From a plasmid, in the sequence record NZ_CP072340.1: DNA of 64,000 nucleotides; one strand, given 5' to 3'. Numbering within the stretch: position 1 is the stretch's first letter; each line of letters starts with the position of its first letter. The notes under the pieces are model-generated. The model saw nothing but the letters and a program-made list of their open reading frames with translations. It had not been told where the DNA came from and made no database searches. Of this stretch, positions 1 to 64,000 are shown piece by piece. The translations under genes were made by a program, and so were the position numbers.

Positions 1-1
1 G

Positions 2-1906
2 CACGACCAGCCCATTAAGGCACTGAAAGGAAAGGTTTTCACCGACAATGTGGCAATGAACGTTAAGCTGAAGGACAACGCCCGCGACCGTCTTTCGGTA
101 ACGTTGCGTCCCTATCTTGCCGTGGGAAAGCCGTCGCACGTTGCCGGTTCTGCCAATATGCTGCAGATAGGAAAGCGTAAGCAGATTATGTACGATGCGA
201 TATACGACCGTCGGGGCAGAGATGTGGCTCAGTCGGGCTTTGCTTTTGTTTCCGATTATATGGCACCACAGCCTGCAAACCTCTCGTCGTGGTACTCTGT
301 TCCCACGCTCAAAGCTCCAATAGATGCTGACCGTTTGCGCTTCAATACGTCGCAAAGTTACAGCATAAACCGCCTGCTGAAAACGAAAAACAACAACGAG
401 ATGCGCATAACAGCCGACTATTTCCGCAACGTTCTCCGCCAGACCACAGCCAACAGCTCTACCTACTACTTTGCCGAAACACCTACAACTACTACCGAAA
501 AGCATCGCATGATACTGAAAGAAGACGTATTCAATTTCAGCATAGACAAGAAAATAAACACCGAAAAGCACTATGGTTCGATGCGTTTCAGTGTGAATGC
601 CGAGCAGGACGATGCCTTGTCGGGACTTGAAAGCACAGGGCACGCCAAACTTTCGCAGCGGGTTCGCACGCCCGAAGTGAATGTGAAAGGCTACATTACC
701 ACCACGCAAAATTGTAAGCGAGGCACACTTTCGCTGCAATCCATAGTGGATTATCACCACACACGCAACGATTTATACATCAATACCGACCGCGAGAACA
801 TTCAATCGAACCTTTGGCACAACAACAACGAGGTGAGTTGGCGAACCACGGAGAACGGTTTTACGCAGCATTACAACTTCGATGTAGACTTTCAACACCT
901 GAATGTGCGCAACGGGCACACACAGATAACTTTCCATTCGTCGCCTTCGCTCAACTATGAAAAGGGAAAATGGCACGCGACGGTACGGCAAGAGCTGAAC
1001 TTGAAGTATCTTACCCAGCAACGCAAATGGTACTTCTATATGTCGCCCTCGCTGTATGCAAACTATAAAAAGAGCAGTCGTACCGAAACAAACGCATTGT
1101 TTTACTACGGTCAATCGCTGCGCGGACTGTCCGATTTCGCCCTCGACAGCTACCGAACCAACTACCGCACATGGAAGACTTCGCCCACGTTTATGCCACG
1201 TACCCACTCGCTAAACTTCAATCTGACCCACAATTACAAACGCGTGGCAAGGGAATTCTTTTCCAATTTCTCGCTGAATGCCAACTGCACATGGAGCAAT
1301 TCGGTGGTGGATATGCAAATTCAGAACGGCAACTACCTTATGACGTATACCCAACACAACACCAAAAACACCAGCGTAACGGGGCGTTTCTGGGTTTCAA
1401 AAGGCTTCTACAAGCAACATTTCAAGACATCGTGCGGCATCTCGGCGGCTTACAGCGACGGCGAACAATACACTGCGGGCAAGGTGGTGGGCTACCAATA
1501 CCGTTCCTTAACGTTTTCGCCATCGCTCACTTATTCGCCTTCGTGGGCATTTGTAACCTACAGTGGCGATTTCGCCCTCAGCAAATCAACGTCCGACAAT
1601 GCGTCTATGTCGTCGCGTTTCAATTGGAAACAGAGCCTGACGCTTACCTCCACCATTCGGAAAGTAGACCTTTCGCTGTCTGGCATCTACTATCACAACC
1701 AGTTGGAGGGCGCAACGCTCAACACGTTCCTTGCCGATGCGAAAGTAACTTGGCGACAAAAGAACTTCCTTGTGCTTGCTACACTTGCCAACTTGTTCAA
1801 CAAACGCAACTACATAGAAACATCATACAGTGGCGTGGGCATCTTTACAAACAGCTACGAACTGCGTCCGCGCGAACTGATTCTTACCTTCGAGTTCAGG
1901 TTCTAA
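2..1906 (+). CDS. TonB-dependent-receptor-like outer-membrane beta-barrel protein, C-terminal portion (5' end lies outside the window)
   Basis: The frame is open from position 2 with no stop and continues into the listed ORF 50..1906. The protein ends in ...LILTFEFRF, the aromatic C-terminus typical of outer-membrane beta-barrels/TonB-dependent receptors. Amphipathic Y/T/S/N-rich strands run throughout. Confidence 0.55.
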   Translation, partial: HDQPIKALKGKVFTDNVAMNVKLKDNARDRLSVTLRPYLAVGKPSHVAGSANMLQIGKRKQIMYDAIYDRRGRDVAQSGFAFVSDYMAPQPANLSSWYSVPTLKAPIDADRLRFNTSQSYSINRLLKTKNNNEMRITADYFRNVLRQTTANSSTYYFAETPTTTTEKHRMILKEDVFNFSIDKKINTEKHYGSMRFSVNAEQDDALSGLESTGHAKLSQRVRTPEVNVKGYITTTQNCKRGTLSLQSIVDYHHTRNDLYINTDRENIQSNLWHNNNEVSWRTTENGFTQHYNFDVDFQHLNVRNGHTQITFHSSPSLNYEKGKWHATVRQELNLKYLTQQRKWYFYMSPSLYANYKKSSRTETNALFYYGQSLRGLSDFALDSYRTNYRTWKTSPTFMPRTHSLNFNLTHNYKRVAREFFSNFSLNANCTWSNSVVDMQIQNGNYLMTYTQHNTKNTSVTGRFWVSKGFYKQHFKTSCGISAAYSDGEQYTAGKVVGYQYRSLTFSPSLTYSPSWAFVTYSGDFALSKSTSDNASMSSRFNWKQSLTLTSTIRKVDLSLSGIYYHNQLEGATLNTFLADAKVTWRQKNFLVLATLANLFNKRNYIETSYSGVGIFTNSYELRPRELILTFEFRF

Positions 1907-2282
1907 AGCCGAAGAAGAGCTTCATAAAGATGTAAATATTTTCCGCAAGCGTATCTAACGCATGACAGCCTTATTATCAACACATTGTAAAACCTATTGT
2001 TTTATGTTCCAAAAGAGCCGCTTTTGATGTGTAACTAATCAACGAAAATGAAGAAAAGTAGAAGTTGGCGTAAACTAACTGATAATGAGTGAGAAATGGA
2101 ACGATTTGCATAGAGGTGCTCTTTTCAAAAAGGGTAGGAATATGCAGATTTAGGCAAAAGTTCAGTTACCAAAGCATTACCTGATTTTGGGATAGGTAAC
2201 GATGGAGTAATGTCCGGTAACCGAATTATTTTCGCTCGTGTGGCTGTTGCTGTGGTCGGCAGTTTTCTGCATAAGTGAGGAA

Positions 2283-2323
2283 CGCTTTAATTCGGGTAAC
2301 TTTGCCCATAAAAATTAAAGCGT
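2283..2323 (+). promoter_or_regulatory. Candidate promoter/operator of intC1: 11-bp inverted repeat acgctttaatt...aattaaagcgt bracketing a TAacTTTG -7 box
   Basis: Read directly from the sequence. The Bacteroidetes -7 consensus TAnnTTTG lies about 25 nt upstream of the ATG at 2324, and the inverted-repeat arms flank it. Confidence 0.4.
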
Positions 2324-3553
2324 ATGAAACAAGAGAAAATGAAGGTGTTGCTCTACCTCAAAAAGAGCGGTCTTGACAAGTCGGGCAAGGCTCCGATTAT
2401 GGGACGTATCACACTTGGAAGGAATGTTGCCCAGTTCAGTTGTAAACTCTCCTGCAATCCAGAGTTGTGGAATCCCCGTGAGAGTAGAGTGGACGGCAAG
2501 AGTCGTGAGGCAGTAGAGATAAACGGCAGGTTGGAGAGTTTGCTGTTGTCTGTTCAGTCGGCTTATCAAGCCTTACTTTCCAAAGGTTGCCCATTTGACG
2601 CAACCGATGTAAAGGAACTGTTTCAAGGCAGCGTACAGACACGATGTATGCTTATCGAACGATTGGACATCCTCATCAGGGAGAAGAAAGAACATATTGG
2701 AATTGACATTAAGAGAGAAACAATTTCCAATTACTATACTACCCGTAATAATCTTAGGACATTTATCGAAGACAAGTACAAGGTGGAAGATTTGTCTTTC
2801 TCGCAACTTACAGAAAATTTCATTTATGATTTCAGGGACTACTACTTGAACAAATTAGGGTTTCAGGAAAGTAGTTTCTATGCAGTTGCATCCCAAATAA
2901 AGACCGTATGCAGGTTGGCATACCGTGAAGGATTGGCTGACACCTTATTATTTGCTAATGTAAAGATAGCAAGAGGTGATAAGAAACTCCCAAAGGCACT
3001 TGACAGACGTTCACTTGACAAACTAATGAATACCCACTTCGGAGAGTTGGAGGAAGAAATGGAAACAGCAAGGGATTTGTTTGTTTTTGCCTGTCATACA
3101 GGTGCAGCCTATTGTGATTTAATGGGATTAAGTAAGACACATCTTGTCCGTGATGATGAGGAAAATCTTTGGATGAAGTTCAATAGGCAGAAGACAGGTG
3201 TACTTTGCCGTATTAAGTTGTTGCCCGAAGCGATTAGGATAATAGAGAAGTATCGAAGCGAAGAAAGGGAAACGCTGCTGCCACAGATGAAGTATGCCAC
3301 CTATCAATCGTATCTTAAAGCATTGCGCCTTAGAGTGGGCATTGCCTTTCCCTTTACCACGCATACGGCAAGGCACACCTTTGCTACGCTCATCACGCTT
3401 GAGCAAGGAGTTCCGATTGAAACTGTGAGCAAGATGCTCGGACATAGCAACGTAAGTATGACCGAGCGTTATGCAAAGGTTACACCCCAAAAACTCTTTG
3501 AGGAGTTTAATCGTTTTCTTTCTTTCACGGAGGATATGCAGATGAGTATTTAG
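2324..3553 (+). CDS. Tyrosine recombinase / integrase (first of a tandem pair)
   Basis: C-terminal catalytic region ...TARHTFATLITLEQGVPIETVSKMLGHSNVSMTERYAKV carries the R..H..R..Y motifs of the phage-integrase family. The N-terminus, MKQEKMKVLLYLKKSG...PIMGRITLG, is the arm-binding type seen in Bacteroidales integrases. Confidence 0.9.
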   Translation: MKQEKMKVLLYLKKSGLDKSGKAPIMGRITLGRNVAQFSCKLSCNPELWNPRESRVDGKSREAVEINGRLESLLLSVQSAYQALLSKGCPFDATDVKELFQGSVQTRCMLIERLDILIREKKEHIGIDIKRETISNYYTTRNNLRTFIEDKYKVEDLSFSQLTENFIYDFRDYYLNKLGFQESSFYAVASQIKTVCRLAYREGLADTLLFANVKIARGDKKLPKALDRRSLDKLMNTHFGELEEEMETARDLFVFACHTGAAYCDLMGLSKTHLVRDDEENLWMKFNRQKTGVLCRIKLLPEAIRIIEKYRSEERETLLPQMKYATYQSYLKALRLRVGIAFPFTTHTARHTFATLITLEQGVPIETVSKMLGHSNVSMTERYAKVTPQKLFEEFNRFLSFTEDMQMSI

Positions 3554-3581
3554 CAATAGACATATTAAAACTAAAATCATT

Positions 3582-4859
3582 ATGAGAAGTACATTCAAGA
3601 TACTGTTCTATATCAACAGACAGAAAACTAAGGCAGACGGCAATACCGCCATTCTCTGCCGTATCACCATAGACGGAAAGAACACAGCCATTACCACAGG
3701 CGAAGAGTGCCAGCCTGCCGAGTGGAACTCCAAACAGGGTTTGACAACCAATAGGAAGACCAACCAAAGAATCAATGAGTTCAGGGAATTGGTAGAAAAA
3801 ACCTATCGGGACATACTGACGAGGGACGGAGTGGTAAGTGTGGAACTTATCAAGAACAGTTTGCAAGGCATTGCCACTAACCCCACCACGCTCCTTGCAA
3901 TGAGCAAAGCGGAACTGCAAGCCGTCAAGGAAAGCGTTGGAAAGTCAAGGGCAGAGGGGACTTATCTGAACCTTTACTATTCTGATAAAAATCTCCGAGA
4001 TTTTATCGAAAACAAAGGAGTACAAGACATATCTATCGTCACCATTACGGAGAGTTTGTTCGAGGAATACCGTTTCTTCCTAAAAAAGCGTGGGCTGAAA
4101 GCATCGACTGTCAATACCAATCTCAGTTGGCTGAGCCGACTGATGTTTCGTGCGGTGAGCAGCAGGATTATCCGCTGCAATTCCTTTGAGAACGCCAAGT
4201 ATGAGAAGGAGGAAAAGAAGATACGCTTCTTGCAAAAGGGCGATGTAATGAAACTTATGGCAATGACGATGAACGACAGAGAATCGGAATTGGCACGGCT
4301 GATGTTCGTCTTCTCCTGCTTCACAGGTATGGCTATCGCTGATATGGAAAATTTGGAATACAGGCATATCCAAACGGCAGCGGATGGGCGGAAGTATATC
4401 CGCAAGGAGCGTCAGAAGACAAAGGTTGAGTTTGTCGTACCATTGCACCCGATAGCAGAGGCTATTATCCGCCATTGTCTGGAAGAGCAGAAAGGGAATG
4501 AAGAACAGCAGACGGTGAAAGAAAAAGGTAAAAAACATATCTTTCCCCGTGAGTGCAGCCGGAGCGTGATAGACGGCAGACTGAGTATTGTTGGCAAGGC
4601 TTGCGGTATCAGACAGAGATTGTCGTACCATGTTGCAAGGCATACCTTCGGTACGATGAGCCTAAGTGCAGGAATACCTATTGAGAGTATAGCCAAGATG
4701 ATGGGGCACGCTTCCATATCAAGCACGCAGATTTATGCGCAGGTAACGGACAACAAGATTTCGGAGGATATGGACAGGCTTATTGCCAAACAATCGGCAA
4801 AGGATAAAGAAACTATGGAGAGAGAGGTTTGTGAACCAAACTCTGCTAACTCGTTGTAA
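3582..4859 (+). CDS. Tyrosine recombinase / integrase (second of the tandem pair)
   Basis: ...HVARHTFGTMSLSAGIPIESIAKMMGHASISSTQIYAQV catalytic motif. The N-terminus MRSTFKILFYINRQK...RITIDG is homologous to intA2 and intB2. Confidence 0.9.
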   Translation: MRSTFKILFYINRQKTKADGNTAILCRITIDGKNTAITTGEECQPAEWNSKQGLTTNRKTNQRINEFRELVEKTYRDILTRDGVVSVELIKNSLQGIATNPTTLLAMSKAELQAVKESVGKSRAEGTYLNLYYSDKNLRDFIENKGVQDISIVTITESLFEEYRFFLKKRGLKASTVNTNLSWLSRLMFRAVSSRIIRCNSFENAKYEKEEKKIRFLQKGDVMKLMAMTMNDRESELARLMFVFSCFTGMAIADMENLEYRHIQTAADGRKYIRKERQKTKVEFVVPLHPIAEAIIRHCLEEQKGNEEQQTVKEKGKKHIFPRECSRSVIDGRLSIVGKACGIRQRLSYHVARHTFGTMSLSAGIPIESIAKMMGHASISSTQIYAQVTDNKISEDMDRLIAKQSAKDKETMEREVCEPNSANSL

Positions 4860-5055
4860 TTAAATGTCCTATCAATTTTGACAAATCAGTAGTGTAGCAT
4901 TTTTGTAGCAGTATTTTGACCGCCTAATGACTACCATTCTGACTACCTTATGAAAGCACAACTGCTCTCTTTTCTTGAGTACAAAGGTATATAAAATTGT
5001 ACTAACCTCCAAATCTTTGTGCCATAAATATTTAGAAATTTTACTGCTACACTTT

Positions 5056-5107
5056 CCAGTGCAAGGTGCAAGCCCCTATATATAAGGGGACTTGCACCTT
5101 GCACTGG
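5056..5107 (+). terminator. Near-perfect 21-bp-stem hairpin (ccagtgcaaggtgcaagcccc / tatatataa / ggggacttgcaccttgcactgg) downstream of intC2
   Basis: Read directly from the sequence. One bulged base; the following tract is moderately T-rich (gattttctcaaaattatttgattttg). It could be a terminator or a protein-binding palindrome. Confidence 0.4.
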
Positions 5108-5323
5108 AGGGATTTTCTCAAAATTATTTGATTTTGTTCTGGAATGATTGTTCTTACAATGTATTTCCGTTTATGAATTATAGAAAACAAACCAATTAAA
5201 TCATCCCATGCCGACATCGCTCATCATATTCATCTGCACCTAATGCAAGCCACCTTGCATGGGGTGTAAACATTTGAATGTAGCGGGTTGCTCAAATTTA
5301 GGTGTCTTTGTAACTTTATACAT

Positions 5324-5659
5324 ATGAAACAGTTGCACAAAACCCTAAAGGAAAAGCGAGAGCTTGAAGGTTACTCACAAGAGTATGTCGCTGGAAAACT
5401 GAATGTTAGCTCAAGTACCATTTCACGATGGGAAACTGGAGCTGTGTCGATGACCACCTCACAAACTTACAGTTATGCCAAGGTATTGGGATGGGATGAA
5501 CTCGACCTGCTTGCATCTATTGCACAAAGACAACAGGCAAGACCGCTTCCACTCGCTCAGATGAGTATCGAAGTGTTTGACAAGGAATCCTACGACAGAA
5601 TTATAGATCTTGTAAAGGAGCTTGGGCCGCAACACATTATTTTACAAACCAAATTATAA
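5324..5659 (+). CDS. XRE-family helix-turn-helix transcriptional regulator
   Basis: LKEKRELEGYSQEYVAGKLNVSSSTISRWETG is a canonical XRE/Cro-C1 HTH. The start was moved to the ATG at 5324 (MKQLHK...) from the TTG at 5288 in the ORF track. Confidence 0.7.
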   Translation: MKQLHKTLKEKRELEGYSQEYVAGKLNVSSSTISRWETGAVSMTTSQTYSYAKVLGWDELDLLASIAQRQQARPLPLAQMSIEVFDKESYDRIIDLVKELGPQHIILQTKL

Positions 5660-5665
5660 AGGCTG

Positions 5666-6046
5666 ATGGAAATAATCGCAGTAGAAAGCCAAGCCTATCA
5701 GGAACTGATAGACAGGCTCAACCGAATAGAGCGGTATGTTGAGCGCACTTCTCATCTTATCCAAGATATAGATGACGAGCTGGAGATGACAACCAAAGAT
5801 CTTATCGGGACTCTGAATGTTTCAGAGTCCACCCTTTATCGCTGGCGCAAGAAACAGTTGGTACGGTATCGCTACACGGAGGGTGGCGATGTACGCTACT
5901 TCTTCAAGTCTATCGTGATAGCCACGAAATGTAACCGACTCCGTGTCTCAGGCATGAGAAACGACGAGGTTCTTGGTCGGCTCAACCGTTTTAAGGACAA
6001 TCTCATCATAAGTTCATGTCTTAATCCTAAAAACCGACAACTATGA
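5666..6046 (+). CDS. HTH_17 / excisionase-family DNA-binding protein (Xis-like)
   Basis: TKDLIGTLNVSESTLYRWRKKQL matches the MerR-like HTH_17 motif found in Bacteroidales Xis-like small proteins. Its stop overlaps the start of the primase gene. Confidence 0.55.
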   Translation: MEIIAVESQAYQELIDRLNRIERYVERTSHLIQDIDDELEMTTKDLIGTLNVSESTLYRWRKKQLVRYRYTEGGDVRYFFKSIVIATKCNRLRVSGMRNDEVLGRLNRFKDNLIISSCLNPKNRQL

Positions 6047-8103
6047 TAGAAAAGGAACAGATTCTTTTGCTTACACAGGGAGGTCTGAATGTGTTTTCCC
6101 ATTTCCTCGGCTTTGAGGTAAACCTTCATCGCAACTTCCGAAGCCCCTTCTATGACGACAGACGGGCTTCCTGCCATATCTACTACGACAGGAAAACTTC
6201 TTCTTACAAATTCTATGATCATGGCGATACCACCTATTCAGGGGATTGCTTCTGGTTTGTGGCAACCCTCCGTAACTTGAACCTGAAAACAAGTTTTCCC
6301 GAAGTCTTGGAAACTATTGTACAAGAACTTGGATTGTATTCTTTATGTGATGGTGAAAAGCATAGCAACCATATCACGTTATCATATAAAAGAACTATCG
6401 TTCCCACTCCTAAGGCTGATATAACCAAGTGTACGGAAGAACGTCCATACAGTTTTGAGATACAGCCTTTTGACGATGGACTGATGAACTATTGGGCGCA
6501 TTATGGTATCCATGAAGATACACTTCGGCTTTTTCGTGTACGGAGTCTTAAACGGTATGATAGCGTATCAGCCGAAGGTAAGAAGTTTGAGCTTCACAGT
6601 TCGCCGACAGAACCGATATTCGCCTATATTGGAAATGGCTATGTCAAGATATATCGCCCTCACAGTCCGAAAATCCGCTTTCTCTATGGCGGGCGGATGC
6701 CTATGACCTATTGTTTCGGCATGGAGCAGATTCCCACCAAAGGAGATATGCTCTTCATTACAGGTGGGGAAAAAGATGTGCTCTCGTTGTATGCGCACGG
6801 GTTCAATGCAATCTGCTTCAACAGTGAAACGGCACAAATACCGGAAAGCATCATAGAGAGCCTTCAACTTCGCTTTCGGCATATCATTCTCTTGTATGAT
6901 GCAGATGAGACGGGTGTACGGGAAGCGCATAGACAAGCTGAACATTTGGCAGAATACAAGGTATTGAATCTTACACTCCCACTTAGTGGAACCAAGGCGG
7001 AAAAGGACATTTCTGATTTCTTTGCCTTAGGCAACGGGGCGAAGGAACTGAAAGAACTGCTTGCCAAGATGTTTACAGACCTATATAGCCAAACCATGAT
7101 GATGCTTCGCTCCTGTGAGATTGACTACGACAATCCACCGGATATTTCCAAGACTGTGGTGGCTGTGAATGGTGTCCCTTTGGGAACGCAGGACAATCTG
7201 TTCTGCATTACCGGAGGTGAGGGTACGGGCAAGAGCAACTATGTAGGAGCCATCCTTGCCGGAGCTTTGGGGAATAAACGGCTGCCGATAGAGAAAACCT
7301 TGGGATTGGAGATTACCGCCAATCCCAAAGACTTGGCAGTCCTACATTATGACACAGAACAGTCCGAGGCTCAACTGCACAAGAATCTGGGCAAGACATT
7401 GCGCCGGGCTTCATTGACGGCAGTACCGAAGTTTTACCATTCACTCTACCTTGCCTCACTCTCTCGTAAGGACCGCTTGAAACTTATCCGTGAAAGTATG
7501 GACTTGTTCCATCACAAGCATGGTGGAATACACCTCGTTGTCATTGATGGTATTGCTGATCTGATACGTTCTGCGAACGATGAAACGGAAAGTATAGCCA
7601 TTGTTGACGAACTTTACCGCTTGGCAGGGATATACAATACTTGTATTATCTGCGTATTGCACTTCGTGCCGAACGGCATCAAACTTCGGGGACATATCGG
7701 CTCGGAACTTCAACGTAAGGCGGCGGGTATCCTTTCCATAGAGAAAGACGACAATCCCGAATACTCGGTCGTAAAGGCGTTGAAAGTGCGTGACGGAAGT
7801 CCGTTGGACGTACCGATGATGCTTTTCGGCTGGGACAAGGAAGAAGACATGCACGTCTATCGTGGTGAGAAGTCCAAGGAGGACAAGGAAAAACGCAAAA
7901 CCGATGAGCTTATTGGCGTTGTCAAAGAAGCCTTCCGAAATTCTTTCAAGCTCACTTACCAAGAACTTTGTGAGGTTCTGATGCGAGAGATGGAAATCAA
8001 GGACAGGACCGCAAAGAAATATATTGCCTATATGAAAGAGCAGCGTATTTTGATACAAGATACAAGTGGGAATTATCAAAAAGGAGAATTATGCCATACT
8101 TAG
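6043..8103 (+). CDS. Primase-helicase fusion (N-terminal zinc-binding/Toprim primase region plus C-terminal P-loop NTPase)
   Basis: The N-terminus has a C...H...C/H cluster ([17 protein letters not shown]...KFYDHGD) and a Toprim-like acidic patch ([10 protein letters not shown]). The C-terminal half has Walker [17 protein letters not shown] and Walker [12 protein letters not shown]. This resembles the primases of Bacteroides mobilizable elements. Confidence 0.7.
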
Positions 8104-8399
8104 ATCAACAGCCAGAAGATACATGGCAGAAACGCCTGTTTGATAAACTGAAGAATATGGAAGACAAGCTCGACCGTCTGCTTGTCCTACGGGAACAAGA
8201 AGTAGATACGACCATTCACCCTCCATTGAAACCCGAATACTTGGATATCATAGATGTCTCCAAAATTTTGAAGGTGGAACAAAAGACCATTTACAACTGG
8301 GTTTGGGCTGGAAAAATTCCTTATCTTAAAGCCAATGGCAGATTACTTTTCCTTCGGAAAGAGATAGATGAAATGCTACGGAAACAAGGGAACTGGTAG
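8091..8399 (+). CDS. HTH_17 / excisionase-family DNA-binding protein
   Basis: [40 protein letters not shown] is the excisionase-type HTH_17 signature. The gene overlaps the primase stop by 13 nt. Confidence 0.6.
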
Positions 8400-8404
8400 G
8401 CACC

Positions 8405-8459
8405 CGTTCATTATTTAATGCTTGTTCAATTTTGTTGAACAAGCATTAAATAATGAACG
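8405..8459. promoter_or_regulatory. 55-bp perfect palindrome (25-bp arms, 5-nt spacer): cgttcattatttaatgcttgttcaa ttttg ttgaacaagcattaaataatgaacg
   Basis: Read directly from the sequence. There is no clean U-tract on either side for a simple terminator. The arms contain the half-site TTGTTCAA/TTGAACAA that recurs downstream. Confidence 0.85.
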
Positions 8460-8480
8460 AAAAAATTTGCAGTTTGATTT

Positions 8481-8537
8481 TTGTTCACTATCTTTGCAGT
8501 GTTCAATCCTATTGAACGACTATAAATATTGAACAAG
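8481..8537 (+). promoter_or_regulatory. Candidate promoter/operator of the cargo cassette: TAtcTTTG -7 box (8489-8496) plus three more TTGTTCA/TTGAACAA half-sites (8481, 8501-8517 palindrome gttcaatcctattgaac, 8529)
   Basis: Read directly from the sequence. The last half-site ends 3 nt before the ATG at 8540. Confidence 0.45.
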
Positions 8538-8539
8538 AT

Positions 8540-9541
8540 ATGTACGGAATACAGATTATAGATCAGGCGGTTAGTGCGATAAGGAGACAGTGGGAGGATT
8601 CTCAAGATGTCATAATCGATGCGCTTCAGCCGGAAACGCCTTCGATGGAACAATACGTCAGAATTATGGGCATAGAGTTCCGATGCCTTGTTGAAAATGA
8701 GATAAATGGAACAAATATCCTGCGCATTGAAGAAAAATCAAAGAGCTGTATGGGGACCTACAAGGGACCTGTCATATTGGTTGCAAGATATGTACAGCCA
8801 TCTGTCTATGGAACTTTGCGTAAAATGGAACTTAACTTTGCTGACACGGCAGGTAACTACAATATACAGTACACGAAGGGCAGGAAAGTGATATTCCACC
8901 TTTCTCACACAGGGGAGAAAGTCCCTGTGAATAACAACAAAAACTATCCTATATTCCAAGAAGCAGGCCTGAAGGTAATCTTTTATCTCTTGCAAGCTCC
9001 TGAGAATGTGGGCAAATCTTTTCGGGAAATCAAGGAGTATAGTGGAGTTTCGATAGGTACTGTCAAAAATGTGATTGATGAATTGGAAGTCCGTAAGTTT
9101 ATTCTCGTAACTCAGAAGAAAAGAGTTCTGAAAAAACGTCGTCTTTTGCTTGATTTATGGTCGGAAAACTATCGTCAGATATTAAAGCCCAAGTTGCTGT
9201 TGAAGCAGCTGGATTTTCGCACACCGGAACAAAAAGAAAAATGGGAAGAAATAGCATTGCCAAATGGTATGTTATGGGGTGGAGAGTGTGCATCTAATTT
9301 ATTGAATGGTTACCTTACTCCGGAACTTTTTGAACTCTATACAGAGACACCTTTCTCCAATCTGATGAAGACCGGCGCAACACGGACTACCGAAGGAGTT
9401 ATTTATATATATCAGAAGTTTTGGAAAGGCGATGTAATGCCCTGCATTTTGATATATGCCGATTTAGTAAGTAGCGGAGACAGCCGTTGTATTGAAGCTG
9501 CAAATAAATTATTAAAAGATGAACTTTCAGATTTCGAGTAA
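8540..9541 (+). CDS. Winged-helix DNA-binding protein, possible AbiEi/MenA-like antitoxin-regulator (family assignment uncertain)
   Basis: 333 aa with an internal wHTH-like segment (SFREIKEYSGVSIGTVKNVIDELEVRKFILV). It sits directly upstream of, and overlaps by 23 nt, a pol-beta nucleotidyltransferase gene. The upstream palindromic operator is consistent with autoregulation. I recognised no catalytic motifs. Confidence 0.4.
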   Translation: MYGIQIIDQAVSAIRRQWEDSQDVIIDALQPETPSMEQYVRIMGIEFRCLVENEINGTNILRIEEKSKSCMGTYKGPVILVARYVQPSVYGTLRKMELNFADTAGNYNIQYTKGRKVIFHLSHTGEKVPVNNNKNYPIFQEAGLKVIFYLLQAPENVGKSFREIKEYSGVSIGTVKNVIDELEVRKFILVTQKKRVLKKRRLLLDLWSENYRQILKPKLLLKQLDFRTPEQKEKWEEIALPNGMLWGGECASNLLNGYLTPELFELYTETPFSNLMKTGATRTTEGVIYIYQKFWKGDVMPCILIYADLVSSGDSRCIEAANKLLKDELSDFE

Positions 9542-10373
9542 GAAGATTGGCAACCCCCTGTTGGTTGAACTGCTAAGAAAAGTCAGTCATTGTTTTGCTG
9601 AGATTGGGCAGGATTTCTTTGTTATCGGGGCTACTGCGCGAGATATTTTAATTCGGCAGTTAGTAGGTATAAGTTCAGGGAGAAAGACGAGGGATTTAGA
9701 CCTCGCCATAGCCATTCCCGATTGGAATGCATTCGAAGAGATTAAGCGGGCATTATTAGCACGAGGGTTTCAAAAAGACGGACAGATGTATCAACGGTTC
9801 TATGATGGCGACTACGAAATTGACATAGTACCATACGGAGATATAGAAAGAGAAGATGGATACATATACTGGCCTCCTGAGGAGGATATAGCTATGTCCG
9901 TTAAGGGGTTTGCTGATGTGCTGAGTGATGCTATTACCGTAACGATTGACAATGAATTCGACATCAAGATAGCATCGTTGCATGGATTATTTGTATTGAA
10001 GTTCAATGCTTGGTTAGACAGGAATATCCAAACGAATAAAGATGCCGTAGATATGGCATTCATTCTGGAAAACTATTTCATTGCTAACTTGAATAGGAAC
10101 TTGCATGCAGAAGTGTATGATTGGGAAGACTTTGATGAGATTGTTGTCGGAGCTTATTGGCTTGCTTATGACATTGTCGGATTTCTATCAAAAGAGCATC
10201 TTTGCCACTATGAGCAATGTCTGCGGAATGAGATAGAGAAAAGAGAAAATAGCAGGCTGATACAACAGGTTATAGATAGTAGCAGTGTTTTTTCTTATGA
10301 GAAACTGCTCCTCGCATTTCAAAAAATGATTGCCGTATTTGATAAAGTTTTGCATGGTGAAGATCCAGATTGA
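9519..10373 (+). CDS. Pol-beta-superfamily nucleotidyltransferase, AbiEii/MenT (DUF1814)-like candidate toxin
   Basis: IGATARD...RKTRDLDLAIAIP matches the G[GSA]...DxD nucleotidyltransferase core. A third acidic motif lies downstream (EIDIVPYGD). A C-terminal R..KD..DM block resembles AbiEii motif IV. The length of 284 aa fits AbiEii-family proteins. Confidence 0.6.
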   Translation: MNFQISSKKIGNPLLVELLRKVSHCFAEIGQDFFVIGATARDILIRQLVGISSGRKTRDLDLAIAIPDWNAFEEIKRALLARGFQKDGQMYQRFYDGDYEIDIVPYGDIEREDGYIYWPPEEDIAMSVKGFADVLSDAITVTIDNEFDIKIASLHGLFVLKFNAWLDRNIQTNKDAVDMAFILENYFIANLNRNLHAEVYDWEDFDEIVVGAYWLAYDIVGFLSKEHLCHYEQCLRNEIEKRENSRLIQQVIDSSSVFSYEKLLLAFQKMIAVFDKVLHGEDPD

Positions 10374-10989
10374 AAGCTTAAGTATTCCGGCTGGTAAAGA
10401 AAATGGAGATTACATTCTCCAACGAGAATTGCCTAATGGAGCAACACTCATTCTACTTGCAGATGGGATGGGTGGTTTGTCATTGCCGGAAAGTGCTTCA
10501 AAAATTGTTTGCGAAGCTATCTCAGAATATTTCGTAAAAACCGATATAATTGATTGTACGGAACATATCCTCAGGAGCATCAAATATGCTGATGAGCGTC
10601 TGGCTGCTTTTTGCAAGGAGAAGAAATCCAAGATGGGTGCGGCTTTACTTCTTGTATATATCAGTGATGCTATGCTCTTCTACACATCTTTGGGAGATGT
10701 GCGCCTATACTATCGAGACAAACAAGGAGAAGTAATTCAACTAACAAACGATGATACCATTATGCAAGGAGCAGACACTTATCTGACAGCTTGCATTGCG
10801 GGAAGAGGTTTTAGAAACCCCATTCAGGTTCAACGTTTGCCATTGAATATGGGTGATTCTCTGCTGCTTTGTAGTGATGGCTATTACAAAGTTCATGATA
10901 TTCCCCATTGTTTTCACCATAAAGAGCAGACACCTCCAACATTGGTAGATGACGACAGCTCTGTTGTCAGAATAGAAATTATACAATGA
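10330..10989 (+). CDS. PP2C-family Ser/Thr protein phosphatase (PPM)
   Basis: Metal-binding motifs LADGMGG, LGDVRLY (GDSR-like) and LCSDG are present; the size of about 215 aa fits. The start overlaps the nucleotidyltransferase gene by 44 nt; an alternative ATG at 10354 would still overlap. Confidence 0.85.
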   Translation: MPYLIKFCMVKIQIESLSIPAGKENGDYILQRELPNGATLILLADGMGGLSLPESASKIVCEAISEYFVKTDIIDCTEHILRSIKYADERLAAFCKEKKSKMGAALLLVYISDAMLFYTSLGDVRLYYRDKQGEVIQLTNDDTIMQGADTYLTACIAGRGFRNPIQVQRLPLNMGDSLLLCSDGYYKVHDIPHCFHHKEQTPPTLVDDDSSVVRIEIIQ

Positions 10990-11075
10990 ATCTGTCAAAT
11001 TCTCTGATACGGTTTCTCAAAAGCGTCAAACACTTTATTTCAAGTACTTGGCGCTTTTCGATACAATAAGACATT

Positions 11076-12668
11076 CTACATCTTCCACTTTGGTTTTGAG
11101 ATAATAACTTTGCTCGTAATGTCATTGTTGTCGGATACATTCTGCTGACTATTGTTCTTGGGAGATGTGGGCAAAGGTATGTTGTCTGTGTTTTTTGAGA
11201 ATGAATTCTTATAAGAACGGGGTTCTGATATATCATCTACTGATTTACTTTGCTGTATGGCACCATGCTGTGCCTCTTGCCCTATATCCTCTTTTTCCTC
11301 CTCCGGTGGAGCAAGGGTAAGTGCAATTCGCCTATCCAGTTCGGCTGCCTCGCCTTTGAGCGTGCGAAGCTCTTCTTCCTTTTTCCAAGAGCTGCCCGCA
11401 ATGTTGGTGTAAACGTCTTTATTGGCTGCGACCTTTTCCATCTCCTTTTCGTGCGACTCTATTACCTTCGGGATACGCTCCAAGGCATTGATAAAGTTCT
11501 GGCAAGCAAGTTTCGGATCGGATGCCAGCTTACCGTTATTATAGGTATAGTAGATACTCTCCTGCCCCTTCACAAAGAAACGATTTACAGAGCAATCAAA
11601 CAAGTCCTTGGAAGTGCTCTCCGTCTTAACCATAATAGAAAAGCCATAAATCTCACCGATTTTGTTGTATTCCCCCTTGGTGCGTGCTTTCTCGTCTATT
11701 TCCTGCAGACGTGCAGCAATGGCCTTGATATCGGTGCTGTCTTCCACACCTTTGATAGTCAGCTTATTGATAGGCACACCTTCCTCATCACGCTCCACAC
11801 GCTTCTCAAAGAGAGCCAAGTCAGACTGTGCCTCCTTGACTTTGTCTGTATGGAAAGACACGGAACTCTCAATCTCTGCCAGCTTGCCCGTTGCGGCATC
11901 ACGCTCACGGAGAAAGTTCTTGCGCTCTGATTCCAAGGTGGTAATCTTCTTATCCAATCTTGCTTTTTCCAAAAGGTCGGTATTGCCTGAAAGTACTGCT
12001 ACATATTCTGAAAAGTTCATACCGCTGTCCTCGTCCATCGATCCCTCGTCAATGGTACGGCTCCCTAAAGTGTTCGTCTTTAACTGGTTGATGAAAAGCT
12101 GCTTGTTGTGCAGCAGGTTGAACTTGTAACTGTCCAACGAGCGTTCCACGGCATAAATAATCACATCGACCTTGTTGTCGGCAAACTCCTTGGCAACAAG
12201 ATTACCTTTACGGATGGCACGCCCGTTACGCTGCTCTAAGTCCGATGGTCGCCACGGCGTGTCAAGTTGATGGACCGCTACTGCCCGCTGCTGGGCATTC
12301 ACACCTGTGCCCAACATGGACGTAGAACCGAAGATAATGCGAATATCACCACGGTTCATCGCATCTACCATTGCCTTCTTTGCTTTCTCGTTCTTGCACT
12401 CCTGAATGAAGCGTATCTCATAAGATGGAATATGATAGTCTTCTACCAACTTTCTCTTGATTTCCGAATAGATATTGAAGTCTCCACCAGGCTTGTAAGT
12501 ACCCAAGTCTGAGAAAACAAACTGCGTTCCTTTCTGTGCATCGTACTTTTGGTAATAGTCATTGAGCATTTTGGCACAGTGACTTGCCTTGTTGTCGATA
12601 TGATCTGAGTAAGCATTTTCATCAATCATGCGTAAATCAAGGCTCATCTTCCTCGCATAATCAGTCAT
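11076..12668 (-). pseudogene. 3' fragment of the large N6-methyltransferase/SNF2-helicase gene (helicase C-terminal domain), cut off from its 5' part by element A
   Basis: Helicase motif VI QRNGRAIRKGN and motif V-like GSTSMLGTGVNA are present. The first residues MTDYARK duplicate the last target-derived residues ...ATDYARK of ORF 24075..28808. Confidence 0.8.
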
Positions 12669-12916
12669 TAAGAATTAAGGGAAATAGGGGGAAACGCAAG
12701 GAATGTAACTATTTGAAATAATATCATTTAGCATTTTCTTACTATTTTGAGGGTAAGCAAGAACGAGCATCAAACGGCAGGAGTTCCGTTACCAAATCGT
12801 AACCCATCAGGGAAAAAGCAAAAAGGGGTTACGAATTGAATGTAAACAACTGTGTCATAGGTTTTTATTCTTCATCTTTCATTATTCTGCATCGCTCAGG
12901 AATACTTGTTCGTATG

Positions 12917-12934
12917 TACCTTTGCAAGCAAAGG
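12917..12934 (+). promoter_or_regulatory. TAccTTTG -7 box overlapping the 16-bp palindrome cctttgcaagcaaagg, about 25 nt upstream of intA1
   Basis: Read directly from the sequence. The same arrangement is conserved in element B at 30305-30322 (cctttgcatgcaaagg). Confidence 0.45.
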
Positions 12935-12958
12935 AAATTTAGAAAAAACGACAGAAAA

Positions 12959-14179
12959 ATGAAAGAAAACAAACTCAAAGTATCGTTCTTCGTTCAGGCG
13001 AAACGAACCGACAAGAAAGGACTTGTGCCTGTCATTGGGCGAATCTCCGTTGGCAGAACCCATTCGGGCTTCTCCACCAAGTGTAAGACTCCGCTCGCTC
13101 TTTGGGACAGCCGTAAGCAACGGCTCATCGGTAAGAGCAGCATGGCTGTGTCCGTCAATCAGAAACTCGGCGAATGCACCGCACTTATCCACGCACGCTT
13201 TCACGAACTCAGTGAAAGGAAAGAAACTTTCACAGCCACAGACGTGAGGGATGCCTATCAAGGACAAATCCACCGCCAAACCCTGCTCTTGGAGAGTTTC
13301 GGGGAGTATCTCACACAGACAAAGGAGCGCATAGGCATTGATAGAGCTTTAAAGACATTCAAACTCCGTACCTACCAGCTATCCCTGCTTCGTGAGTATG
13401 TGCAGAAGAAGCACAAAGTAAGCGACATTCCACTCTCACAGCTGGACAAAGCATTTATCGAGGGCTTCGAGTATTATCTCACCATTGACCGAAAGCTGAA
13501 ACGCAGCAGCGTATCGAGTGCCTTATCCACCTTGCAGACCATCGTCCGCATGGCGGTAAAGAAAGGTGTGCTGGACTTCTATCCTTTTTTGGGATACAGT
13601 TACGAGCGACCAAAGGGTGAACCAAGAAGCATTACGCAGGAAGAACTTGAGCGCATCATCGAGTTGAAGATTGAATGGGAGAACTATCGTATTGTCCGTG
13701 ATTTGTTCGTCTTCTCCTGCTTTTCAGGGCTTGCCATCTCCGATGTCCGCAATCTGAGAGAGGAAAACATTGTCTTGGAAGAAGGCGAACTCTGCATCAA
13801 GGGCAGCCGAATGAAGACCAAAACTCCGTATCGTGTACAGGTACTTCCTCCTGCTTGGGCGATAATGGAGCGTTACAGAGGAAAGCGTGCAGGCTTTGTC
13901 TTTGACGTACCGACTACCGACATTATCCTCAATGGCATGCACCACATACAGAGAAACATCGGCATGGAAAGTCCGCTGACCTTCCACATGGCTCGGCACA
14001 CCTTTGCGTCGCTAATCACACTCTCGGCAGGTGTACCTATCGAAACGGTGAGCCGTATGCTCGGACACACCAACCTGAGAACAACACAGGTATATGCAGC
14101 GGTTTCCTCCGAAAGAATCCATCGGGACATGCAGATAGTGCAGCAGCGCATACAAGATACATTCACCTTAAAACTTTGA
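12959..14179 (+). CDS. Tyrosine recombinase / integrase (element A, first of tandem pair)
   Basis: ...HMARHTFASLITLSAGVPIETVSRMLGHTNLRTTQVYAAV catalytic motif. The start was set at the conserved ATG (MKENKLKVSFF...) shared with element B, not the upstream in-frame extension 12836. Confidence 0.9.
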   Translation: MKENKLKVSFFVQAKRTDKKGLVPVIGRISVGRTHSGFSTKCKTPLALWDSRKQRLIGKSSMAVSVNQKLGECTALIHARFHELSERKETFTATDVRDAYQGQIHRQTLLLESFGEYLTQTKERIGIDRALKTFKLRTYQLSLLREYVQKKHKVSDIPLSQLDKAFIEGFEYYLTIDRKLKRSSVSSALSTLQTIVRMAVKKGVLDFYPFLGYSYERPKGEPRSITQEELERIIELKIEWENYRIVRDLFVFSCFSGLAISDVRNLREENIVLEEGELCIKGSRMKTKTPYRVQVLPPAWAIMERYRGKRAGFVFDVPTTDIILNGMHHIQRNIGMESPLTFHMARHTFASLITLSAGVPIETVSRMLGHTNLRTTQVYAAVSSERIHRDMQIVQQRIQDTFTLKL

Positions 14180-14183
14180 CCTC

Positions 14184-15452
14184 ATGACACGTAGTACATT
14201 CAAGACACTCTTTTATATCAATCGCTCCAAAGAGAAAAAGAACGGCAAATGCCCGATTATGGGACGCATCACCATAGACGGTGAGCAGGTGCAATACAGC
14301 ACGGGCAAGGAAATCGCTCCCGAACTTTGGGACAGTCGTAAGGGACGATGCAAGGGTATAGGCGAAGAGACAAAGGAAATCAACCGCTATTTACAAAGCA
14401 AAGAGGAACAAGCCAAAGCGAAGTATCAAGAATTAGTCTGGCAACGTGGCTATATTACCGCTGAGTTGCTGAAGCGTGAACTCATGGAAGAAGACAAGCC
14501 CAAAGGTTTTCTTATGGAGGAAGCACGACTTTTCATAGAGGAAAAGCGTCCTTGCGTAGGAATAACGGTAGCCAAGCCGACCTTTGCCAACTACATCTAT
14601 GCCACACAACTCATTGAGGCTTATTTGCGTGAACGCTTGGGGCTGGAGGATATTCGCTACTCATCGCTTGACTATGGTTTCATCGAGGGGCTGGACTTCT
14701 ATCTTAAATCAGAGCGCAAACTCTCCCTTGCCACCATTCAGATTGTTGTCATTTTCCTGAGGAAACTCATCGGCATAGGTCAGCAGAAGAAGTATATCCG
14801 CATCGATCCGTTTGCAGACTACAAAGCAGAACTTCCACACCGCACAAGACGTTATCTCACTACGGAGGAACTACAACGAGTATTGCAAACACCCATCATT
14901 GACAGACAATTCGAGCGAGCAAGGCAACTATTCCTTTTCTGTGCCTTCACCGGTTTGGCTCGTGTAGATATGCAACGGCTCAAACCGAAGCATATCATCT
15001 ATAATGCTGACGGCACGGCGGAAATCCGCATCAAAAGGCAGAAAACAGACGTGGAAGCCATCATTCCACTCCTGCCCATTGCCACGCAAATCCTTTCGCT
15101 CTATATCAAGGACAAGAAAGCAGACGACTTGATATTCCCCAATCTCACAATAAGGAAAGCATCCTTTGCGTGTGTGAACATCGGGCAGATATGCCGGATA
15201 GAGAAAGGCTTGACCTTTCACATGGCTCGCCACACATTCTCAACCACGATTTGCCTTTCCAACGGCATCTCAATGGAAACGCTCAGCAAGATGCTCGGAC
15301 ACAGCAATATAGGTACGACACAAATCTACGGAAAGATAACCGACCACAAGATACAAGAGGATATGACCGCACTCACTGACAGGGAGCATTCTGTATTTGA
15401 GGGTTATTGTGAGTCGATAGCACGGCAGAACGTTCCATTGCAACAAGCATAA
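14184..15452 (+). CDS. Tyrosine recombinase / integrase (element A, second of tandem pair)
   Basis: ...HMARHTFSTTICLSNGISMETLSKMLGHSNIGTTQIYGKI catalytic motif; N-terminus MTRSTFKTLFYINRSKEKKNGKCPIMGRITIDG. Confidence 0.9.
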   Translation: MTRSTFKTLFYINRSKEKKNGKCPIMGRITIDGEQVQYSTGKEIAPELWDSRKGRCKGIGEETKEINRYLQSKEEQAKAKYQELVWQRGYITAELLKRELMEEDKPKGFLMEEARLFIEEKRPCVGITVAKPTFANYIYATQLIEAYLRERLGLEDIRYSSLDYGFIEGLDFYLKSERKLSLATIQIVVIFLRKLIGIGQQKKYIRIDPFADYKAELPHRTRRYLTTEELQRVLQTPIIDRQFERARQLFLFCAFTGLARVDMQRLKPKHIIYNADGTAEIRIKRQKTDVEAIIPLLPIATQILSLYIKDKKADDLIFPNLTIRKASFACVNIGQICRIEKGLTFHMARHTFSTTICLSNGISMETLSKMLGHSNIGTTQIYGKITDHKIQEDMTALTDREHSVFEGYCESIARQNVPLQQA

Positions 15453-15504
15453 AAAGGAAGTAATTACCAAACATTTATTATTCACGATTGAAAACCAAAC
15501 GATT

Positions 15505-15972
15505 ATGAAAGAGAACAACAAACAGGAACTTTCTTACTTTCGATTGAAATTAAGAAGTTATATGAGTGAGCATCACCCCGAAAAATTGCACGACACGGAG
15601 TTTATCACCACACGAGCAGACATGGCTCTCACTGCCTACTGCGATGCTGTGGCACAAGGTTTTTCGCACCTCGAAGCAGAGAACATAGCAAGTGAGGTGT
15701 TGTATCAAGGTTTGCACTTTTCCAAGTACGACACGCTTGTTTCTGTCTTAGAGAACGAGTTTGAGAGGGAACTGCCTGCACCACTCCCTGAGAAGCTTGC
15801 ACCCATATTGTTGTCGAATGAGGCTGTTCAAGCCACATTCGACAAGTTCGGTTTGACGGACACATTTGCTTCTGACGAGCAATACGACCGTCTTTACACC
15901 GAACTCACAGGCACGATTGTGCTGCTCATCGAGAGCAATCATTTGCCAATAATCGGTCAGACGGAGGGGTAA
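15505..15972 (+). CDS. Conserved hypothetical protein following the integrases (DUF1896-like; assignment from memory)
   Basis: 155 aa, about 85% identical to 32855..33325 in element B; no recognisable catalytic motif. Confidence 0.4.
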   Translation: MKENNKQELSYFRLKLRSYMSEHHPEKLHDTEFITTRADMALTAYCDAVAQGFSHLEAENIASEVLYQGLHFSKYDTLVSVLENEFERELPAPLPEKLAPILLSNEAVQATFDKFGLTDTFASDEQYDRLYTELTGTIVLLIESNHLPIIGQTEG

Positions 15973-16072
15973 GTCCAAAGGCGTTGTAAGCAAAGGCACA
16001 CGCAAAGTCCCTGATGCCGTTTCTTATCGTGCAAAGGTACAACGGCAGCTAATCTGCCCTGACAAGGTCAAG

Positions 16073-16120
16073 TCCTGCGGATGGAGAGAAGAATCTCCAC
16101 CGCAGGATTTTTCTTTTTCA
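16073..16120 (+). terminator. Rho-independent terminator (tcctgcggatggaga...tctccaccgcagga followed by tttttcttttt)
   Basis: Hairpin plus T-run read directly from the sequence. The homologous structure in element B is at 33427-33470. Confidence 0.7.
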
Positions 16121-16315
16121 AGGTGGTATTGCCATTTTCAATAGCCATGCGGTCGTATTCATCTCTCCCAACCTTGCAGAGCAGGGCTGCCGTAGAGAGT
16201 ATAGGCACGACAAGAATACGGCATACTCAGGCTCTTTGGACGCAAGGCGTAACAACCAACAACAGATAGGACTGACGATAATACGGACAATCTGTTGTTT
16301 GTACAATTTGTTGTC

Positions 16316-16424
16316 ATGACTATCTATTGTCAAAACTATATATCGTCAAAATAATCTATCGATAAAACTATCTATCGACACTTCGACATCTCGATTTGTC
16401 GAACTATCGAATTATCGATAAAAC
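16316..16424. repeat. Iteron-like array: about 6 tandem degenerate 16-bp units (ctatctattgtcaaaa / ctatatatcgtcaaaa / taatctatcgataaaa / ctatctatcgacactt ...)
   Basis: Read directly from the sequence. It sits between the terminator and the promoter of the Xis-like operon; a positionally equivalent 16-bp-phased TCGAAC-rich array is in element B at about 33675-33775. Confidence 0.5.
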
Positions 16425-16651
16425 AACAAAATAATAAAAGGAACGAGCCGGCACCTCATCTCATTACCGCAATAACACAGATGGATCTCCTTTGGTCTTT
16501 TCTCTTGTTTTCTCTCTATTTCCCTGCTTATCCTCATTTCTTGCAGCGGTGCTTCCGAGGGTTTACTTTTGCACTTGATAAGTACGGCAATGGACTGCAT
16601 AACAGTTTGTTTGCCGAGTAACAATAAAGTAATCAAAACAAAATTAAGGCA

Positions 16652-16921
16652 ATGAAACTCATTATCATCGACCGCAAAGCGTGGGAGCGACACCACTCCG
16701 AATTTGCAGACTTTATCCACAGTATCGAACAACTCATCGGCAATCCGCCCGAAACGGACGAATGGCTTGACAACGAAGCCGTGTGCAAGCGTTTGGGCAT
16801 CAGCAAACGTACCCTGCAATCATACAGAGATACGGGGAAAATCCCTTTCTCAATGATTGGACACAAGTGCTATTACAAGGAGAGCGACATCACGGAGTTA
16901 CTGAACGCAAACAATGAATGA
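16652..16921 (+). CDS. HTH_17 / excisionase-family small DNA-binding protein (Xis-like)
   Basis: DNEAVCKRLGISKRTLQSYRDTGKIPFSMIGHKCYYKESDI; the homolog in element B is at 34018..34296. Confidence 0.6.
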   Translation: MKLIIIDRKAWERHHSEFADFIHSIEQLIGNPPETDEWLDNEAVCKRLGISKRTLQSYRDTGKIPFSMIGHKCYYKESDITELLNANNE

Positions 16922-16924
16922 ACT

Positions 16925-17239
16925 ATGACAGAGAACGAAATCATTACACAGCAAGCCCCTCAGATGCAGATGTTTGCACAACTGATGGAGGGCATCTTAA
17001 AGAAACTGGAGCGTTATTGCGCTACCGCCCGTCCGATGCTGGGCGGAGAGGTTTACCTCACTGGCGAGGAGGTTTGCAGCCAATTACGGCTCAGCACACG
17101 CACGCTCCAAGAGTACAGAAACTTAGGAACACTTCCTTTCTACAAAATCGGAGGGAAGATACTTTACAAACAGAGCGACATACAAACAATGCTTGAAAGG
17201 CATTATAACGCAATACCCAAGAAATTATGGCAAGAATAG
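16925..17239 (+). CDS. HTH_17 / excisionase-family small DNA-binding protein (Xis-like, second copy)
   Basis: GEEVCSQLRLSTRTLQEYRNLGTLPFYKIGGKILYKQSDI; the homolog in element B is at 34300..34614. Confidence 0.6.
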   Translation: MTENEIITQQAPQMQMFAQLMEGILKKLERYCATARPMLGGEVYLTGEEVCSQLRLSTRTLQEYRNLGTLPFYKIGGKILYKQSDIQTMLERHYNAIPKKLWQE

Positions 17240-17733
17240 ATGAACAAAGGAAACAGCGTCTGGAACAAGCCCTTCGAGATATGGGCAATTATGGCGTTAA
17301 GCTCCGCAAGCCAGAAGAGTTGCCCGATTTTGATCAGCCCATAGATTATGAAGAGGAAAAGAAAAGATTTGAGCCTGTTAAAGTTGAGGAACAAAATGAC
17401 AAGGAGAGTCACAAGGACTATTCTCAACCGTCCAATCAAGAAACAGAGTTGTCACCAAAGGAAAGGGCTACTTCTACTGAAGAGAATCATCAACGAATGG
17501 GAAAAACAAGGGACAGGAAGCAATTATCCGAGTTTCAGGGGAAATATCTCCAGCCCTTTCGCAACAGCCACCGCAAAGCCGTGTATGTATCAGAGGAAAC
17601 TCAACGAAAGTTGGACTTCGTGGTGAGGAAAATCGGTGAGCAGGGAGCAAGCGTTTCAGGATATGTGGAGCAGGTGCTTCGAGAACATCTCGACCAATAC
17701 AAAGATGATGTGGAAAGATGGCGGAAACTCTGA
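17227..17733 (+). CDS. DUF3408-like protein (paralog of the CTn TraB/TraC-like proteins)
   Basis: It shares the N-terminal ..RSKLKEMGNYGV.. motif and a C-terminal ...Y(I/V)E(N/Q)(I/V)LREHL... block with 57681..58205 and 58199..58636. Confidence 0.5.
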   Translation: MARIDEQRKQRLEQALRDMGNYGVKLRKPEELPDFDQPIDYEEEKKRFEPVKVEEQNDKESHKDYSQPSNQETELSPKERATSTEENHQRMGKTRDRKQLSEFQGKYLQPFRNSHRKAVYVSEETQRKLDFVVRKIGEQGASVSGYVEQVLREHLDQYKDDVERWRKL

Positions 17734-17828
17734 AGTACTGCATTCCTCGAATGCAAGCCTACGCCGAGTTACTGTATTCAGTGAATGCAGTAACACGGCA
17801 TGGGCTTATAATCCCATTTTCTACATCA

Positions 17829-17925
17829 GCAAGGTGTGTCTTTGTCCGACAAACTACCGTTTGTCCCACAAAAACCCTTGCCCCGAAGGGGATTAAATCA
17901 CTCCAAAGTCGTGATTAGACAACAA
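17829..17925. other. Putative oriT of element A (inverted repeats gtctttgtccgacaaac / gtttgtcccacaaa, cccttgccccgaaggg hairpin, ..ctccaaagtcgtgattagac)
   Basis: About 85% identical to the region immediately upstream of the CTn mobA gene (56337-56432, opposite orientation) and to 34809-34905 in element B. It lies directly upstream of the mobA-like gene. Confidence 0.5.
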
Positions 17926-17943
17926 ACAAAACAAGTTAAGATT

Positions 17944-18369
17944 ATGCCTAAATTAGAAATAGCCAACAACAACCGCTACGGTCATCGTAGGATAGAAGAA
18001 GTGCCACGCTGGGACAGATGGGACACCCGTATGCCAGATGTGAAAGACCAACTGCGAGCCATCGACCTGTACAACAAGTCGGGGGCAGTGAGCAAGTCCG
18101 ATTTCGTTCGTGCCCGTATCCTTGGAGAGAGATTCAAGGTGATAATGGTGGATAAGTCCGCAGTTGAGTATTACCGCAAGCTCTCTGAACTCACAGCCCA
18201 AGTACATAAGATTGGCATAAACTATAATCAAGTCGTCCGCTTGATGCACCTTTATACGGCAGAGAAAAGTGTAAAAGCTTTGTTGCAGGAACTTATCCAA
18301 CTAACAAAAGAACTCACTACCTTCCAAGAGAAAGCAGTGAGTTTAACCATTGACTATCGGGAGAGATAA
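17944..18369 (+). CDS. MobA-like relaxosome accessory protein (MobC-family fold, PF05713-like)
   Basis: Homologous to the CTn mobA at 55914..56333 (..PRWDRWDTRMPDVKDQLRAIDLYNKSGA.SKSDFVRARILGE.FKVI.VDKS.VEYYRKLSELTAQVHKIG.NYNQVVR..). The start was set at the conserved MPKLEIANNN rather than the upstream extension that overlaps the oriT. Confidence 0.6.
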   Translation: MPKLEIANNNRYGHRRIEEVPRWDRWDTRMPDVKDQLRAIDLYNKSGAVSKSDFVRARILGERFKVIMVDKSAVEYYRKLSELTAQVHKIGINYNQVVRLMHLYTAEKSVKALLQELIQLTKELTTFQEKAVSLTIDYRER

Positions 18370-18385
18370 GGAATGTGCGATGGAA

Positions 18386-18871
18386 TTATATTCCCCCAAG
18401 CATTTTTTGCAGCAGATTGCCCGATGTTCGTGTTATTTGGAAGTCTATGGTTTGGTTTTCTACTGTTTTTATGTCGGCTGGCTTGAAACGACAAAGGGCT
18501 TCCTGACGCTCCAATGTGTCACGGACGGAAGAAAGGTCCTGTATCTGCCCTGCAAACGTTCCATAGGGAGATTGCAGATAAATCATTTGTCTGTTTACAT
18601 TGTCGGGGCGTTTATTCTCGAACTTTAATAAGATGGTTATATCTGTGCTGTCCGCTGGTGTTGCGGTTGTTGCTCCGTGTACGGTAGCCGTTCCCGAATA
18701 CACTTGTTTATAAGGCAGGAAATAGGCTACGGCTAACAGACAAAGCAAAACAGCTCCTATGGCAGTAATACCATAACGAACGAGAGATGAGGGTATCTGC
18801 CCCACGATGCTGCGTACTTTCTCGCTGCGGAGCTCAAAACTCCGTTCCTGTTTCTTTTCCTGGTTTTCCAT
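18386..18871 (-). CDS. Small membrane-anchored protein, possible bacteriocin-export accessory (short HlyD-like)
   Basis: One N-terminal TM segment (ITAIGAVLLCLLAVAYFL). It is immediately downstream of, and nearly abutting, the C39-ABC transporter gene on the same strand. Confidence 0.35.
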   Translation of the reverse strand: MENQEKKQERSFELRSEKVRSIVGQIPSSLVRYGITAIGAVLLCLLAVAYFLPYKQVYSGTATVHGATTATPADSTDITILLKFENKRPDNVNRQMIYLQSPYGTFAGQIQDLSSVRDTLERQEALCRFKPADIKTVENQTIDFQITRTSGNLLQKMLGGI

Positions 18872-18872
18872 A

Positions 18873-21086
18873 TCAGTTACCCAATTCTAATTGATTCTTC
18901 ACTAAGGCAAAATATTTACCACGTTTAGCAGTCAGATCCTCGTGTGTACCTACCTCTACAATTTTACCTTCATCCAAAACTACAATTTGGTCGGCATCGC
19001 GAACAGTGGAAAGGCGGTGTGCCACTACTACAACTGTTTTTCCCTTGTAGAACTCCGAGAGGTTTTCTGTAATGGCTCGTTCATTGTTGGCATCGAGGGC
19101 ATTGGTCGCTTCATCCAGAAAGACAAACATTGGATTCTTATAGACTACCCTTGCTATCAAAATGCGTTGTCGTTGTCCCTGACTGATGCCCTGTCCGTCC
19201 TGTCCTATCATCGTGTTGTAAGCCAAAGGCAGGGCTTCGATGTAGTCAGCGATGTTTGCCACACGGGCAGCATGGCGGATACGTTCGATGTCGGGTTCAT
19301 CATCCGATATGGCAATATTCCTCGCAATGGTATCGGAGAAGAGATACCCCTCCTGCATTACCGCACCGCATTGGCTTCGCCACCAGCCGAGATTATATTC
19401 ATTCAGATTGGCACTGCCGACTTGAACGCTTCCTTTCAGAGGTTCATAGAACCCCAACAAGAGTTTAACGAGTGTGGTCTTTCCGCTTCCACTCGCCCCC
19501 ACGATTGCGGTTACTTTGCCGTTAGGTATGGAGAGATTGATGTCTGAGAGAATATCTTTTGGGCTGTAGATGTCGTATTTGAAAGAGAGGTCTTTTATCT
19601 TGAGGGAATGTCCCTCAAGTGTTTCGTCAATGTAGGCATTCCGTGTTCTTTTCGCATTCTCCTCGTTAGTCTCTGTATGAATTTCGTTCATACGGTCAAG
19701 GCTGATGCTCACGTCTTGCCAAGAATAGATAAACTGAATGAGCTGTTCCACGGGGCTGTTGAGCTGTCCAATGATGTACTGCACTGCCAGCATCATACCA
19801 AGCGTCATATTGCCTTGTATGACAGAAGTTGCAGCAAAAACGGTAATCAAGATATTTTTTATCTCGTTGATGGTGATGCTTCCTGCCTGTTGTATTTGCT
19901 GAAGATTAAGACTTTGCAGATTGACCTTGAAAAGGTCGGCTTGCACGTCCTCCCATTCCCAACGCTTGCGCTGCTCACATCCCTGCAACTTGATTTCCTG
20001 CATACCACCTATGAGTTGGTAGGTAACGTTGCGGTTTCGCCCTGCCTGCTCGAAATATTTGTAGTCCAACTGCCTGCGCTTTTTGAGAAAAAGGATAATC
20101 CATCCGGCATAAAGCGATGTCCCCGAGAGGAATACAAGGAAGATGCCAAGATTATAGACTGCAAGGACGACACCGAAGACAAGGAAGGTGAAGAACGAGA
20201 ATAGCAGGCTCAGACTGCTTGAGGTGAGGAACTGCTCCACACGTCGGTGGTCTTCAATACGTTGCAAGAGGTCGCCCATCAGTTTGGTGTCGAAGAACTT
20301 CATCGGTAGTTTCATCAATTTGATGAAGAAATCCGAGATGAGCGAGATATTGATACGTGTGGAGATGTGCAGGAGTATTTTGGAGCGGATAAAGTCGATG
20401 GCGGTACGGCTGAAAAGTAGCATCATTTCTGCCAAGAGCACTAACCATACAAAGCCTATATCCTTTCCTCCTATACCTGTATCAACGATGGCTTGAGTGA
20501 GGAAGGGGAAAATGAGTTGCAGGAGCGAGCCGAGCAACAGACCGAGAATGAGTTGCGTAAAGAATCTCTTGTACTTTTTGAGATAGTTCCAAAGGAACTT
20601 CGCGCGGCTTTGAGTCGGTGCTGTTTCTGTATCGTTTTGAGCATAGAACTGTTCTGTCGGTTCAAGAAGAAGGGCGACACCTTTCTCCTCACCGTTGGTC
20701 TTAGTACTTACCCAATGCTCGCAGAACTCCTCTTGGGTATAGGAAACAAGTCCTTTGCCAGGGTCGGCAACATATACGGTATATTTTCCTTTTTTGTGCT
20801 TTTTTATTTTATAGACAACAACAAAATGATTTTGATTCCAATGAACAATGCAGGGCAAAGGAACTTCAAATGCAAGTGTATCAAAACTTAATCGACCTCC
20901 AACAGTCTTGAAACCGATAGTTTCTGCAGCCTTACTGATACCAAGCAAAGAAACTCCCTCTCGATTTAATGAACAAACTGTTCTAATTGAATCAATATTA
21001 AAATCGCGACCATAATGCTTAACTATCATTGCTAAGCAAGAAGGTCCACAATCTTTTGCGTCACGTTGTCTAACTAAGGTGTACAT
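18873..21086 (-). CDS. Peptidase-C39-domain ABC transporter (double-glycine leader-cleaving bacteriocin exporter)
   Basis: N-terminal C39 Cys motif DCGPSCLAMIVKHYG; 6-TM core; Walker A GASGSGKTTLVKLL; ABC signature LSQGQRQRILIAR; Walker B VFLDEATNALD. Confidence 0.9.
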   Translation of the reverse strand: MYTLVRQRDAKDCGPSCLAMIVKHYGRDFNIDSIRTVCSLNREGVSLLGISKAAETIGFKTVGGRLSFDTLAFEVPLPCIVHWNQNHFVVVYKIKKHKKGKYTVYVADPGKGLVSYTQEEFCEHWVSTKTNGEEKGVALLLEPTEQFYAQNDTETAPTQSRAKFLWNYLKKYKRFFTQLILGLLLGSLLQLIFPFLTQAIVDTGIGGKDIGFVWLVLLAEMMLLFSRTAIDFIRSKILLHISTRINISLISDFFIKLMKLPMKFFDTKLMGDLLQRIEDHRRVEQFLTSSSLSLLFSFFTFLVFGVVLAVYNLGIFLVFLSGTSLYAGWIILFLKKRRQLDYKYFEQAGRNRNVTYQLIGGMQEIKLQGCEQRKRWEWEDVQADLFKVNLQSLNLQQIQQAGSITINEIKNILITVFAATSVIQGNMTLGMMLAVQYIIGQLNSPVEQLIQFIYSWQDVSISLDRMNEIHTETNEENAKRTRNAYIDETLEGHSLKIKDLSFKYDIYSPKDILSDINLSIPNGKVTAIVGASGSGKTTLVKLLLGFYEPLKGSVQVGSANLNEYNLGWWRSQCGAVMQEGYLFSDTIARNIAISDDEPDIERIRHAARVANIADYIEALPLAYNTMIGQDGQGISQGQRQRILIARVVYKNPMFVFLDEATNALDANNERAITENLSEFYKGKTVVVVAHRLSTVRDADQIVVLDEGKIVEVGTHEDLTAKRGKYFALVKNQLELGN

Positions 21087-21152
21087 TTATGATATATAAA
21101 ACTATACTAAAAATACTATACTAAAGTAAATATTAAATTTGCAAAAATATTA

Positions 21153-23489
21153 TCACTGCAAATTCAATCGTTTCTGATTGCTTTCATTGGTGTTCAATCT
21201 TCTAAATGTATCCTTAAATCCATTGAATGTATATTTAATGGTCAGTAAAAGAAAGCGACTATCGAAATCAGGAGTTGTTTGTACTTTGATATTATCTATG
21301 AATACATTTGTTTTTGATATAGATTTATGTAATAAATCGTTACCTCTCAAGATAATTTGTAAACGATTATCTTTGAAGAAATTTTGCCGTATCCAAAAAG
21401 ATAAACCATACTTAGGTGATTCCAATACTCCCAAGAAACCATTTTTTGAAGAGTAAGATAAATCTATAGACGCCATCATTTGCTTAGTAATGTCAAATTG
21501 ATTGACCAAGGTAAATGCAATATTTGGATTTCTAGGTGCATAAGTATCTAAGTATTTAATTTTTGTTGGAATATAACGAAATGAAGCATTATAAGCAAAT
21601 CTATATATACCGAATTTATCTGAATAACTTGCATTAAACAACCATGTATTGTAATCTACATTGACGGGAGAATTCAATAGAGCTCCATTTAATTCAGAAT
21701 TTTCGGTGAACTTCCACAAAACAGCATTAGCGTCATGTATGTATCTTCCCTGTAAGACAAATTTATTCTTCCATACCATAGATAAGGAATAAATGTATCT
21801 ATCATTAGATTTAAGAGATGAATTACCTTTTTCATATAAATAAGGATTTATATAATGCAAAAGAGGGGAAATATCCCTAAACATTGGTCGTGAATTCTGA
21901 GTAATAATACTTCCAATGAATAGCAAATCGGGATTTATCTGCCATTGGGCTGTTATACGAGGAAAGAGTTTAAAGTATGTATCAGTAATACTATTTGTTT
22001 TATTTTGCTCATATTCAGAATGAAAAATGCTTCCTCTAACCCCTGCGGTGATAAAGAGTTTATTCCATTTTTGATTTATAGTTGCAAATAAACTGAGTTC
22101 ATCATCTTGAAGATTACTCGTTATATTATAGAATGGAGTCGTAGTATTCTCAAAAATGTAATTTGAATAGCCTTTGTTCAGAATAGAATTTCCTTGAAAG
22201 CCCATATTTAGAGAGAAACCCTTTTTCGAGTTGTAGTCGTACTCTATCTTTGTATTAAATGCGTTATAGTCATTTTTACCATTTATCCAAGAACGGTTTT
22301 TACTGTTTGATACTAAATCTATCTCTGATTTTGTTTTAGCGTAGAAATAACCGCCAGAAACAGATAGTTGTTGCTTATCTGTCATTGTATAATTTACCAA
22401 CAAATCGGCATTGGCAGAAATATTACGACTTCTTTCATCTTGATGAGTGTTGGAATATAGTGTATTCAGACCATATTCATAGTTATACTCATCTCCTTGG
22501 GTATTCGCTTTCTTATTGGAGATATTTATATCACCCTGAAATGTTATATTAAATTTTTGATTGGGTCTGTAACTGAAACTTTCGACAATATGGTGAGCAG
22601 GCTTGGAAAGAATTTCATTATTGTAAGAGATGGAAGACCGTTCCGTTTTCCCTTTAGGGCTTAATACATCGTATTGATTGGTACCTGTGTTATCTTCATT
22701 GAGGTATGAAAAATTATAAGACAATAAATTATCCCATTTCTTTTTTGATAAAGAAATTCTCAATACATCCTCTTCTGTATACCGCCGTCCGAACAAAGAA
22801 TTATGTTCCACCTGAGCAGAAAAGTAATCTGTTAATTGTTGGTTTGTTGTAATAGAAATAATACAACCATATTGAGCCGAATATTTAGCTGGTGGATAGT
22901 AATTAACATTTACCGTTTTTATTTGTTCAGGACGGAGCGTACCGATTCTATCGTATGATTTTTGTTCTACTCCATTCAATATATACAAAGGTGTGCCTCC
23001 TGATATAGGTACAACTCTTCCACCGGTCGCCAACATTCCTGGAAGAAAAGCAAGAACATCTGCAACTTCGGGTAATTTTTTTAACTCTGATTTTGAGACG
23101 TCTATTTCAAATGTTCCTTCTGAAACTTTATAGACTGCTCTTTTTCCTTTAACTATAACCTCTTGCAACGTGTTGGAATTCGGTTCTAACTGGATAACAG
23201 TTGGAAGAGGAATAGAGACTCGTGCTTGTTTATATCCCATAAATCTGACAGCAATAAATTTACCATCAGTTCCTTCTTTGCTTATATTGAACACCCCTTT
23301 TGAATCAGTTGTTGTACTTTTTAAAATTTCTCCTTCTTCTGTAATTAATAGTACGGTGGCATAGGGTAAAGGTTCTTGTACCTCATCAACTACGGTAGCT
23401 GATAACATCAATGTATCTTGAGGTACTATTGCTGCTTGAGATTGAAAACTGAAAACAGAAATTAAAATTAAAATTAAAACACGAAACAT
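21153..23489 (-). CDS. TonB-dependent-receptor-like outer-membrane protein with N-terminal carboxypeptidase-regulatory-like domain
   Basis: Signal peptide MFRVLILILISVFSFQSQA. CarbopepD_reg-like segment (ATVLLITEEGEILKSTTTDSKGVFNI), then a plug-like and a long beta-strand-rich region. Confidence 0.55.
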   Translation of the reverse strand: MFRVLILILISVFSFQSQAAIVPQDTLMLSATVVDEVQEPLPYATVLLITEEGEILKSTTTDSKGVFNISKEGTDGKFIAVRFMGYKQARVSIPLPTVIQLEPNSNTLQEVIVKGKRAVYKVSEGTFEIDVSKSELKKLPEVADVLAFLPGMLATGGRVVPISGGTPLYILNGVEQKSYDRIGTLRPEQIKTVNVNYYPPAKYSAQYGCIISITTNQQLTDYFSAQVEHNSLFGRRYTEEDVLRISLSKKKWDNLLSYNFSYLNEDNTGTNQYDVLSPKGKTERSSISYNNEILSKPAHHIVESFSYRPNQKFNITFQGDINISNKKANTQGDEYNYEYGLNTLYSNTHQDERSRNISANADLLVNYTMTDKQQLSVSGGYFYAKTKSEIDLVSNSKNRSWINGKNDYNAFNTKIEYDYNSKKGFSLNMGFQGNSILNKGYSNYIFENTTTPFYNITSNLQDDELSLFATINQKWNKLFITAGVRGSIFHSEYEQNKTNSITDTYFKLFPRITAQWQINPDLLFIGSIITQNSRPMFRDISPLLHYINPYLYEKGNSSLKSNDRYIYSLSMVWKNKFVLQGRYIHDANAVLWKFTENSELNGALLNSPVNVDYNTWLFNASYSDKFGIYRFAYNASFRYIPTKIKYLDTYAPRNPNIAFTLVNQFDITKQMMASIDLSYSSKNGFLGVLESPKYGLSFWIRQNFFKDNRLQIILRGNDLLHKSISKTNVFIDNIKVQTTPDFDSRFLLLTIKYTFNGFKDTFRRLNTNESNQKRLNLQ

Positions 23490-23537
23490 TACAACAAGAA
23501 AGTTATAGAGATATAAAGTTGTAAATAAAAATAAAAT

Positions 23538-23571
23538 GTCTGACTATGAACGAAAGAGCATAGTCAGACAC
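23538..23571 (-). terminator. Rho-independent terminator of the bacteriocin precursor gene (11-bp perfect stem tgtctgactat/atagtcagaca; minus-strand T-tract TTTTATTTTTATTT follows)
   Basis: Read directly from the sequence, immediately after the stop codon at 23580. Confidence 0.6.
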
Positions 23572-23579
23572 AGAAACTC

Positions 23580-23756
23580 TTAAGGCTTTGTTGTTACTCT
23601 GTCAATGATGACAGTCCCATCATCCTTAATCGTTGTTGTAATGGTGGTTGTTGAACCATCTGCATTGATAATGGTTTTAGTTGCAGTTACATCACCGCCA
23701 CCATTGATAAAACCCATTTCGTCTTTTGAAAAGACTTCTAAAGCTAATGCTTTCAT
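23580..23756 (-). CDS. Double-glycine-leader bacteriocin/RiPP-like precursor peptide (58 aa), not in the ORF track
   Basis: My own translation of the minus strand: MKALALEVFSKDEMGFINGG|GDVTATKTIINADGSTTTITTTIKDDGTVIIDRVTTKP. It has a classic GG leader (..E..F.K.EM..I.GG) and a terminator immediately downstream. It shares a strand with, and lies upstream of, the C39-ABC exporter. Confidence 0.6.
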   Translation of the reverse strand: MKALALEVFSKDEMGFINGGGDVTATKTIINADGSTTTITTTIKDDGTVIIDRVTTKP

Positions 23757-23955
23757 AACTAAATAGAATAAAGTTTATACTTGGCTCGGTATTCTCCGAA
23801 CCGTTAATTAAAATTTGGATGTCAGAGTTTCGCACGATGTGCATATTAACAGACATTCAATTGCAATATTACGAAAAGAAAACGAGAAAAACAAATTTTT
23901 CGCCACGTTTTTTGCGATTTCCATTATTTTGTGTCGTTTTTCATAATGAAATGAC

Positions 23956-23963
23956 TATCTTTG
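23956..23963 (+). promoter_or_regulatory. TAtcTTTG -7 box about 150 bp inside the right end of element A, reading outward toward the junction
   Basis: Read directly from the sequence. The same box is at 44997-45004 in the same relative position in element B. Confidence 0.3.
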
Positions 23964-24074
23964 CAACTATAAATTAAGTGTTCATTGAAGCATTGCAAAA
24001 TAAAGAAAGGGAAAGAAACTCGCTCGTTTCCATCTCGTAACCCATTTACCCTTTATTCATTCTTATTTTATTGA

Positions 24075-27000
24075 TTATCTGAAAGATACAATATTCTTGA
24101 ATCTTTTACGGGCGTAATCCGTTGCGATGAGCATTTTTGCCCTTCCCTCGCTCTCACTCAGAGGTGCTCGTCCCAAGATTGTGGCATCTCCACTCTTGGC
24201 AAACTCCATCAACTTGCCGATAAAAACCTCCTGCTCGGGCGTGGGCGGTATGTTATGCAGTATCTCGTTCTTCTCGGGGCGGTCGATACCGATGTCCTTG
24301 GCTGTGCGAAAGTCGCAAATCTCCGCATAGAACGAGGCAAGCTCCGGCACTTTGATAAAGGTGCGGAACCGCTCTTTCTGAATGATGTCGTTTGTGATGG
24401 AGAACTCATAGTCAGTTGATTTCTTGGCAAAGACTGCTGCCCAAGCATCAAAACTGTTGATACCCTGTTTTTCTAATGCCTGCGGACGGAGATACTTGAA
24501 CAGAAGATACAACTCCGTCAGGCTATTGGAAATGGTCGTTCCCGAAAGGAAAGTGGCTCCCAAATCCTTGCCGGACCTCTCCTGTATGGTACGAATAGCA
24601 AAGAGCATGTTTAAGGCACGCTGTGAACCATCAGGATTACCCAAGCCCGACACACGGTCGTGGCGGGTATTGAACATCAGGTTCTTGAATTGATGGCTTT
24701 CATCTACAAAGAGGTGGTCGATACCCATCATCTTGAAGTCTACAGCATCGTCCTTTCTTTCGGCGATGCTGTCCTGTATGTTCTGCAACTTGGCTTCAAG
24801 CGTCTGCTTGCGTTTTTCCAGTCCTTTGAGCATGCCACGGGAGATGTCTCTTCCTTGTTGCCGCAACACTTCGAGATTTTCTTCCACGGAGTCCAGTTCC
24901 TTTTGCATAATCGCCTCCTGTATCTCGAAGGCCTGCGGTATCATGCCGAACTGTTCATGCGTAAGTATTATGCAGTCCCAGTCGTTGTTCTTGATGTCGT
25001 TGAAAATGCGTTGTCTGTTCTGCTTGTTGAAATCATTCTTGCCCGGATATAAGATCCTCGCATTGGGATAAGCCTTTCTAAAGGTGTCGGCAATGTCAAA
25101 GACGTTTGCCTTCAGTCCGATAATCATTGGCTTGTTTGCCAGTCCCAATCGCTTCATCTCGTAGGCTGCCGTACACATGATGAGTGTCTTGCCCGCCCCC
25201 ACCTCGTGATCACAGATGCCTCCTCCATTGGTCTTCAGCATCCATACGGCATCCTTCTGGCTCTTGTAGAGGTCGGCAATGCCCAACCGTTTGAGGTCAA
25301 GGTCGGGAAAAGTCTGATGTGTGCCGTCAAAGTTCGGTCGCACAAAACAGTTGAAAAGGCGGTTGTACCTGTCGGAGAGTTGTTGTTTGAAGGTATCGGG
25401 TGTGCGTCCGAGCCAATCGACAAAGCCCTGTCTGATTTCCTCAATCTTGGCATTCGCCATCTGGATGGCATGTCCGTCCCTTACTTTGATGGTCTTGGTC
25501 TCTCCCGTAACCTTGTCCGTCACTTCCTTGCTCTTGTTGATGTCGGGAATGGTATTGTGCAGGGCATGCTTTAAGAGATTGATACCGTCATAGCGGCGGA
25601 ACTCACCCTGTACGGCATACTTGTGCCAGATATTGGCATTCTTATGGTCACATACAATGCTGTACTCGTCCATGTTGGAATGGTAGGATACACCAATATC
25701 CGTCCCGAAAAACTCCGAGGCAAACCTGCCATAGACTTTGGCAGGTATCCAGCGTTCACCGAGATTAAAGTCAAGGTCTGCAAATGGAATGGGTGTTGGC
25801 GTGGCTGCACGCAAAGCGGCAAGGCTCTGTTTGGCTTCCTCATGGTCTGGATGGTCCAAGAGCCACGACTCGATACGCTCCGCCTTTTCTATTACATTGC
25901 CCGAAATGAACTTGTCCGCCACTTCGTAGGCATTCTCTTCGGGATTGTAATAGATGCGACCTTCCAAGGAAGAAATGATGTCGCTTTCCTCCATATCAGG
26001 TAAAAGCGAACTCATGTAGTCAAGTTCCACCGCGCCGTACTTGTTGAGCGATGCACCCAGTGCCTCCATCGGGTCTGCGGCAACGGTCAGTTCCGTGGTG
26101 GAAAATGCCGTAGGATGGTCAAAGATGTCCGCCTTGATGTACCTGCCGTTCTCGGAGCGTTCCAAGAACAGCATTTCCACGCCTGTAGCATCCATCTTGA
26201 TGATGTCGGTGTTAGCCTTTTGGTTAAAGTAGCCCCAGCGTGCAACATAATCATCATACAGGTGGTTGAGTCTGCTGCGGTCCTCCTTGTCTTCTGCATG
26301 GTTCTCTGCCTCGTAGTCATAGAGACGATGATAGCACTCCCGTATCTCGATATAGCTTTTTAGTCGGGAAAGCTGCGCATACGGCAAGTCCATCGGATTA
26401 AAGGTCGGATGTCGCTTTAAGTCAGAAAGAAACCCCACCTGCCCTTTCTGCACGACAATGGAGCCGTCTCTTAAGTGGGAGTCCGGCGATGAGAGAAAGG
26501 GACGGGGTGAGGAATCAAACTCCTTTTTCACCTCCGCTATCGGTTGTGGTTTTCGCTCTTCGGCTTCATTCATGAAGTCAAAGAGAGATGGCTCACGATA
26601 TGAGGGGGAGATGATCTTCTTATTGCCCTTTCCTCTGGTTTTACGCCCTGGAGTGACTGTAGGTTGTTTTTCGCTCTCCTTTCCTGCTTTGTTTTCCGGT
26701 TGCTTTTGAGCTGTCTGCACCTGCGATTTTGGAGCTTCTTTAATCTCGCTGTTCACGCGCGTTACTTCCTGCGTCCAGAGATTGTATTCCTCCGGAGCGA
26801 ACAGTGAAGGCTGCTCCGTTTCCTGTCGCTCGTCCATGCCGTTCATCACCGGATGATGGTCATCGTCGAAATAGACCATCTGTCCGTTCATCTCCCGTGG
26901 AGACTCCACATCGGTACGGATTTCCTTCACATCCTGCTCATACTGACGGTGAAGAGTCAATGTAGGCACGCCTTCAGGAGCAGGCTCATAGGAAATGTGG

Positions 27001-28808
27001 TCGATAGCCTGCACGATTTGCCTATTAGCCTTTTCCCTGACTTGCTCCCCAGCCTTTTCTACTTGAACTTCCTCCTTGTCCTCTTCCGTGGAGAGCTTCT
27101 CCTCCATTGGCTGAGCCAGAACTGTCGGCTCGGCTTTTTTCTTGATTTCCTCAATAATCGGCTCCTTGGTGTATTGTCCTTGGACAATCTCCTCCAGTTC
27201 TGCAATCTCGTGCAGTTTCTTGGGGCTAAAATATAAGTCTCGCTCAATGCCTAACCCATGTATCTTGACTTCCTCCATTTCGTCAAGCGACATATTGCCC
27301 AGTTCCCAACCATAGCCCATCGTGACAGCACCGAAACCGATGCGGGTCTTCGGGTCGTACTCCAAGAGGTAGGCCGTATATGCCCCCATCGGGAAGAAAT
27401 AGCGTGCGTAGGCTATTTTATCGCCAATGAGTTCCTTCTCCGTGCTGTATAGTTTGGGCAATTGTTTCCTGATGCTGTCGGGCATGAGATTATAGGCGTT
27501 ATCCGCCTCCTTGTCCGTTTTTGGCTCCTCGTTGGGCAAATCAACCGTTATACCCAACTTCTGCAGTTGTTTCTCCACTTCTTTCTGTCGTTCCTCTTCC
27601 GTCATCGGTATGCCAGTTTCATAGAGCTTTCGGTCAAAGCGTTGCTCAAATTCCAAGGAGAGTTGTGTTCTGATACTCTCCGCCATATCATCAATGCTGC
27701 CATCGAAGCGATACTCCCATGCAGGTTTGCCGTATGGGTCCCTGCCCATCGTGCGTTCCGTGGCAATGGTGCGGTGGGCTATGTCCTTCCATTCACCATC
27801 AAAGAGCGAGTTGTGCTTGAATACGACAGAGGAACCTTCGGCTATGGGAACAGACACAGAAGCTACGAACTGCTGTTCGATGCCCTCGCCGATGGTCTTG
27901 CCCGACTGCTTTTGCAGGACGATGAGGTCGCTGCCGACTTCCGTTCCTGCATTCTCAGAGAACATACCCGACGGCAGGCGGAGAGCGGAGATAAGCCGGC
28001 TGTTCTGCATCAGATAACGGCGGATGGCTTCGTTCTTCGGGCTGTCCAGCACACCCTGCGAGGTGATGAATGCCATCAGCCCACCTTCTTTAATGCAGTC
28101 CAGCCCCTTTACAAAGAAGTAATTGTGGATGGCTCGTGTGGATTCGCGTTTGAGAATGTCCTTGCCCTTGCTGTACTCCCGGTCATAGACCATGAAATCA
28201 CCAAAGGGAATGTTACTTGTTATAAGGTCGTACTTGTCCTTGTCCTCCAACTCTCCGATGGCTTCAAAGGGGGCTTGGCGGACTATGATGTTGCCTTGTC
28301 CATAAGGATGAATGGCTTGTGAGATACGGGCAGTGAGCAGGTCTTTCTCCATTGCATCGACCATACCGGCCTTTTTCGCAAAGGTCTCAGTAAAAGCTCC
28401 CATGCCTGCCGACGGATCCAAGCATCGACGTATGGGAACATCTACTGAAGAGAGTGCGTCTGCAATGGCATTGACGATACGGGTGTCGGTATAAAAGGAC
28501 GTGAGCACGCTTGCCTTGATGCTCTCCCAATAACGTTTGGCGGTATTGGCATCGACGGCATCACGGTAAATCATCTGCTTGAGCCTTTGGGTAGGCTCGA
28601 AGAGGTGTTGCTCCGACTTGCTCCAATAACGAATGTCGTCGGGGTTGTCCGTGCGGTTAAGCACGCATTTCAAGCCACCGAAGCCCTGATAGTCGCGCAA
28701 TATGCCTTTCTCTGCTTCGGTGGCTTCACGGCGTTCTTTCTCCAAGCGCAGCACGACACGGATGGCTTCCGTGTTGGCCGCCAAGACTGCTTTCTTATTG
28801 TATGCCAT
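24075..28808 (-). CDS. N-terminal approx 1570 aa of a large N6-adenine DNA methyltransferase / SNF2-family helicase, interrupted by element A (last approx 12 codons and the stop are element-derived)
   Basis: SAM-binding [11 protein letters not shown] and an (N/D)PPF-like NIPFGD motif in the N-terminal part. Helicase motif [12 protein letters not shown], motif [14 protein letters not shown]2-like [12 protein letters not shown]. Motif VI is found only in the separated fragment 11076..12668. Confidence 0.85.
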
Positions 28809-28901
28809 AATAATATGCTTTAATTAAAGAAAAGTGAAAAAGGTCAGAAGATACTCGTGCTACCTCCCGACCAATTCTGTTCCTCTTTGTTTCTGTCGGG
28901 A

Positions 28902-30047
28902 TTATCTCTCTCGTTGTTTTCCTTTCCTATTCTCAAACTCAAATGCAGTGGTACAGTCGTCCTGCAATACCAGTCGGGCATTGAACTTCTTACCAGCCTT
29001 GCTGGTCAAGCCATTGAGGACGGGCGTCCGACCTGTGGTTATCAAATCTCGGATATTGCCCTCTGTAAGAAGCGTTCCACAGACCTCACGAAATATATGA
29101 AAGTCGCAGCCCTCGTGTCTGCATTTGGCGACTTTGGTATAAATGCCCACACTTTCGTTACCACATTTAGGGCAGTGGTAGGTGGGATAAGACTTCTGCA
29201 CCTGTGGAGCAAGGGCAAGGAGTTCCTCGCAGATAGTGCCGACGTATGAGTTGATGCCTTGCGCGAACTTCTCCGCCGGCATTTGTCTCGCCTCGATAGC
29301 GGCAAGAGCCAGTTCCCAACTGCCAGTCATCTCCGCATTGGCAATCTTCTTGTCCTTGACAATCTCATAGACTGACAAGCCTTTTTCGGTAGGTATGATA
29401 GCTTTCTTATTCCTACGGATATAGTCACGGAGAATAAGCGTTTCGATAATGTTGGCACGGGTTGCAGGTGTGCCGATACCGCACTCTGCCATCGCCTTCT
29501 TGCTTTCAGCATCTTCGACATCTTTCCCAGCGTTCTCCATTGCAGAGAGCAGAGTTGCTTCTGTGTAGAGTGGTTTCGGCTTGGTCTTATGCTCGGTAAT
29601 CTCTGCATTGAGAAGTGACAGGACTTCACCTTCCGTTAAGCTGGGCAGGGCGGATAAGGTCTGTTCCTCGTTTTCCTTTCCATTTTCATTTTGAGTGTCA
29701 GCGCCTTGCTGCACGTCTTTCCAACCCAAAGAGATTTGTCGGCACGCCTTCCAAGTAAAGGTATTGGTGCCGTCCGTGAACTTCACCTGCATACGTTCTT
29801 CCTCTGAGTCGGGAGAGAAAGCCTCTAAAAAGCGAGTTACTATCATTTGATAGATGGTCGCCTCGTCCACCGACAAGCCCGAAGGGGTTTCTCCTGTGGG
29901 GATAATAGCGTGGTGGTCGGTAACTTTTGCATTGTCCACAGAATGGCGGTTAAGCGGATTGGATAGCGCCTTGTCTATCTTGCGAAGCAGGACGGGTACT
30001 TCCTCAAAGACATCCTCACTGATGTATCGGCTGCCTGTACGGGGATA
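28902..30047 (-). pseudogene. topB: 3' portion of the DNA topoisomerase III gene (resumes at ...YPRTGSRYISEDV; C-terminal Zn-ribbon CPKCG...C..C), separated from its 5' part by element B
   Basis: My own translation upstream of the listed ORF (28902..29939) continues in frame to the junction: I-N-Y-P-R-T-G-S-R-Y-I-S-E-D... This matches the topo IA active-site block that the 5' fragment (45137..46096) lacks. Confidence 0.85.
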
Positions 30048-30346
30048 GTTTATAGAATAAAGACAATGAAAGAAGAAAGGACAAACAAAAACGAAATCTG
30101 CTGAATAATAGCAATTTATGCACTTTATTGCTTTTTATGGAATGGCAAGGATAGGCGAAAAACGGCAGGAGTTCCGTTACCAAATCGTAACCCAACAGGG
30201 AAAAAGCAAAAATGGGTTACGAATCGAAGCTAAACAACTGTGTCATAGGTTTTTATTCCTCATCTTTCATTTTTTTGCATCGCTCTGGAGCACTTGAATG
30301 TATGTACCTTTGCATGCAAAGGAAATTTAGAAAAAACGACAGAGAA

Positions 30347-31567
30347 ATGAAAGAAAACAAACTGAAAGTGTCGTTCTTCGTTCAAGCAGGACGAGCGGAC
30401 AAAAAAGGCATGGTGCCGCTTATCGGACGGATAGAACTAGGCAGGAGGCATTCCGCCTTTTCCGCCAAAAAGAAAATCCCATTGTCTCTTTGGGACAGCA
30501 GGAAGCAACGTCTTCTCGGCAAGAGTGCCATCGCAAATTCAATCAACCGGTATTTGAATGAATGCACCGCACTCGTTCACGCTCGTTATCGGGAACTCTG
30601 CGAAAGGGGAGAGACATTCTCGGCTGCGGACGTGCGCAATGCCTATCAGGGACAGCTTTGTCAAAATGCAATGCTTTTAGAGTGTTATGCTGAATACCTC
30701 AGACAGATTGAGGAAAGAGTGGGCATAGACCGGGCTATGAAAACTTTGGAGCTGCGCACCTATCAGCAAACGCTTCTTCGGGAGTATGTGCGGAGGAAAT
30801 ACAAGTTAAGTGATATTCCGCTTATGGAGTTGGATATTTCCTTTATAGAAGGCTATGAATACTTTCTGACAATAGACAGGAAACTGAAGCGTGGCAGCAT
30901 ATGCAGTGCCTTGTCTGCCTTAAAGGCGGTCGTGAACAAGGCAGTCAAAAATGGCATGACAGACATGTATCCGTTCATTAGCTACAGTTACGAGAAACTG
31001 AAAGGAACACCGAGAAACATCACGCAGGACGACCTGCAAAAGATTATCGATCTGCCCATCAGATGGGAGAAATACCGTGTCGTCCGTGATTTGTTCGTGT
31101 TCTCCTGCTTCAGCGGTCTTGCAATTTCGGACATACGCAATCTCAAAGAGGAAAACATCATCCTTGAGGAAGGCAGGCTATGTATCAAAAACAAGCGTGT
31201 CAAGACCAAGACTCCTTTTCGCGTAGTGGTTCTCCCTCCTGCCAAGACCATTATGGAAAGATACAGGGGCATACGTGCAGGATATGTGTTTGACGTTCCC
31301 ACAAGAGACGTGGTTTACAATGCAATGCACTACATACAGAGAAGCATCGGTATGGAAGCTCCGCTGACCTTCCACATGGCCCGCCATACCTTTGCATCGG
31401 TCATCACCCTGTCGGCGGGTGTCCCGATAGAAACCGTAAGCGGTATGCTGGGGCATACCAATTTGAGAACGACACAAGTGTATGCAGCGGTCAATTCCGA
31501 AAGAATCAGACAGGATATGCAGAAGATTCAACTGCAGATAGAACACACATTCACCTTAAAATTATAG
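30347..31567 (+). CDS. Tyrosine recombinase / integrase (element B, first of tandem pair)
   Basis: Homolog of intA1; ...HMARHTFASVITLSAGVPIETVSGMLGHTNLRTTQVYAAV. Start at the conserved ATG (MKENKLKVSFF...). Confidence 0.9.
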   Translation: MKENKLKVSFFVQAGRADKKGMVPLIGRIELGRRHSAFSAKKKIPLSLWDSRKQRLLGKSAIANSINRYLNECTALVHARYRELCERGETFSAADVRNAYQGQLCQNAMLLECYAEYLRQIEERVGIDRAMKTLELRTYQQTLLREYVRRKYKLSDIPLMELDISFIEGYEYFLTIDRKLKRGSICSALSALKAVVNKAVKNGMTDMYPFISYSYEKLKGTPRNITQDDLQKIIDLPIRWEKYRVVRDLFVFSCFSGLAISDIRNLKEENIILEEGRLCIKNKRVKTKTPFRVVVLPPAKTIMERYRGIRAGYVFDVPTRDVVYNAMHYIQRSIGMEAPLTFHMARHTFASVITLSAGVPIETVSGMLGHTNLRTTQVYAAVNSERIRQDMQKIQLQIEHTFTLKL

Positions 31568-31570
31568 CTT

Positions 31571-32833
31571 ATGGCACGCAGCACATTCAGGACATTGTTC
31601 TACATTAACCGTTCCAAACTGAAGAAGAACGGCAAATGCCCGATAATGGGGCGAATCACCATAGACGGGCAGCAGGTACAATACAGCATGGGGCTGGAAA
31701 TCAATCCTGACAATTGGGACGCAAAGCATGGCAGATGCAAAGGCGACCTTGACGAAATGAAGAGCATCAACCGCATACTGACAGAAAAGGAAGGACAGAT
31801 GCAAGCCAAATACAATGAGCTGGTCTGGCAAAAGGGGTACGTGAGCGCAGAACTGCTCAAAAGCAGGCTGATGGAGGATTCACAAAGCAATGGCATGCTC
31901 ATAGAAGAGGCAGACCGTTTTATAGAGGAAAAACGCCCTTGTGCAGGAGTGACCATTGCACAATCCACTTTTCGCAACTACATCTATGACAGGCAACTCA
32001 TAGTGTCGTTTCTGCAGGATAAATTCGGGGTGTCGGATATTTGCTATTCACGGTTGGATTATGGCTTTATAGAGGAATTGGACTTCTACCTGAAAAGCAA
32101 GCGCGGACTGTCATCCGCCACCATTCAGATGACGGTTGTCTTCCTGAGAAAGCTCATAGGCATCGGGCAACGGAAAAAATACATCCGCCGAGACCCGTTT
32201 GTGGATTTCAAGGCGGAAAAGCCACACGGCACGAGAAGGTATCTTACAACGGAGGAGCTCAACCGCATTTTGCAAACGCCCATTATCAACAAGCAGTTCG
32301 AGCGGGCAAGGCAACTCTTCATTTTCTGTGCCTTCACGGGATTGGCTCGTGTGGATATGCTGCGACTGACCCCAAGGCATATCCACCATTATGATGACGG
32401 AACTTGTGAGATACGCATCAAAAGGCAAAAGACGGACGTGGAAGCCATCATTCCACTTCTGCCCATCGCAAAGGAGATACTTGATATTCATATAAAAGGG
32501 AAGCAACCCGATGAGTTGATATTTCCTACATTGAACGTCAGCAAGGCCTCTTTCGCCTGTATAAACATTGGTCAGATATGCCAGATAGAGAATGGCTTGA
32601 CTTTTCACATGGCTCGCCACACTTTCGCCACGACCATCTGCCTTTCCAACGGTATGGCAATGGAGACGCTCAGTAAGATGCTCGGACACAGCGACATTGG
32701 TACGACACAGATTTATGGAAAAATTACCGACCTGAAAATCAGAGAGGATATGAGCCGATTGCAGGAGCGTGAAAACAAGGCTTTTTCTGATTACACCGAA
32801 TCCATAGAACGACAAGTGGCATCAACATTTTAG
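31571..32833 (+). CDS. Tyrosine recombinase / integrase (element B, second of tandem pair)
   Basis: Homolog of intA2; ...HMARHTFATTICLSNGMAMETLSKMLGHSDIGTTQIYGKI. Confidence 0.9.
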   Translation: MARSTFRTLFYINRSKLKKNGKCPIMGRITIDGQQVQYSMGLEINPDNWDAKHGRCKGDLDEMKSINRILTEKEGQMQAKYNELVWQKGYVSAELLKSRLMEDSQSNGMLIEEADRFIEEKRPCAGVTIAQSTFRNYIYDRQLIVSFLQDKFGVSDICYSRLDYGFIEELDFYLKSKRGLSSATIQMTVVFLRKLIGIGQRKKYIRRDPFVDFKAEKPHGTRRYLTTEELNRILQTPIINKQFERARQLFIFCAFTGLARVDMLRLTPRHIHHYDDGTCEIRIKRQKTDVEAIIPLLPIAKEILDIHIKGKQPDELIFPTLNVSKASFACINIGQICQIENGLTFHMARHTFATTICLSNGMAMETLSKMLGHSDIGTTQIYGKITDLKIREDMSRLQERENKAFSDYTESIERQVASTF

Positions 32834-32854
32834 AAATCAACAAATACCTACAAA

Positions 32855-33325
32855 ATGAATACAGATAATAATACAAAGGAACTTTCCTACTTTCAGTTGA
32901 AATTAAGAAGTTATATGAGTGAACATCACCCCGAAAGGTTACAAGATACGGAGTTTATCACAGCACGGGCAGATATGGCTCTGACCACTTACTGCGATGC
33001 TGTGGCGCAGGGCTTCACGCACCCCGAGGCGGAGAGCATGGCAAGCGAGGTTTTGTACCAGGGCTTGCATCTCTCCAAGTACGATACGCTTGTATCTGTG
33101 TTGGAAAACGAATTTGAAAGGGAACTGCCTGCTCCGCTCCCAGAGAAGCTCGCACCCATATTGTTATCGAATGAGGCTGTTCAAGCCACATTCGACAAGT
33201 TCGGTTTGACGGACATATTTGCCGCAAGCGGACAATACGACCGCCTTTACACCGAACTAACAGGCACGATAGTGCTGCTCATTGAGAGCAATAATCTGCC
33301 GACAGTCGGTCAGACAGACAGATAA
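32855..33325 (+). CDS. Conserved hypothetical protein (DUF1896-like), homolog of 15505..15972
   Basis: 156 aa, collinear with the element A protein. Confidence 0.4.
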   Translation: MNTDNNTKELSYFQLKLRSYMSEHHPERLQDTEFITARADMALTTYCDAVAQGFTHPEAESMASEVLYQGLHLSKYDTLVSVLENEFERELPAPLPEKLAPILLSNEAVQATFDKFGLTDIFAASGQYDRLYTELTGTIVLLIESNNLPTVGQTDR

Positions 33326-33426
33326 AACGTATGTCTGCATCTTATAAACAGCCTCATGCAAAGCCCTGAAACCGTAATCGGTCGGGCAAAGGTATGACGG
33401 TAGCCTTTACTTACTTGCAAGGTCGA

Positions 33427-33470
33427 GTCCTGCGGATGGAGCGAAAAATCTCCACCGCAGGGCTTTTCTC
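33427..33470 (+). terminator. Rho-independent terminator (gtcctgcggatggagcg...tctccaccgcagggc followed by ttttctc)
   Basis: Homologous to the element A terminator. Confidence 0.65.
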
Positions 33471-33674
33471 TGCACTTTGATACAGTCATACTTGCAAAAA
33501 CTAATCTTTTGTGCGGTCGTATTTTTCGCTCCAACCTTGCAAAAGTAGGCTAACCTCCAAAGGAAAATGCCCGAACGAATACGGCATACTCAGGCTCTTT
33601 GGACGCAAGCGATAAAACAAATATTCTACCTGTCAACCGCACGGACGATTGGTCAATCTCTCTGTAGTTCGGTA

Positions 33675-33775
33675 GAGAACTCTCACTTTCGTTCAATATA
33701 TCTATCGTTCGGACAATCTATTTCTCGAACAATAGAACGTTCGATATGTCGAATAATCGAATGTTCGAGAGTTAG
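33675..33775. repeat. 16-bp-phased TCG-core repeat array (tatcgttcggacaatc / tatttctcgaacaata / gaacgttcgatatgtc / gaataatcgaatgttc)
   Basis: Read directly from the sequence; positional equivalent of the element A iteron array. Confidence 0.4.
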
Positions 33776-34017
33776 TTGCTTACATTTTCGCTGAAATGGA
33801 ACGAACCGACACCTCATCTCATTACCGCAATCATTTATATCTCCCCATTGTTTTTGTCTTTTACACATCACGTTTTCCTTTGCCTTCCCTCTGTTTCCCT
33901 GCTTTTCTCTGTCCCTTTTTTCTATGCCGTCATAGGCTTACCTTTGCACACGATAATAACGGCAACAGACTGTATATGAGTTTGTTTGCTAAGTAATAAC
34001 AACGTAATCAAAACAAA

Positions 34018-34296
34018 ATGAATGCAATGAAACTTATCATTATTGACCGCAAGGCATGGGAGCGACACTGTTCCGACTTTACAGATCTTATCCACCGTAT
34101 CGAACAGCTTATCGGCAATCCGCCTGAAGCGGACGAATGGCTCGACAATGAAGCCGTATGTCGCAGGCTCGGCATCAGCAAGCGCACCCTGCAATCCTAT
34201 CGGGACACAGGCAAGATCCCTTTCTCTATCATTGGGCATAAATGCTATTATAAGGAAAGCGACATCACAGAGTTACTGAACTCAAACACTAAATAA
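34018..34296 (+). CDS. HTH_17 / excisionase-family small DNA-binding protein (Xis-like)
   Basis: Homolog of 16652..16921. Confidence 0.6.
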   Translation: MNAMKLIIIDRKAWERHCSDFTDLIHRIEQLIGNPPEADEWLDNEAVCRRLGISKRTLQSYRDTGKIPFSIIGHKCYYKESDITELLNSNTK

Positions 34297-34299
34297 ATT

Positions 34300-34614
34300 A
34301 TGGCAGAGAACGAAATCATTACACAGCAAGACCCTCAGATGCAGATGTTTGCACAGTTAATGGAGGGCATATTGAAGAAATTGGAGCGTTATTGCTCTAC
34401 AGCCCGTCCGATGTTAGGCGGAGAGGTTTACCTCACAGGAGAGGAGGTTTGCAAGCAGTTACGGCTGAGTCCCCGAACCCTTCAGGACTATCGGGACAAC
34501 GGTACGATTGCCTACTGCAAAATCGGAGGGAAGATACTCTACAGGCAGAGCGATATACAGGCTATGCTTGAAAGACATTATAACCCGATATCCAAGAAGC
34601 CATGGCAAGTGTAA
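34300..34614 (+). CDS. HTH_17 / excisionase-family small DNA-binding protein (Xis-like, second copy)
   Basis: Homolog of 16925..17239. Confidence 0.6.
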   Translation: MAENEIITQQDPQMQMFAQLMEGILKKLERYCSTARPMLGGEVYLTGEEVCKQLRLSPRTLQDYRDNGTIAYCKIGGKILYRQSDIQAMLERHYNPISKKPWQV

Positions 34615-34619
34615 AGGAG

Positions 34620-34712
34620 CAGAGAGTGAACGTTTCGGGATATGTGGAGCAGGTGCTTCGGGAACACCTTGGCCAATACAAAGATGATGTGGAAAGATGG
34701 CGGAAACTCTGA
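34620..34712 (+). pseudogene. Deletion remnant (last approx 30 codons) of the DUF3408-like gene that is present in element A
   Basis: gtttcgggatatgtggagcaggtgcttcgggaacacc...gatgatgtggaaagatggcggaaactctga aligns with the 3' end of 17227..17733. The upstream approx 400 bp are absent. Confidence 0.5.
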
Positions 34713-34808
34713 AGTACTGAATTCTTCGAATGCAAGCCTGCGCAGAGTTACCACATTCACAGAATGCAGTAACACAGCAGGGGCTTATCAATCTCTTTCT
34801 TGCTACAG

Positions 34809-34905
34809 CAGCAAGGTGTGTCTTTGTCCGACAAATTGCCATTTGTATCACAAATACCCTTGCCCCGAAGGGGGATTAAATCACTCCAAAGTCGTGATTA
34901 GATAG
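34809..34905. other. Putative oriT of element B
   Basis: gcaaggtgtgtctttgtccgacaaattgccatttgtatcacaaatacccttgccccgaagggggattaaatcactccaaagtcgtgattagat; homologous to the element A and CTn oriT-like blocks. Confidence 0.5.
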
Positions 34906-34925
34906 CAAACAAAACAACTAAGATT

Positions 34926-35354
34926 ATGCCCAAATTAGAAATAGCCAATAACAACCGTTACGGACACCGAAATACCGTAGAAGTGCCACGCTGGGACAGA
35001 TGGGACACCCGTATGCCCGATGTAAAAGACCAGTTGCGTGCCATTGACCTGTACAACAAGTCGGGTGCGGTGAGCAAGTCCGATTTTGTTCGCGCCCGAA
35101 TACTCGGAGAGAGTTTCAAGGTGATAACAGTAGATAGGTCCGTCGTGGAGTACCACCGCAAGCTCTCTGAACTTACAGTCCAAGTACATAAGATAGGCAC
35201 AAACTACAATCAGGTCGTACGCTTAATGCACCTTTATACGGCAGAGAAAAGCATACAGGCATTGTTGCGGGAGCTTATTGGTTTGACAAAAGAACTCACT
35301 GCCTTGCAAGAGAAAGCAGTGAGTTTAACCATTGACTATCGGGAGAGATTATGA
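34926..35354 (+). CDS. MobA-like relaxosome accessory protein
   Basis: Homolog of 17944..18369 and of the CTn mobA at 55914..56333. Confidence 0.6.
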   Translation: MPKLEIANNNRYGHRNTVEVPRWDRWDTRMPDVKDQLRAIDLYNKSGAVSKSDFVRARILGESFKVITVDRSVVEYHRKLSELTVQVHKIGTNYNQVVRLMHLYTAEKSIQALLRELIGLTKELTALQEKAVSLTIDYRERL

Positions 35355-35542
35355 AAGTATTAACATTACGCTCTTTAGAGCCAGGTATTTTGTGATTGAA
35401 ACAGAAAGCCATATTGTGGTATGACTTTCTGTTTATTGCTACTACAATATGTCATAGGGGGAGACCTTTGCCATGATTTCTAAGCCATATACATAACTTT
35501 GTTCGTCTGTTGTCAGAGATTTAGTTTCATAACAAGCAAGAA

Positions 35543-37066
35543 CTATCTTCTCGGAGTGTTCACTAGTGTTTTATATGCATCAATCAGCCCGTATCCGAAA
35601 TCGTTATTCCAAGAACCATTCTTTTTAATCACAGAATAATCGACTGTTATTTTTTTCGTGTTCTTTTCAATAAGATCGTTCACTTCCGTAACTCGCAGAG
35701 ACGGATTCCTTTCCAATATCAAGGCTGCTAATCCTGCCACATGGGGACATGCCATGGAAGTTCCATCCATTTCTCCGGTCATGTTGTTGGGCATGGTCGA
35801 CAAGATGTCGCTTCCCGGAGCCACAACGTCCAGTTTTTCCCCAACATTTGAGTATGGAGCCAAACTGCCTGTCTTCTCTATCGCACCAACAGCGATAATG
35901 GTGTCGTTGCAGTTTGCGGGATAACTGACAGGACGTCTCCAGTCATTTCCGGCTGCAAACACGATGACACAGCCTTTTCCTTCTCTGCCATACTTGAAGG
36001 CATTGTATATCGCCTGGTTAATGGCGGCGTGTTGTGTGGAAGAACCCCAAGAGTTGGAGATGACATCCACTCCGTTTCTCCATGCCCAATTGATGCCGTC
36101 AGCCCTTCTTATGCGACTGTTGGTGGTACCGTGTAAAGAGTTGCTGATGGAAACAAGTTTCGCGTCCGGGGCGACACCTGCCACATGTATGCCATTGTTC
36201 CTTACTGCCGCGGCAATCCCTGCACAATGTGTGGCATGATCACCATACAATATGCTTGGGGAGGTGTTGGTTTCCGTGTCATAACTCAAGCTTGAGACAT
36301 TTTCTACGAGATCAATATGGTCCATGTCAATTCCCTGATCCAACACGCCTATCTTGATATTTCGTCCGGTGGCATAATTCCATGCGGCGCACGCTGAAAT
36401 ATCCATATCCGCGTAGTTGGAATTATACAGCCCCCATTGACTTCCGACCAACGGGTCATAGGAACAATACAGGTCATTTGAAGAGAAATCCGCGACGGAT
36501 GATGCGAACAGCCCCGTCTCATACAATTCATTTGCCACCTCCAGGGATGTTTTTCCCGTGTTGGGTGTTATGGAAAGAATATACCACCGTGGCATGAATT
36601 TGTCCTGTTCCGTAATGACAAGGTTGTATTCCATCGCTTTTTCCCGCAACAAAGAATAGTCTGATTCTTTCTTCAATTCCACATTGAGATAATTGGTCAA
36701 AACCAATTCATCCCCGTACTCGTTCTTATAGCATGGAAGTACCATGGCATTGTCTGCCTCTGCCGCTTCTTTCATGGTCTTCAACAGCGATGGCGGACCT
36801 TCATTTCCCCTGCCAGCTTCATATACGGTTATGTCGTATATGTTGTCTTTAATGGTTTGGGAGACTTTAAACCCTGAAGATTCTTTTGCAGGTTGGAAAC
36901 TTGCCCCCTTTTTATTACCTTTTTTATCCTTTACTACGCAGACTTTTCGCGCATTTTCCGCAATGTAAATTTTATTGCCATTGAAGTAATAATATGCCGA
37001 TTGGGAAATGGCTTCTGAGGCAGTGATTGACACCAGTGCCATGAATAATAAAATCCTTTTCATCAT
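35543..37066 (-). CDS. Secreted S8-family subtilisin-like serine peptidase
   Basis: Asp block GVLDQGIDMDH, His block GDHATHCAGIAAAV, Ser block GTSMACPHVAGLAALI; N-terminal signal peptide. Confidence 0.9.
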   Translation of the reverse strand: MMKRILLFMALVSITASEAISQSAYYYFNGNKIYIAENARKVCVVKDKKGNKKGASFQPAKESSGFKVSQTIKDNIYDITVYEAGRGNEGPPSLLKTMKEAAEADNAMVLPCYKNEYGDELVLTNYLNVELKKESDYSLLREKAMEYNLVITEQDKFMPRWYILSITPNTGKTSLEVANELYETGLFASSVADFSSNDLYCSYDPLVGSQWGLYNSNYADMDISACAAWNYATGRNIKIGVLDQGIDMDHIDLVENVSSLSYDTETNTSPSILYGDHATHCAGIAAAVRNNGIHVAGVAPDAKLVSISNSLHGTTNSRIRRADGINWAWRNGVDVISNSWGSSTQHAAINQAIYNAFKYGREGKGCVIVFAAGNDWRRPVSYPANCNDTIIAVGAIEKTGSLAPYSNVGEKLDVVAPGSDILSTMPNNMTGEMDGTSMACPHVAGLAALILERNPSLRVTEVNDLIEKNTKKITVDYSVIKKNGSWNNDFGYGLIDAYKTLVNTPRR

Positions 37067-37211
37067 ATTCTAAATTTAAGAATTAAGACTGTCTGTTATA
37101 TAAAAATCCTCCGTATTTATATTCTGCCCATGCAAACAAGCTGTGATCCTGACGGAACTAAGGCATGCCGCATGGACAGAATGTCAACTGTCTGTTACAG
37201 GCGTACTACCG

Positions 37212-38501
37212 TCAAATGACGACTTTATATGATTTCCCGTCAATGGAAACAACATAAATACCGTTTGACGTCAGGTTCAAAACGAAATTCCGTGAAGTAA
37301 CAATATGGTCGGTAACTTTCTTTCCGTCCGTTGAATAAATACATACCGTCGCGCCTATCGGTGCATCTATTATCGTTATTTTTCTGTCTGACGCTTTGAT
37401 TTCCATCTTGCCGTTAGACACACCGCCGAGTCCTGTGCCGATGTTCACATCGAAACTGTTCTTGGCATTTACCGACACATTGCCGTCAGCTGAGATTACC
37501 GTACCCTCGGGGATCACGATACTGCAGCCTTTTTCGGGGACTCTCAACCCACTGAAATCACAGGAAACAATCCATCGGCCCCACCTGCCATCCTCATCTT
37601 CGGACAGCGTGGGCGTGACCTCCTTGATCAGTTTGTTGTCGGTGTCGAACAATTGAATTTTGGGGTCTGACGAAAGCATGACGGCCTGCCTGTAGTAAAA
37701 GCGCACCTCGCCGAGCACGTCAATGCCGTGATTGTCAAAGAGGCTACACCATACATAGGTTATCGGCTCTATCGGCTTTGTATATCCACCGATGAAATCC
37801 ACTCTCGTCTCTTCGTTGGTGATGTCCGTGCGAAATCTGGGGCTCAGACTACCTTCTGGCATTACGAGAGAATAGTGGACGCCTTTCTCAAAATTCATCT
37901 TCATCCCGAAGTCGGCATACGCCTGCCCCAGGTTCCAGTCCCAGCCCACATGCGCATCGAATGTCCTTACGGGCACTCCCTCGCGGTACAGGGTCATGGT
38001 GGGGCTGCCCACAGGCTCAGTCTCGGTCCCATAGTAGAACCAGATATGCTCTTCGGTTTCTACCGAAGAACCGTTTTCCACCGAGCACTCAGTACTTATG
38101 ATCTTTTCGGGGACTTCAAAATCAAATTTCAGGTCTCCATTTTTTACGTCGGGCGCGCTCTTCAGGAAGATTGCCCCCGCCGGAATTTCCAACTTGTAGG
38201 ACTTGCCCTTGGGAAGGACAAGTTTTTCAAAGGTAACAAGTGCGATGCCTTTCTCCATATAAGTATCGGAGGTAATCACACCGGTTGCCATTGTCTTGTC
38301 TCCGCAGGTTATGGTCGCCTTGGCGTCTTTGGATATGTCAACATGAGCCGTAAATTCCATGTGAACCTGATTTATAGGCTCATAGACAAGCTTATTCTCA
38401 ATGCTGCACTCCTGAGGTACTAAGGTTGCAACCTCGTTGGCGTAAGCGGATATTGCGGACATGCAGAGCCCGACAATACCGAGGAATAAATGCTTTTTCA
38501 T
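37212..38501 (-). CDS. Secreted protein with candidate T9SS C-terminal sorting domain (function unknown)
   Basis: Signal peptide MKKHLFLGIVGLCMSAISAYA (start moved to the internal ATG at 38501). C-terminus ...SNGIYVVSIDGKSYKVVI is T9SS-CTD-like. Confidence 0.45.
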   Translation of the reverse strand: MKKHLFLGIVGLCMSAISAYANEVATLVPQECSIENKLVYEPINQVHMEFTAHVDISKDAKATITCGDKTMATGVITSDTYMEKGIALVTFEKLVLPKGKSYKLEIPAGAIFLKSAPDVKNGDLKFDFEVPEKIISTECSVENGSSVETEEHIWFYYGTETEPVGSPTMTLYREGVPVRTFDAHVGWDWNLGQAYADFGMKMNFEKGVHYSLVMPEGSLSPRFRTDITNEETRVDFIGGYTKPIEPITYVWCSLFDNHGIDVLGEVRFYYRQAVMLSSDPKIQLFDTDNKLIKEVTPTLSEDEDGRWGRWIVSCDFSGLRVPEKGCSIVIPEGTVISADGNVSVNAKNSFDVNIGTGLGGVSNGKMEIKASDRKITIIDAPIGATVCIYSTDGKKVTDHIVTSRNFVLNLTSNGIYVVSIDGKSYKVVI

Positions 38502-38582
38502 ATTAAGCTCCTTTCTTTGAATTAATTTATTAATATTAAGGTCTGAACTACCGTATGGGGAAGTCTGCAAAAGACCGTAAAA

Positions 38583-40073
38583 TCAGCGACGGGGTGTATT
38601 GACAACGGCTTTATAGGCATCTATCAACCCATAGCCGTAATGTTCGTTCCAGCTTCCGAATGCCTTGTTGGTGTCGTATGCGTATGTCCCGATTTTCTTC
38701 GCATTCTTTGCGATGATTTCCCTAACTTTATAAGCAGAAAGTTGGGGATTGCGTTCAAGTATCAAGGCAGCCAATCCTGCCACGTGCGGAGCCGCCATGG
38801 ACGTTCCTCCCATATATGTAACTGCATTTCCGGGTACTGTTGACAGAATATAAGTGCCCGGAGCCGTAACGAACATGTTCGACCCGTAGGCAGAGGTTGT
38901 CGAAAGCGTCCCGTCCTGTTTCATATTTGCAACAGCTATCACTTCCGGACGATAGTCTCCGGGGAAGGAGATAGGACCGCTTGTATTGCCTGCCGACTTC
39001 ACAAACACGCATCCTCGACCTTCTCGACCTCTTGACAGAGCCAAGTCGATTGCCTCCTTGACTATATCCTTATCGGAACACCACCATGAGCAAGAGATGA
39101 TATCCGCACCATGCTGCCAAGCCCAATTTATTCCATTCGCCAGATTGCTTTCCAATTCAGTTGAACCAGACAGGGTGTTGCTGACAGACATTAAGGTGGC
39201 ATCCGGGGCTACTCCTGCCACCTGTATCCCGTTATTCCTTACAGCTGCTGCAATTCCTGCACAATGTGTACCATGGGCACCGTAAACCTTGCTGGGAGAG
39301 CTTTTTGTTTCCGTATCATAACTCAAACTGCTGATATTGTCAGCCAGATCCTGATGGGCAAGATCTATGCCTTGATCGACAATGGCAATCGTGATGCCGC
39401 GCCCTGTTGAGTATCCCCATGCCCGGCTGACAGAAATATCCATCCCTTCATATGTCGAGTTGTACAGTCCCCATTGATTGAGGACGTTCGGATCATAGGA
39501 AATTTCAAGGGCATCGAAAGAGAAGCCCGGCGAGGAAGATGCAAACTTTCCGGATTCATATATCGAGTTTGCCACCACTACTGCATCTCTTCCAGAGGTT
39601 TCCGATAACCTCAGGCTATACCATAGTGGCATAAAGGGATTCTGCCCTATAATTTCACAGTCGTATTGTCTTGCAGTACTTTGCAGAGCCGGATAATCTT
39701 TTTCCGATTTCAGCTTTACATCGATATATCCTGTCGGGATAAGTTCCTTTCCGTCCTCAGTTACGAAGCAAGACTGTATGGAGACAGGATTGGAGACTGA
39801 AGCGTATGCAAGCGATTTGACTGTTTGGGCTGTCATAGAAGACCTAACCTTATAAACTTCTATTTTGCTTCTGCTGTCTGAAATATTCTTTTCAAATTGC
39901 AGATTACAATTGTTGACACTCGCATTGCCGGCGAGAGGGGAGATTACTACAATTTTGGAAGCATTTTCCGTCAGAGGAATCCGTTTCCCATCATAATAAT
40001 AAAATGCATCCTGAGCATAGGACACTATATTCACAGCCAATGCGAACAAAAGAAATATGATTGTCTTTTTCAT
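38583..40073 (-). CDS. Secreted S8-family subtilisin-like serine peptidase (paralog of 35543..37066)
   Basis: GAHGTHCAGIAAAV, GTSMAAPHVAGLAALI, DQGIDLAH. N-terminus MKKTIIFLLFALAVNIVSYAQDAFYYYDGKRIPLTEN parallels the other subtilase. Confidence 0.9.
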   Translation of the reverse strand: MKKTIIFLLFALAVNIVSYAQDAFYYYDGKRIPLTENASKIVVISPLAGNASVNNCNLQFEKNISDSRSKIEVYKVRSSMTAQTVKSLAYASVSNPVSIQSCFVTEDGKELIPTGYIDVKLKSEKDYPALQSTARQYDCEIIGQNPFMPLWYSLRLSETSGRDAVVVANSIYESGKFASSSPGFSFDALEISYDPNVLNQWGLYNSTYEGMDISVSRAWGYSTGRGITIAIVDQGIDLAHQDLADNISSLSYDTETKSSPSKVYGAHGTHCAGIAAAVRNNGIQVAGVAPDATLMSVSNTLSGSTELESNLANGINWAWQHGADIISCSWWCSDKDIVKEAIDLALSRGREGRGCVFVKSAGNTSGPISFPGDYRPEVIAVANMKQDGTLSTTSAYGSNMFVTAPGTYILSTVPGNAVTYMGGTSMAAPHVAGLAALILERNPQLSAYKVREIIAKNAKKIGTYAYDTNKAFGSWNEHYGYGLIDAYKAVVNTPRR

Positions 40074-40081
40074 TGCAAATA

Positions 40082-41011
40082 CTATTTAATGATTATTTTC
40101 TGTGTATAAATTGATTTGCCCTTCTTTGTCAAAGTGCAAATATATATGCCTTTTGAAAATTGAGGCACATCGATGTTCTTTGCCGTCACGGACGAGGAGA
40201 GAACTTTCTGTCCGTATATATTGAGAATGTCAATGTGGTCGCAGTTCGCTATGGAACTCAACTCTATCGAGCCGTTATGGTATGCCATACGGATAGTCTG
40301 CTTGTATTCAATATCGTCAATACCGGTTTCTTTGAGATTGATGACGGGACGAATGGGAAGACCGATTGTTCTCTTGCTAGATCTTCTGCCAACACTGCCT
40401 GAATCGTAATCTATATCTTTGGCTTTCGTTATAAGATCATCAGGATCTCCTTCTGCTCTATGAAGCGTTCCGGTCCAACAATATCCTTTCCAATTCTGGT
40501 TACGATATGTTGTCCCTTGATATGTAGCAGCGTATCCGGCAGCAGGAAGAAACAGGGTGTTTTCATTTGCACCATAATGGAAGCGTCTGCCCCAAATGCC
40601 GTCCACTTCCTCCCATTTATTCCAGCAGAGTCTCACGAGTTCCCCTACCTCCTCAAAAGTAGGCAGGCGCCATCGTCCGCCCCATTTTACCCTTGCTGCA
40701 TCGTATTCCGTCCCGCAGATATTTTCTCCGATATTCGTGCATAACGTGTAATAGGCAACTCCGGGAATCTCCTTGTATCCTTCAAAGAATTTGTAATTCT
40801 CATTAGTATATTCCTCTTTAGGCTCTGTCTCTCCCCATGCAAAGTAGTCTCCGAAATCTATGGAAGACTCAGCGCCGATGTTGCAGGTTGCCCACAGGGT
40901 ACCGCTGGGCAATCCCATGTCCACATACTCATGACCGTCTATGACGTTTGTCTGCGCATGGGAAACAGAAACGAGTAGGATGCTTAATATGGATGTAAAA
41001 AGAAATCTCAT
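40082..41011 (-). CDS. FISUMP-like (Fibrobacter succinogenes major paralogous) domain protein with T9SS C-terminal sorting domain
   Basis: PSGTLWATCNIGA...YFAWGE...GGRWRLPTFEEVGELV resembles the FISUMP W/CP-GWRLPT-EE signature. C-terminus ...FSKGIYICTLTKKGKSIYTQKIIIK. Signal peptide present. Confidence 0.5.
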   Translation of the reverse strand: MRFLFTSILSILLVSVSHAQTNVIDGHEYVDMGLPSGTLWATCNIGAESSIDFGDYFAWGETEPKEEYTNENYKFFEGYKEIPGVAYYTLCTNIGENICGTEYDAARVKWGGRWRLPTFEEVGELVRLCWNKWEEVDGIWGRRFHYGANENTLFLPAAGYAATYQGTTYRNQNWKGYCWTGTLHRAEGDPDDLITKAKDIDYDSGSVGRRSSKRTIGLPIRPVINLKETGIDDIEYKQTIRMAYHNGSIELSSIANCDHIDILNIYGQKVLSSSVTAKNIDVPQFSKGIYICTLTKKGKSIYTQKIIIK

Positions 41012-41078
41012 ATCATATGAATTTTATAAGGAGTAGGTTCAGGCTGAAATTAGCCAATCCTACTCCTTGGTCTATGAT

Positions 41079-42686
41079 TTACTTGACGAAAATCTTTTTC
41101 GTTTCCATACCATTCTCATATGTGACTGAGAAAGCGTAAACACCGCCGTTCTTTATGTTTAGAGAATTCAAAGCGAGTGTGACGGAAAAGGCATTCACTT
41201 TTACCGAACTTAGTTTGACACCGGACATGTCATACACTTCCAATTTGCTCATCTTCCTTCCTGATGAAATCGTTATGTCTGAAATTAGAACAGCAGGACA
41301 CGGGGTAATGGAAAGTTGAGAGTCCCGTTCAATCTTTGAAACGTCTGTTGTGCCGTTCTGCTTTGCCTGTGCGGGAGCAAGGAAGGCGGACACATTCGCA
41401 TCATTGCTTACACGGGCAAGAATATTGCAAGCCGATTCTGGCTTGAATGAACTGTAATTAGATACATGTATGCCCGTCGTTTCAACAAAGTATCTCTGAC
41501 TGATGTATGAATCCCTATTGCTTAGGTTATATTGGTTGAGCTTTGCATAAGGACCATCATCGTTAAATCCGACCACATTTTCTGCATCATTTCCTTCAAT
41601 GAAGAGCATGGGATCGTCAGTGCCGGGAGTATTGCAATTCGTCATAGTCGCATACTCGTGACCGTCTGCCGGTATTTCACACTTACAATTCGAAAAATAT
41701 ATCGGAGCGTTCTCATAGAAGTAATTGCCATTGACATTCAAGTCCGCCACACTCAGCACTCCATTGCCAGCACTCCGTAGTTTTATCAGATACATTCCTG
41801 TTTTCGGTATCGTGACTTTCAGTGTTGCGATTTGATTATTAGGGTTATTCAGAGCCTTTTCTGAGAGATGTCCCCAATTGAGCCCCTGCATCTCTTCCGA
41901 TGTAGCAGGAGTGTAAAAAAATCGTGGTTTCATATCTCCAATTGGAATTGTGGGGAAAAGACCCTCTTGAGGGGAATTAGCGGGGAAAAGTATTTGTTTC
42001 CCATAATAGACCATATCTATTTTATGAGCTATTCTACTTGTGGAAGTTATAAAAATCTCTTGACCTTTCGTGAAAGAGAATGTCCGATAGAAAGAATATT
42101 TCAACGGCACATGTGTAAAATACTTAATGCCCGCAGCATCACGTGAATCACTTTCCGTCATTTCCGCCATGCTTACATCTGGAGTGCCATCTGATGAGAC
42201 GGCTTTTCGCAGGTATGAGTTAAAACCGGCGGACTGAAATCTCGTTGCCATCATGTTCCGTGATATTTTGACGGACTCTACGTTTGGCACTTCGGGGGCA
42301 TTGGTTGCAATTGATATTGTGTTAATGCCGTTTTTAAGTTGCAGGGCAGGTTTCGCTTCAACGGAAGCAGACTGCCAGTTCCCAACGGTTGGCTTAACCG
42401 AACCGGAAAGCGTGCCGTTCACATACACCTTGAATGTGGTGAATTTCCCGTTGGCATACCTTGTCGGCTGAAGCCAAAAATTAACGTAATAATCACCTGC
42501 TTCAAATGCCTGAACCTCAAAGTTTTTGTAATTTAGCACATTGTCTGTCGTTTCATACATACTTTTGATCTCTAAAACATTGTTTGAAGTCAAAGGTTTG
42601 CTCTCATTTCTCTGTGCATTTGCATGTTGTACAGGAAAAGTCGTTGTTAATGCACAGAATACTGTCATGAATAAAATTTTTCTCAT
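41079..42686 (-). CDS. Secreted protein with candidate T9SS C-terminal sorting domain (function unknown)
   Basis: Signal peptide MRKILFMTVFCALTTTFPVQHANA; C-terminus ...NGGVYAFSVTYENGMETKKIFVK. Confidence 0.45.
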   Translation of the reverse strand: MRKILFMTVFCALTTTFPVQHANAQRNESKPLTSNNVLEIKSMYETTDNVLNYKNFEVQAFEAGDYYVNFWLQPTRYANGKFTTFKVYVNGTLSGSVKPTVGNWQSASVEAKPALQLKNGINTISIATNAPEVPNVESVKISRNMMATRFQSAGFNSYLRKAVSSDGTPDVSMAEMTESDSRDAAGIKYFTHVPLKYSFYRTFSFTKGQEIFITSTSRIAHKIDMVYYGKQILFPANSPQEGLFPTIPIGDMKPRFFYTPATSEEMQGLNWGHLSEKALNNPNNQIATLKVTIPKTGMYLIKLRSAGNGVLSVADLNVNGNYFYENAPIYFSNCKCEIPADGHEYATMTNCNTPGTDDPMLFIEGNDAENVVGFNDDGPYAKLNQYNLSNRDSYISQRYFVETTGIHVSNYSSFKPESACNILARVSNDANVSAFLAPAQAKQNGTTDVSKIERDSQLSITPCPAVLISDITISSGRKMSKLEVYDMSGVKLSSVKVNAFSVTLALNSLNIKNGGVYAFSVTYENGMETKKIFVK

Positions 42687-42929
42687 GTCTTAAAACTTTT
42701 ATTATTAATAACTTGCCTATATTCCCTTTTATGGGATACTGACAATTTCATATCATTCAAAATGATAGATTGTACAGAAATTTTGCTGTCAACAAATATG
42801 AATAAATTTGTAACAGATAAAAATTATTTTGCTTTTATTTATGCTTTGGATGAAATTGATTATTATTTTGTTCTCTTTTGTTTTTTACAAACTCCTTGCA
42901 AGGGACTTCATAAATACAGAGGCTAACTA

Positions 42930-44066
42930 TCATACAGATAGAAGCACTGTTCCATACGAGAACCTTCCACTCTCCGGTACAAGAAGAAGTATCTTGTTTC
43001 CACGTTTAATTTCTTTTGTCCTTATGAGCTCTTCCAGTGCCACATAAATGGCAGCCGAACCGATGTTGCCTACAGAAGTAAGGTTTGTAAACCACTTCTC
43101 TTTTGTCAGAGCAATGTTACGAGCAGCAATTTCGTCATTTAACTTCTCATAGAAAAACATTGATGATACATGAGGTATAATATAGTCTATCTCATCTGCT
43201 TTTATATGATGTTTGGCAAGTATGGTTTCGATATGGTCAACCCAATACTTAATAATGTGCTTCTTTAATTGCCGTATGTCCTGTTTGCCCACAAGTACGG
43301 CACGCTCCTTAATCTCATCAGGAGAGAACTCCTTCCAGCTTTTGAGCCGTCCGTTTTCTTGCAACTCCGATGCCATAAACATACAGGTAGGTAGTTCGTT
43401 GGCATAGGAAGTCATATCGACCCATTCGATTTTGAGTGGGCATGTTCCTTCGGGATGATCTTGCACCAATACCGCTCCTGCACCATCAGAAAGCATAAAC
43501 CGCATAAAATCCTTCTCAAAAGCCATATAAGGGTCTTTGTCAGGATTGTCATGTGTAGCTTCATACTCCGGGTCATAAAATTTGGATACCAATGCAGGTG
43601 AGGTTAATTCTGATGCCACGCATACAGCTTTTTGATGCAGTCCTGCAAGAATATTGCTATAGCATATTTTCAATGCCTGCAATGAGGTAAGGCATACACC
43701 TGCAGAGGAAAATATTTCCATAGGATAGTTGGCTAATTCTCCATGAACCATAGACGCATGGGAAGGAAGCAATTGGTCGGGTGTGCTTGTCCCACAAGCC
43801 AATAATGTCAGGTCATTTGGAATTTGTCTATTCTCAAACAGCCCACATACGGCTTCTTTTGCCAATTCTGCATTCGAGTGTGTTAGGCTTTGGGTTTTGT
43901 CCAACCCGTAATATCTCGTTTTGATGCCATTTTGTCTAAGGACAATGGAACGAACCCTTGACGGATTTCCACCAATTTTCCCAATATAGTCCTCCATATC
44001 CTCATTGACGATGGGAGAATTAGGAAGATATGCCGATACGCTATTGATATATACTGCTTTTTCCAT
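42930..44066 (-). CDS. KAS III (FabH)-like / thiolase-fold condensing enzyme
   Basis: 378 aa; candidate active-site Cys in SSAGVCLTSLQAL; FabH-like length and layout. Confidence 0.6.
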   Translation of the reverse strand: MEKAVYINSVSAYLPNSPIVNEDMEDYIGKIGGNPSRVRSIVLRQNGIKTRYYGLDKTQSLTHSNAELAKEAVCGLFENRQIPNDLTLLACGTSTPDQLLPSHASMVHGELANYPMEIFSSAGVCLTSLQALKICYSNILAGLHQKAVCVASELTSPALVSKFYDPEYEATHDNPDKDPYMAFEKDFMRFMLSDGAGAVLVQDHPEGTCPLKIEWVDMTSYANELPTCMFMASELQENGRLKSWKEFSPDEIKERAVLVGKQDIRQLKKHIIKYWVDHIETILAKHHIKADEIDYIIPHVSSMFFYEKLNDEIAARNIALTKEKWFTNLTSVGNIGSAAIYVALEELIRTKEIKRGNKILLLVPESGRFSYGTVLLSV

Positions 44067-44073
44067 AGGAATA

Positions 44074-44700
44074 TTATTTGGTTATTAAATAGTATATTGT
44101 GTATATTTGCTCTTTCAATTCGGAAATGGAAAGTTGGCTGCTCAATGCACTTCTGTATGACAATCCAAGATATATATTTCTAATGGAAGATATAATCTTT
44201 TCTGTTTCCACAGTTTGAGTAATCTCTCCTTTCTGTTTGGCAAGCTCTATCACCTCTTTCCACTCAAGGCTCTTTCTTTTCTCGTATTCTTGAAACTTCT
44301 CTTTCCAATCCGGATAGTTGTCTTTCAGATACAAGATAAATGACATGAAATTGGCAGGAGTGACTGTGCCTTTTGTCATTATAAAAAATGATTTCATACG
44401 GCGACCGATGTTTTCTACACGATTATCAATGAAGTCCTTTAATGGTGTCGAGCTTGTAAGTTCAAGAAAGTCTGTAGCATCATTTGTCAAGAATTCAAAT
44501 ACAAACCTATCAACGGCATGACTGAATATATCCTCCTTATTCTTGAAGTGATGAAACATATTGCCACGAGAAATGCCGGTCGCTTCCACTAAATCCGAAA
44601 ATGATACTGCTGCATAACCTTTTTTCAGAAACAGCCTGAACGATTCATTAAGGATAATGTCCCTTTTGCTTATGCTTTCTTTAACTATTTGTTTTTCCAT
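44074..44700 (-). CDS. TetR-family transcriptional regulator
   Basis: N-terminal HTH RDIILNESFRLFLKKGYAAVSFSDLVEATGISRGNMFHHFKNKEDIF; start moved to MEKQIV.. (44700). Confidence 0.8.
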   Translation of the reverse strand: MEKQIVKESISKRDIILNESFRLFLKKGYAAVSFSDLVEATGISRGNMFHHFKNKEDIFSHAVDRFVFEFLTNDATDFLELTSSTPLKDFIDNRVENIGRRMKSFFIMTKGTVTPANFMSFILYLKDNYPDWKEKFQEYEKRKSLEWKEVIELAKQKGEITQTVETEKIISSIRNIYLGLSYRSALSSQLSISELKEQIYTIYYLITK

Positions 44701-44996
44701 TATTTCATACTTGCTAAATTCAAAACAGAACGTTTGTTCCGTGCTTATAAGTGCAATATTATGCAAATTATTTCAATCCGCCAAATATTTCGGGGGATTT
44801 TTCTTCAAAAAGTTTCATTTCTCTCTTTTTTTTTCATTTTACAATAGAAAAATAGTTGTTTCTATTCATTTTTGCTGATTAGGCAATAAGGCTAAAAAAT
44901 CCTGACAAATTACCTCCATTAAAATTAGTTGGTAATGATTTTAAGTGCTCCTACAAATTATTTCCGTAAAAACACACTGCTTTCATCAGAAAATAT

Positions 44997-45004
44997 TATC
45001 TTTG
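44997..45004 (+). promoter_or_regulatory. TAtcTTTG -7 box about 150 bp inside the right end of element B, reading outward
   Basis: Read directly from the sequence; conserved with 23956-23963. Confidence 0.3.
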
Positions 45005-45136
45005 CACTATCAATTTAAGTGTTCTTTGGGGCGTTGTAGAATAAAGAAGGGAAAAGAAACTCGCTCGTTTCCAACTCGTAACCCATTTATCCTTTATTCA
45101 TCCTTATTCTATTGATTATCTGAAAGATACAAAATT

Positions 45137-46096
45137 CTAAAATCTTTTGCGGGGATAGGTCGTGATTTTCTTCTCATAGAGGCTCTGGGCAATCGAGAGG
45201 GTCTTGTCTGCTGAAAAGCCGTGGCGTCTGTTGGCTTCTTTCTGCAAGGCAGTAAGGTCGTACAAGAGTGGTGGTACGGTATGTCCCACCTGTTTTGCGA
45301 CCGACTCTACTTTAAGCCGGCTCTGACTGCGGAGCGCAGCGAGAGCTGTCTGTGCCGATGCTTTATCCTCATAGTCTTCACAGCCAACGGCTTTCAGCGA
45401 CACGCCCTCTTTCTCCATCAGGGCGGAGAGTTTCCAATAAGGCACGGAAGAAAAATCACGGTTCTCTATGTATCGACGGCAGACCATAGCGAGGGTTGGA
45501 GTCTGTACCCGTCCCAACGAATAGCCTCCCCTGCGGGCAATGGAAAGGGCACGGCTCGCATTGATTCCCACGAGCCAGTCGGCTTCGCTTCTTGCCTTGG
45601 CGGAATAATAGAGACTGTCGTAATGGCTTCCGGCCTTGAGATTAGAAAGCCCCTCACGGATAGCTCTGTCCGTGAGTGAAGAAATCCAAAGGCGGTCGAA
45701 GGGTTTTCGGCAATTGAGATAGGAATAGATGTATCTGAAGATAAGCTCACCCTCCCGACCTGCATCGGTAGCAACGATGATGCGGTCAACCTTGTCAAAG
45801 CAGGATCGTATCACCTTGAGCTGCTTGAGTGCTGCTGGGTCGGATATATAGTCCTTATCCTTACGTACTTGTCGTACCACTAACTGAAAAGGATTGGGAC
45901 GGATGGGTAGATCTTCAGCTTTGTAGGCAGAAAAACCATAGGTTTCGGGCATGGCAAGGGCGATGAGGTGTCCCATTGCCCAAGTAACGAGATAACCGCA
46001 ACCTTCCAAGCATCCGTCCTGCTTACTGTTTGCTCCGACAATGCGGGCAATGTCTCTGGCTACCGAGGGCTTCTCGGCAATAATACAAGTTGTCAT
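45137..46096 (-). pseudogene. topB: 5' portion of the DNA topoisomerase III gene (Toprim N-terminus; truncated at the catalytic Tyr: ...KKITTYPR then element-derived KRF*)
   Basis: MTTCIIAEKPSVARDIARIVGA... is a Topo IA Toprim start. It ends inside the conserved (S/T)YPRT active-site motif. The last approx 13 nt plus the stop codon lie in the element B end. Confidence 0.85.
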
Positions 46097-46116
46097 AGTC
46101 TGAAATCGTTTTAAGG

Positions 46117-47520
46117 TTACATCTTACGTCCACGGGACTTCTTCTGCTTGTTCTCGTCCTGCTTCTGTTTTTGGGCGGCAGTGGGCTGTGTCTGTCCCGT
46201 TTTGAGTGGTTCTTTCACATTCTTGGTAGCTTCATTCGTCTTGCCGTGGTTGTTCACGGCTACCTGCGTTTTGTGTTCTTCGGCTACGGCAACCACCTTT
46301 TCTTTGCCGGTTTCCTGCTTCTTGTCAGGATTCCACTTGTAAAAACGTGGGCGGTTCTGTTCCTTGTCCATGCGAACATAGGCGTTGAATGATTGTCCCT
46401 GTTTGTCCACCATATTCTTTAGATATAGTGTACGACCGCTATCCAAGGCTTCACGCTGTTTATCTGACAGCTCCAAGCCGCAGAGCTTATGAGGTACGCC
46501 TTGCTGCTGTGTCTGCTGCTGCCGTTCCTTAAATCCACGGTTATTGTCAAAGATAAACTCAATGCCCTTTCGCTCGGCATTGACCTGCAGGGTTGCATTA
46601 AATGTTTTGCCACTCTTGGCGGTCATACCTTCAACTTTAACGGCTTTGCCCTCCACGAGATCTTTGTACTGGGCATCAGAGAGCGTTACGCCCTTGATCT
46701 CCTTAGGGATGTTCACACGGTCGGCACGCAGGGCGATGATTTCATTCGTTTGCGGGTCAATAGAAACGTATGCAGAGAAAGGTTCGGCGTTCTTGGGTGT
46801 TACCTCGATGGTCTTGCCCAGATTACCCGTAGTGAGGAGTTGCTCCTTTTCTTCGGGAGAGAACTTGTAGCCCATATAGGGAAAGTCAAGCTGTGGCTCT
46901 TTTCTCAGAGGATGAATAGCCAAACCGATATTGCCGTTATCGTCCGTACGGAACGCAAGGCGTGCTTCAGTGTAGATAGTGGTCTCGCCGATAGGAACAG
47001 CAATTGTGATGAGATTACTCTTCTGCCAGTTAAGCATTTTCTCTAATTCTCCACTCTGTTCCAATCTCTCACGGGACAGTCCAAGACTGTCGAGCATCTT
47101 CCAGTCCACTTTCTCGTGGTCGATGGCAGTGGTATTCTTCTTTTGCGGCAGATAATCATCAAAGGACACTCCAATCTCTGCCAGCTGCTGCTTGCTTTCG
47201 AGCTTCTCGCGGTTTTGCAGCATGGTACGCAGGTTGTCCACGCCCTGTTCCACATTGTCTGCCAATACCTTGTATAATCCGAAGTGAGTCGGGTTATTAA
47301 ACTGTTTGAGGAAGTTGGCCATGAAATTCTTCAGAAGTCCGTCCTTGTTGTTGAACTTCAAGAACGCTGCCTGATTGGCAGCGACAGCCTCGGTGGTCTT
47401 GAGATTTCCCTTGTCGTCAACACCGGATACGACGGACAATTTACCCACTTCCTGCTCATTCTTCACTTCCGTGCGGTCTTCCAAGACCAGCACATAGTTG
47501 TCATTGTTGTTTGATTCCAT
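46117..47520 (-). CDS. CTn-associated hypothetical protein adjacent to topB (possibly DUF3945/DUF4099-type; assignment from memory)
   Basis: 467 aa, K/E/Q-rich low-complexity C-terminus, no recognised catalytic motif. Its position next to topoisomerase III matches Bacteroides CTn backbones. Confidence 0.35.
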   Translation of the reverse strand: MESNNNDNYVLVLEDRTEVKNEQEVGKLSVVSGVDDKGNLKTTEAVAANQAAFLKFNNKDGLLKNFMANFLKQFNNPTHFGLYKVLADNVEQGVDNLRTMLQNREKLESKQQLAEIGVSFDDYLPQKKNTTAIDHEKVDWKMLDSLGLSRERLEQSGELEKMLNWQKSNLITIAVPIGETTIYTEARLAFRTDDNGNIGLAIHPLRKEPQLDFPYMGYKFSPEEKEQLLTTGNLGKTIEVTPKNAEPFSAYVSIDPQTNEIIALRADRVNIPKEIKGVTLSDAQYKDLVEGKAVKVEGMTAKSGKTFNATLQVNAERKGIEFIFDNNRGFKERQQQTQQQGVPHKLCGLELSDKQREALDSGRTLYLKNMVDKQGQSFNAYVRMDKEQNRPRFYKWNPDKKQETGKEKVVAVAEEHKTQVAVNNHGKTNEATKNVKEPLKTGQTQPTAAQKQKQDENKQKKSRGRKM

Positions 47521-47713
47521 TGCTTGATAATTTTAATGATGAATACTGTTATCAAGCGGCTAAATTATAAGTATATGAAGAGATTGAAAAACTTTTGGGA
47601 AAAGCGGGAAATACAGGGAAAAAACAAGAAGCCATCATCCGAATCTGTATGGAAAGCGGATAATGGCATGTTATAAATAAATATGAACGTTTCCGGTAGA
47701 GGAATTTATTTAT

Positions 47714-48733
47714 TTATTTCCTCCTTTTCGAATATTCTTTTTCTATCAATAAATTGATGAGAAATTTCTGCAAGTCTTGGTCAGTGGGTACATTGAGTTT
47801 CTTGCGGATGTGGTTACGCGTCACGTCGACGTTGTTTTCGGTTTTGTCAAGTAGCAGGCCGATTTCGCTCCGCTTCTTTCCCGCGAGAATGAGGCGGCAC
47901 ACATCCGTTTCTGATTTAGTCAGACAGGGAAAGTGGTGCCCCAGATCGCAGTCATCCATCAAGTGTTTTTTCAGATGCAGGCGCACGGCGTTGATAAGGT
48001 TGCGTTGCGATTTCGGTTTGAGCATGGAAAACAGGCGGTCCGTGTCCTCGGGCGAAGGGTGGCTGTTGCCGCTCATGCGCAGATAGGCCTCTATCTCCTG
48101 CCTATTCAGCCTGACGGCGTGCATCAGTGCCGTCTCACGGTGATGCAAATCGGTATTTTCCTTCGTTACACTCATCACATTATATCGCAGCAGCTCGCCC
48201 AGCGTGCAGAGGAAAAACTGCACGAAGAGGAAGAAAGCGAACAGGCGCCAAAGTGAAGGCTCTTGAAGATAGGCTGCCACACAACCGTAGCTAACCACAC
48301 TGATAGCAGAGACGATAAAGGGAGTAAACCGGACAAAGCTCAACACAAGGAAGAAGACGGCCAGCAGCGACGTTACCTGATTGATGAGGATGAGCTGCAG
48401 AAAATGGTCGGGGCGCACGGTGGCGAAATAAAAGAAGCGCACGGCGATGGTGCACTGCGCCACGAGCGCCACGAGCGAGAAAGCCTTGGAAAGCGTCAGC
48501 CGCCGCGTGAGATAGAGCGATAGCGAAAGGAGGCACGCCGCCAGATGGATGCCGCTCATCGTCTGGGGCAACGCTTCCTGCGAACCTCCAAGCCCCATGA
48601 ACTGCAAGGAGATGACGGAAACAACGAGAAGGGAGTGGAGCAAATACACGATGACGCGGTGCCGTTCAATGGTGTTTGTAGTGCGCGACCGTAGGAATGC
48701 CGATACCTTTTCTGTGAGAAAATGAATGATCAT
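47714..48733 (-). CDS. Membrane-anchored LuxR/GerE-type HTH transcriptional regulator
   Basis: About 6 N-terminal TM helices; C-terminus LTKSETDVCRLILAGKKRSEIGLLLDKTENNVDVTRNHIRKKLNV (LuxR-type HTH). Local GC is clearly higher than the window average. Confidence 0.55.
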   Translation of the reverse strand: MIIHFLTEKVSAFLRSRTTNTIERHRVIVYLLHSLLVVSVISLQFMGLGGSQEALPQTMSGIHLAACLLSLSLYLTRRLTLSKAFSLVALVAQCTIAVRFFYFATVRPDHFLQLILINQVTSLLAVFFLVLSFVRFTPFIVSAISVVSYGCVAAYLQEPSLWRLFAFFLFVQFFLCTLGELLRYNVMSVTKENTDLHHRETALMHAVRLNRQEIEAYLRMSGNSHPSPEDTDRLFSMLKPKSQRNLINAVRLHLKKHLMDDCDLGHHFPCLTKSETDVCRLILAGKKRSEIGLLLDKTENNVDVTRNHIRKKLNVPTDQDLQKFLINLLIEKEYSKRRK

Positions 48734-49410
48734 TGTTGCTGTTTTTACTTTTTATAACGACTGCAAAGATACGTTTTTATTTTCTCTTTACCAAGCTTTT
48801 TATTAAGTGTTTTTAAGGTGGTATTAAGGTTTTTAGGGGGCGGAAATACCTTTAAAATGCTCTTTTCTGTCATAATCCTTAAAATAACAATTCTCTTTAT
48901 GCTATTTTTGCATCATCTTTTGCTGCTCTCGCAAAGATTTTTCTTGTGGAATTGCTCAGAAGAGCACCATTAGGTTTGCGAAATTCAGCAGAAAGGAATG
49001 CGAAATGAGAAAATGAGAAAGTAGAAATATATTTAATTCATAATTAGCAAAAAGAGTTATTCATAAAGAAAATGAGATTATGGCAAATGAAAAACAACTG
49101 TTGGGTATATATTTTAAGAAATGAAAGCTGAGAATTCATCATTGGCTTTTCACTCGATATGGATGAAAAGTTCACCGAAATCTCCACGCGAAAGGAAAAG
49201 CTGTCTTATCTCCGTCCGTTTGAAAAACCGTTCGACGGCTTGGCACACAAACATCTTTTGGATTCTCTTTCCAAAGATACGATCAACCTTCTCGTACGAC
49301 GTAATCGGGAACAGACAGAAATATACAAGGAAGTCTTCCGGAAAACGTAGTAACTACGCCACGCCCCCGATAACCAAAAGAATATTTATTTTTTTAATTT
49401 CAAATTCAAT

Positions 49411-52062
49411 ATGAAACAACAAAACATCATTCAGAGGCTCAGCCTCTTCTTGCTTGCCCTCGTGCTGACGATGCCGACGTGGGCGCAGGGCGGCTCCGGA
49501 AACGAGAGCGAGACCATTACGATTGCATCGAAAGAAGACTGGAAAGCGTTCTGCCAGCGAGTGAACAGCGGACAGACCACCCTCAACGCCAAGCTGACAA
49601 AGGACGTGGACCTCGGCGAGGAGATCGTGATGGCAGGAACAGCCGCCCCCTCTTACTATAACTTTTTCTATTACACCGGCACGTTCGACGGACAGGGACA
49701 TACGCTGAAGTTCAACTGGAATGCGGGCAAAGATGACCGAATCGCCCCCTTCTGGTGTGTGAAGGACGCCACGATCAAGAACCTGCGCACCCAAGGGAAG
49801 ATCACGAAGAAGGGTTACGGCTTGTCCGGAATGGTTTATATAGCCTCTGGCACCACCACCATCTCGGGCTGCATCAGCGACGTGGACATCACGGGGGGGA
49901 ACGGTGGTTGGAATGATTCCCAAGCCGCGGGCATGGTTCAAGCTGTAGCCGACGGTGCCTCGGTTACCATCACCGACTGCCTCGTCAAAGGCAGCATCAC
50001 CGACAATGCGGATGAAGACTATAGAAGGATGGCTGGCTTTGTCTTTTATAATGGTGGCACCTACACGCTGACTCGCTGCCTCTACGTCGGCAAGAACAAC
50101 GCCCCCAACGACAGCTACACCTTCGGCACGGAAAAGGGCATCAGCGCCACCTTCACCGACTGCTACTACCTCAACCCCTGCGGCAAAGCGCAGGGCAAGC
50201 AGGTAACCGCCGAGCGACTGAAGAGCGGCGAAATGGCCAAGCTGTTGCAGGGCGACCGCACCGAAAACGTCTGGGGACAGACGCTCGGCACGGACCTTGA
50301 GCCGCAGCTTACCGCCGACGCCACGAAACGGGTGTACGAGGTAAAGTTCGTCTACAACGGCGAGGTGAAGGCAACGCGCTATGCTAACCGGGGCGGCAAC
50401 GTAGGCACCCTGCCCACCCCGCAAGAAATATTGGGCACGGCATACAACGCCGCCAACAGCTACCGCCTCGTCTTCGCCGAGGGCTTCTATGCCGAATATC
50501 CTATTTATGCCGACCGCACCGTGGCAGTAGATGTCATCGTAAACAACATGTGCGAAATCGCCACGAAAGAAGACTGGAAGAAGTTCGGCGACCTCGTATT
50601 GTCCGGGGAGAGAAAACTCAACGCCAAGCTCACCGCCGACCTTAACCTCGGCACGGAGATCCTGAAAATAGGCAGCGAGAGCACCGACTATTCCGGCACC
50701 TTCGACGGACAGGGGCACACCATCACGGTCGATTGGAACGGTTACGGCGATGGTTACTTCGCGCTGTTCCCCTTTGTAACAGACGCCACCATCAAGAACC
50801 TGCGCGTATCGGGGCAGATGACGACCGACGCTCCTATGGGCGTATTCTCTTACTTGGCGGGTGGCACCACCATTTACGAGCACTGCGTCAGCGACGTGAG
50901 AATCACCAGCGGCAACACGAACAGCTCCTACTGCGCCGCAGGAATGGTGCGCGCAGCATACAGCGAAGGCAAAATCACCTTCAAAGACTGCATCGTGGCC
51001 GGCGACCTCAACGGCACCACCGACAACAGCAGCCAGAACATGGGCGGCTTCGTATGTTCTCAAGCTGACGACGCCACCTGCACCTTCGACAACTGCCTCT
51101 ACACCAGCACGAACAATTCCAAGGGCGGCTACACCTTCGCCCCGAACCCCACGCTCAACAACTGCTACTACCTCAACCCCTTCGCCAACGTGCAGGGCAC
51201 GCCGGTAACAGCCGAGCAGCTCGCGAGCGGCGAGGTGACAAAGAAGTTGCAGAACAACCGCACCGACAAGTGCTACTGGGCACAGCAGTTGGGTGAAATG
51301 CCCGACTTCTACAACGCAGCCGACAAGAGCAAGGCGAACTACGTGTATTACGACGCGGCAAAGAAAGGCTGGGCGTGCGACGACTTCCGCCTCACCGACG
51401 AACAGCCGTTGCCCATCGGGCTCGACTTCACCGCCGCCACCGTTACCTACGAGCGCAACTTCAATGGCACGCAGAAAGCCACGCTGTGTCTGCCTTACGA
51501 CTTGTCTGCTCAGGGCTTCAAGGCCTACACCCTCTCGGGCGGCAACAAAAACGAAGTCCATTTCAAGGAAACGAAAGATAAGCTCACGGCATACACACCG
51601 TATTACATCACTGCCGACGGCACGCCACTGCTCGGTGGCACGAACATCGAGGTGAAAGCCTACACCGGAGCTAATCTGACGACCAGCGCCAATGGCTACT
51701 CTATCAAGGGCACGGTGGTAAGCATGGACAACGCTACGGCTGCCGCAGCCAACGCCTACATCCTGCAGGACGATGGTATGTTCCACAAGGTAACGACCGA
51801 CAACCCCGGTGCCACCGTTCCTGCTTATCATGCCTACATCATCTGTCCACCGCAAGCGTCAGGTGCCAAGCAGCTCTCTGTTGTCCTCGACGGCGAGACC
51901 ACCGGCATCGGCGACGTGACGAACGAGGCGACCGACGGAAAGAACGGTCCGGTATATGACCTGCAAGGCCGCCGCGTGGCCGACCGCTTAGACGGCGCCA
52001 CACGCCACTCGTTGCCCGCAGGCGTCTACATCGTAGGCGGCCGCAAGGTTGTTGTGAAATAA
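49411..52062 (+). CDS. Large secreted repeat protein with T9SS C-terminal sorting domain (two approx 300-aa internal repeats; possible beta-helix adhesin)
   Basis: Signal peptide MKQQNIIQRLSLFLLALVLTMPTWAQG. Internal duplication (..SKEDWKAFCQRVNSGQTTLNAKLTKDVDLGEEI..TGTFDGQGHTLKFNWNAG.. versus ..TKEDWKKFGDLVLSGERKLNAKLTADLNLGTEI..SGTFDGQGHTITVDWNGY..). C-terminus ...PAGVYIVGGRKVVVK. GC is roughly 60%, against about 45% for neighbouring genes. Confidence 0.5.
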   Translation: MKQQNIIQRLSLFLLALVLTMPTWAQGGSGNESETITIASKEDWKAFCQRVNSGQTTLNAKLTKDVDLGEEIVMAGTAAPSYYNFFYYTGTFDGQGHTLKFNWNAGKDDRIAPFWCVKDATIKNLRTQGKITKKGYGLSGMVYIASGTTTISGCISDVDITGGNGGWNDSQAAGMVQAVADGASVTITDCLVKGSITDNADEDYRRMAGFVFYNGGTYTLTRCLYVGKNNAPNDSYTFGTEKGISATFTDCYYLNPCGKAQGKQVTAERLKSGEMAKLLQGDRTENVWGQTLGTDLEPQLTADATKRVYEVKFVYNGEVKATRYANRGGNVGTLPTPQEILGTAYNAANSYRLVFAEGFYAEYPIYADRTVAVDVIVNNMCEIATKEDWKKFGDLVLSGERKLNAKLTADLNLGTEILKIGSESTDYSGTFDGQGHTITVDWNGYGDGYFALFPFVTDATIKNLRVSGQMTTDAPMGVFSYLAGGTTIYEHCVSDVRITSGNTNSSYCAAGMVRAAYSEGKITFKDCIVAGDLNGTTDNSSQNMGGFVCSQADDATCTFDNCLYTSTNNSKGGYTFAPNPTLNNCYYLNPFANVQGTPVTAEQLASGEVTKKLQNNRTDKCYWAQQLGEMPDFYNAADKSKANYVYYDAAKKGWACDDFRLTDEQPLPIGLDFTAATVTYERNFNGTQKATLCLPYDLSAQGFKAYTLSGGNKNEVHFKETKDKLTAYTPYYITADGTPLLGGTNIEVKAYTGANLTTSANGYSIKGTVVSMDNATAAAANAYILQDDGMFHKVTTDNPGATVPAYHAYIICPPQASGAKQLSVVLDGETTGIGDVTNEATDGKNGPVYDLQGRRVADRLDGATRHSLPAGVYIVGGRKVVVK

Positions 52063-52074
52063 TGTCTCTCTTCT

Positions 52075-52116
52075 TATCGGGGGAGCGTCCACCAAGAAGA
52101 GACGCGCTCCCCGATA
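52075..52116 (+). terminator. GC-rich hairpin (tatcgggggagcg ... cgctccccgata) 13 nt after the stop of the T9SS repeat gene
   Basis: Read directly from the sequence; the following tract is A/T-rich rather than a clean U-run. Confidence 0.45.
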
Positions 52117-52549
52117 GCACATAACTAATAAATTATAAACAAAAAATATGAAAAAGTATATTAAACCGACCATGAAGGCCAAGCCTCTTGAAATGGAAAA
52201 CTGCATCCTCGCCGGCTCCACCAGCGTGGGCATCGGCGAGGGTCCCGCAACGGGACCAGCACTGTCGAAAGGTAATAACTTCTTTGGCGACGACGAAGAG
52301 GAGGAAGATGAGGGCTATGCTGCTCCGATTTGTCGCTCAAAATCGCAGTGGGATGATTAAATCCATTTTTATCGAGGGCGTGGTGCATAACAGGTGCCAC
52401 GCCCTTTTGATAATTAAAGAAAATGACGTACACATACAGTCCGAAAGATGTTCTCTCGAACATATATCTTTCTATTCCCAATGCATGGTAACTATTCTCT
52501 GACACCTTTGCAAGGAACAGATGCTCGGAGACATCGGTTGGTAAATGGT

Positions 52550-54553
52550 CTACTCTTTATTCAAGTGGGCAAGAGCCGGATCGGTCTTGATGCGTTCCTT
52601 CTCCGATTCCACAAGTGAGATAATCTCTTGTTTGACACGTTTATAGTTGGCTTCGATAGTCTCTTTGAGATTGTCGGAGCCATCTTCGTTTGTAAAGTCT
52701 GCGATTATAGGGATTGGTTGGTAAGTTATCGTTTCTGCTGAAACTTTGGCAGAATCCACGACTATCTCTGCATGGAAAATTTTCTGGTCGATGCGTTCTT
52801 CGAAGTTGTCGGAGACGGCACCGACAAACATTCCTTGCGTAAGGTTGCTGATTTTCGATGCAGGGATAAGACTGTCCATCTGTGTGGAGATTGAAGTGGA
52901 TTTATCGTTGCGGTTGATGGTCATGGACTGGCGTTGCTGAAGCACCTTACCGAAACGTTCGGAGAGTGTTTTGGCAGTTTCTCCAACCACCTGCCCGGAA
53001 AAGACATTGCCAACTGTGTTTTGTATCACCTTACTTTCCTTGTCACCATAATCACGGGTAAGCTGTGAGAAGTCCTGAAAGCCCAAGCAGACCGCGACCT
53101 TATTGCTTCGTGCAGTAGCAATGAGGTTGTCCAAGCCTCGGAAATAGATAGTCGGCAACTCGTCGATAATCACGGAGGATTTGAGTTGTTTCTTCTTGTT
53201 GATGAGTTTTACGATACGGCTGTTATAAAGTCCGAGTGCAGCCGAGTAGATATTCTGGCGATCAGGATTGTTACCAACTACAAGCACTTTCGGCTCATTA
53301 GGGTTATTGATGTCAAGTGAGAAATCATCGCCTGTCATTACCCAATAGAGAGCAGGCGAAATCATCCTTGAGAGCGGTATCTTCGCTGATGCAATCTGTC
53401 CCTGCAACTGGTCTTGTGCTCCACCTTCCCAAGCGTCCATGAAAGGAGAAAGATAATTGGCAAGTTCATCGTAAGAAGTGAGTATCGGGAAAATCTGTGC
53501 ATAGGGGCGGTTCAGGAACTCGATGGCATGGGGAAAGGTGCAATACTTCCCGTTCTCGTATATCTTCAGAAACCAGATGATGGCAGCCAGCAGAATGATT
53601 GGTGACTCCACAAAGAAATCACCCTGTTTCTGAATCCACGAGCGGTTAAGGTTGAGCATAATGGTGTAGGCACTTTCATAGGCATCGGATATGTCCGTCA
53701 TAAAGACAGGGTTGATAGGATTACAACGGTGGCTTCTTCGAGGGTCGTCAAAGTTAATCACAAAGAATTGCGGCTTTACCTTATAGGAATCCAAATGATG
53801 GAGCAGGTGATTATAGGCTATCTCTGAAAGGTCAGGGAACTTATAGTCGTAGATGTACATGGCAAAGCCTTTCTCTATCTGCTGCTTGATGTAGTTGTTC
53901 ACGATAGCGTAGGACTTACCAGAACCCGGTGTACCGAGCACCATTGAGGCACGAAAGGGGTTGACTACGTTTATCCAGCCATTATTCCACTTCTTCTTAT
54001 AGTAGAAGCGTGTAGGGAGATTGACGGAGTATTCATTTTCCATCAACCGCGTTTCCTGCATGAAACTCTCGTTCTCCGTGTTGAATACATCATCCATCAG
54101 ATTGTTTTTGAGCAGTCGGCTCATCCATACGCCACCCATCAGCAGACAGATATAGCCCAAAGACAGCGTAAAGATATAGAGCGAAGCTGCACCAATTTTT
54201 CCTATGCGCAATGCCAACAGCCACCAGTTGAGAAAGAAAAAGACAAAGCCTGAGAAAAGCACCGTCCAAATCTTTGGCCATGTGATTTTCTCTTCTTTCA
54301 CGCCTTTCGTGCCCAAACAGGATAAAGCAAGAAATACTACACAAAAGAGTTTCGTCCAAAGGATGGAAGAAAACAATCCCGTCGTTCGCTGGAAATTCAT
54401 CAGTATCTTATTGATGATACCAAGTGTGAAGTGCCACTGCTGAAATGCCTCGTAGCAGAACCAATAACAGTTGATAAGGAGGAATATCACCGATATACCT
54501 CGCATAAAGTCCATGACCTTACCTAACGCCCTTAAATCGTCTTCTTGTGCCAT
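52550..54553 (-). CDS. mobC: Type IV coupling protein (TraG/TraD/VirD4-like; MobC of Bacteroides CTn nomenclature)
   Basis: N-terminal TM segments, Walker A VLGTPGSGKSYAIVNNY, 667 aa, directly downstream of the relaxase. Confidence 0.85.
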   Translation of the reverse strand: MAQEDDLRALGKVMDFMRGISVIFLLINCYWFCYEAFQQWHFTLGIINKILMNFQRTTGLFSSILWTKLFCVVFLALSCLGTKGVKEEKITWPKIWTVLFSGFVFFFLNWWLLALRIGKIGAASLYIFTLSLGYICLLMGGVWMSRLLKNNLMDDVFNTENESFMQETRLMENEYSVNLPTRFYYKKKWNNGWINVVNPFRASMVLGTPGSGKSYAIVNNYIKQQIEKGFAMYIYDYKFPDLSEIAYNHLLHHLDSYKVKPQFFVINFDDPRRSHRCNPINPVFMTDISDAYESAYTIMLNLNRSWIQKQGDFFVESPIILLAAIIWFLKIYENGKYCTFPHAIEFLNRPYAQIFPILTSYDELANYLSPFMDAWEGGAQDQLQGQIASAKIPLSRMISPALYWVMTGDDFSLDINNPNEPKVLVVGNNPDRQNIYSAALGLYNSRIVKLINKKKQLKSSVIIDELPTIYFRGLDNLIATARSNKVAVCLGFQDFSQLTRDYGDKESKVIQNTVGNVFSGQVVGETAKTLSERFGKVLQQRQSMTINRNDKSTSISTQMDSLIPASKISNLTQGMFVGAVSDNFEERIDQKIFHAEIVVDSAKVSAETITYQPIPIIADFTNEDGSDNLKETIEANYKRVKQEIISLVESEKERIKTDPALAHLNKE

Positions 54554-54636
54554 AATCGTATTGCTTTTATATTTGTTGTATTATCGTTATTTGAATTGCG
54601 TTTGAATACTGTTCAAACAAAATTTGAAATACCTAC

Positions 54637-55917
54637 TTATCTTTTCCTCCGTTTGAGATTGACTTTGCTTTGTCTGCGGAGTTTACGTTGCCAAGCCGCT
54701 TCTTTCCAATCATCATTGCCCGTAGATCTGAAAGAGTCACCCACTATATCCTCGATGAGTTCATCGACAAGGTTGTCTCCATCTTCCGTATCTGATTGCA
54801 AGGGATGAGCGGTTGGCGATGGTTCCAAACGAACAGACGAACCACCATACAGCATTTCAACCAAGAATGGGTTGTGCGTAGGATTGGAGAAGTAGCCATT
54901 GAATACATTGGCGGCATATCCCTTTCCCAATCGTGAACCGTTGAGTGCAACACCTTGCTCGTCATCAATAAAGGTAATACCGTAAATTCTTCCATTATCA
55001 TTCTTTCGGATTACCACACGCAAGCCTTGTTCCTCCAATCTGCTCCGCAGGTCTTTCTCTGTCTGGGGAGAGGTGCGCATAGCTTGTAACACTTTGTTCC
55101 TGACGGTTGGTATCAGTGGTTTGACATTTTGTTTCGACTTCTGTATTCTGTTCTGTACGGCAGTATAGCCCACACCACGACCGATGTCCGAGGCATGGAT
55201 GGGTGTGCTTACTTTATTGCTCTTGTCATCTGTCGGAACATAGACCAGTCCGTCATATTTCTTTCCCCGAAACTCCGTCTTCACTTCTTCCACGGCAAGG
55301 TTATATTTACTCAGGATGGCATTCAGTTCGCCCAAGGAACAGAAACGATAATACTTCAGCACCATGCGGATAACGCTTGCCGTCTGCTCCTTGATGTTTC
55401 CTCTATCAATATCCACCTTGGGCGTTTCTGTTTCCACCTTACCGCTAACCTTTGAACTTGGAATGAGACCAAATTTTCTTTCCAAAGCATCGGTAATTTG
55501 CTTGCTCCGCCGTTTCTCGAAACGGTCGTTGATCTTTCGTCCCTCATCATCCACACGAAGTGACACAATGTGGATATGCTCACGGGCGATGTCGTTGTGC
55601 TTGAACACGATATAGGGTTGCTTGCCGTAGCCGAGTGCCTCCATATACTCCCTGGCTACCTGCACGAGTTGCTCATCGGAGATTTTATCGTCCGGATGCG
55701 GATTGAGCGAACAGTGGAACACCGTTTTCTTCGTTCGGCATACCTTCGGCATCAATGCCTCCATGTCGGCCAGTACATCCTCCATCGTGTAATTGCCATC
55801 GCTGTTTTGATACAGCTCAGCGGCAAGGAGAATGCTTGCTTCCCCTTTCTCCACCTTTTTGAAGTTATAGCCGAGTGCCCCTCCAAGGTTCTCCGTTGCA
55901 GAAATCTTGGCAATCAT
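54637..55917 (-). CDS. mobB: Conjugative relaxase (MobB of Bacteroides CTn nomenclature)
   Basis: N-terminus MIAKISATENLGGALGYNFKKVE; His-rich metal site REHIHIVSLRVD (HxH motif). Confidence 0.85.
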   Translation of the reverse strand: MIAKISATENLGGALGYNFKKVEKGEASILLAAELYQNSDGNYTMEDVLADMEALMPKVCRTKKTVFHCSLNPHPDDKISDEQLVQVAREYMEALGYGKQPYIVFKHNDIAREHIHIVSLRVDDEGRKINDRFEKRRSKQITDALERKFGLIPSSKVSGKVETETPKVDIDRGNIKEQTASVIRMVLKYYRFCSLGELNAILSKYNLAVEEVKTEFRGKKYDGLVYVPTDDKSNKVSTPIHASDIGRGVGYTAVQNRIQKSKQNVKPLIPTVRNKVLQAMRTSPQTEKDLRSRLEEQGLRVVIRKNDNGRIYGITFIDDEQGVALNGSRLGKGYAANVFNGYFSNPTHNPFLVEMLYGGSSVRLEPSPTAHPLQSDTEDGDNLVDELIEDIVGDSFRSTGNDDWKEAAWQRKLRRQSKVNLKRRKR

Positions 55918-56333
55918 TTCTTGCGGTAGTCTATGGTCAGACTGATAGCCTGCTCCTGCAAGGCGATGATTTGAACCGATAATTTCTCCAATTTTTCAAG
56001 CAGGATTTGTGCGGTTTTTACGCTGTGATAGCTGTTGATGGCACGCACGGCTTGGTTATACAGCACGCCAATCTTATGGATTTGCGCCGTCAGTTCTGAG
56101 AGCTTTCGGTAATATTCCACGGCAGATTTATCCACCGTGATCACCTTGAAACTCTCTCCAAGAATACGACCACGCACGAAATCCGACTTTGTTTTTGCCC
56201 CCGAACGCTGAAACAAATCTATCGCCCGTTGCTGGTCTTTGGGGTTGGGCAACCGCACATGCCAGTTGTCCCAACGAGGCTTTTCTGCCTTTTTTCGTTC
56301 TAAACGATATTCTGTACCTTTATTCATATTCAT
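55914..56333 (-). CDS. mobA: MobA relaxosome accessory protein (MobC-family fold)
   Basis: KIGVLYNQAVRAIN motif; overlaps the relaxase start by 4 nt; homologous to the mobA-like genes of elements A and B. Confidence 0.7.
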   Translation of the reverse strand: MNMNKGTEYRLERKKAEKPRWDNWHVRLPNPKDQQRAIDLFQRSGAKTKSDFVRGRILGESFKVITVDKSAVEYYRKLSELTAQIHKIGVLYNQAVRAINSYHSVKTAQILLEKLEKLSVQIIALQEQAISLTIDYRKK

Positions 56334-56336
56334 TTG

Positions 56337-56432
56337 GTCTTCTAATTACGACTTTGGAGTAATTCATCCCCCTTCGGGGCAAGGGTCTTTGTGGTACAAA
56401 TGGCGGTTTGTGTTACAAAGACACACCTTGCC
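56337..56432. other. Putative oriT of the CTn (cccccttcgggg hairpin, gtctttgtggtacaaa...tttgtgttacaaagac inverted repeat)
   Basis: Immediately upstream of mobA; reverse-complement is about 85% identical to the oriT-like blocks of elements A and B. Confidence 0.5.
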
Positions 56433-56892
56433 AATACCAAGAGTTGATACGATTGAAGCATCCACCCTTATAGGGTGTCTGTTTCTAAGAGTATACCTCC
56501 ATGTATTATTCTCGCCTGCAAAGTTACGACGGATTTTCAAATAACTCATTATCAATGATATTCACTCTTTTTCCTTTCATTTCCCTGCATTTCCCCAAGG
56601 GTTGGAAATAACTAAATTACTGACTTATTTTGCAGTGGATTTAGGTCAAAACGTACCAATTTATCAACTCATCTACCGACCGACAAAACTCAGCTAAAGA
56701 GTTTTTCGGGAAGTTGGACAGACGGTAATAAAGTCTATAGATCAGTCAGTCAAAAAGTAATTATGACACTCAGTTAAAAATTCTGTCAGTTCAAGGCTCG
56801 ATACCTATCTACCAACTCACTGTCTATCCGACTGACTGAACTCGGTCTGTAAGAAAGTAACAATAGAGTTAATCATACAATATTCAACAACG

Positions 56893-57684
56893 ATGAAGCA
56901 GAAAGTTAAAAATCAGCCCGTCTATCTGGGCTTCGCATCGCAAAAAGGAGGGGTTGGCAAGAGTAGCCTTGCCGAAATCCTCGCGTCCATTCTATATTAC
57001 GAAAAAGGAATATCTCTTCTTGTCGTAGATTGTGACGGAACGCAAGAGTCGTTCTTCAAGTTGAGGCAGAGAGAACGCCGCGTGATAGAGGGAAGTGAAA
57101 CCATTTCTAAACAGATGAAGGATTTCTTCACCAAGTTTGGGAAACATGCCTATCCCATTATTCGCTCGACACCGAAAAACGTCATTAAATATGTGAACGA
57201 ATACATCAGGACGCATGATATAAAGGTAAACCTCGTAATTTTTGATTTTCCCGGTCATGCTTCAACCGAGGATTTGCTCCAACTCTCCATAGACATGGAC
57301 TATATCATCACCCCTATAGAGGCGGATCCCCAATCTTTGGTGTCCAGCTTTGCCTATGCCAGGACCATCAGGGACTTGGGAGTCGGACTTAGCGATGCCC
57401 GTATCCGTGACCTGCTCTTACTATGGAACAAAATCAACCGTAGCGCCAGTTCCATCGTTATGGACTATTACACACAATATGCAAAGGAAGAGGACATCAG
57501 TATATTTGATGCCCGCATATACCATTCCGTGAGATTCTCCAGGGAATTGGAGTTAGGTGGCGTGAAGGGTGTCTTCCGCAGTTCTTACTTACCTCCGGCA
57601 CTTACCTTACGCCTTCCTACTGGTATAGACTTGTGGGTGGAGGAAGTAATCGAAAAATGCCATCTCATTCCGGATAGCCTATGA
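56893..57684 (+). CDS. traA: ParA/MinD-like ATPase TraA
   Basis: Deviant Walker A FASQKGGVGKSSLAE; first gene of the tra operon. Confidence 0.85.
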   Translation: MKQKVKNQPVYLGFASQKGGVGKSSLAEILASILYYEKGISLLVVDCDGTQESFFKLRQRERRVIEGSETISKQMKDFFTKFGKHAYPIIRSTPKNVIKYVNEYIRTHDIKVNLVIFDFPGHASTEDLLQLSIDMDYIITPIEADPQSLVSSFAYARTIRDLGVGLSDARIRDLLLLWNKINRSASSIVMDYYTQYAKEEDISIFDARIYHSVRFSRELELGGVKGVFRSSYLPPALTLRLPTGIDLWVEEVIEKCHLIPDSL

Positions 57685-58205
57685 CCTCCATTAGTGAAGA
57701 ACGAAAGAAAGTCCTCCGGAGCAAACTCAAGGAGATGGGCAATTACGGTGTACAGGAACGTTCTCCGGAAGAATCCCCCTTTTATGACCAGCCCACAGAA
57801 CTTGAGCGTGATTTGGAAAAACTCCAATCGGATGAACCGCAAGAAGCGAAAGAAGAAGAACCTGTTACAAGGACTTCTGCAGCAGAACAGACAGCAGAAC
57901 CTTTACGGGCTAAAAAAAATAAAGACAAAGGAAGCAGGGAAGATGCCCTGTCTGCCAAACTCTCTTTTGAGGAATATCGTGAACGCTACCTTAGCCATTC
58001 TCAATGCAGTAATGGTAAATCCGGATTCACCATTAACAGTGAGGTCTTGCAGTTGCTCAGAGATGTCCTTCGGGATGTCCGTGCAAAGACTACCCTCACT
58101 GCCTACATTGAAAATATCCTTCTTGAGCATTTGAAAGAAAACCAAGCCATGCTGAACAAGACAGCGGCACAGTATAAACGTAATCAAACACTTAATTTAT
58201 GGTAA
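57681..58205 (+). CDS. DUF3408-like conjugative transfer protein (TraB-like)
   Basis: KLKEMGNYGV N-terminal motif; C-terminal ...TAYIENILLEHLKENQ; overlaps the traA stop. Confidence 0.5.
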   Translation: MTSISEERKKVLRSKLKEMGNYGVQERSPEESPFYDQPTELERDLEKLQSDEPQEAKEEEPVTRTSAAEQTAEPLRAKKNKDKGSREDALSAKLSFEEYRERYLSHSQCSNGKSGFTINSEVLQLLRDVLRDVRAKTTLTAYIENILLEHLKENQAMLNKTAAQYKRNQTLNLW

Positions 58206-58636
58206 AAACATTGTTATTGGATACATTTCTCCTCATGGGGATTATCTGGATGCTTATCAGCATTGTCTATTTCTGTATTCGCTTGGACAGGCTTTTGTCT
58301 TCTATGGAAAAACCTGTTGTGGAAACCATGGAGGAAACAGCAGAGGTAGTATTATCAGAAGAAGATACTTCTTCCCCTTCCGTACATTCGGACTACAATA
58401 GTTTTGAAGATTATCGCAATCGTTTTCTTCATACTTCACGCTTTCCAAGGAAAACAGCCTTTACCATGAATGTCGAAACCTTGCAGGTGCTTCGCAATAT
58501 TCTACATGATTTGAATCAGCGTGTGTCTATGACTTCCTACATAGAGAATATCCTGCGTGAACATTTACGGGAACATCAGAATCTAATCAATGATGCAGCC
58601 GATAAACAGAGAAGTAAAACCACCATAACACTGTAA
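58199..58636 (+). CDS. DUF3408-like conjugative transfer protein (TraC-like), N-terminal TM
   Basis: TM segment LLMGIIWMLISIVYFCI; C-terminal ...TSYIENILREHLREHQ parallels the previous gene. Confidence 0.5.
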   Translation: MVKTLLLDTFLLMGIIWMLISIVYFCIRLDRLLSSMEKPVVETMEETAEVVLSEEDTSSPSVHSDYNSFEDYRNRFLHTSRFPRKTAFTMNVETLQVLRNILHDLNQRVSMTSYIENILREHLREHQNLINDAADKQRSKTTITL

Positions 58637-58639
58637 GTA

Positions 58640-59419
58640 ATGGAAACAATTCTATTAGATATTCTCCTTTTCTTGGGTGTGATATGGCTACTTTTAGGTA
58701 TCGCATACCTCTGGAAAATCTGCTTGCGGCCAGTCCCCAAATCTGTGGATGAAACCACAGGAAAGCCTATTGTCACAAAAGAACAGGTAGAACATGCCAG
58801 GCACGTTTTGGTGGGCAGGAGTAAACCCTTTACTTCCCCGTCTGTCCCCGAAATTCCCGCTGTTTCCTCGTCTGAAAATTCAACCGATAATCCCAGTACC
58901 TTTGCGACGCAAAATGTACGCAAGGAAGATGAAACAGAGTCAACTGTTACACCTCAATCCGCACCCGAACATACGGATGAAAAGGAAGAGGACAATGAAA
59001 TGCAGGTTGACTACACGATGGACGAGCCAGACGAAGACACTATCATCCGTGAAGAACTGCAGATTGCAGACGATTCTCTGCCCGAAGTATCACCGTCCAG
59101 CATCCTCGCAAGGGACATTATCCGTGTCAACGGTTGGCACAGGAATGACGATGCACTCGATGAGGAAAGCGAAACGGAGGTTCACGAAACGCTGCAAGCG
59201 ATACGAGGGACTGAGCTCATGGAATACATGAAAGAAGCCGCACTCGGACAGGAGCAAGACCATCAAAGGCTCCTTGCTGCCATTCGCAAAGCGGAGGAAG
59301 CGGAATTAGAGGAAAGTAATATAAGCTCTTCTTCTGACTTTGAAACGAACTTAAACGTAGAGAGCTGCAACAACGATGTTACGGAAGATGACGAACGTCC
59401 ACTTTCATACTATCTGTAA
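58640..59419 (+). CDS. TraD-like membrane protein with acidic C-terminal region
   Basis: N-terminal TM LLFLGVIWLLLGIAYLW followed by E/D-rich low complexity; fourth gene of the tra operon. Confidence 0.4.
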   Translation: METILLDILLFLGVIWLLLGIAYLWKICLRPVPKSVDETTGKPIVTKEQVEHARHVLVGRSKPFTSPSVPEIPAVSSSENSTDNPSTFATQNVRKEDETESTVTPQSAPEHTDEKEEDNEMQVDYTMDEPDEDTIIREELQIADDSLPEVSPSSILARDIIRVNGWHRNDDALDEESETEVHETLQAIRGTELMEYMKEAALGQEQDHQRLLAAIRKAEEAELEESNISSSSDFETNLNVESCNNDVTEDDERPLSYYL

Positions 59420-59573
59420 AACTATTGTTTTTGTTCATATTATAAAGTGTTCTAGGGGTGGCTCAAAAGTAAAACAATCATCCCATATCAGTCATACGAT
59501 AAAACCGAGCCACCCCTTACCACCTCTACCCAAAAGAAAACAATTCATTTAACAACTTAAAATAAAAAGAACA

Positions 59574-59876
59574 ATGAACAACAAAAAGAAAATCACAATG
59601 CTACTCCTGATGGCTATCACTGCCGTAGGAGCATACGCACAGGGCAACGGCATGGCGGGTATCAATGAAGCCACAAAGATGGTAACAAGCTATTTTGATC
59701 CCGGAACAAAGCTTATCTATGCCATCGGTGCTGTGGTAGGTCTGATAGGAGGAATAAAAGTGTACAACAAGTTCTCAAGTGGTGACCCCGATACGAGCAA
59801 GACCGCAGCCTCTTGGTTCGGTGCGTGTATCTTCCTCATCGTGGCTGCCACTATCCTGAGAAGTTTCTTCCTGTAA
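59574..59876 (+). CDS. traE: TraE-like small membrane protein (VirB2/pilin-like)
   Basis: Signal peptide plus two hydrophobic segments (IYAIGAVVGLIGGI, WFGACIFLIVAATIL); about 100 aa. Confidence 0.55.
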   Translation: MNNKKKITMLLLMAITAVGAYAQGNGMAGINEATKMVTSYFDPGTKLIYAIGAVVGLIGGIKVYNKFSSGDPDTSKTAASWFGACIFLIVAATILRSFFL

Positions 59877-59880
59877 GGCG

Positions 59881-60216
59881 ATGGCAGCATTTGAAATCAA
59901 CAAGGGTGTAGGCCGGACGGTGGAGTTCAAGGGCTTGAAGGCACAGTACCTCTTCCTCTTTGCAGGAGGGCTGCTGGCAGTCTTCATTCTCGTGGTCATT
60001 CTCTATCTCTGCGGCATCAGTCAGATAGCCTGTCTTGTCATAGGCGTAGTGGGTGCCACCATAGTGGTGTGGCAAACGTTCACCATGAACAGAAAGTACG
60101 GGCAGTACGGACTGATGAAGAAAGGAGCAGTGCGTATGCACCCACGCTACCTTGTGAACCGCCGTACGGTCTGCCACCTTATCCGTAACCTTCAACCAAA
60201 GAAAGCGAAGCAATGA
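59881..60216 (+). CDS. traF: TraF-like small membrane protein (VirB3-like)
   Basis: Two TM segments; immediately precedes and overlaps the VirB4-like gene. Confidence 0.5.
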   Translation: MAAFEINKGVGRTVEFKGLKAQYLFLFAGGLLAVFILVVILYLCGISQIACLVIGVVGATIVVWQTFTMNRKYGQYGLMKKGAVRMHPRYLVNRRTVCHLIRNLQPKKAKQ

Positions 60217-62726
60217 GAAATAAAAGCAAGATAACAACCTTGGAATCGAAGTTTCCGCTGCTCTCCGTTGAGCAGGGCTGCATGGTGAGCAAAGATGCTG
60301 ACATCACCGTGGCTTTCCGTGTGGAATTGCCCGAACTCTTCACCGTCACCTCTACAGAGTACGAAGCAATGCACTCTGCCTGGCATAAGGCAATCAAGGT
60401 GCTACCCAATTACAGCATCGTACACAAGCAGGACTGGTTCATCAAGGAGGACTATCAAGGAAAGCTCTCCGATGGCAGCCTGAGCTTCCTTGCCCGTGCA
60501 TCTGAACGGCACTTCAATGAGCGTCCGTATCTCCACCACTCAGTCTATCTCTTCCTTACCAAGACGAACAAGCAGCGTATGGCACAACAGAGCAACTTTT
60601 CTTCGCTCTGCCGTGGACATCTGCTGCCCAAGGAAATTACCAACAAAGATGAGGTGATGAAGTTTATGGAAGCCGTAGACCAGTTCGAGCGTATCATCAA
60701 CGATACCGAGCAGATAAGGATTGTCCGCATGACAGAAGAAGAGTTGGTTGGCACAAATGAAAAGGGCGGACTACTCGACAGGTATTTCTCTCTATCTGAA
60801 GAAGGGCATGCGTCTTTGGAGGATATCCGCTTGGGAGCCGACCTTGTGCGTGTGGGCGACAATATGCTTTGTCTGCATACACTCTCCGACACGGACGACC
60901 TGCCTACAACAGTCAGCACGGACAGCCGGTATGAGCGACTGTCAACAGACAGGAGCGACTGTCGTCTTTCCTTTGCCTCGCCCGTAGGACTGATGTTGCC
61001 CTGTAACCATATCTATAACCAGTATCTCTTTATAGAGGACAGCGATGCCAACCTGGAACGATTCGAGAAGCAGGCAAGGAATATGCACTCGCTGGCACGC
61101 TACAGCCGTAGCAACCAAATCAACGAGGAATGGATACAGGAGTATCTCAATATCGCCCACTCACAGGGACTGACCTCCATCCGTGCCCACTTCAACGTGC
61201 TGGCATGGAGCAGCGATAAGGAAGAACTTCGCCAGATCAAGAATGACGTGGGCTCTGCACTTGCTCTTATGGAATGCCACCCTCGCCACAACACCATTGA
61301 TGCGGCAACGCTCTACTGGGCGGGCATTCCCGGCAATGCGGCAGACTTTCCCGCGGAAGAGTCATTCTATACTTTCATCGAGCCTGCCCTCTGCTTCTTT
61401 ACGGCAGAGACGAACTATAAGGATTCGCTCTCTCCCTTCGGTATCAAGATGGCAGACCGCCTTTCCGGAAAGCCCGTCCACTTGGATATATCGGATTTGC
61501 CGATGAAAAAGGGAGTCATCACCAACCGTAACAAGTTCATCTTGGGACCTTCGGGCAGTGGCAAGTCTTTCTTCACCAACCACATGGTACGCCAGTATTA
61601 CGAGCAGGGGGCGCACGTCCTCTTGGTTGATACGGGAAACTCGTATCAGGGACTGTGCGAACTTATCCACCGCAAGACCAAGGGTGAGGACGGCGTATAT
61701 TTCACCTATACCAATGAAAGTCCGATTTCCTTCAACCCTTTCTACACGGATGATTACTTCTTCGATGTGGAAAAGAGGGAAAGTATATGCACGCTGTTGC
61801 TTACGCTCTGGAAGAGTGCAGATGAGCATATCACTAAGACAGAGGCTGGCGAACTTGGTTCTGCCGTAAACTCCTATATCGAGCTTATATGTGCAGACCA
61901 CAGCGTTACACCCTGTTTTAATACTTTCTATGAATACCTGCGAGACGTCTATCGCAAGGATATGGAGAAACGGGACATCAAGGTAACGATCTCGGACTTC
62001 AATATCAACAACCTCTTAACTACATTGAAGCAATACTATAAAGGCGGTCGATATGATTTCCTGCTGAACTCGGACAAGAACATCGACCTGCTCTCCAAAC
62101 GCTTCATCGTCTTCGAGATTGACCAAGTGAAGGACAACAAGGATCTCTTTCCTGTGGTAACGATTATCATCATGGAAGCCTTCATCAACAAGATGCGAAG
62201 ACTCAAAGGCATCAGGAAAATGATACTCATCGAGGAAGCGTGGAAAGCCATTGCTTCGGCAAACATGGCGGACTACATCAAGTATTTGTATAAGACCGTC
62301 AGAAAGTATTTCGGGGAAGCCATTGTCGTAACGCAGGAGGTAGACGATATCATTCAGTCGCCCATAGTCAAGGAAAGTATTATTAATAACTCCGACTGCA
62401 AGATACTTCTTGACCAACGCAAGTACATGACTAAGTTCGATGGCATACAGGCGATGCTCGGTCTTTCTGAAAAGGAAAAGAGCCAAATCCTCTCCATCAA
62501 CCAGAACAACGATCCGAACCGACTCTACAAGGAGGTGTGGATAGGACTGGGCGGTATGCAGAGTGCCGTCTATGCCACGGAGGTGAGCATGGAGGAATAC
62601 CTCACCTACACCACGGAGGAAACCGAGAAGGTGGAGGTGATGAACAGGGCGGCACAGCTCGGTGGTGACATTGAGACGGCGATCCGTCAGCTTGCCATAG
62701 AGAAAAGAAACAATAAAAAGAAATAA
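60213..62726 (+). CDS. traG: TraG, VirB4-family conjugative ATPase
   Basis: 837 aa; Walker A ILGPSGSGKSFFTNHMV; Walker B-like ILIEEAW; typical size and position. Confidence 0.9.
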   Translation: MRNKSKITTLESKFPLLSVEQGCMVSKDADITVAFRVELPELFTVTSTEYEAMHSAWHKAIKVLPNYSIVHKQDWFIKEDYQGKLSDGSLSFLARASERHFNERPYLHHSVYLFLTKTNKQRMAQQSNFSSLCRGHLLPKEITNKDEVMKFMEAVDQFERIINDTEQIRIVRMTEEELVGTNEKGGLLDRYFSLSEEGHASLEDIRLGADLVRVGDNMLCLHTLSDTDDLPTTVSTDSRYERLSTDRSDCRLSFASPVGLMLPCNHIYNQYLFIEDSDANLERFEKQARNMHSLARYSRSNQINEEWIQEYLNIAHSQGLTSIRAHFNVLAWSSDKEELRQIKNDVGSALALMECHPRHNTIDAATLYWAGIPGNAADFPAEESFYTFIEPALCFFTAETNYKDSLSPFGIKMADRLSGKPVHLDISDLPMKKGVITNRNKFILGPSGSGKSFFTNHMVRQYYEQGAHVLLVDTGNSYQGLCELIHRKTKGEDGVYFTYTNESPISFNPFYTDDYFFDVEKRESICTLLLTLWKSADEHITKTEAGELGSAVNSYIELICADHSVTPCFNTFYEYLRDVYRKDMEKRDIKVTISDFNINNLLTTLKQYYKGGRYDFLLNSDKNIDLLSKRFIVFEIDQVKDNKDLFPVVTIIIMEAFINKMRRLKGIRKMILIEEAWKAIASANMADYIKYLYKTVRKYFGEAIVVTQEVDDIIQSPIVKESIINNSDCKILLDQRKYMTKFDGIQAMLGLSEKEKSQILSINQNNDPNRLYKEVWIGLGGMQSAVYATEVSMEEYLTYTTEETEKVEVMNRAAQLGGDIETAIRQLAIEKRNNKKK

Positions 62727-62753
62727 GTACAAACCATCAAAACTATAGCAACA

Positions 62754-63383
62754 ATGAAAAAGTACATTTTCATGGCTCTCTTAGGATTGAGCCTTTCTGT
62801 TCCCAAAGCCCACGCACAGTGGGTAGTAACCGATCCCGGCAACTTCGCCGGCAACATCGTCAATTCGGTCAAGGAGATTGCCACCGCCACCAAGACGGTG
62901 AAGAATACCTTGGACGGTTTCAAGGAAGTGGAGAAACTCTACAACGACACCAAGAAGTATTACGATGCCCTGAAGAAGGTGAACAATCTCATCGGAGATG
63001 CCTATAAGGTCAAGGAGTGCATCCTGATGGTGGGCGACATCTCGGAGATTTACGTCACCTCGTATAAGAAAATGCTCTCGGACAAGAACTTCCGCCCTTC
63101 AGAACTCGCTGCGATGGCTTCGGGCTATGCCAAGCTCTTGGAGCAGAGTGGGGAGAGTCTCAAGGAACTCAAGTCCATCGTCAAGTCGGGTGTCCTCTCG
63201 ATGAACGACCACGAGCGTATGCAGGCCATCGACCGTATTTATACTACGCTGAGAGAAAACCGCTCGCTCGTATCGTACTACACAAGGAAAAATATTTCCG
63301 TGAGCTACGTGCGTGCAAGGGAGAAGAACAACCTTGCCTCCGTCAAGGCACTCTACGGCAATACGGCAAGCAGGTATTGGTAA
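62754..63383 (+). CDS. TraH-like secreted protein
   Basis: Signal peptide MKKYIFMALLGLSLSVPKAHA; follows traG. Confidence 0.45.
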   Translation: MKKYIFMALLGLSLSVPKAHAQWVVTDPGNFAGNIVNSVKEIATATKTVKNTLDGFKEVEKLYNDTKKYYDALKKVNNLIGDAYKVKECILMVGDISEIYVTSYKKMLSDKNFRPSELAAMASGYAKLLEQSGESLKELKSIVKSGVLSMNDHERMQAIDRIYTTLRENRSLVSYYTRKNISVSYVRAREKNNLASVKALYGNTASRYW

Positions 63384-63435
63384 ATCCACAGACTAAAAAA
63401 GAACTTGAAAGAACTTTCACAAAAAACTTTTGCTT

Positions 63436-64000
63436 ATGGATTTTGCCAGTTTACATGAGCTGCTCCGCTCCACCTATGACGAGATGATGCCGCTCTGCGC
63501 CCAGATGACGGGCATCGCCAAGGGTATTGCGGGCTTGGGTGCACTCTTTTACATTGCTCTTCGGGTATGGGCTTCCATTGCCCGTGCCGAGGCGATAGAC
63601 GTTTTTCCGCTTCTCCGACCTTTTGTCTTAGGCTTTTGTATCATGTTCTTTCCGACAGTCGTACTGGGTACGATGAATGCCGTTCTCTCGCCCGTGGTGC
63701 AGGGAACGGAGATGATGGTACACCAGCAGGAGGGGAACCTTGCCGAACTTACTGCCAAGCGGGACAAGCTGCAGGAGGAAGCCTACCTTAGAAATCCTGA
63801 GACAGCCTACCTTGTCTCCAACGAGAAGTTCGACCAGAAAATTGAGGAGATGGGTATCATCGGCCCCGAAGACGCTCTTACCATCGCCGGGATGTATGCC
63901 GAACGTGCCGCCTATCAGACCAAACAATGGGTGATGAAGATGGTGCACGACCTCATGGAGCTGCTGTTCCATGCCGCAGGGCTTATCATCGACACGCTGC
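63436..64000 (+). CDS. TraI-like membrane protein (partial; continues past the window end; not in the ORF track because no stop is reached)
   Basis: My own translation in frame 1 from the ATG at 63436: MDFASLHELLRSTYDEMMPLCAQMTGIAKGIAGLGALFYIALRVWASIARAEAIDVFPLLRPFVLGFCIMFFPTVVLG..., open to 64000. Confidence 0.45.
   Translation, partial: MDFASLHELLRSTYDEMMPLCAQMTGIAKGIAGLGALFYIALRVWASIARAEAIDVFPLLRPFVLGFCIMFFPTVVLGTMNAVLSPVVQGTEMMVHQQEGNLAELTAKRDKLQEEAYLRNPETAYLVSNEKFDQKIEEMGIIGPEDALTIAGMYAERAAYQTKQWVMKMVHDLMELLFHAAGLIIDTL

Follow-up and report, generated by a model that had tools for sequence, protein, structure and literature searches.

An integrative element with tandem tyrosine integrases in the active-site codons of a CTn topoisomerase gene from oral Prevotella

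What kind of DNA splits a topoisomerase gene at the codons of its active site, and how did it come to be there? The question is raised by a CTn in oral Prevotella whose minus-strand type IA topoisomerase gene is interrupted by a 15,110-bp insertion (element C), within the 64-kb stretch of DNA that we analysed (the window). We consider it very probable that element C is an IME of a tandem tyrosine-integrase family, whose preferred attachment site is formed by the active-site T-Y-P-R codons of a CTn topoisomerase III-like gene. It forms a discrete insertion, the split gene being uninterrupted in near-identical elements, and its relatives sit at the same position in divergent alleles. We infer that element C can be excised and mobilized.

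The split gene and its empty counterpart

The gene fragments, the insertion and the two copies of its core are as follows:

45150-46096, minus strand: topoisomerase 5' fragment, codons 1-316, to Y314-P-R (translation; Pfam Toprim and Topoisom_bac)
45150-45158, no strand: attR, the right core copy CGGGGATAG, C-TAT-CCC-CG on the gene strand (T313/Y314/P315/R316, with Y314 corresponding to E. coli Topo III Y328)
30049-45149, plus strand: inserted element C, a relaxase-less integrative element (absent from contig L001; ends homologous to element B; GC)
30040-30048, no strand: attL, the left core copy CGGGGATAG (sequence match)
28902-30039, minus strand: topoisomerase 3' fragment, TGSRYISEDV... to the stop (translation; Pfam Topoisom_bac and Toprim_Crpt)

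As found, the 5'-fragment ORF (46096..45137) encodes 319 aa ending ...KKITTYPRKRF*, and on re-translation its last three codons (KRF) and stop are element-end DNA, just as the preliminary description had read them. Its product is publicly annotated as a 'hypothetical protein' in Prevotella nigrescens F0103. The 3' fragment also resumes as first translated (...INYPRTGSRYISEDV...) and continues to the stop at 28902, with no in-frame start codon upstream of the junction. The Topoisom_bac profile of Pfam is covered from position 3 to 163 by the 5' fragment and from 161 to 409 by the 3' fragment, so the two are colinear, and joining them at the repeat gives a 694-aa protein that matches the intact P0001 (694 aa) with ~100% identity and 100% coverage. 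In oral Prevotella there are at least 120 homologues, likewise intact, with 91-98% identity. The catalytic residue of E. coli topoisomerase III is Y328, in an ITYPR motif, and Y314 of TTYPR aligns with it. The single colinear protein of about 700 aa, alignable with TopB, and the core encoding the active-site Y-P-R that had been predicted were therefore both recovered. Truncation at codon 316 suggests that the insertion inactivates the topoisomerase, at a cost to the host CTn.

The reported 9-bp direct repeat is real: CGGGGATAG occurs at 30040-30048 and 45150-45158 and nowhere else on either strand of the 64-kb window (0.27 occurrences expected from shuffles vs 2 seen), and the minus-strand junctions read exactly as first quoted (acgaCCTATCCCCGcaaaag and ataaaCTATCCCCGtacagg). 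The claim of a 15-kb element at the catalytic-tyrosine codon holds for the site, while its size and boundaries are refined to 15,110 bp, a figure that counts one core copy (30049-45158 or, equivalently, 30040-45149). GC content is ~0.50 in the flanks vs 0.33-0.47 within element C.

An empty site is present in metagenome contig L001, which is 99.8% identical and has a single copy of the 9-mer. Its positions 1-1297 match window positions 46446..45150 at 99.9% identity and its positions 1289-3455 match 30048..27882 at 99.7%, with a 9-bp overlap in which ...acgaCCTATCCCCGtacagg... occurs once. Because so similar an element has the site empty, element C is a true insertion and not ancestral backbone, the alternative that the preliminary description had asked to see checked in relatives.

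Ends, genes and sister elements

The features of element C, together with the host CTn and sister-element features to which they are compared, are as follows:

30185-30222, no strand: TCGTAACCCA twice, direct at 30185-30194 and inverted at 30213-30222 (inverted repeat I20)
30347-31567, plus strand: integrase 1, 406 aa from MKENKLKV (Pfam Arm-DNA-bind_5, Phage_int_SAM_5 and Phage_integrase)
31571-32833, plus strand: integrase 2, 420 aa (Pfam; pairwise identity; catalytic residues)
32855-33325, plus strand: DUF1896 protein of the conserved core module (Pfam E = 5e-59; 86% identical to the element B copy)
34018-34296 and 34300-34614, plus strand: two small HTH_17/excisionase-like proteins (the second by Pfam HTH_17; the first, a paralogue, by ORF scan)
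34810-34902, plus strand: 93-bp non-coding block directly upstream of mobC, shared with the host CTn
34926-35354, plus strand: MobC_2 relaxosome accessory protein (Pfam MobC_2 E = 2e-37)
35543-44766, minus strand: cargo, i.e., two S8 subtilases, a DUF6383 protein, two T9SS-sorted proteins, a StlD/DarB-family beta-ketosynthase and a TetR regulator (Pfam, NCBIfam)
44990-45149, plus strand: conserved right-end arm, ending ...TTGATTATCTGAAAGATACAAAATTCTAAAATCTTTTG (~90% identical to the element B right end up to AATCTTTT)
56341-56432, minus strand: host-CTn copy of the 93-bp block, upstream of the host mobC and relaxase (alignment)
12663-24119, plus strand: element B, ~11.46 kb, in a methylase/SNF2-helicase gene at ...TDYAR (junctions; core module as in element C)

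The element itself bears the core, since its right end reads ...AATCTTTTG-CGGGGATAG. The same right end occurs in L057 and L114, all three finishing ...TCTTTT(G/A)CGGGGATAG, and the TCTTTTG to the left of the core at the right junction is element DNA. When the two ends of element C are joined, the reconstructed attP would read ...AATCTTTTG-CGGGGATAG-TTTATAGAAT..., the 9-bp core being common to the gene. Look-alike secondary sites, occasionally occupied by relatives, share (G)GGATAG or TGCGGGGATAG with the right end and resemble this attP (e.g., CTTTGCGGGGATAG is on both sides of the L057 insertion). As the element carries the core and secondary sites resemble it, we take the 9 bp to be a recombination core rather than a transposition duplication. 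Insertion by a tyrosine recombinase with core identity, as originally suggested, agrees with this and with the two tyrosine recombinases which lie ~300 bp from that junction on the left. A search of 120 fetched loci, IMG/VR and 45 metagenome hits revealed no circular attP junction.

A Bacteroides-type TAnnTTTG promoter-like motif precedes integrase 1, for which a longer ORF from 30212 is an alternative. The integrases are only ~30% identical to each other, i.e., a 'Tyr duo', and both keep their catalytic residues (H-x-x-R, H and Y in integrase 1). Exact copies of the integrase and MobC proteins are on hundreds to at least 1000 public contigs, with 389 for integrase 1 and at least 1000 for integrase 2. 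A third TCGTAACCCA copy lies at 45076-45085, near the right end, and six of the eight matches in the window fall at element ends (B or C); these copies are candidate arm-type integrase-binding sites.

All ten complete relatives have the order int1-int2-HTH17-HTH17-MobC without a relaxase, so both HTH_17 proteins are kept throughout; DUF1896 is present in most and DUF3408 in some. L114 has exchanged cargo modules on the conserved core, and L011 has a relaxase remnant after mobC. Element C has no relaxase match, after mobC or elsewhere, and no primase or type IV secretion gene; by Pfam it encodes no transposase, only tyrosine recombinases.

The host CTn has mobC at 55914-56333 and a relaxase at 54637-55917, and MobC of element C shares ~62% protein identity with the host mobC product. 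The 93-bp block is 87% identical to the host copy, vs 33% for the adjoining 140 columns (85-90% in common with the host CTn overall, vs 33-42% for neighbouring sequence), and it folds as a hairpin (z = -3.25). We propose that this block may be an oriT or a MobC operator, or it could simply be the mobC promoter/operator.

Element B carries a C39-ABC exporter and an outer-membrane beta-barrel as cargo, and its integrases are 72% identical to those of element C. The gene it splits neighbours the topoisomerase gene, and the halves (N part 28808..24075, C part 12668..11076) add up to 2091 aa, as long as its intact homologues; L021 has the gene intact. Lineage B, with a reconstructed attP (...TCTTTTRCGGGCRTAATC...) homologous to that of element C, is in the helicase gene at 40 of 56 informative loci, and a third lineage (D) is at another helicase site.

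Site preference and competing explanations

Relatives of element C are at the same topoisomerase codon in 38 of 47 informative public loci (~80%), namely 5 of 6 in species-representative genomes and 33 of 41 on metagenome contigs. The same 9-mer flanks them in dozens of loci, and the DNA identity of occupied alleles goes down to ~76%. Compared with the window, the element and the topoisomerase flank are respectively 99.9% and 76.7% identical in L108, 99.7% and 78.5% in L120, and 99.8% and 80.2% in L091, while L113 vs L120 is the converse case (flank 98.8%, element 88.8%). Elements 99.7-99.9% identical in alleles 77-80% identical must therefore be independent insertions. The survey of related CTns thus yielded uninterrupted genes and further insertions at this position, and homing onto a conserved backbone stretch, as first proposed, is supported. 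The likeness to intron/intein homing stands for target choice and is analogy only, because nothing splices at the topoisomerase site. With ~80% of relatives at one codon, element C is best regarded as a parasite of another mobile element.

Integrases 1 and 2 would recombine the DNA conservatively and site-specifically within ~GGGATAG; the TCGTAACCCA copies would be their arm sites, and the HTH_17 proteins would act as directionality factors. Since the two core copies do not differ, excision would restore the reading frame exactly. Transfer would be by CTn machinery, either after excision or as a passenger within the CTn: element C would supply MobC and the oriT-like block, copied from the CTn lineage, and would borrow the relaxase, coupling protein and type IV secretion system. 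A target in a CTn backbone gene, at its most conserved codons, would let the element land in every CTn of the group, whether incoming or resident, with a ride built in. Its offer to the cell would be the cargo, i.e., secreted subtilases, T9SS proteins and a DarB-type ketosynthase.

An additional role, which we think unlikely and which would supplement the parasite explanation rather than replace it, is that of a reversible switch or 'hostage'. The topoisomerase (and the helicase split by element B) would be needed for CTn excision, transfer or establishment, and competence would be regained when the nested elements excise. CTn transfer would then be coupled to element release, and the elements would cross by the mating pore that the CTn uses and insert into the CTn again once in the recipient. 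Exact restoration of the ORF would suit this, as does the interruption of two adjacent backbone genes by related elements. This has already been put forward as a hypothesis for IMEs in Tn5252-family ICEs (PMC5704250), and CTnDOT Exc, a topoisomerase-III-domain protein, offers an analogy: it is needed for excision and tra/mob activation, but its catalytic tyrosine is dispensable in vivo (PMC3809561). The 3' fragment is full-length and open in 18 of ~30 occupied alleles with enough sequence, and dN/dS among these is ~0.1, a signal which is confounded because elements are often younger than the divergence of the flanking alleles. However, premature stops interrupt the 3' fragment in about one-third of occupied alleles, and in those lineages the insertion looks permanent. 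Composites in which the helicase and topoisomerase genes each hold an element are also common to different genera at 94% identity (L006, L047), which suggests that the CTn spreads with its genes split; passive carriage within the CTn may therefore account for much of the spread. Both observations also count against the IME reading of element C.

Such co-inheritance would also fit an immobile relic, i.e., a decayed mobilizable or conjugative transposon which has lost its relaxase and is now a passive CTn passenger, as would the missing relaxase and primase and the L011 remnant, a sign that the lineage has lost a relaxase. We nevertheless hold this to be very improbable: near-identical elements in divergent alleles, the empty site in near-identical backbone, the catalytic residues kept in both integrases and the cargo exchange in L114 indicate recent, autonomous site-specific movement. 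DDE transposons also leave short flanking direct repeats, but an origin of the 9-bp repeat as the target-site duplication of a transposon, or by chance where genes fused in an ancestor or an assembly went wrong, is scarcely credible and refuted in practice by core identity at many loci and the absent transposase, as well as by the element-borne TCTTTTG beside the core, the attP-like secondary sites, the absence of other 9-mer copies from the window and the recurrence of the junctions in independent assemblies.

Relation to known systems

Recombinase-bearing elements which split a coding sequence and restore it by precise excision include B. subtilis skin in sigK, the cyanobacterial nifD/fdxN elements and phage 'regulatory switches'. 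These interrupt chromosomal genes that are restored in host development, whereas the gene split by element C belongs to another mobile element.

MTnPi1, MTnPi2 and MTnPi3 of Prevotella intermedia are 'Tyr duo' mobilizable transposons (Naito et al. 2016, PMC4755523; also Guedon et al. 2017, PMC5704250), which excise as circles detected by PCR (PMC4755523). They resemble element C in bacterial group, in having at one end a tandem pair of tyrosine integrases only distantly related to each other, in size (~16-18 kb) and in accessory genes, e.g., a subtilase-like protease or ABC transporter. However, they have the relaxase and primase that element C lacks, and their 11-bp att (TTAC/TTGC N5 AA) lies in 'hypothetical protein' genes, whereas element C has CGGGGATAG as its core and a CTn backbone gene as its target. 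The window has its own MTnPi-type integrase pair (2324-4859), with a TTAC N5 AA att in the element end at 2024-2040, to which the element C integrases are only ~30% identical.

CTnPi2 and CTnPi3 have several internal integrases with ABC-transporter and TonB-receptor cargo, for which MTn-like insertions were suggested (Naito et al. 2016, PMC4755523). This cargo matches that of element B, and the internal integrase genes are probably the same elements as those described here. Naito et al. 2016 could not find their att sequences, and their text has 0 occurrences of topoisomerase or helicase (PMC4755523); the boundaries, cores, target genes and site specificity of such elements are defined only by the present analysis.

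In Firmicutes, IMEs occur in conserved genes of Tn5252-superfamily ICEs (IMESp2907 in a Maff2 gene, the tet(O) fragment in one for an SNF2 helicase, and both Tn6104 and IME_Sco1050 in traG), and IME_oriT is in the oriT of Tn916/ICESt3 (PMC5704250). As with the elements here, there are one to three per ICE, each disrupting a conserved backbone gene, SNF2 helicase included, and excision is hypothesised to restore the conjugation module (PMC5704250). Unlike the elements here, which are from Bacteroidota and have a tyrosine recombinase pair and no relaxase, they mostly use serine recombinases (IME_oriT has a tyrosine recombinase) and usually have their own relaxase or replication genes, and none of the PMC5704250 set targets a topoisomerase active site. 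NBU1/NBU2 and Tn4555 are, like element C, tyrosine-integrase IMEs, and are mobilized in trans by Bacteroides CTns (PMC5704250), but they carry only one integrase, encode a MobP relaxase themselves and target tRNA 3' ends or a few chromosomal sites rather than a CTn gene.

Elements of this kind were already known, as Tyr-duo transposons in Prevotella and as IMEs which disrupt ICE genes in Firmicutes. What is new here is the attachment sites and targets, and with them a lifestyle, that of an element-on-element parasite, which was known in Firmicutes and had not been defined in Bacteroidota before.

The split topoisomerase gene and its 9-bp core

Element C, the 15,110-bp insertion in the host conjugative transposon (CTn), divides a topoisomerase gene into two pieces on the minus strand. 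On translation, the 5' ORF (46096..45137, 319 aa) has the C-terminal end ...LYEKKITTYPRKRF*, and the 3' fragment reads ...SINYPRTGSRYISEDVFEEV... on the same strand up to a stop at 28902. Pfam assigns the 5' fragment Toprim and Topoisom_bac profile positions 3-163, and the 3' fragment Topoisom_bac positions 161-409 followed by a C-terminal Toprim_Crpt repeat. Because these profile ranges abut, the two pieces are halves of one type IA topoisomerase. When joined at the repeat, they give a 694-aa protein with ~100% identity and 100% coverage against P0001, the intact 694-aa topoisomerase encoded on public locus L001. P0001 came from a search with the joined protein against 5.8 billion proteins, in which at least 120 further intact homologues are 91-98% identical, those named being from Prevotella intermedia, P. 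nigrescens and P. denticola. The preliminary description was therefore right that the insertion splits a single colinear topoisomerase gene, and the junction strings it quoted at both ends match the window exactly.

Aligning the rejoined protein with TopB, a check which that description had named, places the insertion in the active site. The match to E. coli topoisomerase III structures has E = 6e-72, and Y314 (in TTYPR) aligns with Y328 (in ITYPR) of the E. coli enzyme, its established catalytic tyrosine. Both marks of a type IA topoisomerase are present, i.e., Toprim and Topoisom_bac are colinear and the catalytic-tyrosine motif (I/T)TYPR lies at the insertion point. On the gene strand the core is C-TAT-CCC-CG, spanning the third base of the T313 codon, the complete Y314 and P315 codons and the first two bases of the R316 codon, so it does encode the active-site Y-P-R as claimed. 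In the integrated state, the 5' fragment continues for three codons into the element and then stops, and translation revealed no in-frame start upstream of the junction for the 3' fragment. Neither a full-length topoisomerase nor the full-length helicase interrupted by element B (a sister insertion at ~12663-24119) can be made while the elements are integrated; excision at identical cores would restore both. In P. nigrescens F0103, the 319-aa fragment (ELX66474.1) carries the public annotation 'hypothetical protein'.

On the plus strand, the 9-mer CGGGGATAG occurs at 30040-30048 and 45150-45158, and there are no other copies on either strand of the whole window (0.27 expected). L001 (3455 bp) provides the empty site: it aligns to window positions 46446..45150 at 99.9% and 30048..27882 at 99.7%, these alignments have just the 9-mer in common, and the locus reads ...aaaatcacgaCCTATCCCCGtacaggcagcc... 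With a single 9-mer at the empty site, the inserted DNA is 15,110 bp, counting one core copy. The same locus bears out the proposal that the 15-kb segment is an insertion, and it is an uninterrupted topB with the same 9-mer, of the kind which that description proposed to survey.

The element C ends and core are …TCTTTTG CGGGGATAG TTTATAGAAT…. Its reconstructed attP (joined element ends) is …AAAATCTTTTGCGGGGATAGTTTATAGAATAAAG…, and the attB (empty target) expected on restoration is …ATCACGACCTATCCCCGTACAGGCAGC…; the corresponding sequences for element B are …AATCTTTTACGGGCGTAATCAGTCATTAAG… and …CTCATCTTCCTCGCATAATCCGTTGCGATG…. Two copies of the motif TCGTAACCCA (one direct, one inverted) lie close to the left end and a third lies ~65 bp from the right core, a pattern repeated in element B, making these copies candidate arm-type integrase-binding sites.

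A homing intron or intein is rejected, as the host ORF stops three codons into the element and Pfam finds no intein, intron-RT or homing-endonuclease domains in element C. The suggested homing logic holds for the targeting of a conserved active-site sequence and fails for splicing or homing-endonuclease features. Since the element itself carries both the core and the sequence to its left, we reject a target-site duplication made by transposition. Two tyrosine integrases, a core on both sides and an empty site instead agree with the original reading of the repeat as a tyrosine-recombinase core identity.

Gene content and mobility

The conserved genes of element C lie at its left end.

Features of element C (window coordinates, strand, description)
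30347-31567, plus: integrase 1, ~300 bp inside the left junction, with Arm-DNA-bind_5, SAM-like and catalytic domains
31571-32833, plus: integrase 2, with Arm-DNA-bind_5, SAM-like and catalytic domains
32855-33325, plus: DUF1896 gene, core module
34018-34296 and 34300-34614, plus: two HTH_17 excisionase-like genes
34810-34902, plus: element C copy of a 93-bp non-coding block
34926-35354, plus: MobC_2 gene (Pfam)

The two integrases are only ~30% identical, and both retain the H-x-x-R, H and Y residues. Across all six integrases of the window (2324-4859, 12959-15452, 30347-32833), Ala occupies the canonical first catalytic Arg position (G-x-A-x-x-D), and an invariant Arg lies ~12 residues upstream. 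The missing canonical Arg was considered as a sign of inactive integrases and rejected: being common to all six, it is a family trait. The combination resembles that of IntDOT-type Bacteroides integrases.

Domain searches found no relaxase, primase, coupling-protein or type IV secretion genes among the element C ORFs. The remaining 9 kb is cargo on the opposite strand: two S8 subtilases, a DUF6383 protein, two proteins with T9SS sorting tails, a TetR regulator and a StlD/DarB-family beta-ketosynthase (NCBIfam, 492 bits against a cut-off of 450). The ketosynthase, of dialkylresorcinol type, adjoins the TetR regulator (42930-44766) with no obvious DarA/DarC partners, and a fragment of the same gene also occurs in the B-type element of locus L027. 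A whole-element megablast against PLSDB plasmids gave one weak partial match, without annotation.

Ten complete relatives (8-15 kb) share a conserved core of ~5.3 kb, arranged int1-int2-(DUF1896)-HTH17-HTH17-(DUF3408)-MobC, followed by variable cargo. A relaxase is absent from nine of the ten, the other (L011) having a frame-broken remnant after mobC; primase-family genes are absent from element C and from 9/10 relatives. The element at L114 (512-13540) has a C-type core with 100% protein identity (both integrases, DUF1896, two HTH_17) and a MobC at 94%, and it carries the C39-ABC exporter cargo of element B (91% aa), not subtilases, so cargo has been exchanged between lineages downstream of mobC.

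The 93-bp block, directly upstream of mobC, reads ...GCAAGGTGTGTCTTTGT...ACAAA...TTTGT..CACAAA..CCCTTGCCCCGAAGGGGGATTAAATCACTCCAAAGTCGTGATTAGA. Its copies in the host CTn (56341-56432) and in elements B, C and D (D being a third lineage at another helicase site) are 85-90% identical, against 33-42% for the sequence just upstream, and the block folds more stably than shuffled sequences (z = -3.25). These properties suggest an oriT or MobC-binding region. The element would then transfer using its own MobC together with the relaxase, coupling protein and pore of the CTn. The host of element C is a Bacteroidota conjugative transposon, which also has a ParA-like gene and further tra genes.

Features of the host CTn (window coordinates, description)
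52550-54553: coupling protein
54637-55917: relaxase
55914-56333: mobC
60213-62726: VirB4-type TraG

Element C has its own integrases and att sites sharing a core with the target, and it has no mating pore or type IV secretion system of its own, functions which the host CTn does have. It is thus probably an integrative mobilizable element (IME), for which excision and mobilization by the host CTn are predicted. The attP circle junction TCTTTTRCGGGGATAGTTYATAGAATAA was not found in IMG/VR or in 120 fetched loci, and none of 45 metagenome left-end matches was flanked by the element's right end; L089 only resembles a circular junction (ATCTTATGCGGGGATAG). Excision and transfer have indirect backing in the empty site of L001 and in near-identical copies lying in divergent topoisomerase alleles.

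A third integrase pair (2324-4859, ~30% identical) adjoins an att at 2024-2040, GATTAG-TTAC-ACATC-AA-AAGCGGCTC, of the type found in MTnPi1 and MTnPi3, mobilizable transposons of P. intermedia; the flank after it is palindromic (AAGCGGCTCTTTTGG). This pair and att probably represent the host CTn's own left end with its integration module; the other end of the CTn falls outside the window. Elsewhere, the host CTn has an AbiEi/AbiEii type IV toxin-antitoxin pair and, after it, a PP2C-family phosphatase (8540-10989); these genes separate a Toprim/AAA primase-like gene from the 3' end of the helicase. At 49354-52062, the GC content is unusually high (0.58-0.59, vs ~0.45-0.50 in the surroundings), and both strands carry long ORFs (883 aa, 833 aa) that overlap and match nothing in Pfam; at the homologous position, L002 has a 1221-aa protein with no Pfam domain and DNA only ~66% identical.

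Target sites of the three lineages

Scanning species-representative genomes with an integrase-1 alignment yielded 72 loci, spanning Prevotella, Hoylesella, Segatella, Hallella, Alloprevotella, Porphyromonas and Phocaeicola. Among C-type genome loci with enough upstream sequence to be informative, five of six have the topoisomerase 3' fragment, from TGSRY, at the junction (L005, L006, L047, L073, L074), reading ...CCTGT(A/G)CGGGGATAG|TTCATAGAATAA. The sixth (L057) is at an unrelated site, where the flank CACTTTGCGGGGATAG mimics the element's own right end. A scan of metagenome contigs with the C-type left-end sequence yielded 45 contigs, 41 of them informative, and in 33 the element sits in the topoisomerase gene at the identical position. 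The other eight share with the core only (G)GGATAG or TGCGGGGATAG, so crossover likely occurs within ~GGGATAG.

Element and flank identities point to independent insertions. The first kb of the element is 99.9, 99.7 and 99.8% identical between the window and L108, L120 and L091, respectively, but over the 400 bp of topoisomerase gene next to it, identity falls to 76.7, 78.5 and 80.2%. The opposite holds for L113 and L120, with 98.8% identical flanks but only 88.8% identical elements. Near-identical elements in divergent alleles, together with the 5/6 genome and 33/41 metagenome loci, uphold the idea that a conserved coding stretch is a dependable landing site, and they answer the call for a survey of other insertions at this position, as the same codon is occupied in most of the informative loci. 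Exact element proteins occur on hundreds to at least 1000 public contigs, and the elements are abundant in human oral metagenomes. At L078 (minus strand, ~4797-4935), another element, whose right end (...AAATCTTTACGATGGATTGGATAG) is similar, lies only ~75 bp from the C-type insertion, at a further GGATAG-containing site in the 3' fragment of the topoisomerase, so that one gene is occupied twice in tandem.

Element B has the same module as C (integrases 72% and DUF1896 86% identical) and cargo consisting of a C39-peptidase ABC exporter and an outer-membrane beta-barrel protein. It splits the neighbouring methylase/SNF2-helicase gene, whose N part (28808..24075, publicly annotated as 'DUF2958 domain-containing protein') ends ...LIATDYAR+ and whose C part (12668..11076) starts MTDYARKMSL...; their 1567 and 524 residues sum to 2091, and intact homologues from the same 90% cluster are exactly that long. 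The repeats here are imperfect (CCTCGCATAATC left, ACGGGCGTAATC right). At their right ends, B and C match at ~90% identity as far as ...AATCTTTT, beyond which B has ACGGGCGTAATC and C has GCGGGGATAG, so the two reconstructed attP sequences are homologous. Their coding-strand targets are also alike: TAT-GCC-CGC (Y-A-R) for B and TAT-CCC-CGT (Y-P-R) for C.

Among 56 informative B-type loci, 40, from seven genera, have the helicase C fragment from (M)TDYAR at the junction; in the remaining 16, flanks are variable up to GC(A/G)TAATC. An intact helicase copy in Segatella buccae (L021) spans the B-type site uninterrupted. This copy (2700-2760) has CTTTCTGGCGTAGTC at the site vs the usual CTTGCGGGCATAATC, and an occupied second copy lies 5 kb away; judging by this allele, synonymous core changes might protect against insertion.

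Lineage D (L002 16665-22085; L003; L006 1229-3954; L047 248-2973) has integrases of 417 and 427 aa that are ~38% identical. It inserts after helicase codon ~1497-1499, at ...TTCTATGCGGA|AGTATGGGAG, in the orientation opposite to the gene, and public data repeatedly contain helicases truncated to 1497 and 1499 aa. From DUF1896 to MobC, D is 90% identical in DNA to element B, which indicates that integrase pairs have been swapped onto a shared core.

Consequences for the host transposon and relation to known elements

The nested elements could act as a lock on the host CTn. Its transfer or establishment would depend on their excision, in a coupled cycle where the elements excise, transfer together with the CTn and re-home; the paired tyrosine recombinases would run this two-level cycle, mechanistically coupling CTn activation to element release. 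A full-length 3' ORF is kept in 18 of ~30 occupied topoisomerase alleles with pairwise dN/dS (omega) of ~0.1, which is compatible with periodic restoration. However, we reject this dN/dS as evidence that the split gene stays under selection: the elements are often much younger than the flank divergence, so most substitutions may predate insertion. The topoisomerase-III-domain protein Exc of CTnDOT is needed for excision and for tra/mob activation, although its catalytic tyrosine is dispensable in vivo (PMC3809561). Should the window's topoisomerase be an equivalent of Exc, this requirement would be compatible with its periodic restoration, as a lead only. Two observations point instead to tolerance of split genes. 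Premature stops or breaks occur in the 3' fragment of about one third of occupied alleles (L081, L085, L087, L090, L095, L096, L104, L115 and L118 among them), and two genera, represented by Hoylesella timonensis and Prevotella brunnea, have a composite in common, colinear at 94% identity, in which the helicase holds a D-type element and the topoisomerase a C-type one. We consider a lock unlikely. Three contigs break at the same codon 66 of the topoisomerase 3' fragment, which may be yet another insertion site.

Mobilizable transposons with a pair of tandem tyrosine integrases (Tyr duo) have been described in P. intermedia by Naito et al., whose paper contains neither the word 'topoisomerase' nor the word 'helicase' (PMC4755523). 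These elements, MTnPi1-3, excise as circles, as shown by PCR, and in one copy loss of the second integrase coincides with loss of excision (PMC4755523). Element C shares their two tandem, distantly related integrases, but we reject it as a member: MTnPi1-3 have an 11-bp att (TTAC/TTGC-N5-AA) with GATTAG / GATAAT ends, unlike the ends and core of element C, and have their own relaxase and primase-family genes, both of which element C lacks. The only MTnPi-type att in the window is that at 2024-2040, beside a different integrase pair.

In Firmicutes, IMEs with serine recombinases integrate in conserved genes of Tn5252-family ICEs (Maff2, SNF2 helicase, traG), and Guedon et al. propose that their excision restores the conjugation module (PMC5704250). 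Elements C (topoisomerase) and B (helicase) likewise integrate site-specifically within a conserved gene of a conjugative element. Element C works like these IMEs, but membership is excluded, as theirs is a serine recombinase acting on Firmicutes ICEs and element C has tyrosine recombinases in a Bacteroidota CTn. In full-text literature searches, no paper turned up that describes the topoisomerase as a target, or these att sites, in Bacteroidota.

The splitting of the topoisomerase by a mobile element is real, and the interpretation in the preliminary description is supported. Element C is a new relaxase-less branch of Tyr-duo mobilizable elements, and lives as a 'hunter of conjugative elements', in a way already known from Firmicutes. 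The novelty lies in three points: the att sites defined for these tandem-integrase elements; the CTn topoisomerase catalytic-tyrosine codon as a preferred target across many genera, with sister lineages at two sites in the adjacent helicase; and the putative oriT-like block common to the elements and their host CTn.

What had been 'internal integrases without att sites' in CTns of oral Prevotella can be recast as discrete, bounded elements with defined cores and targets. Split genes now labelled 'hypothetical protein' or 'DUF2958 protein' can be annotated for what they are. The elements are also testable systems, e.g., for the need for both Tyr-duo integrases and for the gating of host-element transfer by nested elements. 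Abundant as they are, and with interchangeable cargo that includes secreted proteases, exporters and a dialkylresorcinol-type ketosynthase, they matter as a route of gene flow. Conjugative-element hunting extends from the serine-recombinase IMEs of Firmicutes to Bacteroidota with paired tyrosine recombinases, where the SNF2-helicase gene is a target chosen convergently and the topoisomerase catalytic-tyrosine codon is a new one.
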